DNA of 33,791 bases from a virus: the IMG/VR virus record IMGVR_UViG_3300045988_069152; one strand, given 5' to 3'. Each line of letters starts with the position of its first letter. Positions within the stretch are counted from its first letter, which is position 1. The notes under the pieces are model-generated. The model made no database searches. It saw only the letters and a list, made by a program, of their open reading frames with translations, and was not told the origin of the DNA. The position numbers were made by a program, and so were the translations under genes. Positions 1 through 33,791 of this stretch are shown here, in pieces.

Positions 1-2042
1 GCGTTTTTAATATCCTGCCATCTGGCACCAAACCAGGAACCGATTGCCGCAAATACGCCCGTCACGCCGTTATAGGCTTCTGTAAATCGGTCAATGAACC
101 ACTGACCCACGCCCTGGAATATGGCAACTATTCCGTTCCACAAATTTTGAAAAAACTGCTTTATATTTGCCACAAAATTGTCCACAAATTCCCGGAACGC
201 TCCGCAATTATCGTAAAGAAGTTTGAACGCTCCGGCAAACGGGTTTACGATAAGCAATAAAAGCCCCTGCCAGTTATTTTTTATAAAATCAACCACGGTG
301 TTAAAAGCGTTTGGCAATGTTTCCGTGAAAAATGTCTTTATTCCGTCCCATGCGGCAAAAAACGCTTTTTTAATGGATGCCCAAATTGCATTTACTCCAT
401 TTCTGAACCACTCGCACTTGTTATAAAGTGTTACCAGGATGGCTATAACCGCCGTAATTGCCGTTACAATCAATATGATAGGGTTTGCTGCCAACACTGC
501 ATGAAACGCCGTAAATGCCGCCTTTGCTGCTTTGACGGCCGGGCCAATCTTCCCCACCACGGTTATGATGTTTGAAATGCCCGTGGCTACCTTTCCAAAA
601 ATGATAAGTGCCGGACCGATTGCCGCCACTACGGCTGCAATCTTAATAATGGTTTCTTTCTGGCTCTGGCTTAAATTCTTAAACCACTGTGTAAACTCTT
701 TTACCTTTCCCACCACTTTTGTAATGGTTGGCTGCAACGAACCTAAAAGAGTGGTGCCCAGGTCTGCCGCTGCCAATTTCAAATTATTGGCGGCCACCTT
801 TGCTTCATCCCACGGGTCTTGTGTGGCATTAAATGTGTCCTCAACTACGGTTCCGTAATCTTCCATGGATGATGAAAGGCTTTCAAGGTCAATTCTTCCC
901 TCACGGATGGCGTTTGACATTTCCGCCGCCCCTTTGGTTCCAAATACTTCCTGGGCAATGCTTAACGCTTCCGTTTCACTGGATGCGTTTTTGATTTTAT
1001 CAATGGTAAGGCCCAGGGCTTCGTCAACGCTCTTGCCCTCGTCCGTGTATACCTTTATGGATTTTCTCAACCCTGCCATGGCCGTATCTGCATTTACGCC
1101 GTTTGCTTCAAACTGTGCCAAAAGGTTTGTGGACTGCACCAGGTTAAGCCCCATTTCTTTAAATGTGGCCCCATTCTTCTGCAAACTGTCCATAAGCGTG
1201 TCCACACTTATGCCCGTTTCCTGGCCTTTCTTCGTGAGAAGTCCCAGGACGTTGCCCGTTTCGGATGCGTCTATGTTGTATTGCTCCATGATTTTGTCCG
1301 TTTTACCAATGGAGTTGTTTAAATCCGTGTCATTGATATTGGCAAATTCTATAAACTGCTTTGAAAGGTCTTTGAGGGTGTCCCCGGTGGCTCCAAAACG
1401 GGTGTTGATTTCTCCAACGGCCGTTCCGGCATCCTGCATTTCAATAGGCATTTCCGTAAAAAGGTCATCCGCAATTCCGTTCAGTTCTTCCAGGGCTTCC
1501 CCGGTGGCTCCCGTCTTTGTAATGATAGTATCGTAACCATCATCCAATTCCATTGCCGCCGCTACCCCGGCACCACCTAAAGCCGTAACCCCGGCGGTCA
1601 CTGGCAAAAGTTTATTGCCAATGCCCGTGGCTTTGCCACCTACTTTTCCAAATGCTTCCCCCACTTTTTCCAGGGAAATATTGCTTTTCCCGGCTTCCTC
1701 TTCTAATTTCTTCAAAGAAAGTTCCGTGGCTTCAATCTCTCTTTTGATAGCCCGGTATTGTTCCTCTGAAACTTCGCCTTTTTTAAACTGTTCTTCCACC
1801 TGGGCTTCCGCCGTTTTGAGAACGTCCAACTTTTCCTTGGTTTCTCCCACGGCTTTTGTAAGTAACTGCTGCTTTTGTGCCAGGGCTTCGGTATTCTTGG
1901 GGTCTAATTTCAGCAGTTTTTCCACTTCTCTAAGTTCTGCCTGGGTGCTTTTCACGTTTTTATTTACGCCGCCCAGGGCCTTGTCAAGTTTCGTGGTATC
2001 GCCGCCAATTTCAATGGTTATACCCTTTATATTGTTAGCCAT
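1..2042 (-). CDS. Tail tape measure protein, N-terminal part (ATG at 2042; open through position 1; continues at 33791..32830 if the ends are joined)
   Basis: Absent from the ORF track because it has no stop inside the window. My translation from 2042 reads MANNIKGITIEIGGDTTKLDKALGGVNKNVKSTQAELREVEKLLKLDPKN..., a coiled-coil TP901-type TMP start. A hydrophobic block (AAVVAAIGPALIIFGKV) and W/F-periodic repeats follow. Plus-strand ORFs 223..2049 are its antisense shadows. It lies directly after the G/T chaperone genes. Confidence 0.85.
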   Translation of the reverse strand, partial: MANNIKGITIEIGGDTTKLDKALGGVNKNVKSTQAELREVEKLLKLDPKNTEALAQKQQLLTKAVGETKEKLDVLKTAEAQVEEQFKKGEVSEEQYRAIKREIEATELSLKKLEEEAGKSNISLEKVGEAFGKVGGKATGIGNKLLPVTAGVTALGGAGVAAAMELDDGYDTIITKTGATGEALEELNGIADDLFTEMPIEMQDAGTAVGEINTRFGATGDTLKDLSKQFIEFANINDTDLNNSIGKTDKIMEQYNIDASETGNVLGLLTKKGQETGISVDTLMDSLQKNGATFKEMGLNLVQSTNLLAQFEANGVNADTAMAGLRKSIKVYTDEGKSVDEALGLTIDKIKNASSETEALSIAQEVFGTKGAAEMSNAIREGRIDLESLSSSMEDYGTVVEDTFNATQDPWDEAKVAANNLKLAAADLGTTLLGSLQPTITKVVGKVKEFTQWFKNLSQSQKETIIKIAAVVAAIGPALIIFGKVATGISNIITVVGKIGPAVKAAKAAFTAFHAVLAANPIILIVTAITAVIAILVTLYNKCEWFRNGVNAIWASIKKAFFAAWDGIKTFFTETLPNAFNTVVDFIKNNWQGLLLLIVNPFAGAFKLLYDNCGAFREFVDNFVANIKQFFQNLWNGIVAIFQGVGQWFIDRFTEAYNGVTGVFAAIGSWFGARWQDIKN

Positions 2043-2045
2043 GCC

Positions 2046-2680
2046 TTAACCCCCTTTCTTCTTAAAATTCTTTCGCAATCCCTCACGGTCCGGCTTGGTC
2101 TGCTCCATACGCCAACAGTTTTTCAGATATTCCCGGCCCTCTTCTGTCTTTGAATTTTCAAAAATCATGGCTTCACGCATAAAAAATAAATACACGTCAA
2201 TTTCCATTTCCTGGACTTCGTAAATATCAATATGGCAATAGTCCATTACCAATTTTTCCGGCCGTGTAAGAAGTGTATATGGTATCTCGTCCCCTTTATC
2301 CTGGCGTGGATAAAAGGGCATTTTTAGTTTGGGTTTGCTTTTAACTCGTCCACAAATTCCATATAGGCTTCCAGAATGGCGGTACACTCTTCAATGTCGT
2401 AATCTTCCACATCCTCTGCCGTTACGGGCACCTTTCCCATGTTATTGCTCAACACTGCTGCCAATAAACGGTAAATACTTTCTGTATCTTCAATAGTGGG
2501 GTTGTCCTCGTCCGTATCTTCCAGGTCTTTGATGGCTTCAAAAACGTGTTTCTGTGGCATCCTCACAAGGATTTTCTTTCCCTTTTCGGTCACGTTCCCG
2601 GCTTCGTCCGTCTTGTCCTTTAATGTGAACGGCCAGAACGTCCTTTTTAACTTATTGCAATTAAATTCTTTTACTGCCAT
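2046..2680 (-). CDS. Tail assembly chaperones G (2324..2680) and G-T fusion by -1 frameshift into the 2046..2387 frame
   Basis: A 118-aa acidic ORF ends at 2324. The overlapping ORF is in the -1 frame and ends 4 nt before the TMP start. The slippery heptamer AAACCCA lies 4 nt (one codon) before the G stop. The position between major tail and TMP is canonical. Confidence 0.7.
2330..2336 (-). promoter_or_regulatory. -1 programmed frameshift slippery site A AAC CCA (X XXY YYZ in the G frame)
   Basis: The coding strand reads GCA AAC CCA AAC TAA in the G frame and AAA CCC AAA CTA AAA ATG in the -1 frame. The -1 frame stays open to 2046. Confidence 0.6.
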
Positions 2681-2739
2681 AGCGGTATTCTCCTTTCAAA
2701 AAAGCGGCCAGGGCTTTCCCCTGGCCGCTTTGGTGGTTT

Positions 2740-3309
2740 CTACAAGGTATCGGATGCGGTTGTGGGGTCCATGTCCTCTTCATACAAAATAAGCGTGCCC
2801 TCTTTGTCCATGGGCTGTGCTTTAAATTCTGCATCAATAACCGTTTCACTGTCCTTGGCAAAAGCAATGGTAAATCCGGCCTGGTTGCTTCCGACAATGG
2901 TAACTCTCACATCCCCGTCCACGGTGTCCTTATGGACAAAATGAAGTACATAACGCTTTCCGTCTGCATTTCCAATACCACCGATTTTTACAGTACGCTT
3001 TTTCTTCTCTGCATCTTCGGTTACTCTGGCCGTCTGGCATAATTTCTTTAACGTGGTTCCGCACCATGTCATAATACCGGATTTCATGGTTGCTTCCTCT
3101 TCGGTAATGATAACCTTGGAAACTTTGCCCATATCGTCTTTGGCTTCATAAAAAGAGGGTGCGTACTCAATTTCTGCACCACCTTTAATGTGGCCCAGGC
3201 GGTTTTCTTCGGTTTCCAGTTCTTCGTTGGTCGGCATTTCCGCATTTGTTCCCTCAAACTCGGTACAATACAAATCGCCGGAACCTAAAACAATGCTTTC
3301 TTTGTTCAT
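2740..3309 (-). CDS. Major tail protein (putative)
   Basis: A 189-aa ORF with an ATG start, immediately upstream of the G/T chaperones and downstream of the neck genes. The call rests on size and position. Confidence 0.55.
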   Translation of the reverse strand: MNKESIVLGSGDLYCTEFEGTNAEMPTNEELETEENRLGHIKGGAEIEYAPSFYEAKDDMGKVSKVIITEEEATMKSGIMTWCGTTLKKLCQTARVTEDAEKKKRTVKIGGIGNADGKRYVLHFVHKDTVDGDVRVTIVGSNQAGFTIAFAKDSETVIDAEFKAQPMDKEGTLILYEEDMDPTTASDTL

Positions 3310-3683
3310 ACTCTGTTTACTCCTTTCGTTTTGGTAAGTAACCCTTTGATTTCATAGGCAGTTTGGTAACATTCTTCGTCTGGGATAGGTGCCAGGTACA
3401 TGTCATATTCCACATCCGGCACCACTTCCGTTTCAAACGCCGCCGCCAGGTCTTTGCGTTCCTGGTTATCCTCTGCCGTATAAAGTTCAAAGTCTATGTC
3501 TTGGGCTTTGAGGTTGTTTAGGCCGTCCGCCCCTCTGCCCGTTTCGTGAGATAATAGGTAAACTATGTAAGGAAGCGGCGGCACCGGGTCATCAACGGTT
3601 CCCACAAACTCATTTTTTGTAATGGGTACGCCGTGTTTTTTTGAAAAGGCTTTGGCTCTTTCCACCAATTCTTCCGCGTTCAT
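3306..3683 (-). CDS. Tail completion / tail terminator-like neck protein (putative)
   Basis: A 125-aa ORF whose stop/start overlaps the neighbouring genes. The call is by synteny only. Confidence 0.4.
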   Translation of the reverse strand: MNAEELVERAKAFSKKHGVPITKNEFVGTVDDPVPPLPYIVYLLSHETGRGADGLNNLKAQDIDFELYTAEDNQERKDLAAAFETEVVPDVEYDMYLAPIPDEECYQTAYEIKGLLTKTKGVNRV

Positions 3684-3684
3684 G

Positions 3685-4092
3685 CTATCCCCTCACTTTC
3701 TGCGTAATTTTTGAAACGGCCAAATCTCCCAGGGTTTCATTGACTGGGGCAATATGTTCAAACGCTTTTACGTTTCCGTAAGTTCTGCCGCCCCGGCGTA
3801 ACTGGTGGCCTTTTTCCAGTAAGTGGGTCAATTGGTAATTCTTTTTGTTGTATACTGAATAACCATTAAGCCCGGTTATAACGGAAGTCCTGCCGCTTCG
3901 TTGGTCATATGTCCAATCTTTGGTATATCTTCCCGTTCTTTCCTGGTACGGTCCACCTTGCCTTAAACTTTTGGCGGCTGCGGCTGCGGTTTCTTCAAAC
4001 GCTTCATTTGCCGCACGTTTTACAACGTCATTGCTCCAATTTTCCAATTCCGCCTTTATGGCTTCGTCCAGGTTGTCAATGGATGCTCTCAA
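3685..4092 (-). CDS. HK97 gp10-family head-tail joining protein
   Basis: A 135-aa ORF. The stretch NYQLTHLLEKGH...GG and the position in the neck module are typical of the HK97 gp10 family. Confidence 0.55.
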   Translation of the reverse strand: MRASIDNLDEAIKAELENWSNDVVKRAANEAFEETAAAAAKSLRQGGPYQERTGRYTKDWTYDQRSGRTSVITGLNGYSVYNKKNYQLTHLLEKGHQLRRGGRTYGNVKAFEHIAPVNETLGDLAVSKITQKVRG

Positions 4093-4376
4093 CCTTTCCC
4101 CACCCTTTCCCCGGCGTAAAGTTCTACTTTGCCGTTGCTCTTTGGTCCGTATGTTCGGTAAATAGCCATTTTCTTGCCATCCACCTTTATTTCTGTTTGG
4201 TTCTCATACTCAAATCCCCAAACCTCAACCATCATGGATGCCTTGAAACCCTTTTGCCCGGCCGCCGCAAATTCATCACGGCCAACCGGGTTGATTTCTC
4301 CGAAAACATCCTTTTCCAGGTATTCCGTTTGGTTCTTTTTAATTAACAGTGTCACTAATGCTTCTATGGTAGCCAC
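4089..4376 (-). CDS. Head closure / head-tail adaptor protein
   Basis: A 95-aa ORF. The longest form starts at GTG 4376 and overlaps the upstream gene by 38 nt; an alternative GTG lies at 4355, so the start is uncertain. Synteny supports the call. Confidence 0.5.
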   Translation of the reverse strand: MATIEALVTLLIKKNQTEYLEKDVFGEINPVGRDEFAAAGQKGFKASMMVEVWGFEYENQTEIKVDGKKMAIYRTYGPKSNGKVELYAGERVGKG

Positions 4377-4650
4377 CGCCTTTGATTTTCGTACAAATCA
4401 TGTCATAGGATGCCATTAACTCGTTATGGTTCTCCGGGTTGCCAAAATTCGCCTTGGTGTAAATCAATGCGGCTTCGATAATCAAAGGGTCTGTGATGTT
4501 TTCCGGGTCCAAATAGTCCGGGTGCACGCCAATACGTTTTAAGTCCGCAAGGGCAACCGCTACAAGTTGCCCCACGTCCTCGTCTAAAACGTCATTGGAT
4601 GTTTTACGCACCCTTAATTTGGCCTTGGCAATCAATTCTTTCTCTGTCAT
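4339..4650 (-). CDS. gp6-like head-tail connector protein
   Basis: A 103-aa ORF directly after the capsid gene. The N-terminus (MTEKELIAKAKLRVRKTSNDVLDEDVGQLVAVALADL) is typical of the gp6-like (DNA packaging, QLRG) connector family. Confidence 0.6.
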   Translation of the reverse strand: MTEKELIAKAKLRVRKTSNDVLDEDVGQLVAVALADLKRIGVHPDYLDPENITDPLIIEAALIYTKANFGNPENHNELMASYDMICTKIKGGGYHRSISDTVN

Positions 4651-4677
4651 GCTCTGCCGCCTTTCTTATTTTCGGTT

Positions 4678-5919
4678 TTACTGGCCGCCACCGCCGGACG
4701 CTGCCGCCGGGTTCTTCACACGGATAAATCCATTCTTGGCAACCACGTTTCCGCCCATGAATACACACGCCTTATAAGCAATCTGACCCTGCTTAAATTT
4801 GTACTCTGTGGATTTCTGTGCATCAATATCACTGAAAATAGCCACTTCGTAATTACTCAACGGGCCGTATGCCATGCAATATGCGTCTGCGGTTCCGCCG
4901 ATTTCTGCACATGCGGAATTGATAATGTAAGGCACTTCGTCAATGGTTCCCGTGTTTCCGTGGTTCATAATGGTGTAAACTTTGCGGCCCTGTTTATCTC
5001 TTAACTTGGCAAACTTTTTAAGGTCTTTCTTGCTAAGGATAAGCACCGCCATATCTTCCACATCCTCGTCCCCACCATAGGAATAAATGATTTCATCCAG
5101 TGTTCCGTCATCAATGGCGGTAATGGTGGAAATGTCGGTGCTGCGGTCAATAATGTCATCCGCTGAAGAAGTAGGATTGTAGAAAATTCCACGGAATTTT
5201 CCAGTTCCGCCAGCACCTACCAAAATCTGACGGGAAGCGTATCTTCTGATTGCACGGGTCACGCTTTCTTCCACAACTCCGTCATAATCTGCATCCGGCA
5301 GTTTCGACATTTCTTCCGGCTCTTCTGCGTATGCCGTGATTTTCTCACGCACAATGTCCGCATATCCAAAAGTCGGTTCAGAAGTGTTGTAATCTGTGTT
5401 TTCCGTTGTGCTTCCGGCTCCGTCCCCGTAAGACTTTACAAAAGGCCGCTGATAACTTTCGCCGCCAACAAGCGGAACGGTCCTTACTCTGTCAATAAGG
5501 GAAGAAACATTGTTGAAAGTCGGCATAATATCCGGGCTTGTATGATGTGGCATTACCACCCCGGTTGCCGTGCTTAATGCGTTACGGGGGTTTGCAAGGG
5601 CTTTGGCCTTATAGGAAACTTTTTTACCGTCCTTTAAGGCTTTTCCGCTCTTTTCTCTTACCTGGTTTTTCGGTTCGCTTCCGTTTTCTCCCGGTTTTCC
5701 GTCCCCAGTATCTTCCGGGTCCGTGCCCCCTGCTGCCTGGGCGGCCGCCATTAAATCTTCCCTGGCTTTAATCTCGTCCAGGATTTCCCCAATGGTTCTG
5801 GCTTCGTCCATGGCATCCGTCAATTCCTGGCCGCTTAACGCCTGGGCGTTCTTTCCCAGGTCTTTCAGTCTGTCTTTCAATTCTTTCTTTGACATTTTCA
5901 TTAACTCTTCTCTTGTCAT
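4678..5919 (-). CDS. Major capsid protein, HK97 family
   Basis: A 413-aa ORF with a coiled-coil scaffold-like N-terminal delta domain. It follows the ClpP protease and has a strong RBS (GAAAGGAGAATAGGAC before the ATG). Confidence 0.85.
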   Translation of the reverse strand: MTREELMKMSKKELKDRLKDLGKNAQALSGQELTDAMDEARTIGEILDEIKAREDLMAAAQAAGGTDPEDTGDGKPGENGSEPKNQVREKSGKALKDGKKVSYKAKALANPRNALSTATGVVMPHHTSPDIMPTFNNVSSLIDRVRTVPLVGGESYQRPFVKSYGDGAGSTTENTDYNTSEPTFGYADIVREKITAYAEEPEEMSKLPDADYDGVVEESVTRAIRRYASRQILVGAGGTGKFRGIFYNPTSSADDIIDRSTDISTITAIDDGTLDEIIYSYGGDEDVEDMAVLILSKKDLKKFAKLRDKQGRKVYTIMNHGNTGTIDEVPYIINSACAEIGGTADAYCMAYGPLSNYEVAIFSDIDAQKSTEYKFKQGQIAYKACVFMGGNVVAKNGFIRVKNPAAASGGGGQ

Positions 5920-5934
5920 GTCCTATTCTCCTTT

Positions 5935-6705
5935 CTACTGCCCCATATGGGCCATGGTAAGTGCAACAATTTGGCTTCGTTTCTCCTGGTCCGCCTTGTC
6001 CTGCTGCCCGGCGGTTTCCCCAGGTTTTAAAATATCTTTGGGGGCATTGTGACAATATAACTTTGTGTAGTCCTGCACGGCGGCGGCAATGGTGTTTTCC
6101 TCTCCAACCTTTACCCGGAAATACTGGGCGGCCTGGGTGCCGTTTAACCATGTTTCCTGCTCCATAAGTTCCTTTATTGTTTCAATGTCCACGCCCTCGT
6201 TTAGATGTTCGGCGTAAATGCTCCAAATACCGCTTTCCACGGCATCCAGGGTGTCCGCCATTTTCCGCATGTCCGTGGCGTTTCCCTCGCACCCTGCCCA
6301 TGGCTTATGTATCATCAAATAAGCATTGGACGGGATTGTGGGCATATCACTGTCCGCAAATGCGATAACGGAAGCAATGGACCCGGCCAGTGCATCCACA
6401 TAGACGGTTTTCTTTCCTGCATACCGTTTGAGCATGTTGTAAATGGCAATCCCGGCAAATACGGAACCGCCGCCGGAATTGATGTAAATATTTAAGTCCT
6501 TTCCGTTTGCTTCGGTAAGGAAATTCTTGATTGCTTCCGGGTACTGGTCCTCTTCCTGCCATGCTCCCCACCAATCGCTTACAATGTCCCCGTAAAAATA
6601 AAGGTCCACGCTTGTTTCCGTGGCGTTCTTAAACTCATAAAATTTTTCCACGGTAGCGTGTGCGGCATCCTTGCAAGCGGTAAATCTCTTTTTTGCTCCT
6701 GGCAT
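5935..6705 (-). CDS. ClpP-family prohead maturation protease
   Basis: Motifs INSGGGSVFAGIAIYNML, GSIASVIAF and MIHKPW match the Clp serine protease fold. It lies between portal and capsid. Confidence 0.85.
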   Translation of the reverse strand: MPGAKKRFTACKDAAHATVEKFYEFKNATETSVDLYFYGDIVSDWWGAWQEEDQYPEAIKNFLTEANGKDLNIYINSGGGSVFAGIAIYNMLKRYAGKKTVYVDALAGSIASVIAFADSDMPTIPSNAYLMIHKPWAGCEGNATDMRKMADTLDAVESGIWSIYAEHLNEGVDIETIKELMEQETWLNGTQAAQYFRVKVGEENTIAAAVQDYTKLYCHNAPKDILKPGETAGQQDKADQEKRSQIVALTMAHMGQ

Positions 6706-6709
6706 ATCC

Positions 6710-7921
6710 TTAACCCCCTTTCATAGTTTCTAAGTAAGCACGGGCGGCCGCTTCCATTGCCCGGCGTTGCTTGTCCTGCTTTTCTGTCTGGTCTGTGCCC
6801 TCTCCCTGGCCGTTCTGTCCAACCTGGTAAAGGCTTTGGTCCCCGGCTTTTACATAGTTCAAAGAAACCATACGCACGTCCCCGTCATCCACTGGCCCGT
6901 AATACATAAGTGCCCGGTATTCGTTTATTGTCATGGCTCCACGGTCAAACATATTTCCGCCTATGGCATCTCTGGTCTGTAATGTGGCATACTGCAAAAG
7001 ATTGGCGGTAAATTCAATCTTATTGCCATACCCAATTTCCCTGGGTGTTAAAAGTTTAAATGTAAACTCATACCCCAATTGGATTGCCACGGGTTCAATG
7101 ACATTTTCATAAAAAGAAATCCATTCCTGGTCGGAAAGTGTGGACGTTAAAACCTTTTCATTTACGCCGTAATAACGGTATACGTTGTCACGCAAGAATG
7201 TAATTTGATTGGTTGGTACGTTTGGCGTGCGTTGGGCAATTTCTTTAAATTCCACCGTACTGTCAATGGCTGCAATTCCCCCGGCGTTGTCGGCGTTCAT
7301 GTAGGCATCCTGGAAGTCCTTGGCAATCTTTTTCAGTTCTTCATTGTCTGCCAGGTTGTTATATCTCAAATACCCGGCAAGTGAATTGGAACGGTTGACA
7401 ATGTTCTTTACTGTTTCGCCGGATGTTTCGATAAGGTCCAGGCTCCGCTTTAACTCCAAATCCGGGGACGTTCCCAGGAACCGCTTTTTGTTATACCTTG
7501 CCTTGATGTGAATAACATTTTGGTATGGCACTGTGTAGGTTTCCCCGTCATAGTCCCACCGGAAGCGGAAAAGGATATTATGGCAGTCATCTTCAAATAT
7601 GCGGTAACTCTTCGTAGTAATCGGCTGTATACTCGTTATCCTCGTGAAATCCTCGTTATAGAAAATCACGGAAAAGGAATTGGACGTATAAACCAGGTCG
7701 GAAGCAATGCGGTAAAGGAAATCATAGGTTGACATTTCCGGGCACGGCCGCAATTTCAAAAGCCTTGCCAGGTAATCGTTTTTAATTGTCATACCCTTTT
7801 CATCCTTTCGGATAACCTGGGGCGTGAGTTTTCCCACGTTCTTTGCTATTGCATCCGCAATGGCTCCCACAATATCGTTATCCCGTAGGGTTCCCGTTGG
7901 CACATACTCCCCACGGCTCAA
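6710..7921 (-). CDS. Portal protein, HK97 family
   Basis: A 403-aa ORF downstream of TerL. The first in-frame start is TTG at 7921 with no SD nearby, while a strong SD (GAGGAAGGGGGG) lies about 55 nt upstream. The start is therefore uncertain. Confidence 0.8.
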   Translation of the reverse strand: MSRGEYVPTGTLRDNDIVGAIADAIAKNVGKLTPQVIRKDEKGMTIKNDYLARLLKLRPCPEMSTYDFLYRIASDLVYTSNSFSVIFYNEDFTRITSIQPITTKSYRIFEDDCHNILFRFRWDYDGETYTVPYQNVIHIKARYNKKRFLGTSPDLELKRSLDLIETSGETVKNIVNRSNSLAGYLRYNNLADNEELKKIAKDFQDAYMNADNAGGIAAIDSTVEFKEIAQRTPNVPTNQITFLRDNVYRYYGVNEKVLTSTLSDQEWISFYENVIEPVAIQLGYEFTFKLLTPREIGYGNKIEFTANLLQYATLQTRDAIGGNMFDRGAMTINEYRALMYYGPVDDGDVRMVSLNYVKAGDQSLYQVGQNGQGEGTDQTEKQDKQRRAMEAAARAYLETMKGG

Positions 7922-8031
7922 TAAAAGTGGTCTGTACTTTGCCCTAAAGGCTCCAAATACATTGGCTATAATTCCCGTATCAAATACCCCCCTTCCTCAA
8001 AAATAGGCCCATGGAATACACCCATGAGCCT

Positions 8032-8064
8032 ATTGTAAAATTATTCGTGTTGAAATTCTGACCC
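8032..8064 (-). promoter_or_regulatory. Conserved box copy 1: GGGTCAGAATTTCAAC-N11-TACAAT (candidate late promoter) upstream of portal
   Basis: The 16-mer is identical to copy 3 at 26285..26300. The TAnnAT hexamer lies at the same distance in all three copies. Confidence 0.4.
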
Positions 8065-8092
8065 AGTTTAAAACCCTGCTGCCATGCGGCTT

Positions 8093-9757
8093 TTATGCCG
8101 CTTCGTTCAATAGTTTCTTGCCTATCTCACTATGATATTTTGAAACCATTGTCATTGCATCAAAGACGGAAACCGCCCCGTCTATCCTCATACGTTTTTC
8201 AATCTTAACGGGCTTCATGCGGCTATCATTCATATTGATTTCCACCGCCACATTAAGAAGATGGGATGCCAATAGGGTATTATCTCCCAGGTTATATTTA
8301 CCGTCTTTTAAATCGCCCTCAAACTGATGTAAGATAGGTGTTAAGTTTGTGCCCTGGTAAACGTCATCCACCTGGAACCCGGCCATTTTAAGGTCATCAA
8401 TCAAATACCCGGCCATGTATCTGTCATAGCCGATTTTTAACGGGCGGATTTTGTAAACCTTTACCAGGTCAATAAACCATTTATACACATCCTTATAGTC
8501 CACCTGGTTTTCCCCGGATATTTCCAAAAATCCTTTTTCCCGGTAAATGTTATATGGCACGTTATCTTCATTCACGGCTATTTCATACCGTTTCTTTGGC
8601 ATATAGAATTTTGTAATAACATTCCATTTTCCGTTTTTCCAAATAACGATTGATGCCGCCGTAAGGTCCGTGGTTCGTGAAAGGTCTATGCCGCCCACAC
8701 AATAACATCCCCGGTACTCTTCCAGGGTAATCTTTATATCCTCGTTTACCGCTTTCATTACATCCCAATAGTCCAACCATGCCACACTGGAATTTTGCTT
8801 GATATTGCAGTATTTTGTCATAAACTCCACTTTCTTTGAAAGGGATGTTTTGGCAATCTCTATTTGCTCTAAGTAAAATTCCTCTGATACGGACACGCCC
8901 AGGTTTGGGTTGCTCTTTTTTAATTCCTCTATTGTGTCCCATGCTTCCAGGTTGTCAATCATGTAAATAAACGGCAAAATCCTGGTTTCTTTTGAATTGC
9001 CTTTGAGGAATGAGGTAGAACGCCGCATAAGTTCATCATAAATTCCATCATTGATGTACCCGGCCGTGGATATTGACATGATAAGCGGCTGCTTTCTTGC
9101 ACCCAGGGCGGAAGTCATAACCTCATACTGTTTTAGTCCCTGGTCCCCCGGCCATGCTTCCATCTCGTCATTGACAACCATTTGAGGGTTGAAACCATCC
9201 GACTTTTTAGAGTTAAACGCAATCTTTTTTACACTGGTGTTAAACTCTTTAATATAAATATCGCTTCGGCGTTTCTTGGTTATGCTTTCCAGTTCGTCAT
9301 CCGCCTGGACAATCTGGTAAAAGGCATCATATACAAGGTCTGCCTGGTCCAGTTTAGGGGCAAGGAAATAAACCTTTGCCCCGTACTCTCCATCTATGTA
9401 AGTCATGTATGCCGCTATGGCTGCGGCAAACAAGGTTTTTCCGTTCTTACGGGCCACCACAATAAAAACTTCTCTGAATTGTCTGTACCCGGTCTTTTTA
9501 TCCATAATGCCAAAAATGGCACTTACTATGGCCTTTTGCCATAGTTCTAATTTCAGTAAATCGTTACGTCCCTCTGAATGGTGGCAAAAGTTTTCTATGA
9601 AGTTGATAGCCTTATTTGCCTTGTCCCCGTCAAAATCCCATTTGCCACTTTTTAAACCATCTACCAGTATTTTGTAAATGGTTCTTATCCATTTTCCAAC
9701 TGTTACGGTGCCATTTTCTATGGCTTCCCAGTATTGGAAAACATAGTTGTTATCCAT
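8093..9757 (-). CDS. terL: Terminase large subunit
   Basis: A 554-aa ORF with a Walker A-like VVARKNGKT and a Walker B/DE-like VVNDEME, followed by a C-terminal nuclease region. The ATG overlaps the TerS stop. Confidence 0.9.
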   Translation of the reverse strand: MDNNYVFQYWEAIENGTVTVGKWIRTIYKILVDGLKSGKWDFDGDKANKAINFIENFCHHSEGRNDLLKLELWQKAIVSAIFGIMDKKTGYRQFREVFIVVARKNGKTLFAAAIAAYMTYIDGEYGAKVYFLAPKLDQADLVYDAFYQIVQADDELESITKKRRSDIYIKEFNTSVKKIAFNSKKSDGFNPQMVVNDEMEAWPGDQGLKQYEVMTSALGARKQPLIMSISTAGYINDGIYDELMRRSTSFLKGNSKETRILPFIYMIDNLEAWDTIEELKKSNPNLGVSVSEEFYLEQIEIAKTSLSKKVEFMTKYCNIKQNSSVAWLDYWDVMKAVNEDIKITLEEYRGCYCVGGIDLSRTTDLTAASIVIWKNGKWNVITKFYMPKKRYEIAVNEDNVPYNIYREKGFLEISGENQVDYKDVYKWFIDLVKVYKIRPLKIGYDRYMAGYLIDDLKMAGFQVDDVYQGTNLTPILHQFEGDLKDGKYNLGDNTLLASHLLNVAVEINMNDSRMKPVKIEKRMRIDGAVSVFDAMTMVSKYHSEIGKKLLNEAA

Positions 9758-10139
9758 TCCGTAACGCTGCCAATCTGCTTATATTTTTCTTTTCTTTCGG
9801 TGGCAAATACTCAATAAGCGTGTGAATAATTGCCGTATATTGGCGTGAATATTTTTCATAAATCGTGGCTGATGGGTGGGCCTTTACAAACTTTTGGGAA
9901 GCGTTGACTGTTTCCGTTGTAAGCCCCTCTTTTTTCAATTCTTCTTTTGCCTGGAAGCAAGCCACTTTTAAAAACGCCGCTTCCTCAACCAATGAATTTA
10001 CAAGGCTTTTCTTGTCCTCGTCATCAATCCCGGCAAACATGGGGGCTAAAAATTCTATCTCTTTTTTTATCCTGGCATTTGTCAGTTTATTTATTCTTTT
10101 GGGTGCTTTCTTCCCATTACTTTTTTCATTTTCTGCCAT
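9750..10139 (-). CDS. terS: Terminase small subunit (P27-like)
   Basis: A 129-aa basic/helical protein immediately between HNH and TerL. Confidence 0.65.
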   Translation of the reverse strand: MAENEKSNGKKAPKRINKLTNARIKKEIEFLAPMFAGIDDEDKKSLVNSLVEEAAFLKVACFQAKEELKKEGLTTETVNASQKFVKAHPSATIYEKYSRQYTAIIHTLIEYLPPKEKKNISRLAALRNG

Positions 10140-10151
10140 ATTCTACCCCCC

Positions 10152-10553
10152 TCATATGCGTGCGACCTTGCAGAGTTTTTTTGGGGTATCTCCCTCGGTT
10201 CTTTCGACCCCTCTCAAAATCTGCCCACCGGGGGGTGGTGTCTGCTGCACCATTTCTTTTGGCGGTAATAATTTTCCGTCACTATCAAAACGGTAACGGG
10301 TGTTAGGCTTTGCCTTATGCTCTTTGTTGTGGCAATCCTCGCAAAGGTATTCCAGGTTTGCCGGGTCCAGTGTCACGCTTGCATCATGCACATTGTTTGG
10401 TGTGATGTATTCTTTGTGGTGGACAATCACACCGGGAACATAAAGCCCGGCCGCCTTGCACCGCTCACACAAACCATTTGCCCGTTTAATAACTGTCTGC
10501 CTGGTTCTCTTCCATGCTGCTGATTGATAGAAACCTTTTGCATATTCTTTCAA
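10152..10553 (-). CDS. HNH endonuclease (terminase-associated)
   Basis: The motif C..C...HH....N...LCEDCHNKEH (GLCERCKAAG...VHHKEYITPNN...LCEDCHNKEHK) is present. The start is TTG. HNH-TerS-TerL synteny is typical of cos-type HK97-like phages. Confidence 0.85.
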   Translation of the reverse strand: MKEYAKGFYQSAAWKRTRQTVIKRANGLCERCKAAGLYVPGVIVHHKEYITPNNVHDASVTLDPANLEYLCEDCHNKEHKAKPNTRYRFDSDGKLLPPKEMVQQTPPPGGQILRGVERTEGDTPKKLCKVARI

Positions 10554-10615
10554 CTGCTGCCACCGTCCTTTCTTTCATGCTCAAAGGCTTATGAGTGCAT
10601 CCCACCCATAAGCCC

Positions 10616-10648
10616 ATGTTAATATAAATCACTGCTACATTCTGACCC
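10616..10648 (-). promoter_or_regulatory. Conserved box copy 2: GGGTCAGAATGTAGCA-N11-TAACAT upstream of HNH/terminase
   Basis: Same 10-mer and same spacing to a TAnnAT hexamer as copies 1 and 3. It lies in the 123-nt gap just after the putative late regulator. Confidence 0.4.
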
Positions 10649-10676
10649 ATTTACTTTGTGTCCTGCTGCCGCCTGG

Positions 10677-10901
10677 CTACTTCTGCACAATAGGGATAAA
10701 TTGAAACGTCCACGCTTCATCATGGATTGAAATAATATTGCCGTCCTCGTTGATTGCCAGTATATCAATAAACTTCGGTTTCAAAACTATGTCCCTTTTA
10801 TCCCAGTCCACATTCTCCGGCATATGCACGTCCATCAGTGCTATTGCATTAAATACCTTGTCCCCATGCACTACTTTAAATCTGCTTAAATCAATTCCCA
10901 T
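10677..10901 (-). CDS. Hypothetical protein (74 aa from ATG 10901)
   Basis: ORF track 10677..10946. The internal ATG at 10901 gives only an 11-nt overlap with the upstream gene. Confidence 0.45.
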   Translation of the reverse strand: MGIDLSRFKVVHGDKVFNAIALMDVHMPENVDWDKRDIVLKPKFIDILAINEDGNIISIHDEAWTFQFIPIVQK

Positions 10902-11244
10902 GTTCTTTTCCTTTCTGCTCCGGCAACATATCCATTGCCTGGGCAACCAGTGTTATAAACTCCGTGCGGTACTCATAGAATTGGCGGCGGCCACACAAGG
11001 CATCTGCTATGTACTCATAAGGCGTGTTATATACAATGCTCTTATAAATCTTCTCCTGCATCTGCCGCCGTGCCCGGATGCTCTCGATATTCCCACATGA
11101 ATTACACAAGGCATCATTGACGATAGCGGCTGCCTTAATATCAAAGGCACTGGCTTTCTTTGTCTTTATTCTCTTTTTCCGCTTCTCATTGCCTTGTATA
11201 ATACTTCTGGCTATGGTCTTAATATCTGCATCCATTTTGTCCAA
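10891..11244 (-). CDS. Putative late-gene transcriptional activator (RinA/ArpU/sigma region-4-like)
   Basis: A 117-aa protein with a basic N-terminal half and a C-terminal helix-turn-helix-like YIADALCGRRQFYEYRTEFITLVAQAM. It sits just upstream of the packaging module, where such regulators usually lie. This is positional inference. Confidence 0.35.
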   Translation of the reverse strand: MDKMDADIKTIARSIIQGNEKRKKRIKTKKASAFDIKAAAIVNDALCNSCGNIESIRARRQMQEKIYKSIVYNTPYEYIADALCGRRQFYEYRTEFITLVAQAMDMLPEQKGKEHGN

Positions 11245-11261
11245 TCTACTGCCGCCCCCCC

Positions 11262-11681
11262 CTATTCTTCATAGGTTTTCTTTGATGTTTCCGTGCGTTC
11301 TACCTTGATACTCTCTTTTGCCATCTTGGAAACCTTTGCCCTTACGCCCTGCCCAACGTCAATGGTAACGCCTTTCATATGCCGGGCTTCTATGGCATCC
11401 ACAACGTCAAGCATGATAGTAACCACGTCCTGGTCTATGGGTCTTTCCGCATTACTGCCAAATAATTCCGTAATACGGTTCTTTGCCTTTTGCACACGCT
11501 CTTTACTTTCTGCATACTTCTTGGCTTCGTCACATTCGCACCTACACGTTGCCGCTTCGTTTACCTCTTCCTGGCTCCATGTTTCCGGTGCGTAAATAAT
11601 CCCGGACTGTCCGCAAAATTTACAATATCCCGTTTGTGTTTTGGTTCCCTCTGCCACTTCCTGGCCGCCGTCCTGCTCCAT
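11262..11681 (-). CDS. Hypothetical Cys-containing protein (CKFCG...CRCEC)
   Basis: A 139-aa ORF. A strong-RBS ATG at 11734 in another frame could supply an N-terminal extension (see findings). Confidence 0.5.
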   Translation of the reverse strand: MEQDGGQEVAEGTKTQTGYCKFCGQSGIIYAPETWSQEEVNEAATCRCECDEAKKYAESKERVQKAKNRITELFGSNAERPIDQDVVTIMLDVVDAIEARHMKGVTIDVGQGVRAKVSKMAKESIKVERTETSKKTYEE

Positions 11682-11737
11682 TTCTCTTAAATCCTCTTCT
11701 GGTATCTCATGGCCGCCGTCTGTTTTTTCTCCATGTC

Positions 11738-12476
11738 CTATTCTCCTTTCGCTCTTTTATAAGCATCCATGGCAACTGTAAGCACTGCTGCCGATTGCTC
11801 CACGGTCAATGCCTGGCCCTTTACCAACCATGCCAGGTTTTTGTTTATGGTTTCCAACGTATCTTCCAGGGTAGTTCCCGGAAGCGGATGCCCTGCCGAT
11901 AACTCCATAATTGCCTTTACTATTGGCCGCCTATATTCTCCCGGTACTGCTGCCATGGCGGATTTTATGACGGCTTCCGCTCTGGTTGCCGTGTGGTTCT
12001 TACATTCCTGGCATAGACTTTGGCTGAACATCCGGCCCATGTATGGCACGCCATCACACTGTCCGTCAATCCATGGTGCCGCAAGGCATTTGTTAAGCGG
12101 CATCTTGCCCGGCTCCTGCAAATATTCCAGGATAGCCGCCACCGCTTCGTCTGCTGAATAACATACCGCCGTTTTATATCCCTGCTGCCGCAATGCCGCC
12201 ATAAACTCCTTTTGGTCTTTGGTTGGCGTATTCTTCCCGTATTTCATTTCCAGGTAAAGGCCATGGAAATTGTGACTTGCAACGGGCAGCACTACATCCG
12301 GCACGCCCGTTTTTAACCCCATTGCCTTTAATACCGCCCCCATTTGTCCGCTTGCCCTCGTTTGGGACGTGGTACATGAGGGAAAGGCACGGTAACACAT
12401 GGGCGTTGCGTTCCGCCCATTTAAAAAGGCTTATCTGCTCCGTGGTTTCCCCTCTCTTCATGTTCTTTAAATTCAT
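11738..12476 (-). pseudogene. VRR-NUC nuclease domain protein, reading frame broken at a G5 run (plus-strand C5 at 12337..12341)
   Basis: ORF 12174..12476 carries the N-terminal half (EQISLFKWAERNAHVLPCLSLMYHVPNEGKRT). ORF 11738..12400 in the +1 frame carries the rest (AVLKAMGLKTGVPDVVLPV...GLYLEMKYGKNTPTKDQKEFMAALRQQGYKTAVCYSADEA). Removing one G restores ...KRTNGAVLKAMGLKTGVPD... Confidence 0.7.
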
Positions 12477-12487
12477 GTTTCATTCTC

Positions 12488-13411
12488 CTATTCTTCCTCA
12501 ATGTCATATTCCCGTTTACGCCGCTTGCAATCTTCCAACATGGCTTCCAAAATTCCCACTTCCTCGTCATTTAACCAGGTATAATATTTTTCAAGCATTT
12601 TTAAGGCGTGCAATTTCCTGGCATTGGCCTTTTCCTCTTCGGTTGTGTCGGTATCTGACACATTGGCTTCCCTGGTTTCATCTGCTAACGTCTTGCGGTG
12701 CTTTTTCTTTTCTTCGGTCATGGTCTTTATTTCCTCGGCACCCAGTCCGCCCTTATCCTCTGCCGCCTGGGCAATTTCTTTTTGGGTGTCCTTGTCCGCC
12801 TTGGCTGCTTCCACGGCCGCCGTAATTCCTAAATTACCTTTCTGGAATTGCTCTTTTACTTCCGGCGTGGCGTTATCGCTTATGGTGTTTAGGGTTCTGA
12901 TTTTCGGCACTGTTTCCCCCATTACTGCTGCCACATAGTCCCGGACCCTCTGCCCGGCTTCCAGAATAAGCAACCCCTCTTTTCTCGCCTGGGTCAATAC
13001 TTCTTTCCAGTCTGCCGCCTGGGTCATAAGGTCATAGTCTGTCATTTTGCGGTTAAAGGTATTACCTACCAAAAGGGAAATTCTAAATTCAATTTCCGTC
13101 ATGTCTTTATAACGGCACGGTATATTTTCAAATTCTGTTTTCCCCTCTGCCACCAACATTTTGATTGCCGCAAGTCTGCGGTGGCCGGAATGTAACCAAT
13201 ATTCCCCGTTTACCCGTCCTAATACAAGCGGCTCCTGCAATCCATCCATGGAAATGCCCGTTGCCAGGTCATCCAGTCCGTCCATACTGTACTTGTTGTG
13301 TTTTGTAACCACAATGTCCTGGTAATTCAATGTGATTTCCTGGTAATCTTTGTTTTTCCCTACTTCCGCCATGGTGGCGGCGTTCATAATGTCTAAAATA
13401 TTAAATCCCAT
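12488..13411 (-). CDS. parB: ParB-like partition / nuclease-domain protein
   Basis: The ParB N-terminal box GLQEPLVLGRVNGEYWLHSGHRRLAAIKML is present. ATG 13411 has the RBS AAAGGAG 9 nt upstream. It lies directly after parA. Confidence 0.8.
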   Translation of the reverse strand: MGFNILDIMNAATMAEVGKNKDYQEITLNYQDIVVTKHNKYSMDGLDDLATGISMDGLQEPLVLGRVNGEYWLHSGHRRLAAIKMLVAEGKTEFENIPCRYKDMTEIEFRISLLVGNTFNRKMTDYDLMTQAADWKEVLTQARKEGLLILEAGQRVRDYVAAVMGETVPKIRTLNTISDNATPEVKEQFQKGNLGITAAVEAAKADKDTQKEIAQAAEDKGGLGAEEIKTMTEEKKKHRKTLADETREANVSDTDTTEEEKANARKLHALKMLEKYYTWLNDEEVGILEAMLEDCKRRKREYDIEEE

Positions 13412-13415
13412 GCTT

Positions 13416-14219
13416 TCAACTCCTTTCCCCTGCTGCCAGGCGTCCAAATTTCTGCACATATTCCGCCACAAAGGCTTTATAGTCCTGGGCGGCTCCGCTG
13501 CGGATGCTATAATGCAACGGGGTTTGACGGTAAAACGTGGCATCCTTGGTCTTTTTGGAATGTCTGATTTTCTGCTTGAATACTGGGCAACTTCCCTTTG
13601 TCCTTAACCACATTTCCGCCGCTTCGCTTGTGTCCGTTCTCTCATAATCTGCAATAAGGCATCCGGCAAGCCTGGCCTTGGGGTTTAATGCCCGTATTTG
13701 GTTTATCTGCTCCACCAACTCTTCCAGGCCGTCCAGGGAATAGGCATCTAAGCACACGGGTATGATGATTTCATCCGTTGCCACCATTGCATTTATAACA
13801 TTCATCCCCAAATCCGGCGGATTGTCTATAATGCAATAATCATATTGCCCGGCAACCTCTTCCAGGGCGTGCTTGTATCGGTCATGTTGGGCACGGTTCT
13901 TTTCTGCCTTAATCTCTAATTCCGCCAACTCCATGAAGTAATTGCACGGTATAATGTCCAGGTTCTTTTCCCTGGTGTCCCGGATATTTCCGACAATCCG
14001 CCCGGTCTTAATTATCCGGCACGCTTCGGCTTCCTCTTCCCGGCGGTACGCTTCAAACAAACGGGATGCGTTGCCCTGCTTGTCATTGTCAAATAATAAA
14101 ACCCTGCTGCCAGGCCGCTTTCTCCGCTTGTCCCCCTCTGCCAATAACTCCGCCATAGAAACGGCGGTGGTGGTTTTGGCAACGCCACCCTTTAGGTTAA
14201 TGATTGAAATAACTTTCAT
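13416..14219 (-). CDS. parA: ParA/Soj-family partition ATPase
   Basis: A deviant Walker A (KGGVAKTTTAV) follows directly after MKVISIINL, and a Walker B (CIIDNPPD) is present. ATG 14219 has the RBS GAAAGGAGC; the longer track ORF starts at 14243. Confidence 0.9.
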   Translation of the reverse strand: MKVISIINLKGGVAKTTTAVSMAELLAEGDKRRKRPGSRVLLFDNDKQGNASRLFEAYRREEEAEACRIIKTGRIVGNIRDTREKNLDIIPCNYFMELAELEIKAEKNRAQHDRYKHALEEVAGQYDYCIIDNPPDLGMNVINAMVATDEIIIPVCLDAYSLDGLEELVEQINQIRALNPKARLAGCLIADYERTDTSEAAEMWLRTKGSCPVFKQKIRHSKKTKDATFYRQTPLHYSIRSGAAQDYKAFVAEYVQKFGRLAAGERS

Positions 14220-14239
14220 GTGTGTTATGCTCCTTTCGC

Positions 14240-15112
14240 TCAATTCCGCACCATACGGGCGTATATGTAAAATGCCGCATTGATACCGTTGTATTTAACC
14301 TCTGCATCCAGGTATCTAAATCCTGGGTAAGCCTTTTCCAACTGTTCTTTCAAAACTTCGTTATCCTTTGCCATGCGTTCCACTTTGCTTTTTTTGAATT
14401 TTGAATAACTGCGTGTAGGTTCCGGCGGCTTTTTAAGGTTTTTGGATGGACACCACCGTTTTGTCCCGTGTGGGTTCTGTGTTATGTAGGTTGCAAGGCC
14501 AGTAATCAGAAAATCGTCATCCGGCTTAATGCGGCGTGTGTTTGGACGGTCACATTTTCCCCATAATTCCTCTAACTCGTCACGGTCCACACCGTCCCCG
14601 GATAACAGAATGTGAAAATGGGGACGTTTGTACCCGTCAAAAGCCAGGATGTAAATATACTTGGCATTTTCAAGCCCTGCCTTTTTCCGGCGGCGGTTGA
14701 TGCGTTTAATAAAATTCGTTATGTCTTTCTTTGCCCGGTCCACATCATCCGGCAAACAGTCATCATTCCACCCAAACGTGGCCCAAATATCCCCTTTTCC
14801 AAAATTGATATTGGCAAGGCGTATTAAATACCGTCTTGCGTTTTTCTCGTTAAGGTTTTTCTGTGACGGCCTGGTTTCTCTTTTCTGTTTCGTCACTGGC
14901 ATATTGCTTTTATCTTTAAAGGACGGGTACACCTGGGCTTCTAATAGTGTGGTGCCGCTTTTGATGTTTGTTGACTTCGTGGTGGTAGTCCTATAAAGGC
15001 ACTCCACCTTTCCGTCTTTCATCAACCGTTCCAATTCCCATTCCTCTAAGTTCTCAATCTGTTTTTGGTATGCTTCCTCATAATCGTAGTCATCATAATG
15101 CCTTTTTCTCAT
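14240..15112 (-). CDS. rep: HUH-type rolling-circle replication initiator-like protein (putative Rep)
   Basis: Three motifs are seen: a motif-1-like IWATFGW, the HUH motif RPHFHILLSG, and a Tyr motif GLATYITQN. The order and spacing resemble pC194/phiX-type Rep proteins. This is motif-level recognition only. Confidence 0.55.
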   Translation of the reverse strand: MRKRHYDDYDYEEAYQKQIENLEEWELERLMKDGKVECLYRTTTTKSTNIKSGTTLLEAQVYPSFKDKSNMPVTKQKRETRPSQKNLNEKNARRYLIRLANINFGKGDIWATFGWNDDCLPDDVDRAKKDITNFIKRINRRRKKAGLENAKYIYILAFDGYKRPHFHILLSGDGVDRDELEELWGKCDRPNTRRIKPDDDFLITGLATYITQNPHGTKRWCPSKNLKKPPEPTRSYSKFKKSKVERMAKDNEVLKEQLEKAYPGFRYLDAEVKYNGINAAFYIYARMVRN

Positions 15113-15172
15113 AGTTCCCCACCTTTATGTAAAACGCCCCTTACCCTGCTGCCAGGGTGCCTTTATCTATTG

Positions 15173-15197
15173 CCTATATATCAAAATAAAATATAGG
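15173..15197. promoter_or_regulatory. Candidate double-strand origin hairpin (7-bp stem CCTATAT/ATATAGG, 11-nt loop; minus-strand loop TTTATTTTGAT)
   Basis: A perfect inverted repeat lies 61 nt upstream of the rep ATG. The minus strand reads TTTGATATA across the loop/stem junction, close to the CTTGATA nick core of pC194/phiX-type origins. Confidence 0.3.
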
Positions 15198-15255
15198 TGT
15201 CTGATATGCTAATACCCATTACAAGGACGGGGAAGTGCTTCCGCTTCATTAAATT

Positions 15256-15366
15256 TCAATCAAAAAGCCAGTCTATTGCCATTTTGACAACTGCAAAACC
15301 TAAAACGGCCAGGCCGCCCAAAATCAGCATTGCCGCCGCTGCCACTCCAATAATTATGTAGAACAT
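15256..15366 (-). CDS. Small hydrophobic peptide, 36 aa (MFYIIIGVAAAAMLILGGLAVLGFAVVKMAIDWLFD)
   Basis: Below the ORF-track size cutoff. The ATG has the RBS AAGGTGGA about 9 nt upstream, and the peptide has a single predicted TM helix. Confidence 0.4.
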   Translation of the reverse strand: MFYIIIGVAAAAMLILGGLAVLGFAVVKMAIDWLFD

Positions 15367-15398
15367 AACCTTTTTCCACCTTTCTTTTCTATATATAG

Positions 15399-15505
15399 TT
15401 GAAAGTGCTTTTATTTTTCTATATGTTGTGCTATACTGACTTTGTTAGTTCCAACCCGGTTGTTTTGGTTCCCCACCTTGCAACCGGGTTTCGCTTTTTC
15501 TTTTT
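15399..15505 (+). ncRNA. Candidate plus-strand small RNA (possible countertranscript): promoter-like hexamers, 10-bp hairpin, U-tract
   Basis: TTGAAA (15399..15404), a 17-nt spacer, then TATGTT (15422..15427). An extended -10, TGcTATACT, lies at 15429..15437. The hairpin AACCCGGTTG (15453..15462) / CAACCGGGTT (15481..15490) is followed by TCGCTTTTTCTTTTT. Confidence 0.3.
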
Positions 15506-15806
15506 ACGCTTCCGGCAATTCTCCAAACATTTTTTCGTAAATGTCCGTTGCGTATCTCATTAAAAGGCTCTTTGCTTCCTCTTCCTGGATGGCTTCCCCG
15601 TACTCCGTGCTATAATCTTCCTCATGGGTTAAAAGCCAATTTCCTTTTGCCGATTTCCATAACTCGCACGGATATGTCCGGCCAACTTCTTTTCCCTGGT
15701 ATATGGAACGTAATACAAAACTATTTATCGGATACCACTTTTTAACCTCTGCCACCTTTTCCATCTTCTCGGTGTTATACTTCATGCCCTTAATTACAAA
15801 TTCCAT
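15504..15806 (-). CDS. Hypothetical protein (100 aa from ATG 15806)
   Basis: Track ORF 15504..15836. ATG 15806 has the SD GCGAGGAAGAAA, while ATG 15836 has none. Confidence 0.5.
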   Translation of the reverse strand: MEFVIKGMKYNTEKMEKVAEVKKWYPINSFVLRSIYQGKEVGRTYPCELWKSAKGNWLLTHEEDYSTEYGEAIQEEEAKSLLMRYATDIYEKMFGELPEA

Positions 15807-16125
15807 TTTCTTCCTCGCATTTCCAGTAATATTCATTGATAATCAGCATTTCTTTGGATGCAATCAGCGTTACACCCAACGGGACTGTGAAAAGTGCTAT
15901 GGTTGCATCCCCGTCCAATAATTTGACTGCTACCACGGTAAGGAAAAGCACCGCCACCCCATATAACTTTTGGGTAATGAAATACTTTTTTCTTTCTCGC
16001 TTTTCCCTTAATGCCTTTTTTCTCTTTCTTTCACGCTCTTTGGCATCCATGTAGCCCATGGCATAGGCGTGTTCTATCATTGCCGTACATGCTTCCCGGC
16101 TGACCGTCTGTAATTCTGCTACCAT
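15790..16125 (-). CDS. Hypothetical membrane protein (basic KR-rich linker plus two hydrophobic segments)
   Basis: A 111-aa ORF. The ATG is preceded by the conserved GAAAGCGAGGAACTTAAC initiation region. Confidence 0.5.
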   Translation of the reverse strand: MVAELQTVSREACTAMIEHAYAMGYMDAKERERKRKKALREKRERKKYFITQKLYGVAVLFLTVVAVKLLDGDATIALFTVPLGVTLIASKEMLIINEYYWKCEEENGICN

Positions 16126-16144
16126 GTTAAGTTCCTCGCTTTCC

Positions 16145-16510
16145 TTACTGGCTTACCTTGTACTTATCCACAATATCCACAATCTGGTCCATAATAACTT
16201 CTAATTCTTCAACCCTCATAGCCTTATCATCAATATAGAAGTCTGCATAAATCTTTCTTGTGTCATTTCCCCACATGGCCGTCTGTTCTGGCAATGGTGC
16301 ATTTATGGCATCAAATACAATCCCTTGAGCCTTGCACCATTCCACCGCCGCTTCTAAGTCTTTCCCGGCTCTGCTTGTCCAGAGGATAACTTTATGCCCC
16401 TGGGCTTTTAACAGTTTTACGGCCGCCACAATCTTTGGCTTTGCTTCTATGATTTCCGGGAACCTGGTAATGGCAAGGGTGCCGTCAAAATCTACCGCAT
16501 AAACCGCCAT
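16145..16510 (-). CDS. HAD-superfamily phosphatase-like protein
   Basis: The N-terminal DxDGT motif (AVDFDGTLA), a WTSR motif and a C-terminal YIDDKA match HAD motifs I-III in miniature. Confidence 0.55.
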   Translation of the reverse strand: MAVYAVDFDGTLAITRFPEIIEAKPKIVAAVKLLKAQGHKVILWTSRAGKDLEAAVEWCKAQGIVFDAINAPLPEQTAMWGNDTRKIYADFYIDDKAMRVEELEVIMDQIVDIVDKYKVSQ

Positions 16511-16511
16511 A

Positions 16512-16889
16512 CTATCCCACCTTTCCCGTTTCCATGCCGGAATTATCCATTGCCTGGTGTCCTGCTGCCGCCTGGCTCATTTCATATTTCAGTAACATGG
16601 CCGCCACTTGTACCATTTCACAAGCGGCATCAATAGCCTGGTTGTAAATCGCCGTTGGGCTTGTTTCCTTTTCCAGGAAAGGGGCAATTTCCCGGCCCCG
16701 TACCCGGTTCCATAATACGCCCATGGAAGATTTCACATTGTCCATGGCTTCCTGGGCTTCCTCTACCTCTTCCAACGTCACGGCGTACCCCTCATGGGTG
16801 GAAGCAAATAACGGAAATTTTGCATTTGCCCGGTTTAACTCTGCCAGGGCGGCCGTTTCAACTTCTTTTCTTAATTCAATCATTGCCAT
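16512..16889 (-). CDS. Hypothetical helical protein (125 aa from ATG 16889)
   Basis: Track ORF 16512..16997. ATG 16889 is preceded by GAAAGCGAGGACACAGACC. Confidence 0.5.
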   Translation of the reverse strand: MAMIELRKEVETAALAELNRANAKFPLFASTHEGYAVTLEEVEEAQEAMDNVKSSMGVLWNRVRGREIAPFLEKETSPTAIYNQAIDAACEMVQVAAMLLKYEMSQAAAGHQAMDNSGMETGKVG

Positions 16890-17172
16890 GGTCTGTGTCC
16901 TCGCTTTCCGGGTTCTTCTCCCCTGCTGCCACCCGGTCTTTTTTCTCTGGGGTGTAATTGCTTCCGTCCTCACATTCCTTGCATATGTCGGCATCACATT
17001 TCAGTCCCGTATGGTGGCCGCATGTGTCGCAACTCCAACAATCCACGGCCTGGGTCTTGCTCTCTTTCGGTTCCACTGCTGCCGCCTGGTCTTTCTTACT
17101 TCCAAAATCCATACACACGGTAATAGGCGGCATTTTCGCCATGGCTCCCATAGTCTTTTTCCATTTCTTCAA
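16876..17172 (-). CDS. Hypothetical Cys-rich protein (CWSCDTCGHH...CDADICKEC); start uncertain
   Basis: The longest ORF starts at TTG 17172 and overlaps both neighbours. Internal ATGs at 17151, 17133 and 17112 are more likely starts. Confidence 0.4.
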   Translation of the reverse strand: MKKWKKTMGAMAKMPPITVCMDFGSKKDQAAAVEPKESKTQAVDCWSCDTCGHHTGLKCDADICKECEDGSNYTPEKKDRVAAGEKNPESEDTDHGND

Positions 17173-17572
17173 ACGCCGCTTTTATCTGCTCCCGGTGTTC
17201 TTCCTGGTTTACTTTTATAGTCTGCAATTCCTCAATGCGGTTTTTGGCAAGTGTATCAATAAGGCGGTGTAAGGATGCGGCGGTACTCTCCACGCCGTTT
17301 TCTTTCATCCAGGCTTCAAAAATCGTAACCACTGCCCCGGTAATCTGCTCATATTCTGCATGAAAACCCGTGCTTTCCTCTTCCACATCCAGTGTGTTAA
17401 GAAACTCCGGCTTTTCCCCGGTAATCATTGCCTGGATATAAAAGCCCGGCACGTCTGCTTTTACTGCATTACCAATCAGTTCCGCCTTGGCCGCTTCTCT
17501 CATAAGGTTGTAATATTCCGTGTGCTTCATGTCCACGGTGCCATCACTTGTAAATCCATCCATAAATCCCAT
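17096..17572 (-). CDS. Hypothetical protein, 158 aa
   Basis: ATG with the conserved AGAAAGCGAGGATAAAAGT initiation region. Confidence 0.55.
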   Translation of the reverse strand: MGFMDGFTSDGTVDMKHTEYYNLMREAAKAELIGNAVKADVPGFYIQAMITGEKPEFLNTLDVEEESTGFHAEYEQITGAVVTIFEAWMKENGVESTAASLHRLIDTLAKNRIEELQTIKVNQEEHREQIKAAFEEMEKDYGSHGENAAYYRVYGFWK

Positions 17573-17590
17573 ACTTTTATCCTCGCTTTC

Positions 17591-17899
17591 TTATCTGTAA
17601 ATTGGTGTAGTGAAATGATAAAGCGGTTCTTCCGTTTCCACCGCTTCCCGGTTCTTATAAATCATAAGTGTAAAACGGTCCTGGCCCTCGTCATCCAGTC
17701 CCCGGTGTGCTATTGCTTCAAATCCAAAACGGGCGTTTAATTTTGCCCCCTGCACGGTGGCGGTCAACTTGGCAATCTCACGGCCGCCCAGTGTTACACC
17801 CTCGGCGTGTAACTGCTGCCATTTCTTAAATGTCTTTTTGAGATATTCCAAAAAATCCGGCTCCACAATTCCGTTGGTTGGTGTCACATTCTTTTCCAT
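17591..17899 (-). CDS. Hypothetical protein, 102 aa
   Basis: An ATG-initiated ORF that overlaps the stop of the small upstream ORF. Confidence 0.5.
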   Translation of the reverse strand: MEKNVTPTNGIVEPDFLEYLKKTFKKWQQLHAEGVTLGGREIAKLTATVQGAKLNARFGFEAIAHRGLDDEGQDRFTLMIYKNREAVETEEPLYHFTTPIYR

Positions 17900-18033
17900 C
17901 CTTTTTTCCTCACTTTCCCGGTCCTCTGACCGTTTACCCAGGCACGCCGCCTGGAAATCTTTTTATAATGTGCCAATATGGCTTTTACTTCCGGCATGTC
18001 TAAAACTTTTACTTCCACTTTCAATTCCGCCAT
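17884..18033 (-). CDS. Small basic protein, 49 aa (MAELKVEVKVLDMPEVKAILAHYKKISRRRAWVNGQRTGKVRKKGWKRM)
   Basis: Below the track cutoff. The ATG has the RBS GAAAGGCGG, and it fills an otherwise 147-nt gap. Confidence 0.35.
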   Translation of the reverse strand: MAELKVEVKVLDMPEVKAILAHYKKISRRRAWVNGQRTGKVRKKGWKRM

Positions 18034-18046
18034 AGTCTACCGCCTT

Positions 18047-18856
18047 TCAAATCTTGCCCTGCTGCATCCGCTCATAATAAAACATGTATTGCTGCATAAT
18101 TCCGGCGGTGCCTGGGTACTTATGAACCGGGAAATGTCCGTGGTAATGGTTTTCTTCTATTCTGGAAATCCATGTGTCCCGTGGAAACGCTTCTGTAAAA
18201 TGCAATCCGAAAAGGCAAATGCAATTTGCAACCTTGGGGCCTATTCCTAAAAATCCCGTTAAGGTCTTGTATGCTTCCTCACGGTCTGCGGCCGCTCCAG
18301 CATCTGTCCGGCCCTGGTGGTTCCTTGCCGCTTCAATCAGATATTCCGCCCGGTAATATGCCCCCAGTGCTTCCAATTCCTCTTTGGGTGCATTGGCTAT
18401 TGCTTCCGGGGTTGGAAATGTATAAACCAGGCTTCCGTTATACGGGATGCCCTGGCCGTATACTTGGCAAAGTCTTTCAATGGTTCCTTTTATCCTGGGG
18501 ATGTTATTTCTTTGGCTGATAATGAAAGACGCTATGGTTTCCCACGGGTCCTGCCGTAAAATGCGGATGCCCTGGGCGGTTTGTCCTGCTGCCATTAAAT
18601 ATTCATCCCTTGGGTCAATGCTCTTTATGATTTTTCCGTAATCTTCGGAAAGGTCAAAATACTGTTTCCAGGTATTTGTAAAATCCTCTTCGCTACAATC
18701 CAGGCGGAACGCACCGCCGCCCAACTGTGAAATGGTAACAACCTTGTCTTTATGTATAACCAAATAGGCGTTTTCCCTGGTTCTCTTCCAACGGAAGCAT
18801 TGGCCGGAATTGGCTATTTGGTTAAGGTCAAAATTTTGTATTTCCTTTAAAATCAT
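18047..18856 (-). CDS. ogg: OGG1-type 8-oxoguanine DNA glycosylase/AP lyase-like protein (HhH-GPD superfamily)
   Basis: Blocks align by eye to human OGG1. SGQCFRW matches [42 protein letters not shown] matches [48 protein letters not shown] matches GVGTKVADCICLM and retains the catalytic Lys. FPRDTW matches VPVDVH and retains the Asp. Confidence 0.85.
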   Translation of the reverse strand: [269 protein letters not shown]

Positions 18857-18874
18857 AGTGCCGTCCTTTCCTGC

Positions 18875-19153
18875 CTAAATATAAATGGTGTTGTATAGTG
18901 TCATTTGCAAATCTGAAAAGGAAAATTCCGGCGTTTCTTCCGGCTTCATAGGCGGCATCAATCCCCGTTTTTTCCATTCCTTGTGCCTTATTTCCGGCAC
19001 CGGGCAAAACCGCTTAACCTCTGCATCCATGACCGCTTCCAGTTCTGCATGTTCCATAAGTGCCTTGTAACCCGTGTAAATCTCTTTTCCGTCCTTTACA
19101 ATCCGCAAACGCTCCGATTGTTCAAATACCCCTATAAATTCCCGTAATTTCAT
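18875..19153 (-). CDS. Hypothetical protein, 92 aa
   Basis: An ATG ORF whose stop/start overlaps the flanking genes. Confidence 0.5.
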   Translation of the reverse strand: MKLREFIGVFEQSERLRIVKDGKEIYTGYKALMEHAELEAVMDAEVKRFCPVPEIRHKEWKKRGLMPPMKPEETPEFSFSDLQMTLYNTIYI

Positions 19154-19374
19154 AGTGGCACCCCGTATTTATGGAAAAATACGCACGCACACACAAAGGC
19201 AATAATCATAGCCACACCCAGGATGCCGAAAAATACCCGGCGGCCTTTGGGGCTTTCATTGGCTCCCAGTGAATAAATAATTGCCGTCCCGGCCAGTGCC
19301 AGGTAAAGGATGGTGCCGCCGCCTATGATGATAATCATAAGGGCAATAATTCCTATTACTTCCAAATTTGTCAT
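19150..19374 (-). CDS. Small membrane protein, 74 aa, two predicted TM helices
   Basis: Hydrophobic segments IGIIALMIIIIGGGTILYLALAGTAIIY and VFFGILGVAMIIAFVCACVFF. Confidence 0.55.
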   Translation of the reverse strand: MTNLEVIGIIALMIIIIGGGTILYLALAGTAIIYSLGANESPKGRRVFFGILGVAMIIAFVCACVFFHKYGVPL

Positions 19375-20663
19375 GCTTCGTTTTCCTCGCTTTCTGCTTT
19401 GTTAATGCCTATAAAAACACGTTCCGCACAAGGCACGGCTATGCTATTCCCTAATGCCATGTACCGGGCATTGTCTGACATTTCTTTGCCGCTTGCCCCG
19501 TATCTGGTCCACTCGTCCGGGAAGCCGTCCAGGCGTTCACATTCAAGCGGTGTAAGACGGCGTACACGGTATTTTATTGTCTGTGCTATCTTCTCCGCTA
19601 TTGCTACAAGCATCTGCCCGGAACCAGAAACGCCCCGGCTTTTTGTAAGTGTTCCCACGCCCTCTTTATACTCGGCAAAACCGCTTTGTGCATAGGCTAT
19701 GGCGTGACGGTCTGCCCCGGTTAATGTTGGGGCTATGTCCTGGCCTATCCCTATTTGGTGGCCGCCGTTCTCTGGCTTTCTTCCTATGGTGTTACCTATG
19801 ACTGTATAAACGGGTAAAAGATAAAGTCCCGTCTTTCCACCGCCACCGCCGGCCCGTCCCATAAGGGTAACGCTTTTTGTTGCGTTCATATAAATTCGGT
19901 CCGCTGTCCGTCCAAAGTCAAGCGTCATTTGTCCACTTGCGTCCTCTGCCATTCCTCTGCAATCCGTTCCAGTAACGCCACTTTCAATATAATCGGAATT
20001 TCCTTTTGTCTGCTCTCCGCCCTGCGGATGATACCCCAACACGCTTTCGCACTCAAAAAGTATTTGTCCGGCACGTCCATTTCCAAAATCGCTGACAAGG
20101 TAGATGCGTTTTCTACGTTGGGGTACTCCCCAAAATTGAGCATCCAACAACCGCCATGCGGTGCACTGAACCGCCCCCCCTGCTCTCTCAATTCCAACCA
20201 TTCCGGCGTTTGCCCATTTTCCACTTTTAGGCATTGAAATATTGGTTTCTGTGATTTCTTCCAGGACCCGGCGGAAATCCTCGCCTTCATTACTCGAAAA
20301 AGCCCCGGCCACGTTTTCCCATATAATGTACTTTGGGTATTGTCCATTTGTCTTTTTCCTCATTTCCCTTACTATTCGCACGGCCTCCATAAATAGGCCG
20401 GAACGGGCACCGTCAAGCCCTTTTTGTTCTCCGGCAACGCTCAAATCCTGGCAGGGGCTTCCAAAACTGATAATGTCAACCGCCGGAATATTTCCCCCGT
20501 TAATCTTTGTAATATCTCCCAGGTTTTCTGCATCCGGGAAATGCCGCTTTGCTATGTCTGTGCAATTTGCTTCAATCTCACTTGTCCATATGGTCTTTAT
20601 TCCTTGCCGTTCTGCTGCCAGTGGAAAACCTGCGATACCGTCAAAAAGGCTTCCTAATGTCAT
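19371..20663 (-). CDS. dcm: DNA (cytosine-5)-methyltransferase
   Basis: Motif I is LFDGIAG, motif IV GSPCQDLS, motif VI WENVAG, motif VIII VPQRRKRIY and motif X GNSIAVP. A roughly 200-aa target recognition region lies between motifs VIII and IX. Confidence 0.92.
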   Translation of the reverse strand: MTLGSLFDGIAGFPLAAERQGIKTIWTSEIEANCTDIAKRHFPDAENLGDITKINGGNIPAVDIISFGSPCQDLSVAGEQKGLDGARSGLFMEAVRIVREMRKKTNGQYPKYIIWENVAGAFSSNEGEDFRRVLEEITETNISMPKSGKWANAGMVGIERAGGAVQCTAWRLLDAQFWGVPQRRKRIYLVSDFGNGRAGQILFECESVLGYHPQGGEQTKGNSDYIESGVTGTDCRGMAEDASGQMTLDFGRTADRIYMNATKSVTLMGRAGGGGGKTGLYLLPVYTVIGNTIGRKPENGGHQIGIGQDIAPTLTGADRHAIAYAQSGFAEYKEGVGTLTKSRGVSGSGQMLVAIAEKIAQTIKYRVRRLTPLECERLDGFPDEWTRYGASGKEMSDNARYMALGNSIAVPCAERVFIGINKAESEENEA

Positions 20664-20685
20664 GTGTTAAATTCCTCGCTTCCTC

Positions 20686-20883
20686 TTATTCCTCAATAAA
20701 CACAAGGGCGGAATATTCTACCTCATGGCCCACAATATCTTTGCCCCTCATTTTCGGCACAACTGCCGTTTGGTACTGGGTGCATACTTGTTGAAGAAAT
20801 GGGGCTTTGCTATTTCCAAATTCTGTGTTTATCTTCTCTGCCAGGCCATCCGGCGTGGTATCTTTCAATATTTTTGCTTTCAT
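20686..20883 (-). CDS. Hypothetical small protein, 65 aa
   Basis: An ATG ORF. It overlaps the 3' end of the upstream ORF by 74 nt in another frame. Confidence 0.45.
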   Translation of the reverse strand: MKAKILKDTTPDGLAEKINTEFGNSKAPFLQQVCTQYQTAVVPKMRGKDIVGHEVEYSALVFIEE

Positions 20884-21229
20884 ATTCTTTCATGTACTCC
20901 CATAACTGCTGCCGTGACGTTGCCACTTTCCTTGTGGGTACTCCTGCGGCATCCAACTTTTCTTTAATTTTCAATAACTCTTCCCGGTAAAACGCTCCCT
21001 TGTGGCTGCCGGGTCTTGTGGTGTAGTCCAACGGCCGTGCATCCACCGCCAACAATTCCCGTAATATCTCCGCCGTTGTGGCTCCGTACTGCCGAAATAC
21101 GCCCGTGGCAATAAATGTTTTCTGCCACACAAACAATTTGAAGCCCAGGGCTTTTTCCACTTCTGCCAGGATGCTTTCTAAATCCGGCTCATTTATAGGT
21201 CTGTAAATCCAATCCATATTCTTGTCCAT
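20810..21229 (-). CDS. Hypothetical protein, 139 aa
   Basis: The ATG is preceded by CAGAAAGCGAGGAACCAGGC. Confidence 0.5.
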   Translation of the reverse strand: MDKNMDWIYRPINEPDLESILAEVEKALGFKLFVWQKTFIATGVFRQYGATTAEILRELLAVDARPLDYTTRPGSHKGAFYREELLKIKEKLDAAGVPTRKVATSRQQLWEYMKEYESKNIERYHAGWPGREDKHRIWK

Positions 21230-21267
21230 GCCTGGTTCCTCGCTTTCTGTCCTGCTACCGCCTGGGC

Positions 21268-21450
21268 TTATAATGTCCTCTGTGCCACCTCTGCCCGGTA
21301 AGGTTCTCCACCTCGTTTCAATTCATGGTAAATGGTTGCCCGGTGTACTCCTACCGCCTGGGCAATCTCCGTAACCTTTACCCCGGAATTTTTCATGGCT
21401 TCAATACGTTTTCTGTCCGCAAAGTCCAATCTTTTCCTTTCTTTTCTCAT
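21268..21450 (-). CDS. Stand-alone HTH protein paralogous to the N-terminal HTH of the adjacent IS30 transposase (60 aa from ATG 21450)
   Basis: ADRKRIEAMKNSGVKVTEIAQAVGVHRATIYHELKRGGE aligns with the transposase segment SDRIKMETMLNSGHKVIEIAEYLHVHRSTIYREMKRGEY, with over half the residues identical. The RBS is AAGGTGGA. Confidence 0.6.
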   Translation of the reverse strand: MRKERKRLDFADRKRIEAMKNSGVKVTEIAQAVGVHRATIYHELKRGGEPYRAEVAQRTL

Positions 21451-21481
21451 GTTTCCACCTTTCTTTCTGTTTTTCTGTAAA

Positions 21482-21525
21482 TAAAAAAAGAGTGCCACAA
21501 GAGTTTATTTCTCTTGTAACACTCT
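21482..21525 (-). terminator. Intrinsic terminator (hairpin 21489..21525, then T7 on the minus strand); also usable on the plus strand
   Basis: AGAGTG-cc-ACAAGAG / CTCTTGT-aa-CACTCT with a 7-nt loop. It is flanked by A7 on the left and GATTTTT on the right. Confidence 0.6.
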
Positions 21526-21536
21526 GATTTTTCCAA

Positions 21537-21584
21537 TAAAAAATCAAATGCGATAGAGTTATTAACCCTTGTCGCATTTGATTT
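21537..21584 (-). terminator. Second hairpin/terminator: perfect 13-bp inverted repeat AAATCAAATGCGA / TCGCATTTGATTT, 18-nt loop, T-rich tail on the minus strand
   Basis: The stem occupies 21541..21553 and 21572..21584. The minus strand continues TTTTATTGG. It lies 56 nt after the transposase stop. Confidence 0.45.
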
Positions 21585-21639
21585 TACAACTTACCTTTAT
21601 ATTTTGTCAATAGTTTTGCGACAAGTTTTGAAAAAGTTT

Positions 21640-22674
21640 TTATGCCAGTCTCTTAACCTCTTCATCAAAGAGTTGGGCGGAAGTCCTAAAACTAAATATT
21701 CCCCTGGGATAGTTGTTAATCCAGTTTTCTATATATTCAATGTCCTTGTCCTGCTTTTCGTCAAAATCTTCCCCTTTGGGAATATGGCGGCGGATAAGGC
21801 GGTTTGTATTCTCATTGGTTCCACGTTCCCAACTACTGTACGGATGGCAATAAAATAGGTAGGTTCTTTTTTCTCCCTCTCTAACGGCTGACCGCTCCAT
21901 GTCCTCATAGGCTGAAAACTCAACGCCATTGTCTACGGTAATGCTTCGGAATATCTTATAGAACATATCGCCCCATTTTCTTTCTAAACGGTCCAGGGCA
22001 TCCACCACGCTTTCCGCCCTTTGGTCTGCCAATTTAAAAATTATCTCATTCCTGGTTTTGCGTTCCGTTAATACAAGCAAACATGACTTTGTGGTGCCAC
22101 GCTTACCCTTTACCGTGTCCATTTCCCAATGGCCGAATATTTCCCGGTTATCCACTTCGTCCGGGCGGTTCTCTATGCTTTCCCCTATGGATGCCCTCTT
22201 TTGCACTTTCACTTTCTTATTGTGGTTTTTCCGTTTTCCTTTCACTGGCAAATCCTTATTGGTTAATTTAAGGAAAATACCATTATCAATATATCTGTAT
22301 AGGGTTCTTACGCTTATGGTTGTACTAAATTCAATGCCGCTTTCTGCTACTGCTATCAATGTGGCTTCCGGGCTATACTTATCATTCACAATTTTATCTT
22401 CTATGTATTCCGCAAGCGGTAAATCATTTCCAATTTTAATGTTCCGGCCCTTTCCTTGGGCGTTCCAATCATGGTTCTTTTGCCCCAAATCGCTGCTATA
22501 CCTTAATTCCTCGGTGTAATCGCTATTTCTATGGGTATACTCTCCCCGTTTCATTTCTCGGTAAATTGTGCTTCTATGCACATGCAAGTATTCCGCTATT
22601 TCTATAACCTTATGCCCGGAATTAAGCATAGTTTCCATCTTTATTCTATCGCTTTGGCTCAAATGTTTTCCCAT
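21640..22674 (-). CDS. IS30-family DDE transposase
   Basis: An N-terminal HTH plus a DDE region (GHWEMDTV, ITVDNGVEF, WERGTNENTNRLIRR). ATG 22674 has the RBS GGGGGGA; the track ORF extends to 22728. Confidence 0.9.
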   Translation of the reverse strand: MGKHLSQSDRIKMETMLNSGHKVIEIAEYLHVHRSTIYREMKRGEYTHRNSDYTEELRYSSDLGQKNHDWNAQGKGRNIKIGNDLPLAEYIEDKIVNDKYSPEATLIAVAESGIEFSTTISVRTLYRYIDNGIFLKLTNKDLPVKGKRKNHNKKVKVQKRASIGESIENRPDEVDNREIFGHWEMDTVKGKRGTTKSCLLVLTERKTRNEIIFKLADQRAESVVDALDRLERKWGDMFYKIFRSITVDNGVEFSAYEDMERSAVREGEKRTYLFYCHPYSSWERGTNENTNRLIRRHIPKGEDFDEKQDKDIEYIENWINNYPRGIFSFRTSAQLFDEEVKRLA

Positions 22675-22701
22675 GAAATCGTCCCCCCGTGGGTTGAAAA
22701 G

Positions 22702-22721
22702 GGCACGGAAACATCCGTGCC
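22702..22721 (-). terminator. Hairpin GGCACGGA-tgtt-TCCGTGCC followed by CTTTTC on the minus strand (weak terminator or insulator ahead of the transposase gene)
   Basis: A perfect 8-bp stem with a 4-nt loop, between the 171-aa gene and the transposase RBS. Confidence 0.35.
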
Positions 22722-22754
22722 GCTCCAATCATCCCTTTATCTGTTTTTAGGTTG

Positions 22755-23270
22755 TTACTGTTCTTCTTTAATCTCTTCCCGGTAAGTGATTTCAATGGTA
22801 ATGCTAAAAGCATCTTCTAATTCATCAACTATGTAACTGTCATTCACATTTTTAAGTATTTTATAATTTCCGCCGGAAACTTCCGCATCAATCCTTTGGA
22901 TGGTTCCACTTTCAAGCAATTTCTTAACTTTGGCCCTGCTGCCTTTCTTTATATCGCCAATATAGGTGTCAGACACAAATACTTGTATCTCGCCACCCCC
23001 CCCTATACAACATTTAGCGGTGGCATTTAATTCGTATTCATAAATTTTTTCATCATCCCGGACATCCTCAATAAGTGCCTTTTTAGAAAGTTTATAGTCC
23101 TCGTTTTTCTCCACAAGTTCCATAATATCTTTCATATGGGCTTCTATGTTGTCCAGTTTATGGCGTTGGGTTTTAATCACGCCTTTTGTTTTAGGTGCTT
23201 CCGGCTCTGCCTGGGGCACTGGTGTTGGTGTTTCCTGCTTCTTTGAAAATAAATTACTAAAAAGTCCCAT
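22755..23270 (-). CDS. Hypothetical protein, 171 aa (accessory or moron-like; first gene behind a consensus promoter)
   Basis: The ATG has the GAAAGCGAGGAACTTAAC initiation region. The N-terminus is an amphipathic MGLFSNLFSKK followed by a Pro-rich linker. I recognise no family. Confidence 0.55.
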   Translation of the reverse strand: MGLFSNLFSKKQETPTPVPQAEPEAPKTKGVIKTQRHKLDNIEAHMKDIMELVEKNEDYKLSKKALIEDVRDDEKIYEYELNATAKCCIGGGGEIQVFVSDTYIGDIKKGSRAKVKKLLESGTIQRIDAEVSGGNYKILKNVNDSYIVDELEDAFSITIEITYREEIKEEQ

Positions 23271-23313
23271 GTTAAGTTCCTCGCTTTCGTGTGTTGTGGT
23301 TCCCCTCTTTCTG

Positions 23314-23342
23314 ATTATACATTTTATTATATATCATTGCAA
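23314..23342 (-). promoter_or_regulatory. SigA-type promoter TTGCAA-17-TATAAT
   Basis: The minus strand reads GGTTGCAATGATATATAATAAAATGTATAATCAG. The -10 is at 23314..23319 and the -35 at 23337..23342, about 45 nt upstream of the 171-aa gene. Confidence 0.6.
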
Positions 23343-23452
23343 CCGTTTGGGCGTTGTGGGGTCCGGGTTCCCAGTCTTGTTTGGTTTTGGGCAGTTACCC
23401 ACCGCCCAGGCGTGCCACCGTTTTCCCCGTCCTGCTGCACGCCGCCCGGTTC

Positions 23453-23480
23453 ACATTAAACCGCTGCACAAACTTGTCAA
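23453..23480 (-). promoter_or_regulatory. Second upstream promoter candidate TTGACA-16-TAATGT
   Basis: The minus strand reads TTTGACAAGTTTGTGCAGCGGTTTAATGTG. Confidence 0.35.
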
Positions 23481-23606
23481 ACAATACCGCAACGCCCACC
23501 GTTGCAACCCGTCAACTGTTTATAGGGGCTTCGGACCCTCGCACCGCCCATGGACGGTGTGGCCGTTTTAATTGCCGGACGGTCCTGCTGCCGCCCTGGC
23601 GGTTTA

Positions 23607-23801
23607 CTATGCACATTTGGATTGAGCCACAAAGGCTTGGGCTTCATCCAGACTTTCAAACCAATCATTGTAAATGTCTTTTCTGCTTGTACTTGTATAG
23701 GTGCTTTCCGGGCACGCTTTGGCTTCCTTTGTTGCGGTAATGTTGGCCGTTACTCTACCCCTATCATCAAAAGAAGATGTTACACAATACCATGTTTTCA
23801 T
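23607..23801 (-). CDS. Hypothetical small protein, 64 aa
   Basis: ATG with the RBS AGAAAGGCGG. It is the last gene of the RHH operon. Confidence 0.55.
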   Translation of the reverse strand: MKTWYCVTSSFDDRGRVTANITATKEAKACPESTYTSTSRKDIYNDWFESLDEAQAFVAQSKCA

Positions 23802-23831
23802 AATAACGCCGCCTTTCTGAGTTGATACCCT

Positions 23832-24029
23832 TTAATTTTCACGTTCCATTCTTTCATCAATGGCCTGGTTGATGTATTCACTTACACTTTGCCCGGCCGC
23901 CTTGGCTACTTCTTTTATAACTGCTTTTTTGCCTTTGGGCATATTTACTTCCACCCGGTCATAATTTGCCTTGTTAAATTCATTCTGATACTTAATCTGG
24001 TTAAATTCTTCGGTTCTCGTCCTTGCCAT
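23832..24029 (-). CDS. Ribbon-helix-helix (Arc/CopG-like) DNA-binding protein
   Basis: DRVEVNMPKGKKAVIKEVAKAAGQSVSEYINQAIDERM fits the strand-helix-helix pattern. It sits behind a promoter carrying palindromic operators. Confidence 0.65.
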   Translation of the reverse strand: MARTRTEEFNQIKYQNEFNKANYDRVEVNMPKGKKAVIKEVAKAAGQSVSEYINQAIDERMEREN

Positions 24030-24111
24030 TTTCCCACCGTCCTTGTATAATGATTTATAACGGATTGGGCGGTTTTGGCAAGTCCGCCGCCCTTTCTGTT
24101 GTCCCTAAAGC

Positions 24112-24258
24112 CTATTCACTGGGCTTTTCTTTTTTTGCCATGTTTCTGACTTCCTGCACGGCTTTGGCAACCTCTTCCATGTCTTTGCAATTACTGAATT
24201 TATCGGCTACCAGGTTCAAAATTACTTCCATCTGCTTATCTGTCATGTTCTCGCTCAT
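24112..24258 (-). CDS. Small acidic protein, 48 aa (MSENMTDKQMEVILNLVADKFSNCKDMEEVAKAVQEVRNMAKKEKPSE)
   Basis: Below the track cutoff. The ATG has the RBS AAAGGAGATAAC, and it is the first ORF after the 24317..24345 promoter. Confidence 0.5.
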   Translation of the reverse strand: MSENMTDKQMEVILNLVADKFSNCKDMEEVAKAVQEVRNMAKKEKPSE

Positions 24259-24316
24259 GTTATCTCCTTTCTATGCTTGCCCATGTATTCGTTAAGTATC
24301 TCCCTTAACTGTCTTT

Positions 24317-24345
24317 ATTATATTACATATTCCGGGATATGTCAA
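24317..24345 (-). promoter_or_regulatory. Consensus SigA promoter TTGACA-17-TATAAT
   Basis: The minus strand reads GTATTGACATATCCCGGAATATGTAATATAATAAAG. The -10 is at 24317..24322 and the -35 at 24340..24345. Confidence 0.7.
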
Positions 24346-24362
24346 TACATATTCCGGAATAT
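24325..24362. promoter_or_regulatory. Two operator-like palindromes: ACATATTCCGGGATATGT (24325..24342, in the spacer) and ATATTCCGGAATAT (24349..24362, perfect 14-mer just upstream of -35)
   Basis: The half-site ATATTCC is repeated four times. The centres are about 22 bp apart, roughly two helical turns. Confidence 0.55.
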
Positions 24363-24387
24363 TTTAATTTTATTTTCAGAATAGCGA

Positions 24388-24416
24388 AAGGACACGTCTT
24401 TTATTGGCGTGTCCTT
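24388..24416 (-). terminator. Hairpin AAGGACACG / CGTGTCCTT downstream of the endolysin (terminator candidate, weak T tail)
   Basis: A 9-bp perfect stem with an 11-nt loop, 67 nt after the endolysin stop. Confidence 0.4.
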
Positions 24417-24482
24417 ATTCGTGACATATTATTTTCCTTGCTTTGCCTGGGTGTATTCCAAAAGGCGGTGTTTACGGTTCCA

Positions 24483-25766
24483 TTATCTCAATAACTGGTT
24501 TACTTTGTTCTGCACTTCCTGGTAATTGTACCCGGCGGCTTCCAGGCGGTTTTTACGCTCTTTGCCATTGCCCCATTTCCCGGCAATTACTTCCTTGGCT
24601 ACCTGGGCCACGGTCTTTGTGGGTTTGGTGGCTCCACCGCTCAAAAGTGCGTTTACCTGGTTCTGTACTTCCTGGTAGTTATACCCGGCGGCTTCCAGGC
24701 GGTTTTTACGGTCCGCACCATTGCCCCACTTTCCGGCAATTACTTCCTTGGCTACTGCCGCAACGGATTTTCCGCCGGACGGCTGCGGCGGTGCGGTAGT
24801 TTCCTTGTCATACTTCGGTACACCGTAGCCACGGATGTAACGGCCATTTACCGGGATTGTGCGGCGGCCAACGGCATTGTTTTTGTTGCCCTCAATAACA
24901 ACAATGTTTTCGCCGCTTACGCTCTCGACAATTCCCACATGGTCCGGCCACCCGGTATTGTCCCCGGCTCCACTGTCATCCCAGTCATAAAAAATCACAT
25001 CCCCAGGGGTAGGTGTTCTGCTATCGCTTTCCTGCCACTCTCCCAGGGCTTTGAATAATTCAATCATCTGGCCGCAACCACATTCTGTTGGAATGATGCC
25101 AGTTAAACCGCATTTGATAGCAACGGCGGAAACAAAGGTGGCACACCAAGCATCTGTATATTTTACCTTGTAACCCCTGGCAAGGGGTGTGTGGCCGTTG
25201 TATACGTCAATGATGCCCTTGTGGGTTCCGTCTGCTTCATTCCTGCCAATCCAGGCACGGGCCTGGGCTAATACTGCACTTGCTAATTTTGCCATGCTCT
25301 CTTCCCCCTTTACGTCATACTGCTGCAAATCGTACTGCGTAACAATCTGCATGGTATTTTCTACATACTTGCTACTTGTGGCGTACCCGTCCGCTTTGAT
25401 GGTTTCTAAGTACACCGCCGGGTCCTTGATACCCCGTAAATTCTGGTAGCGTTCTAACTGGATAAATTCAAAATATCCTTTCACGCCCTCTTCCATGGAT
25501 GCGTACACCCGGAAATTATCCGTAATTGGTGTGAGGGTTCCCGGTGTGTATTCTTCCATGGTCTTGAGGTTTACGCTTTTGCCTTTCCACTTTGTTCCAC
25601 ATTTAAGGCCAAAATAATTGTGGTACACGGCCGCCAGGCGGCTTTCTCCCCATCCGCTTTCAAGGATAGCCTGGGCAATAATGGGACTATGTACCGCAAT
25701 TCCGTAGGCGGAAGCGTATTTTTTTACATACCCGGCAATCTTTTTAATAAATTCCTGCTTGTCCAT
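24483..25766 (-). CDS. Endolysin: N-terminal glucosaminidase, central CHAP/NlpC-P60-like amidase/peptidase, two C-terminal Cpl-7 (CW_7)-like wall-binding repeats
   Basis: AQAILESGWGES...YNYFG matches the glucosaminidase family. WCATFVS ... DHVGIV gives a Cys/His papain-like domain. AKEVIAGKWGNG..RKNRLEAAGYNYQEVQN.VN.LL is repeated twice. Confidence 0.88.
   Translation of the reverse strand: MDKQEFIKKIAGYVKKYASAYGIAVHSPIIAQAILESGWGESRLAAVYHNYFGLKCGTKWKGKSVNLKTMEEYTPGTLTPITDNFRVYASMEEGVKGYFEFIQLERYQNLRGIKDPAVYLETIKADGYATSSKYVENTMQIVTQYDLQQYDVKGEESMAKLASAVLAQARAWIGRNEADGTHKGIIDVYNGHTPLARGYKVKYTDAWCATFVSAVAIKCGLTGIIPTECGCGQMIELFKALGEWQESDSRTPTPGDVIFYDWDDSGAGDNTGWPDHVGIVESVSGENIVVIEGNKNNAVGRRTIPVNGRYIRGYGVPKYDKETTAPPQPSGGKSVAAVAKEVIAGKWGNGADRKNRLEAAGYNYQEVQNQVNALLSGGATKPTKTVAQVAKEVIAGKWGNGKERKNRLEAAGYNYQEVQNKVNQLLR
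24498..24765 (-). repeat. Coding tandem repeat, period 153 nt (two CW_7-like units)
   Basis: 24498..24612 and 24651..24765 align nearly base for base. Confidence 0.85.
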
Positions 25767-25784
25767 GGTATTTTCCCTCTTTCT

Positions 25785-26225
25785 TTAATCTTCGTCCGGC
25801 AATTCTGTGGTGTATTTTGAAAGTAAGGCTTTCACTTTCTGCCACAATCCCTTTACGGGCAATCCGGCCAATGTCATATTTTTTAAGATGCTTACAATCT
25901 CATACGCCACAAAGAGAATGGCGAAAAATTCCGACATGCCCAGGTGTAACGGCGTTTCCATACCGATAACTGCCCATAAATCCTTTGGGATAAATCCAAT
26001 AAGGTTGATGCTTACCACCACATCCGCCAGGTGTAAAAACAGAATGGACAAAATCATGCCCACCTTGCGGATTGTTCCATTGATGCCCACACAACTATTG
26101 AATTTTCTTTCTTTGCACGCTCTAAGCACGCCCATAATTGTGTCAAAAACGATTGCCAGGGCAACCGCTCTTAAAAACGGGCTTTGTGCCATCTGCATGA
26201 GAAATTCCAGTAACTCGCTTTTCAT
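25785..26225 (-). CDS. Holin (phage_holin_4_1-like)
   Basis: A 146-aa protein with several TM segments (AVALAIVFDTIMGVL, GMILSILFLHLADVVV, FFAILFVAYEIVSIL), directly upstream of the endolysin. Confidence 0.8.
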   Translation of the reverse strand: MKSELLEFLMQMAQSPFLRAVALAIVFDTIMGVLRACKERKFNSCVGINGTIRKVGMILSILFLHLADVVVSINLIGFIPKDLWAVIGMETPLHLGMSEFFAILFVAYEIVSILKNMTLAGLPVKGLWQKVKALLSKYTTELPDED

Positions 26226-26267
26226 GGCTCCTTTCTCCTTTCTTCGTTTTTTTCTTGGTACGGTATC

Positions 26268-26300
26268 ATTGTAGGGCGTTTGGAGTTGAAATTCTGACCC
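26268..26300 (-). promoter_or_regulatory. Conserved box copy 3: GGGTCAGAATTTCAAC-N11-TACAAT upstream of holin
   Basis: The 16-mer is identical to copy 1. It lies in the 100-nt gap between the RT stop and the holin start. Confidence 0.4.
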
Positions 26301-26325
26301 TATTACACGCCGGGCGGCTCCGGGC

Positions 26326-27378
26326 TTATGCCGGAATTAAAATATTGCTTTCCGTCTGCTCCCACTCCCAAAACAGTAATTCATATTCTATGGACTTTGT
26401 AACGTGGTAGGTGTCGGCGTGGCCCATGTGTCCCAGGCGGCTTTCATATTTTCTTGTAAATGTTTCTTTGTCCAGTTCTCCGGCTTCCAAATGCTTCACA
26501 TCATTTTTCAGCCGCCGGACGGATGCCTTGCGGACTTTTCTATAATTTGGATGGTGGATATATCCGCAAAAATCAATCCCGTTTCCGGCGTAAAGAATGG
26601 TGCTTTTGGGATTTATCTGCAATGCCATTTCCTTTTCCAAAAATTCTTCTATTCGCTTAACCCATTCCTTTAACTGGTTAAGGTCCGGGGTTAAAATAAT
26701 AAAATCGTCCATGTATCGGATGTAATACGGGATGTGTAAAACGTGCTTTACGAATTTGTCCAGGCGGTTGCCGTATACATTGGCAAATAACTGGCTTGTG
26801 AGGTTCCCCACGGGGATGCCCACGCCGTCCGGCAATATCCCGTTCTTATCTATGATTTCATCCATGAGGATAAGGGCTTTCTTATCCCCTATGTACCGTC
26901 TGTTTTCGTCTTTTAATTTGTCATGTGGAATAGATGCAAAGTATTTGTGTATGTCCCCTTTATAGGCATAAAGCCGCAATCCCTCACGCTCCATAAGTTC
27001 ATACATCCATTGGTATAACTGGTTACTTGCGGCGTGCATCCCTTTCCCGTCCCGGCAAGCGTAAGAATGATAATAAAACCCCTGTTCAAATATCGGCCCT
27101 ATGGCGTTTACAATCATGTGCTGCACCACCCGGTCATAGAAAGGTAACGCCATAATCAACCTTTCTTTTGGTTCCCATACCTTAAAAACGGTATATTCTC
27201 CCTGGTGGTATGTGAGGTTTTCCGCTTCATCACATGCCCTTAAAAGGTTATCTTCCTTTGACATAGAAAAAGCCAATACCTCTTCACTGTACCGCTTGCA
27301 TTTTGCGGCCTGGTGGAATGAAGTATTGGCGTTGTCAAAGGTATACATTTTATCATGCAATCCTTTAACTGTTTTCAT
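26326..27378 (-). CDS. brt: DGR reverse transcriptase
   Basis: The RT motifs include YMDDFIIL (the YxDD box) and the DGR-typical PVGNLTSQLFANVY. There is no maturase or endonuclease tail. It is adjacent to TR and avd. I chose ATG 27378 over TTG 27393. Confidence 0.9.
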   Translation of the reverse strand: MKTVKGLHDKMYTFDNANTSFHQAAKCKRYSEEVLAFSMSKEDNLLRACDEAENLTYHQGEYTVFKVWEPKERLIMALPFYDRVVQHMIVNAIGPIFEQGFYYHSYACRDGKGMHAASNQLYQWMYELMEREGLRLYAYKGDIHKYFASIPHDKLKDENRRYIGDKKALILMDEIIDKNGILPDGVGIPVGNLTSQLFANVYGNRLDKFVKHVLHIPYYIRYMDDFIILTPDLNQLKEWVKRIEEFLEKEMALQINPKSTILYAGNGIDFCGYIHHPNYRKVRKASVRRLKNDVKHLEAGELDKETFTRKYESRLGHMGHADTYHVTKSIEYELLFWEWEQTESNILIPA

Positions 27379-27540
27379 GTTGTGCCCTACCAATTTTCAA
27401 ATATTCTTTTACTAAAAGGCGGTGCCTTTGTTATTTTGTCCTGGTGTGCCCAGGAACGGGAAAACCGTCTGACTTATCAAAAATGTTAGATAAATCTTTG
27501 CCAGTAACCCATAGGTTTCTGTGTCTGAAAATGCTGATTA

Positions 27541-27668
27541 GTCACAGACGCACCACACGCCAATGTTCGTGTTCACGTTCCACGGGTAGTTGTTGCAATT
27601 GACGGCCCGTGAGCCGCAATACACGCCGTTGTTCCAATTGCCGCCGCCAATGAGGGCGTGCAAGCCAG
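27541..27668 (-). repeat. DGR template repeat (TR), 128 nt
   Basis: It aligns without gaps to 28162..28289 with 114 of 128 positions identical. The minus strand is rich in AAC/AAT codons. Confidence 0.9.
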
Positions 27669-27711
27669 GAACGGCCTGGTGCGAATTAACAGTTTCCCCA
27701 AATCTTATTTA

Positions 27712-28110
27712 TTATTTCCATTTTCCATCTTTCACGGCTTCAATAACGCCGCCCATTATTTTTCCGATTTCTGCCAGGTGTCGGCTTGCCACCTCATAGC
27801 GGTGTTTGCTCATGGCTTTATATTCCAGGTCATAAGACAGCCGTATAAGCATTTTAATAAACTGCAATTCCACATCCGCATTATAAATGTGGCTTTTCGT
27901 TCCGGTCTTTCTGAAACGGATAACGCTTTTTGACATTTCAAATATGGATGTTTTAATTTGGGTCTGTAATGCAAATTTCTCAAACTTCGGAAATTGTGCC
28001 AACACTGGATAGATGTATTTTAGAAAATCATAAATTTTCTGGTATAGCACCATACTTTCCATGTATGGGTCTATTGGTTTTGTATTTGTATTCTGTTTAT
28101 TTTCTGCCAT
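27712..28110 (-). CDS. avd: Avd, DGR accessory variability determinant (four-helix-bundle protein)
   Basis: A 132-aa basic helical protein located between target and TR, as in the mtd-avd-TR-brt cassette of Bordetella phage BPP-1. Confidence 0.8.
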   Translation of the reverse strand: MAENKQNTNTKPIDPYMESMVLYQKIYDFLKYIYPVLAQFPKFEKFALQTQIKTSIFEMSKSVIRFRKTGTKSHIYNADVELQFIKMLIRLSYDLEYKAMSKHRYEVASRHLAEIGKIMGGVIEAVKDGKWK

Positions 28111-28125
28111 GTTCTTCCCTCATAG

Positions 28126-28145
28126 GGGTGGGCTTTCGCCCACCC
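28126..28145 (-). promoter_or_regulatory. GC-rich hairpin GGGTGGGC-GAAA-GCCCACCC just 3' of the VR/target stop (DGR target-recognition hairpin candidate)
   Basis: A perfect 8-bp stem with a 4-nt loop, starting 7 nt after the target stop codon on the minus strand. Confidence 0.6.
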
Positions 28146-28152
28146 AAACAGA

Positions 28153-29253
28153 TTACAGACTGTCACAGACGCACCACACGCCAACGCTCGTGCCCACGCT
28201 CCACGGGTAGCTGCTGCACCTGACGGCCCGTGAGCCGCAATACACGCCGTTGCCCCAACCGCCGCCGCCAATGAGGGCGCGCAAGCCAGTGCTTGAATAC
28301 ATCCACGCTTGACCGTAACCGCCGCCAAATACGTCATACCATGCACCACTGGAAGCCGTGGGGTCATGTATCAACTCATTTAACCATTTCCAAACATTTC
28401 CCACCAGGTCGCAAATATTAAAACTGCTTACGGCGTTTGCAATCTTTCCAACGGCCGTTCTTGCGGTGTTGGTTTTTGCCGTCCATCCGTTGGTATTGGA
28501 ATTGTCAAGGCCCTGGGGGCTTCCGTCTGCTGCCACGGTAAATTCCATATAGTTCGGCAATCTCTTTCCTACACGTCTTGCACGTTCCCCGGCAATATAC
28601 CAGTTAAGGCCCTCGGTTCCCGTAATTGGTGTGGCGTTATAAACGGACTGCAAACCATTGGCCCCGTCATTACTGGAGAGGTAAATATCTCCCCATAATG
28701 CGTTCCCCAGGTATACCATGCCGGACGGGTCGCATTTAGGACGGTGCTTTGTGGTCCATACGGAATTTGGTAAAATATCCACACGGGTATTGCTTTCCCA
28801 TCCACTTCCCCTTACGGACCCGGAAGCATTGACCGGGCGGCCAAAATCATCCGTATTTCTTACACGTCCATAATGGAAACCGCCAATTTTACGGGTGTTT
28901 GTATCGTCCCATTCCTCGCCGTCCGGGAATGTGGAATTTAAGGAAATCAAATAAATTTCATCCTGGGCATCCGTTCCGGGGTCGCAAATGTAAATATAAT
29001 AATCGCTTCCGTGTGCAAAATCGGCTCCCTGGTCCAGGTTTGCCTTGGTAAGTTCGGTTTCTGCCGTCTTGAATACGGCGTTTTCTCCTACTGCAATCAC
29101 ACATCCGGCGGCAATCGTAACCGTGCCCGCGTCACTGTACTGGATGTACTCTTTTACCGGGGCCACAATGTCGGAAATGGCCGCCATTTTGGCAACTGTG
29201 ATTTTTGCCCGTTCATCCGTCATATTTTCGTCATAAACAAATAATCTACTCAT
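28153..29253 (-). CDS. mtd: DGR target protein: Mtd-like receptor-binding tail fibre protein with a C-terminal C-type-lectin/FGE-like fold carrying VR
   Basis: A 366-aa protein containing GKRLPNYMEF...DLVGNVWKWLNE (matching the GNVWEW signature of the FGE/CLec fold). The last 45 residues are encoded by VR. Confidence 0.85.
   Translation of the reverse strand: MSRLFVYDENMTDERAKITVAKMAAISDIVAPVKEYIQYSDAGTVTIAAGCVIAVGENAVFKTAETELTKANLDQGADFAHGSDYYIYICDPGTDAQDEIYLISLNSTFPDGEEWDDTNTRKIGGFHYGRVRNTDDFGRPVNASGSVRGSGWESNTRVDILPNSVWTTKHRPKCDPSGMVYLGNALWGDIYLSSNDGANGLQSVYNATPITGTEGLNWYIAGERARRVGKRLPNYMEFTVAADGSPQGLDNSNTNGWTAKTNTARTAVGKIANAVSSFNICDLVGNVWKWLNELIHDPTASSGAWYDVFGGGYGQAWMYSSTGLRALIGGGGWGNGVYCGSRAVRCSSYPWSVGTSVGVWCVCDSL
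28162..28289 (-). repeat. DGR variable repeat (VR), 128 nt
   Basis: Counterpart of TR. Thirteen differences fall at TR adenines and one at a TR thymine. Confidence 0.9.
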
Positions 29254-29741
29254 TATGCCAGTTCTCCTTTCATTGCTTCCACTTCCTCTTTCGTAATGCC
29301 CAGGCGGTCATAATATGTAACCGCTGCCGGGATGCCAATTTCTGTGGTGCCCATATTTAAGGCTTTGGAAAGGGTTAAGATAGTGTGGGTAATGGTGTTG
29401 TTCTGTTCTGCTGCCGTGTCGGTGCTTTCTGTGCCCTCTGCGGCGGCTTCTACGGGTTCATTGGTATCTTTGTCCACCTCTGCCGTTTCAACGCTTGCAA
29501 CGGTCGGATAAACCGCCCCGTTTTTGATTTTCTGGCCCTCTGCCACCTCTGCACAAAACATAATCGTGACGGTCTTTCTATCCTCGGATAACTCAATGAC
29601 CGGGCATGTTATCCAATTCTGATTTTCCAGTTTTTCAACTGCTGCCAACCAATCTTCTTTTTCCAGGCTACCTTTTTTTACCAGTTTATAGGTATTTACC
29701 AGGTCAGACCGGGTTTTGATAACTTTAGGAAATCCTTTCAT
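29253..29741 (-). CDS. Hypothetical tail-associated protein, 162 aa
   Basis: Its stop overlaps the target start (TAATG). The central region is acidic and low-complexity. Confidence 0.5.
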   Translation of the reverse strand: MKGFPKVIKTRSDLVNTYKLVKKGSLEKEDWLAAVEKLENQNWITCPVIELSEDRKTVTIMFCAEVAEGQKIKNGAVYPTVASVETAEVDKDTNEPVEAAAEGTESTDTAAEQNNTITHTILTLSKALNMGTTEIGIPAAVTYYDRLGITKEEVEAMKGELA

Positions 29742-29745
29742 ACTT

Positions 29746-30804
29746 TTATACCTCGCTTTCTTTCAATAAATAGGTTCCAATGTAATTGCCAATGTAGGCC
29801 ATGTTTGTGCCCTCACGCAATGCAACGGTCATGGTGTGCATTAAATCCGTGTTGTCGGCGGTAAACTTCTTTGGAATAGCCATAACGCTTTCCAAATTTG
29901 TTTCCACCGTGTAGTCCCCGGCTTCCGTGATATAAAAGCCAATTCCCGTGGCGGAAATATCGGCGGTCTGCACGGTTCCCGTTGTGGTATTGGTAAGGGT
30001 AACTGTGACGGGTGCCGTGATGTTTTCCAACAAATATTCCATGTATACCTTGTACGCCATGTTGTGGACTTTTACCCGTAAATCATCAATCTGTAACTGT
30101 AAATTTCCGGCCACATCCCCGGCAAGTTCGCTCTGTTTTTCTGCAAACCATTCATTCCAGGCCGCCGCCTGGTTGTCCATGAAATCCTGGGTAAGTTCGG
30201 CATACTCTTCCACAAAATCGGCATGGTCTTTTTCCATTGCCTTTTTCTCTTTAGAAAACCAGGCATTAAACTGGGCGGCAAACTGGGAAAAGTCCAGTTC
30301 TTCAAACTGGGAACCGATAAAGCCGCACACGGTTTCATCCGCTCTTTCATCCGCAATGTCTGCCTGGGTAATTTCAACCGCTCCGGCCGGAATGTAAATA
30401 CGGGCCAGGCTCTTTTCCTGGATAACGTCATTGTTTACCAGTTCCGGGGCCTGGGGGTTGCTTGAAAATGCACCCTCTAAAACGTAAATACTCGGCTTTC
30501 TTTCGGTTTCGTCATTCCTTAACACAATGCGGTCAATTCGTGGAAGCGTACCGCTTGCCTGGCTCAATGTGAGGTTTAACGGGGCGGTGTTGTGGATGGT
30601 GTGCAAATTGATATAGGCGTAACCCGTCCGGGTGCCGCCGTCCACCGTTACTTCCATTCCGCCTGCTGCCGTGACTTGTAAATGTCCATACGCCACGCCC
30701 TCTTTGTAAAAAGGGGCTTTGTCCTCGTTCATGTCCTGGCCGTTGTACATGTGTTCTTTATCGTTTAGGTCGGTAGCATTATAGAAAAATCCTCTTACTG
30801 CCAT
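29746..30804 (-). CDS. Putative tail fibre / baseplate structural protein
   Basis: A 352-aa protein downstream of the Gp37-like protein, with a central coiled-coil region. The call is by synteny. Confidence 0.45.
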   Translation of the reverse strand: MAVRGFFYNATDLNDKEHMYNGQDMNEDKAPFYKEGVAYGHLQVTAAGGMEVTVDGGTRTGYAYINLHTIHNTAPLNLTLSQASGTLPRIDRIVLRNDETERKPSIYVLEGAFSSNPQAPELVNNDVIQEKSLARIYIPAGAVEITQADIADERADETVCGFIGSQFEELDFSQFAAQFNAWFSKEKKAMEKDHADFVEEYAELTQDFMDNQAAAWNEWFAEKQSELAGDVAGNLQLQIDDLRVKVHNMAYKVYMEYLLENITAPVTVTLTNTTTGTVQTADISATGIGFYITEAGDYTVETNLESVMAIPKKFTADNTDLMHTMTVALREGTNMAYIGNYIGTYLLKESEV

Positions 30805-30826
30805 GGTCTTTTCACTCTCCTTTCCT

Positions 30827-31870
30827 TTATTCGTCCCATTTTATTGTGGTGGGTAGGGCATCCCCAAAAGTGGGCACCACATACATGCCCCCGTATTCGT
30901 AAACCTCGCAAAGTTCCGTAATTCTAAGGTTCTGTGCGGTGTTCCACTTTTTCTTTTTGACTGTTACAACGTCCCCCAGGTCATAGTCTTTTCCGTAAAT
31001 AAAATTAACGTCCGCTTCCGCTTCGGCTTCAAAATTTTCAAGCACCTTGTTTTCGTTAAGGTACTCCTGCCCCCTGGTCTTTAGGGCTTCCAAATACTGT
31101 GCATCCGTCAATTGGTCTTTGTTTATGTCTTTGGCATCCAAAAACACTTCCCGTAAATCAAACCCGGTTCCACCGCCTACGGTTACATAGATGCGGTTTA
31201 CGCCGTCCCCGGCTCCGCCCACAATAACTTTTGTTTTCATGGTGGCATCACTGTAATTGTGTTTTGCCTGGTTCAAATTATCGTAACTTTCCGAAAATAT
31301 AACCCTTGGGTTTGTGCCCTGGGCCTGGGTGCGGTCCACTCCCTTATAGGTTTCAAAGGTCATGGTCTTTTTTTTGAAATCCGGCACGATACGAAAACCG
31401 ATTTCTGCAAATCTTGCCAGTTTCGTGTGGTATTCCAGGACGTTTTTATAAGTGGCCTGGAATTGCACTTTTGTTTTGTCCCCGGTATCGGCTCCAATCT
31501 GTAATAACGGGATTTTTTCCATGCGGTTTAACATAAAGTGCATAGCATCTTCCACGGTGCCGTTAAAATTAAAAAGTGGCCCGGTCAAACGGTCCCCCAG
31601 GTATACGGGAAGAAAATATCCGTTTCTGGTAATCTCATTTACCAGGGTGCTTTCCTCTTCCGTCTGGTCCCCCCGTATCACGGCGGCTTCCTTTTTGTCC
31701 CCTTTGGTTATGATATTCCCCGGCTTTAAAAGTCTTAAATTTTCCGCCGTAACCGGGCAATGAAGTTCAAATGTACCGCACTCATAATATTTTCGGTGCC
31801 ACTGTAAGGATGTATGATTTTCAATGTGCCCCAACCGTTTAAGGTTGCGGTCATATACATGTATTTCCAT
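30827..31870 (-). CDS. Siphovirus Gp37-like tail protein (Tal-position)
   Basis: The N-terminus (MEIHVYDRNLKRLGHIENHTSLQWHRKYYECGTFELHCP) matches the pattern I recall for the ReqiPepy6 Gp37-like family. It follows Dit. Confidence 0.55.
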   Translation of the reverse strand: MEIHVYDRNLKRLGHIENHTSLQWHRKYYECGTFELHCPVTAENLRLLKPGNIITKGDKKEAAVIRGDQTEEESTLVNEITRNGYFLPVYLGDRLTGPLFNFNGTVEDAMHFMLNRMEKIPLLQIGADTGDKTKVQFQATYKNVLEYHTKLARFAEIGFRIVPDFKKKTMTFETYKGVDRTQAQGTNPRVIFSESYDNLNQAKHNYSDATMKTKVIVGGAGDGVNRIYVTVGGGTGFDLREVFLDAKDINKDQLTDAQYLEALKTRGQEYLNENKVLENFEAEAEADVNFIYGKDYDLGDVVTVKKKKWNTAQNLRITELCEVYEYGGMYVVPTFGDALPTTIKWDE

Positions 31871-31872
31871 GA

Positions 31873-32823
31873 TTACACCCCCAAATATGAAATTCTGTAA
31901 TATACCGATACGGAAAGGTAGTTGGTGCCCTCTTCGGCGGAATAGGTAAGTGTATTGGTTCCATCCTGCAACTGGATAAAGTCCCCGTCCTCGTCCAGGT
32001 ATTCATTTATCACGGTGCCGTATTTCTCAATAACTCTGTCCCAATCAATCACGCCGTAATTGTCTTTGTGGTTCTCAATCTCTGCCTGGGTTACACCATC
32101 CAAAAGGTATACATTTTTCTTTCCCGTATAGGTGTTTATAATGACGTACTGGCCGGATGACATGATAAAATCATTGTCTGTATATCCAACCTTGGTAAAT
32201 TCTCCGCTTTCGGCATGATAGATGGCCGGATTTTTCACGCCGCCATCTGCCCGGAAAATAACCACAATACCGATATTGTCGGCACCGCTTTCATTTTCAA
32301 TTTCCTTTACCAAATCCGCTTCACGGTGTCCAAATATGCGGCCCTCTTCCGGGAAGCACGCCGGGAAGTAGAAATCACTTACCCAGGATGCCATTACCAC
32401 TTCAATATCTGCCAGGTCCTTAAAATACGGGTCTGTGCATTTAAGGGAAATGGTATAATCTCGCACAACGCCCGTTGTATTTCCCGGTATGATGCTTTCC
32501 ACTTCGTATTCAATGGCTTTGGCTTCCCCGTCCTCTATATACTGCATGGTGCCCGTCCGCTTAATCGGAAAGGTGCGGTATAAAAGGTTACGGTTTGCCT
32601 TGTAATTGCTATCCATTTCCACGGTTAAGACAATATTTCTTTCCTTTGCCGTGGCTCCCTGGTAAGTGCTGCCGTCCGTTGTGGTGTTTTCGCTTGTTAC
32701 CACATTGCTTTCAATGCCGTAAATTCCCTCTATATCCAGTAAATGGAACGGGGTAAACTCGTCCCAGGTAAAGGTCAATGCCACGTTTTTATCACTGGTG
32801 CATATCACTTTAATATCTGACAT
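31873..32823 (-). CDS. Distal tail protein (Dit)-like phage tail family protein
   Basis: A 316-aa ORF immediately after the TMP stop. Confidence 0.6.
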   Translation of the reverse strand: MSDIKVICTSDKNVALTFTWDEFTPFHLLDIEGIYGIESNVVTSENTTTDGSTYQGATAKERNIVLTVEMDSNYKANRNLLYRTFPIKRTGTMQYIEDGEAKAIEYEVESIIPGNTTGVVRDYTISLKCTDPYFKDLADIEVVMASWVSDFYFPACFPEEGRIFGHREADLVKEIENESGADNIGIVVIFRADGGVKNPAIYHAESGEFTKVGYTDNDFIMSSGQYVIINTYTGKKNVYLLDGVTQAEIENHKDNYGVIDWDRVIEKYGTVINEYLDEDGDFIQLQDGTNTLTYSAEEGTNYLSVSVYYRISYLGV

Positions 32824-32829
32824 TTCCGC

Positions 32830-33791
32830 TTACCCCCTTTGCATTGCTAAAATCATGCTTCTTGTCTGTAATCTTGTTTGTCTTGCTACTTCATACGGGC
32901 TTAACGCCTTGGGGCTTGTAATGTTCACGTTCTGAACATATCCGCCACCGCCTTTTCCGGCGTTCTCCATGGCGTGGTTTTTTGCACTTCCCGTAAGTGG
33001 TGTAACAACGGCTTTTCCGTTTACCATGCTAAGAAGTTCCGGCCCGGCTTCTGCCACCATGGCCGTGCCCTCTCTAAGCACGCCGCCTTTTGCCAGTCTT
33101 GGCAATGACAATTCCCCTATTTTTCCCAGGGAAACGCCCGGTATTTCATTGATAATTCCAATTACACCGTTTATCATGCGGATAAATTTATTTACAACGC
33201 CCTCAATGGTAGCCAAACATGAGTTAATGGCAGATTTAAAGGCATCCCCTACGGCCGAACCGATTTTTACACCTACGTCAACGAAACATCCTTTAATTTT
33301 CTCCCACAAGCCGGAAAAGAAAGAAGTCACGTTGGCAAAGGCATTTTTAATATTGGTCCATGCGTTTTGAAACTGGGTGCCGAACCACTGCGGCACTGCT
33401 GCCAGGGCCGTTTTAATTTCCGTCCACCGGGCACCGAACCAAGAACCGATTGCCGCAAATACATTTGTCACATTGGTGTAGGCATTTGTGAACATAGTAA
33501 GGAACCACGTTGCCACCTGGGCCAGGGCGTTTTTAATATCCTGCCATCTGGCACCAAACCAGGAACCGATTGCCGCAAATATACGGGTTACGTTGTTGTA
33601 TGCGTTGGTAAACATGGTAAGAAACCACGTTGCCACCTGGGCCAGGGCGTTTTTAATATCCTGCCATCTTGCACCGAACCACTGGCCGATTGCTGCAAAT
33701 ACGTTTTTCACATTGGTGTAGGCATTTGTGAACATGGTAAGGAACCACGTTGCCACCTGGGCCAGGGCGTTTTTAATATCCTGCCATCTGG
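32830..33791 (-). CDS. Tail tape measure protein, C-terminal part (open at the right window edge; the track start at 33756 is an internal Met)
   Basis: It contains 40-aa tandem repeats (WFGARWQDIKNALAQVATWFLTMFTNAYTNV..FAAIG). The frame is continuous with 1..2042 if position 1 is equated with 33767. Confidence 0.85.
   Translation of the reverse strand, partial: RWQDIKNALAQVATWFLTMFTNAYTNVKNVFAAIGQWFGARWQDIKNALAQVATWFLTMFTNAYNNVTRIFAAIGSWFGARWQDIKNALAQVATWFLTMFTNAYTNVTNVFAAIGSWFGARWTEIKTALAAVPQWFGTQFQNAWTNIKNAFANVTSFFSGLWEKIKGCFVDVGVKIGSAVGDAFKSAINSCLATIEGVVNKFIRMINGVIGIINEIPGVSLGKIGELSLPRLAKGGVLREGTAMVAEAGPELLSMVNGKAVVTPLTGSAKNHAMENAGKGGGGYVQNVNITSPKALSPYEVARQTRLQTRSMILAMQRG
33380..33791 (-). 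repeat. Coding tandem repeat, period 120 nt, about 3.5 copies here, continuing into 1..~110
   Basis: The 25-mer GCGTTTTTAATATCCTGCCATCTGG recurs at 33527, 33647, 33767 and 1. A diverged copy lies near 33407. Confidence 0.85.

Follow-up and report, generated by a model that had tools for sequence, protein, structure and literature searches.

A one-way octamer of Rep-bearing Lachnospiraceae phages, possibly a Chi-like site

As known from phage lambda, Chi is active for entry at a right cos end when it runs in the packaging direction. The octamer analysed here, GGCAGCAG, is like phage Chi in being its genome's most frequent 8-mer and in occurring both in non-coding DNA and in all three reading frames (PMC3784561; bioRxiv 10.1101/2021.07.08.451572), and its concentration between the replication genes and the terminase is like that of Chi in Rec⁻ lambdoid phages (PMC3784561). 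The two differ in the host, where Chi of E. coli has an O/E of about 2.3, against 1.25–1.8 for the octamer in the host DNA that flanks its prophages, and where the density of Chi equals that in Rec⁻ phages rather than lying tenfold below it (PMC3784561).

The stretch of DNA analysed (IMGVR_UViG_3300045988_069152, 33,791 nt, hereafter the window) is the circular genome of a virus of gut bacteria, a temperate siphovirus whose hosts are Lachnospiraceae; 100% of its genes lie on the minus strand, and the composition is extremely strand-skewed (CGAG 66 vs CTCG 0).

Copies in the window and the count expected by chance

An exact search of the window finds 27 copies of CTGCTGCC on the plus strand, that is, 27 copies of GGCAGCAG on the minus strand, and none in the opposite orientation, as the earlier note had claimed; its 26 listed positions are all correct, though the copy at 28527 was overlooked. 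Dinucleotide shuffles of the window contain 0.79 ± 0.84 copies with both strands summed, and an order-3 Markov model predicts 1.9 (z = 18). The enrichment is 14-fold as an exact 8-mer, and GGCAGCAG ranks first among coding-strand 8-mers in over-representation and in frequency alike. One-mismatch copies, given earlier as three, number 37, with 36 of them on the octamer's own strand; the chief variant is GGCGGCAG (11 copies), and it is the only one-mismatch neighbour that is enriched.

The copies, all on the minus strand, are read as Ala-Ala (14), Gln-Gln (6) and Gly-Ser-Arg (2) or are intergenic (6), one copy spanning two genes, and 78% lie within ORFs. Those in the Ala-Ala frame are found in gene 2324-2680 (2455..2462), the major capsid gene (5730..5737), the VRR-NUC gene (11785..11792 and 11947..11954), the ParB-like gene (12925..12932, a copy poorly conserved in relatives), gene 16512-16997 (16562..16569), the OGG-like glycosylase gene (18586..18593), the C5 methyltransferase gene (20612..20619), the DGR target gene, Mtd (28527..28534), gene 29253-29741 (29408..29415 and 29639..29646), gene 29746-30804 (30663..30670) and the C-terminal part of the tape-measure gene (33396..33403). 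The Gln-Gln frame is used in the prohead protease gene (6001..6008), the VRR-NUC gene (12182..12189), gene 16512-16997 (16923..16930), gene 17591-17899 (17813..17820, kept in 14 of 16 distinct relatives) and gene 20810-21229 (20906..20913), and the Gly-Ser-Arg frame in the ParA gene (14104..14111) and gene 22755-23270 (22936..22943). The copy at 13430..13437 occupies the overlap between the end of ParA and the start of the ParB-like gene. The intergenic copies lie 10 nt past the TerL stop (8076..8083), against the HNH start codon (10554..10561), in a 123-bp non-coding stretch upstream of HNH (10663..10670), 33 nt upstream of the Rep start codon (15146..15153), and at 17076..17083 and 23585..23592. 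The frames noted earlier for 14104, 16562 and 6001 are thus correct, as is the non-coding placement of 8076, 10663, 15146 and 23585. Octamer density in non-coding DNA equals or exceeds that in coding DNA, and the proposed preference for gene junctions is a weak bias: 9 of 27 copies precede a start codon by no more than 110 nt, a placement expected for about 16%.

A codon-shuffled null that kept protein sequences and per-gene codon usage and held intergenic DNA fixed (1000 shuffles) gave 12.4 ± 1.9 copies, with a maximum of 20 and the six fixed intergenic copies included; in coding DNA only, 21 copies are observed against about 6.4. Codon and amino-acid bias is therefore insufficient to explain the count of 27, as had been argued, though the same null fully reproduces the lack of reverse copies, of which it predicts just 0.1–0.3. 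Because the window's genes all share one strand and its composition skew is extreme, polarity inside the window is uninformative, and the complete polarity that was previously read as a signature of Chi is unsurprising there, even though the octamer does behave as a polar DNA signal in relatives.

Carriers, non-carriers and host DNA

Four phage groups have the octamer as their most frequent 8-mer: the window's family, the cultured phage Saumur, a group that carries an integrase and a group whose terminase is different. It is present at about one copy per kb in several otherwise unrelated temperate Lachnospiraceae phages. The same 8-mer is the unit in all four groups, and flanking preferences vary by group. 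A density of 0.5–1.25 per kb is kept in relatives whose proteins are just 35–60% identical and whose GC content runs from 38 to 52%, while individual sites are retained in anything from 5 to 90% of distinct relatives; the place equivalent to the 8076 copy is also filled in relatives with TerL just 66-71% identical. Such site turnover with steady density is the pattern of redundant, density-selected sites.

In the integrase-bearing group, at least seven distinct sites fall within inverted integrase and lysogeny genes, all of them on the genome-wide strand, and these inverted genes hold no octamer in the sense orientation. The octamer is on the coding strand throughout the window, as stated in the earlier note, but not in the inverted genes of these relatives, and its antisense position there marks it as a whole-genome DNA signal rather than a codon or mRNA signal. 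The suggestion of a polar signal is upheld; a DNA-level reading is supported, and RNA-level alternatives are not. Purine skew at four-fold degenerate sites likewise follows the DNA strand, not the coding strand, and the octamer lies on the purine-rich, leading-strand-like strand.

At the level of BLAST, the only protein common to the four motif-bearing groups is a rolling-circle replication initiator of the G2P/HUH type, Rep (PF23343 REP_ORF2-G2P; phrog_3584), encoded in the window at 14240..15112 on the minus strand. Since no other phage protein is shared by all four, and since the occurrence of the motif does not follow the Rep tree, the evidence points to a host-encoded reader. In the carrier phages there is no recognisable gene for a recombinase or for an inhibitor of nucleases, and the window's own proteins include none recognised as a recombinase or as a Gam/Abc-type inhibitor. 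The motif is absent from Montmirail, an exonuclease-encoding Blautia phage of a related host, and from TerL relatives of L331 that lack Rep in the DNA examined; the Mu-like phage Villandry, from Saumur's host strain, is counted as lacking it, with 2 + 2 copies in both orientations. Presence in the four Rep-bearing groups and absence from these phages follow need, and the absence from the Mu-like and the exonuclease-encoding phage is of the kind described for phage Chi (PMC3784561; bioRxiv 10.1101/2021.07.08.451572).

The densest stretch of the window is the Rep-to-HNH block (10152..15146, minus strand), which comprises Rep, ParA, ParB-like, VRR-NUC, small genes and HNH, adjoins the terminase genes (TerS and TerL, 8093..10139, minus strand) and holds nine copies. 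Density between Rep and HNH/terminase is 1.8 per kb, against 0.5 in head genes, a gradient that is confounded with gene module (replication vs structural genes); the interval from ParB to Rep holds 24 of Saumur's 37 copies, and in the L331 group the gradient is slight. Spacing is irregular, Poisson-like or clustered, with as many as three copies per 50 nt in relatives and gaps of up to 4.9 kb, such as the copy-free stretch at 23593..28526 that contains small genes, lysin, holin, the DGR reverse transcriptase and Avd.

Host DNA was represented by 335 kb of non-redundant sequence flanking prophages of the window's family, which insert at many sites and are co-oriented with neighbouring host genes. 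These flanks contain 25 + 9 octamers (34) against 24–27 expected, a level no more than barely above chance, with no strand skew past that predicted by composition, and host genes of similar codon usage are at expectation. At 0.10 per kb, the octamer is 8–13 times sparser in the host than in the phage (0.8–1.3 per kb). A classical host Chi, for which host enrichment and skew had been the proposed check, is not supported, the host chromosome showing neither enrichment nor excess skew.

A candidate Chi-like site and its rivals

From its one-way orientation and the lack of host enrichment, GGCAGCAG looks like a short DNA signal that is maintained by selection and read one way along the whole phage genome. 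The best explanation, possible but held tentatively, is that the octamer restrains, as Chi does, a host nuclease that processes DNA ends. An AddAB/RecBCD-class helicase-nuclease of the host would enter the phage at a double-strand end, probably the right cos end beside the replication module; that end would be packaged last and injected first, and would be the one that the terminase cut opens. Moving against the gene direction, the enzyme would encounter the 3' side of the octamer first, on the 3'-ended strand, and would then halt degradation and promote RecA-dependent repair or concatemer formation. Recognition of each site would be partial, which would account for the high density and favour many redundant copies, densest near the entry point. 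TerS and TerL with the adjoining HNH suggest HK97-type cos packaging, and from gene order we infer both a cos site near 10140-10676 and the packaging direction. The octamer runs along this presumed direction, which would be the active orientation for entry at the right cos end. Against the Chi-like reading, the host chromosome is not enriched for the octamer. All copies share one orientation, so that just one DNA end would be protected, and if rolling-circle replication proceeds in the direction of transcription, which the strand skew suggests, a nuclease entering at the tip of the tail would meet the octamer in the wrong orientation.

Rolling-circle replication also provides the main rival, which is unlikely. 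Here the octamer would be a single-strand signal on the Rep-nicked, displaced strand (the lagging-strand template), marking starts of complementary-strand synthesis for a primase or primosome or binding another single-strand-specific host factor; the need would be limited to Rep-type phages, and the signal would differ between host clades. The octamer does track the PF23343 Rep over four otherwise unrelated groups and is absent from non-Rep phages of the same or related hosts, and the motif-bearing phages have no recognisable primase or replicative helicase. Its polarity is strictly that of one DNA strand, inverted genes included, the purine skew places it on the leading-strand-like and hence displaced strand, its mean spacing of about 1 kb is within the range of Okazaki fragments, and host enrichment would be unnecessary. 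Yet irregular spacing with such clusters and long gaps is ill suited to evenly spaced primers, and the recognition sites of known bacterial primases are trinucleotides instead of exact octamers. In addition, the Rep-bearing phages of Terrisporobacter and C. perfringens, together with MT835664, have no comparable polar word, and the strand nicked by Rep is presumed.

A polar protein-binding site for transcription is improbable. One version is a roadblock of the stoperator type that keeps transcription started at host promoters out of the prophage; such read-through is a real risk given co-orientation with host neighbours at many sites. The other is an ops-like element for pausing or antitermination, recognised through the non-template strand; the ops core is GGCGGTAG, from which GGCGGCAG, the commonest variant, is one base removed. 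Antisense copies in lysogeny genes would still meet transcription in the lytic direction, but it is this antisense placement, and the tracking of Rep rather than operon structure, that makes the pause or antitermination element put forward earlier unlikely. Repressor sites co-vary with immunity type, whereas the octamer is identical in all four groups, although their lysogeny modules are unrelated and they have no regulator in common. Neither the location of most copies within ORFs nor a load of 27–37 sites per genome, far above that of ops-type elements, fits such a site, and the link to Rep and the absence from a Mu-like phage with equally long operons are left unexplained.

It is very improbable that the octamer orients a DNA translocase in the way that KOPS and SRS orient FtsK and SpoIIIE, or reflects an asymmetric host restriction or defence site. 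Strict polarity, co-orientation with the leading-strand-like strand and the co-orientation of prophages with flanking host genes would suit a translocase, but without enrichment or extra skew in host DNA the octamer is not the host's KOPS or SRS. A Type III enzyme acting on CAGCAG, for example, would cut between inverse sites only and leave a single orientation safe; the EcoP15I sites (CAGCAG) of phage T7 all have one orientation, and CAGCAG, the 3' part of the octamer, occurs 35 times vs once on the two strands of the window. Avoidance of inverted pairs gives an orientation bias but would not enrich an exact 8-mer 14-fold, and does not explain positive selection of antisense copies in inverted genes; the copies in both orientations in Villandry also count against this reading.

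That the octamer is functionless and arises from composition, from codon usage or from repeated amino acids (GCA-GCA for Ala-Ala, CAG-CAG for Gln-Gln) in a very purine-rich coding strand is scarcely credible and already contradicted by the codon-shuffled null, the antisense copies and the host counts: extreme general skew and codon usage do yield about 6 coding copies instead of 0.5, and no reverse ones, but not the 21 observed, the total above every shuffle, the six intergenic copies, the unenriched one-mismatch neighbours save GGCGGCAG, the composition-disfavoured antisense sites or the expected counts in host genes of similar codon usage. The link once suggested to the phage C5 methyltransferase finds no support either, as close relatives without this gene keep the same replication-module gene order; seven phage stretches, five without the gene and two with it, together hold 103 copies in 76.6 kb.

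Copy number, strand and distribution in the window

The octamer, GGCAGCAG as read on the minus (coding) strand, is found by exact search 27 times on the plus strand of the window as CTGCTGCC, and GGCAGCAG itself not once on that strand. All 26 positions listed in the earlier note proved correct, although one copy, at 28527, had been overlooked, and the lack of copies in the opposite orientation claimed there is borne out at 27:0. By plain count it is the commonest 8-mer in the window, and under an order-3 Markov model of the coding strand (1.9 copies expected, z = 18) its z-score is the highest among all 8-mers with at least seven copies; dinucleotide-preserving shuffles yield 0.79 ± 0.84 copies, both strands summed. 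Single-base variants are scarce, with the exception of GGCGGCAG (n = 11) and TGCAGCAG (n = 5), and the spacing between copies is uneven (109–4942 bp).

The earlier note held that a codon-shuffled null reproducing both count and polarity would speak against a signal. Such a null, in which the proteins and the per-gene codon usage were kept and intergenic DNA was left untouched, gives 12.4 ± 1.9 copies with a maximum of 20 in 1000 shuffles, six unshuffled intergenic copies included, and thus fails to reproduce the 27 observed; within coding DNA, 21 copies stand against ~6.4 expected. The scarcity of reverse copies, on the other hand, is reproduced (0.1–0.3 expected). Because the genes lie on one strand and the composition is extremely skewed (GGAG 121 vs. 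CTCC 3; CGAG 66 vs. CTCG 0), the complete polarity of the window carries little information. Composition alone, which would cover this one-strandedness while leaving the count well above that of the codon-shuffled null, is an unlikely explanation for the octamer as a whole. The claim that all three frames and non-coding DNA are used was upheld: with one copy that overlaps two genes counted in both, the octamer encodes Ala-Ala 14 times, Gln-Gln six times and Gly-Ser-Arg twice, and six copies are intergenic, within the ~11% of the window that is non-coding.

All genes of the window, a temperate siphovirus, are on the minus strand, and the density of the octamer varies widely along the sequence. 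It reaches 1.8 copies per kb in the block adjoining the terminase, which extends from the PF23343 G2P-type rolling-circle Rep (14240–15112) through ParA (13416–14243), the ParB-like gene (12488–13414) and VRR-NUC (11738–12400) to HNH (10152–10553), compared with 0.5 in the head genes from TerS (9750–10139) to the connector genes (2046–4650), a stretch that includes TerL (8093–9757), portal (6710–7921), protease (5935–6705) and capsid (4678–5919). The early region holds 1.2 copies per kb, the tail genes (29746–32823) 0.9, the post-lysin small genes together with the transposase 0.7, and the tape measure, which runs off both window ends (3–2042 and 32830–33789), 0.3. No copy lies in the 3.7-kb Avd–RT–holin–lysin block, formed by the lysin and holin genes (24483–26225) and by parts of a DGR (26326–29253) that comprises reverse transcriptase (26326–27393), Avd (27712–28110) and an Mtd-like target (28153–29253); with small genes and the start of Mtd, this block makes up the longest octamer-free run (23593–28526, 4.9 kb). 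Among 28 full-length relatives, the densest 1-kb bin (1.6 per kb) is directly upstream of TerL. The phage Saumur shows a similar concentration, with 24 of its 37 octamers between ParB and Rep, and the L331 phage group shows little density gradient.

Local features accompany some copies. A hairpin, GCGGC-ATAAAA-GCCGC on the coding strand, lies at 8084–8110 of the window and immediately precedes the conserved octamer in the spacer behind TerL. Clusters of three octamers packed into ~50 nt are found in five of the compared loci (L021, 3151–3207; L080, 6145–6183, ~230 nt upstream of Rep; L013, 681–738 and 20828–20859; L144, 13958–14016; L172, 4105–4157), and the window holds no cluster of this kind.

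Strand and occurrence across phage groups

TerL homologues were retrieved from 25 prophage loci and 79 viral contigs. Most of the prophage loci are labelled Lachnospiraceae (Acetatifactor, Petralouisia muris and others) and a few Christensenella, Ruminiclostridium, Clostridium or Clostridiales. The octamer is present in all loci and contigs at 0.2–1.25 copies per kb, co-oriented with TerL and with 0–2 reverse copies, over a GC range of 38 to 52%; relatives with 35–60% protein identity and no DNA similarity beyond the head genes carry 0.8–1.25 per kb. A megablast search with 12 kb of the window against a phage collection returned no match. Few positions are conserved across relatives (e.g., that right after the TerL stop) and the majority are not; among closer relatives, the share of distinct sequence contexts that keep a given site ranges from 5 to 90%, and lost sites are often substituted by other Ala-Ala codon pairs. 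Density that is conserved while sites turn over is the signature of many redundant sites selected for their number and not for their position.

The integrase-bearing group (L251–L330) provides a test of polarity in which coding strand and DNA strand are separated, as its integrase and lysogeny genes are inverted relative to the remaining genome. Throughout this inverted block, in 70-odd loci, all octamers keep the genome-wide strand and are therefore antisense to the inverted genes, with none in the sense orientation. One site within the integrase gene is present in nearly all of these loci, further copies occupy at least six different positions that vary by subgroup, and the density of ~0.8 per kb equals the genome average despite a composition that strongly disfavours this orientation. 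Antisense copies at average density exclude codon and mRNA explanations and show that the octamer is a signal read one way across the whole genome. Co-oriented with the genes of the main body and antisense to those of the inverted block, it is also unlikely to serve as a transcription roadblock or pause element.

At four-fold degenerate sites in the same group, purine skew tracks the DNA strand and not the coding strand. The coding strand of the main body has a GC skew of +0.30 and an AT skew of +0.41, that of the inverted genes is pyrimidine-rich (−0.20 and −0.12, respectively), and the strand-associated component amounts to ~+0.25. A purine excess that follows the strand in this way suggests a very strong asymmetry of unidirectional replication or of repair, and fits with an octamer placed on the leading-strand-like strand under unidirectional replication. 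In rolling-circle replication, the leading-strand-like strand is the one that is nicked and displaced.

An IMG/VR scan for triple motifs returned mostly tandem repeats in unrelated viruses, but gave two contigs (L144 and L201) that led to two further phage groups; a third candidate, L203, was discarded as its copies are antisense repeats in a single 1983-aa gene. Four motif-bearing groups can be distinguished: the window family, siphoviruses with an IS30-type transposase, Rep, ParA and ParB (27:0, motif to opposite strand, in 33.8 kb); Saumur, a cultured myovirus of E. clostridioformis YL32 with a 36% identical Rep, ParA, ParB, an IS30-type transposase and a DGR (37:0 in 47 kb); L144 and the integrase-bearing group, with tyrosine integrase, SSB, Rep, VRR-NUC, ParA and a ParB-like gene (20:1 in 14.9 kb); and L331 and L332, with unrelated terminase and portal, Rep and an RNase H-like gene, and neither ParA nor ParB (20:0 and 18:0). 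In all four the octamer is the commonest 8-mer. The flanking bases differ among them, which fixes the unit at exactly eight bases, and a longer motif was rejected as the Y at −1 and K at +1 seen in the window are absent from the other groups. A hairpin was likewise rejected, only 5–6 copies being able to form CTG/CAG stems, as was a ParB centromere, since L331-type phages carry the octamer without ParA or ParB.

Rep is the only protein common to all four groups at the BLAST level, yet its relatedness does not track the presence of the octamer. Neither Terrisporobacter phage TPDSL_ph2 (Rep 41% identical, GC 29%) nor the Rep-bearing C. perfringens phage phiSM101 carries a copy in 37–38 kb, so that a Rep (HUH) nick site or iteron was rejected, and MT835664 (Rep 29% identical) has 0:1. 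Of the remaining phages compared, the Mu-like Villandry, which shares Saumur's host strain and has no Rep, carries 2 + 2 copies in both orientations; Montmirail, a Blautia phage with an exonuclease gene and a non-rolling-circle replication module, has none in 30 kb; and TerL relatives of L331 with no Rep in the sequenced parts examined have 0–0.3 per kb, with one at 0.39. The simplest summary of this occurrence is a rolling-circle Rep plus this host clade, a pattern that points to a reader probably encoded by the host. The most frequent octamers of Montmirail were rejected as a dispersed motif, because they stem from a tandem array of ~16 copies of a 27-bp unit within a replication-module ORF (L389, 13071–13500), an array that is either iteron-like or encodes a 9-residue protein repeat.

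Host DNA and the resemblance to Chi

In 335 kb of non-redundant host DNA beside integrated copies of the phage, which derives from mixed hosts and has an orientation known relative to genes and not to the origin, the octamer occurs 25 times in the phage orientation and 9 times in the other, against Markov expectations of 19–22 and ~5 (O/E 1.25–1.8; 0.10 copies per kb), and its skew is no larger than composition predicts. The phage portions of the flank contigs hold 103:0 copies in 76.6 kb, and phage density is 8–13 times that of the host. None of the octamer's sub-words is clearly over-represented in host DNA, and a de novo hunt for another Chi-like word in 150 kb of host flanks found nothing outstanding (z ≤ 7) in this small and mixed sample. 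A classical host Chi, which the earlier note had proposed on the understanding that the host genome would be enriched, is therefore not supported, although Chi of E. coli itself reaches only ~2.3-fold over-representation in its host by comparable models (PMC3784561). Nor is the octamer related to the Chi sequences known from Firmicutes (AGCGG, GAAGCGG and GCGCGTG).

The likeness to Chi as it is used by phages is closer. Lambdoid phages without recombinases over-represent Chi (Bobay et al., PMC3784561), which they carry mainly from the replication genes to the terminase, up to threefold more densely than their host does (PMC3784561), and phage Chi has been found to be denser than in E. coli, near packaged ends and as dense in non-ORF as in ORF sequence (bioRxiv 10.1101/2021.07.08.451572). 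Like Chi in RecBCD-dependent P1-like phages and recombinase-less lambdoids, the octamer is short, asymmetric and G-rich, is the top 8-mer of the phage, lies in ORFs in several frames as well as in non-coding DNA, and clusters near packaging ends, between replication genes and terminase. It is over-represented in phages without a recombinase or nuclease inhibitor, neither of which was recognised among the window proteins, and absent where these are encoded; both this association and the replication-to-packaging concentration are seen among few phages compared, the octamer-poor ones being Mu-like Villandry and exonuclease-encoding Montmirail. The strand polarity is also that of a Chi-type site (27:0 in the window, 37:0 in Saumur and 20:0 in L331) and is kept through inverted genes. 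By analogy, this dispersed, polar, phage-selected octamer resembles the known cases of Chi in phages, and a Chi-like site of this kind is the best explanation at hand, although one that we hold tentatively and at somewhat less than even confidence.

If packaging is assumed to be of HK97 type and to proceed from TerS in the direction of the head genes, the strand bearing the octamer would have its 3' end at the right cos end. Density would peak a few kb or less from that end, and a nuclease that enters there would meet the octamer in its active orientation, as happens in lambda. AddAB or RecBCD is presumably present in these hosts, given the general distribution of such enzymes. Rolling-circle replicons offer a parallel, as an oriented short sequence allows their linear multimers to survive RecBCD/AddAB, and several Chi sequences, those of Firmicutes and H. 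influenzae among them, were identified through such plasmid survival (bioRxiv 10.1101/2021.07.08.451572). Like these Chi-protected plasmids (pC194 high-molecular-weight assays; E. coli, B. subtilis, L. lactis and S. aureus), the octamer tracks a rolling-circle Rep. In the pC194 assays, however, the nuclease enters at the tail tip, for which the octamer is wrongly oriented if replication runs with transcription, as the purine skew suggests; under that condition the right end, generated at cos or injected, is the only entry point that it suits. The unenriched host chromosome and a phage density about tenfold that of the host, compared with ~1–3 times in E. coli phages, also count against a Chi-like site, and P1, unlike these phages, carries Chi on both strands.

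It is possible, if doubtful, that GGCAGCAG is instead an undescribed phage-borne "direction mark" rather than a host Chi, tied to rolling-circle replication in phages of Lachnospiraceae and read by a host factor whose own chromosome lacks the motif load. Such a factor might steer complementary-strand priming on the displaced strand, or might disarm a helicase-nuclease defence to which rolling-circle or newly injected DNA otherwise falls victim; unrelated phages of this clade that gain a G2P-type Rep would then have to evolve approximately one copy per kb on a single strand. The main rival to a Chi-like site, a displaced-strand signal for complementary-strand synthesis, would account for the association with Rep and for the strand, but an exact octamer and an uneven, in places clustered spacing are hard to reconcile with it, and we consider it improbable.

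Three further systems of oriented sites were considered. KOPS and SRS, recognised by FtsK and SpoIIIE, are chromosome-orienting octamers of the host chromosome, and the octamer shares with them a G-rich polar sequence co-oriented with the leading strand; host flanks are nevertheless at expectation for it, no recognisable translocase is encoded by the motif-bearing phages, and translocase guidance is unlikely. In phage T7, EcoP15I sites (CAGCAG) are strand-biased and so evade the Type III enzyme. The window also carries CAGCAG many times in essentially one orientation (35 vs. 1 on the two strands), but the octamer containing it shows ~14-fold enrichment and is positively maintained even where it is antisense; with both orientations present in Villandry, Type III orientation bias is an unlikely cause. 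The stoperators of cluster A mycobacteriophages are 13-bp, mostly intergenic sites for the L5 gp71 repressor that follow the local direction of transcription and co-vary with the repressor. Stoperators and octamers alike form sets of two to three dozen short asymmetric sites of fixed orientation spread over the genome, but the octamer has 8 bp, lies inside ORFs in 21 of 27 copies, keeps its strand and is antisense in inverted integrase and lysogeny genes, and is identical in four groups that have different lysogeny modules and no common regulator. A stoperator-type repressor site is unlikely on these grounds: no co-variation with a regulator, an orientation that ignores local transcription, and flanks that are not conserved.

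No description of the octamer was found in the literature; text matches were to microbiome papers, because GGCAGCAG is contained in the universal 16S 341F primer. Compared with known Chi in phages, what differs is that the octamer is no feature of the host chromosome, is strictly one-stranded, and goes with a rolling-circle initiator in phages that are otherwise unrelated and infect a major gut family. If Chi-like, it would give the end-processing nuclease of Lachnospiraceae, a dominant gut family, its first candidate recognition sequence; selection for sites would act on phages but leave no visible mark on the host, and the case would bear on the long debate over whether Chi frequency stems from function or codon usage. 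If not, it would represent a new kind of strand-specific signal tied to rolling-circle replication of double-stranded DNA phages. As the top 8-mer, on one strand at ~1 per kb, it can flag this class of gut prophages. Both Saumur and its host strain, E. clostridioformis YL32, are available in culture, so that the question is directly testable and decisive experiments are feasible.

Methyltransferase, circular form and integration of the phage

A relationship of the octamer to the phage C5 methyltransferase (19371–20663), suggested in the earlier note, did not hold up, as close relatives without the gene keep the same replication-module gene order; the 76.6 kb of phage stretches with 103 copies pool those with and without the gene. 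CCWGG is found 223 times in the window against 49 expected and CCSGG 152 times against 42, compared with 391 against 396 in host flanks, which are at expectation. The CCWGG excess is equal in relatives with and without the methyltransferase and extends to L144 and Villandry, and CCWGG is nearly missing from Saumur (4 vs. 74) and L331 (2 vs. 18). Close relatives (L115–L124) also encode the 8-oxoguanine-glycosylase-like (OGG-like) HhH-GPD glycosylase found at 18047–18856 of the window; the methyltransferase, variably present among them, lies ~0.5 kb upstream with two small genes between, a pairing reminiscent of the mismatch-glycosylase partner of a cytosine methylase.

The window ends fall in the tape-measure gene (1–2042 and 32830–33791), and relatives align contiguously across the join, where a repetitive stretch accounts for 25 gapped positions. 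At 21593–21595 the element ends are joined, right end to left end across a 2-bp GG spacer. The window is therefore the circular form of the phage, opened by assembly inside the tape-measure gene. Integration is by the IS30-family DDE transposase (21640–22674) and not by a tyrosine or serine integrase (window 21593–22674; L105–L124 and L359–L386). Exact-protein look-ups, with transposase homologues included, show the phage integrated at over 25 different places in host chromosomes. Nearly all insertions are co-oriented with the adjacent host genes, and those in which the transposase end was examined lie just upstream of a host gene, often one for a ribosomal protein; one insertion sits within a flagellar operon. 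The transposase and two small upstream genes also occur as a mini-element with host DNA on both sides (L361, 9009–11140; L364), and transposases 86% identical to that of the mini-element are found on hundreds of ~2-kb contigs (P0005–P0120), so that the integration module seems to live as a free insertion sequence as well. In L106 (1–14126), the holin, lysin, small-gene and transposase module is fused to a MobA/Toprim/serine-recombinase element that replaces the structural genes.

Follow-up and report, generated by a model that had tools for sequence, protein, structure and literature searches.

A complete, apparently active diversity-generating retroelement of the BPP-1 type in a siphovirus of Lachnospiraceae

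The stretch of DNA analysed in this study (33,791 nt; hereafter the window) is the whole circular genome, of about 33.8 kb, of a virus whose host belongs to the Lachnospiraceae. A diversity-generating retroelement (DGR) lies on its minus strand. In the first-pass annotation of this locus the order was given as target gene with its variable repeat (VR), GC hairpin, avd, template repeat (TR), spacer and reverse transcriptase (RT), and this order proved right at every coordinate checked. The anatomy of the element, observed directly, is as follows:

28153..29253, minus strand: target gene, encoding a Mtd-like receptor-binding tail protein (366 aa)
28162..28289, minus strand: VR, 128 nt, encoding target residues 322–364 of 366
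28146..28161, minus strand: VR-specific 3' flank, 16 nt, comprising the last two codons, the stop codon and a linker
28126..28145, minus strand: GC-rich hairpin/cruciform element with an 8-bp stem and a GAAA loop
27712..28110, minus strand: avd, accessory variability determinant (132 aa)
27541..27668, minus strand: TR, non-coding, 128 nt with 26 adenines
27379..27540, minus strand: spacer (Sp) RNA region from TR to RT, 162 nt
27465..27474, minus strand: AGTCAGACGG block, invariant in 17 family members
26326..27378, minus strand: DGR reverse transcriptase (350 aa)

The target gene is preceded in a siphovirus tail module by genes for Dit, Tal/Sipho_Gp37 and two further proteins, and forms the end of this module. 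Its product matched the Pfam family mtd_2nd (3.6e-32, 111.5 bits, cut-off 24.6) and PHROG 11262 (tail protein; 1.8e-72), and its C-terminal domain matched the Pfam FGE-sulfatase/CLec family (1.2e-7, 32.1 bits, cut-off 23.3). Residues 43–366 align with the Mtd crystal-structure sequences (PDB 1yu3 and related entries; E 2.5e-18), and 112 of the 329 residues aligned with BPP-1 Mtd are identical. The target had been described as a tail fibre; a tail protein is indeed the target of the DGR, and it can be specified as a Mtd-like receptor-binding protein. The VR covers its last residues (322–364), in agreement with the roughly 45 proposed earlier. Within the CLec fold, the target and BPP-1 Mtd have 11 of 12 canonical variable positions in common: Mtd residues 344, 346, 347, 350, 357, 359, 360, 364, 366, 368 and 369 correspond to target residues with an A at position 1 or 2 of the TR codon.

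The avd reading frame was found as previously annotated, and in the HMM search that had been suggested its product exceeded the cut-off of the curated NCBIfam equivalog NF033474 DivGenRetAVD (100.9 bits, cut-off 80) and matched Pfam bAvd (1.8e-28) and PHROG 3206 ('Avd protein of DGR'). The RT reading frame, which starts at a conserved ATG (27378), likewise contains the motifs reported for it: GNLTSQ (26791–26808), as part of VGNLTSQ (26791–26811), which fits the DGR signature [I/V/L]GxxxSQ, and YMDD (26704–26715), which fits the catalytic YxDD. It matched Pfam RVT_1 (9e-18) and PHROG 1423 (4e-111). PADLOC and NCBIfam also gave many weak RT-domain matches to models of group II, retron and Drt/UG RTs, as would be expected if the RT came from another system (a group II intron, a retron or a defence RT of the Drt/UG kind), with the repeat being a partial gene duplication. 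These matches, however, are far below the curated cut-offs (TIGR04416, group II, 107.5 bits vs 300; Drt3a, 62 vs 200; retron St85, 38.6 vs 235; Drt2, 37.5 vs 390), and the top PDB match is, by a wide margin, the BPP-1 bRT (8ub7; E 2e-47, compared with 7e-15 for the best non-DGR RT). The DGR-specific VGNLTSQ, Avd, the TR/VR adenine pattern and the hairpin, all of which were found, also argue against an origin in another system, which is considered extremely improbable. No partner features of the retron, intron or Drt type were seen, and an Rfam scan of the window detected neither a family at gathering score nor RNAs of group II introns or retrons. Judged from sequence comparison, the target, Avd and RT are true homologues of BPP-1 Mtd, Avd and bRT.

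The window holds one 128-nt direct repeat (27541–27668 / 28162–28289), which is 89% identical and aligns without gaps. Realignment of TR and VR (minus strand) gave the counts of the first-pass annotation, i.e. 14 mismatches, of which 13 are on TR adenines (P(≥13/14 on A) = 1.1e-8), and the number of adenines in TR (26 of 128 nt) was also reproduced. Each of the 13 mismatches on adenines is A→G, and the sole non-adenine mismatch is T→G (TR 27598 / VR 28219). TR codons AAC and AAT correspond to GGC, AGC, GGT and AGG in VR, exactly as had been noticed, and further changes are CAC→CGC and ATT→GTT. TR is located between avd and RT, with a stop codon directly after it. The GC-rich 3' ends of both repeats share the same 21 nt, GGCGTGTGGTGCGTCTGTGAC, an identity that had been pointed out before; two exact copies are present in the window versus 0 expected by chance. 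The recommended adenine-mismatch scan, run in an adenine-tolerant form on both strands of the genome, recovered the known pair and no second or remote VR.

Variation of the VR was studied using contigs from other samples, instead of reads. Five loci (the window, L004, L005, L084 and L176) share an identical TR, and every one of them has a different VR. In total, eight distinct VRs are associated with the TR of the window or its one-base variant, and nearly all of their differences are at TR-adenine columns. Outside VR, the window and its closest relative (L002) differ at 3 of 2800 nt (0.11%), but inside VR at 13 of 128 nt (10.2%), 11 of these being at TR-A columns; moreover, a single non-A change in the TR of L002 recurs in its own VR. 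Among 90 distinct related TR/VR pairs, 1068 of the 1134 mismatches (94%; range 94–96% over 61–90 pairs) are at TR-A, and 41–51% of coding adenines are substituted, while in BPP-1 the proportion is ~50% (PMC6182149, PMC7826257). Variation that is not restricted to adenines had been named as grounds for refuting the DGR; the contig comparison favours the restriction.

Receptor-binding genes of phages are often mosaic and a handful of assemblies was compared, which may favour recombination or selection among pre-existing receptor-binding alleles as the source of VR diversity, the nearby repeat and RT not being mechanistically responsible. Recombination, however, predicts neither the confinement of differences to TR-A columns, nor the invariance of the non-coding copy at these columns, nor the ~100-fold jump in divergence exactly within the 128-nt repeat, nor the copying of the L002 non-A variant from TR into VR, and this explanation has a negligible chance of being correct. 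A DGR that looks intact and is inactive now, with the VR differences as relics, would be compatible with the one non-adenine change in the VR of the window, which could be drift after homing. Against this, RT, Avd, TR, the spacer motif and the hairpin are all intact, and the 13 VR differences from a phage that is 0.11% divergent elsewhere imply homing after a very recent split. In addition, different VRs accompany the identical TR at the five loci, and the contigs of two relatives break at or inside VR, which is expected if a sample contains mixed VRs. A fossil element is thus very unlikely. On comparative evidence (the TR–VR pairings, the contrast in divergence from L002 and the mirrored non-A marker), mutagenic retrohoming appears to occur, and the DGR has apparently been active recently, as indicated by the differences between assemblies from different samples. 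Almost certainly, the element is a functional BPP-1-type DGR (mtd-avd-TR-brt), and the phage that carries it is a Lachnospiraceae siphovirus with a temperate or episomal lifestyle.

The adenine substitutions have a distinct spectrum. Across the TR/VR pairs of the family, 61–71% of the 1068 substitutions are to G, and at synonymous sites G was found in 8 of 10. At 61% G, the 13/13 A→G changes of the window have P ~0.002, and ~0.1 such loci are expected among 61; this pattern is the tail of the family-wide G bias. A separate process responsible for it (e.g. deamination or editing) was considered and rejected, as relatives with the same TR also have A→T and A→C. In contrast to the G-dominated family of the window, BPP-1 is T-dominated (10 T, 4 G and 3 C in its own VR1), and its in vitro cDNA spectrum is A>C>G (PMC7826257). 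One possible, still rather doubtful, explanation is that the RT of Lachnospiraceae-phage DGRs has an intrinsically other misincorporation spectrum than bRT, with dCTP preferred opposite template adenine and A→G-dominated libraries. If so, AAY codons would give mostly Asn, Ser, Gly and Asp, and DGR RTs would vary in the shape, beyond the size, of the sequence space that they sample; such an RT-intrinsic A→G-skewed spectrum would be of interest for DGR engineering in directed evolution. A literature search on A→G bias or a repair-factor explanation found nothing relevant. The phage also encodes an Ogg-like glycosylase (18047–18856), which might conceivably add to the A→G bias; nothing ties this enzyme to the DGR.

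The VR-specific 3' flank (28146–28161) is presumed, by analogy with BPP-1 (PMC3240598), to be the remainder of an IMH-like target-recognition sequence. It includes AGTCTGTAA, which is conserved among close relatives. The distance from the end of VR to the hairpin is 16 nt, compared with 17 nt from the equivalent GAC codon to the hairpin in BPP-1. After GAC, the alignment of TR and VR stops dead, with no clear homology between them, and the sequences beyond differ completely. An IMH* continuation of TR past GAC is therefore not recognisable in the window, whereas it is near-identical in BPP-1, and homology does not reveal the directionality determinant. The identical 21-nt end together with the divergent TR and VR flanks is functionally consistent with IMH/IMH*, although it is not the near-identical pair of BPP-1.

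The GC hairpin that had been claimed between target and avd was located at 28126–28145. Its 8-bp stem (GGGTGGGC-GAAA-GCCCACCC) folds as DNA at -10.6 kcal/mol (z = -4.2), and compensatory double changes were found at 5 of the 8 stem pairs in 13 relatives. It fits the published consensus (GC stem of 7–10 bp, GRNA loop, 4–34 bp from VR; PMC3240598) for stem, loop and distance from VR. BPP-1 has GCGGGGCC-GAAA-GGCCCCGC at the equivalent place, so that an 8-bp GC hairpin with a GAAA loop, 16–17 nt past the conserved GAC codon, is common to both elements.

In the spacer, estimated at about 160 nt in the first-pass annotation and 162 nt by coordinates, comparison of 15 relatives showed conserved blocks as well as helices in which the changes are compensatory. 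Its pairwise similarity to BPP-1 Sp has z = 3.0; of 1000 shuffles, 4 scored at least as high. Both spacers have the motif GTCAGNCGGTT, which in BPP-1 (GTCAGCCGGTT) holds the priming adenosine at Sp position 56; this A56 is the mapped priming site and pairs with TR U118 (PMC6182149). In the window, AGUCA (27470–27474) is the reverse complement of UGACU (27540–27544) at the TR 3' boundary, and by analogy A27470 is predicted to be the priming adenosine. The priming motif is at spacer position 71 in the window versus 56 in BPP-1, and opposite spacer U69 TR has an A, which gives five consecutive Watson-Crick pairs, while in BPP-1 the third pair is a C/U mismatch. As AGUCA and UGACU do not vary within the family, covariation speaks neither for nor against their pairing. 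RNAalifold gave an incomplete structure of the spacer, with one 5-bp helix from the core alignment. A covariance model of the spacer core built on this structure found the spacer of L101, a DGR with 46% RT identity (E 4e-4), and detected neither the BPP-1 spacer nor most distant DGR spacers; the case for RNA homology to BPP-1 is thus based on a motif of 10 specified bases, a second short motif common to both spacers and a modest pairwise score. The first hairpin of the spacer, which was missed by RNAalifold and seen by eye only, appears compensatorily variable.

Comparison with the tropism-switching cassette of BPP-1 (mtd-avd-TR-brt; AY029185) revealed the same gene order, and the BPP-1-type architecture proposed earlier is borne out, as all components were found in this order, each with homology support. 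The sizes in the window and BPP-1, respectively, are: target 366 and 381 aa, VR/TR 128 and 134 nt, Avd 132 and 128 aa, spacer 162 and 144 nt, and RT 350 and 328 aa. The two RTs share 34.6% identity, Avd and Mtd are homologous too, and in both systems about half of the coding adenines are substituted. The elements differ in that avd and TR are separated by 43 nt in the window and abut in BPP-1. The phages themselves also differ: the window has a siphovirus-type virion module and a Gram-positive gut host (Lachnospiraceae), whereas BPP-1 is a short-tailed phage of Bordetella.

In category 'a' DGRs (Wu et al. 2018, PMC5758913), the targets contain an Mtd domain and the VRs are of the CLec1 type; hairpins of phage-related DGRs have been described by Guo et al. 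(2011, PMC3240598), among them one from a prophage of Eubacterium rectale. A BPP-1-sized Mtd-domain target and flanking phage genes are shared by these DGRs and the window; a constant VR 3' end, a GC hairpin with a GRNA loop and, now and then, a lone mismatch at a base other than A have also been described in them, and the DGR of the window has no qualitative difference from them. The system class is well catalogued and, as already recognized, not new. The element is a complete, otherwise ordinary member of this class, the family-wide A→G bias being its sole unusual feature.

Based on BPP-1, from which the RT–Avd complex, the chemistry and site of priming, the function of the hairpin and the change in tropism are carried over, the following mechanism may be proposed. 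The RT–Avd complex would bind a transcript covering the avd 3' end, TR and the 162-nt spacer, in which a pairing would form between AGUCA of the spacer and UGACU at the 3' boundary of TR. Spacer adenosine 27470 would then prime cDNA synthesis, with copying beginning at TR G27545 and being faithful except opposite adenines (in the family, the outcome on the sense strand would be mostly A→G). At the 3' end of the Mtd-like gene, the cDNA would take the place of VR, and three elements would direct this replacement: the GC-rich 21 nt common to the ends of both repeats, the flank specific to VR and, 16 nt downstream, the GC hairpin. In this way ~12–16 residues of the receptor-binding protein, on the ligand-binding face of its C-type-lectin fold, would vary combinatorially, and host-receptor specificity may change as a result.

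No new kind of biology is presented by this element; its value is that of a clean, complete and apparently active BPP-1-type cassette. That a phage of Bordetella and one of Bacillota have the priming motif, the hairpin geometry and the positions of the variable residues in common supports the view that the BPP-1 mechanism is general. The cassette belongs to an abundant lineage of Lachnospiraceae phages of the human and mouse gut, with >597 RT relatives in IMG/VR and many occurrences in gut metagenomes. It is also found in prophages of Petralouisia (P. muris), Acetatifactor and Diplocloster, and these cultured hosts make the Bordetella mechanism testable in gut Bacillota. BLASTn searches of deposited phage genomes with the cassette gave no DNA match, and annotated relatives were therefore sought by protein search, in which the best RT identity was ~41–42%; among deposited phage genomes the lineage thus lacks a close relative. 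RT-Avd-target cassettes are situated beside the lysis module in the temperate gut Bacillota phages Clostridium phage Saumur and Faecalibacterium phage FP_Lagaffe (GenBank), whose RTs are only 37–41% identical to that of the window.

The window carries on its minus strand a diversity-generating retroelement (DGR) in which all the defining features that can be assessed in silico appear to be present, the exception being a BPP-1-like IMH* in the template repeat (TR), which is not clearly recognisable there. Its components are:

28153-29253, minus strand: Mtd-like target gene
28162-28289, minus strand: variable repeat (VR), at the 3' end of the target gene
28126-28145: GC hairpin
27712-28110, minus strand: avd
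27541-27668, minus strand: TR
27379-27540, minus strand: spacer (Sp)
26326-27378, minus strand: reverse transcriptase (RT) gene

A first-pass annotation had already listed the coordinates of the ORFs, GNLTSQ and YMDD in the RT, a spacer of about 160 nt (162 nt when measured) and the GC hairpin; all of these were confirmed. The annotation's reading of a complete DGR of the type found in the Bordetella phage BPP-1 is supported by the homology of RT, Avd and target, by the adenine pattern of TR and VR, and by the hairpin.

TR and VR form a long direct repeat, aligning over 128 nt without gaps (89% identity). They differ, on the minus strand, at 14 positions, of which 13 are adenines in the copy adjoining the RT gene; TR contains 26 A in 128 nt, and if the 14 differences were placed at random, 13 or more would hit adenines with a probability of 1.1e-8. 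This repeat comparison reproduced the annotated counts exactly, and the codon changes quoted (AAC/AAT to GGC, AGC, GGT and AGG) were correct, with CAC to CGC and ATT to GTT in addition. The only non-adenine difference is a T-to-G change (TR 27598, VR 28219; codon AAT to AGG). Such a lone non-adenine difference is not rare, as 23% of DGRs have one (PMC5758913). The 3' 21-mer, rightly described as identical in TR and VR, occurs exactly twice in the window (0 expected by chance). The similarity of TR and VR stops sharply past the codon GAC. The genome has only this one VR. An inverted repeat, CCAGG-CCGTT-CCTGG (27667-27681, minus strand), overlaps the 5' edge of TR and its first bases.

Profile searches (Pfam, PHROG, NCBIfam) matched both RT and Avd, in agreement with their annotated identities. 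The RT matches Pfam RVT_1 and PHROG 1423, and among solved structures its top match is bRT, the RT of the Bordetella phage DGR (8ub7, E 2e-47), followed by a group II intron RT (7e-15). Its VGNLTSQ motif has the [I/V/L]GxxxSQ form of DGRs, whereas most other RTs have QGxxxSP (PMC7826257); moreover, it scores well under the curated cut-offs of the group II intron, retron and Drt families, and PADLOC gave generic RT-domain matches only. Avd (132 aa) passed the NCBIfam DGR Avd equivalog (100.9 bits, cut-off 80) as well as Pfam bAvd. The target combines the Pfam "Mtd second domain" (3.6e-32) with a C-terminal FGE-sulfatase/C-type-lectin-like domain; six Mtd entries of known crystal structure align by sequence with its residues 43-366 (E 2.5e-18), and 112 of 329 positions are identical in BPP-1 Mtd. 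The two proteins were aligned, and in each TR the codons whose first or second base is A were marked; 11 of the 12 canonical BPP-1 variable residues (344, 346, 347, 350, 357, 359, 360, 364, 366, 368 and 369, corresponding to target residues 332, 334, 335, 338, 345, 347, 348, 352, 354, 356 and 357, respectively) coincided with adenine-bearing codons of the window TR, so that the diversified surface is conserved by position between the two phages.

Activity was judged from contigs of other samples. At least 597 RT relatives were present in IMG/VR, of which 80 were fetched, and a metagenome scan with the 21-mer added 35 further loci, many of them from human gut. The 128-nt TR is identical in five loci (the window, L004, L005, L084 and L176) and differs by one base in L002; eight distinct VRs are paired with this TR or its one-base variant and differ almost only at TR-adenine columns. 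In the sharpest comparison, L002 shares 99.9% identity with the window outside VR (3 differences in 2800 nt, 0.11%) and differs within VR at 13 of 128 nt (10.2%), 11 of these at TR-adenine columns. Of the other two VR differences, one is a T-to-C change (L002 VR, 2197-2324) that L002 also has at position 6 of its own TR (2818-2945), so a natural non-adenine marker has been copied from TR to VR. Family-wide, 1068 of 1134 TR/VR mismatches lie on TR adenines (90 distinct pairs, 36 distinct TRs), and the adenine restriction of VR variation expected in the annotation was thus borne out. At codon positions 1 and 2, 41%-51% of the adenines have been replaced (90 TR/VR pairs), close to the approximately 50% measured for BPP-1 both in vitro and in vivo (PMC6182149). 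In two close relatives the contig breaks off exactly at VR or within it (L001/L081 at window position 28152, L003/L082 at 28255), a type of break expected if a sample holds mixed VRs.

The adenine substitutions of the family are skewed towards G (G 61%, T 23%, C 16%), and the G share is 59% for first and 71% for second codon positions. At the few adenines where a change is synonymous (third base of four-fold degenerate codons), G also accounts for 8 of 10 substitutions, a small sample with partly non-independent pairs; this hints that the skew stems from mutation and not from selection. The BPP-1 spectrum is T-skewed (10 T, 4 G and 3 C in VR1; in vitro, cDNA opposite template A shows A > C > G, i.e. 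T > G > C on the sense strand (PMC7826257)), whereas that of the window family is G-skewed (61-71%). All 13 adenine differences of the window VR are A-to-G. At a G share of 61% this has a P of about 0.002, and among 61 loci about 0.1 of this kind would be expected. The window VR thus lies at the far end of the trend seen in the family; it does not point to a different process, since relatives with the same TR carry T and C. No report of an A-to-G bias of this kind was found in the literature searched, and the G-skewed spectrum is the only mildly unusual aspect of the lineage. The phage also encodes an Ogg-like protein (8-oxoguanine DNA glycosylase, HhH-GPD type; 269 aa, 18047-18856, minus strand; 168 bits, under the equivalog cut-off of 398), an uncommon cargo for a small phage, and linking it to the G-skewed spectrum would be pure speculation.

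The hairpin (GGGTGGGC-GAAA-GCCCACCC) starts 16 nt past VR and folds as DNA at -10.6 kcal/mol (z = -4.2); its BPP-1 counterpart, GCGGGGCC-GAAA-GGCCCCGC, lies 17 nt past the equivalent GAC codon. Across 13 relatives the stem varies in sequence and keeps its pairing, with double compensatory changes in 5 of 8 pairs. DGR hairpins have a GRNA loop and a 7-10 bp stem and lie 4-34 bp from VR; that of BPP-1 is needed experimentally for efficient homing, its structure rather than its stem sequence being important (PMC3240598). The window hairpin matches this element. Similar GC hairpins are known in phage-related DGRs, one of them in a Lachnospiraceae genome (PMC3240598).

The spacer contains conserved blocks and helices with compensatory changes (15 relatives). 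Its invariant block AGTCAGACGG (27465-27474) has the equivalent GGTCAGCCGG in BPP-1, and the adenine of the pattern common to both spacers, GTCAGNCGGTT, is BPP-1 Sp position 56. This A56 has been mapped experimentally as the priming nucleotide, which pairs with TR U118, and copying starts at TR G117 (PMC6182149, PMC7826257). In the window, AGUCA (27470-27474) is perfectly complementary, in antiparallel orientation, to UGACU (27540-27544, the last four TR bases and the first spacer base). By analogy with BPP-1, the predicted priming nucleotide is A27470, with G27545 as the first templated base, and the GC-rich 3' end of TR would then lie beyond the stretch that is mutagenised. Since neither AGUCA nor UGACU varies in the family, covariation is uninformative on their pairing. 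Pairwise similarity of the window and BPP-1 spacers is modest (z = 3.0, reached by 4 of 1000 shuffles); a covariance model of the family spacer core found a DGR at 46% RT identity and did not detect the BPP-1 spacer.

DGRs with an Mtd-domain target and a CLec-type VR flanked by phage genes, as in the window, form category "a" of Wu et al. 2018 (PMC5758913). The window DGR belongs to this described class and, since the hairpin form and the single non-adenine difference are likewise known, is not a novel type, as the annotation had held (PMC5758913, PMC3240598).

The same 25 bp occur at both ends of the window (1-25 and 33767-33791), and a minus-strand tape-measure ORF spans the junction (from about 2045 to 1 and on from 33791 to 32830). 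The window is therefore a phage genome that was assembled in full, as a circle of about 33.77 kb (33,766 bp). The minus-strand gene order is tape measure, Dit, Tal (Sipho_Gp37), a 352-aa structural protein, a 162-aa protein without assigned function, Mtd-like target, avd, TR, RT, holin and endolysin, with terminase, portal, protease, capsid, neck protein and DNA methyltransferase genes elsewhere. ParB-like, ParA-like and replication-initiator (Rep-like) genes (12488-15112, minus strand), together with the lack of an integrase match among the ORFs scanned, suggest an episomal, phage-plasmid-like lifestyle; however, related DGR RTs lie within large chromosomal Lachnospiraceae contigs. The nearest RTs in bacterial genomes (84-90% identity) are from Lachnospiraceae (Petralouisia muris, Acetatifactor and several mouse-gut MAGs), with copies at 56-59% in Diplocloster and human-gut Lachnospiraceae, which points to a host in this family. 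No deposited phage is close: the cassette DNA matched none of them, and the most similar RTs, those of Aeromonas phage phiARM81mr and Clostridium phage Saumur, reach about 41-42% identity (34.6% for BPP-1). The endolysin (24483-25766, minus strand) consists of glucosaminidase, CHAP and a pair of CW_7 repeats that bind the cell wall; at the DNA level this pair is a direct repeat of 105 nt, with the copies 153 nt apart and mismatches that are not adenine-specific. An IS30-family transposase (21640-22728, minus strand; NF033563, 234 bits, cut-off 80) lies within the genome, and the C-terminal part of the tape measure (about 33300-33756, minus strand) contains three tandem copies of a unit of about 46 aa (…FAAIG.WFGARWQDIKNALAQVATWFLTMFTNAYTNV…).
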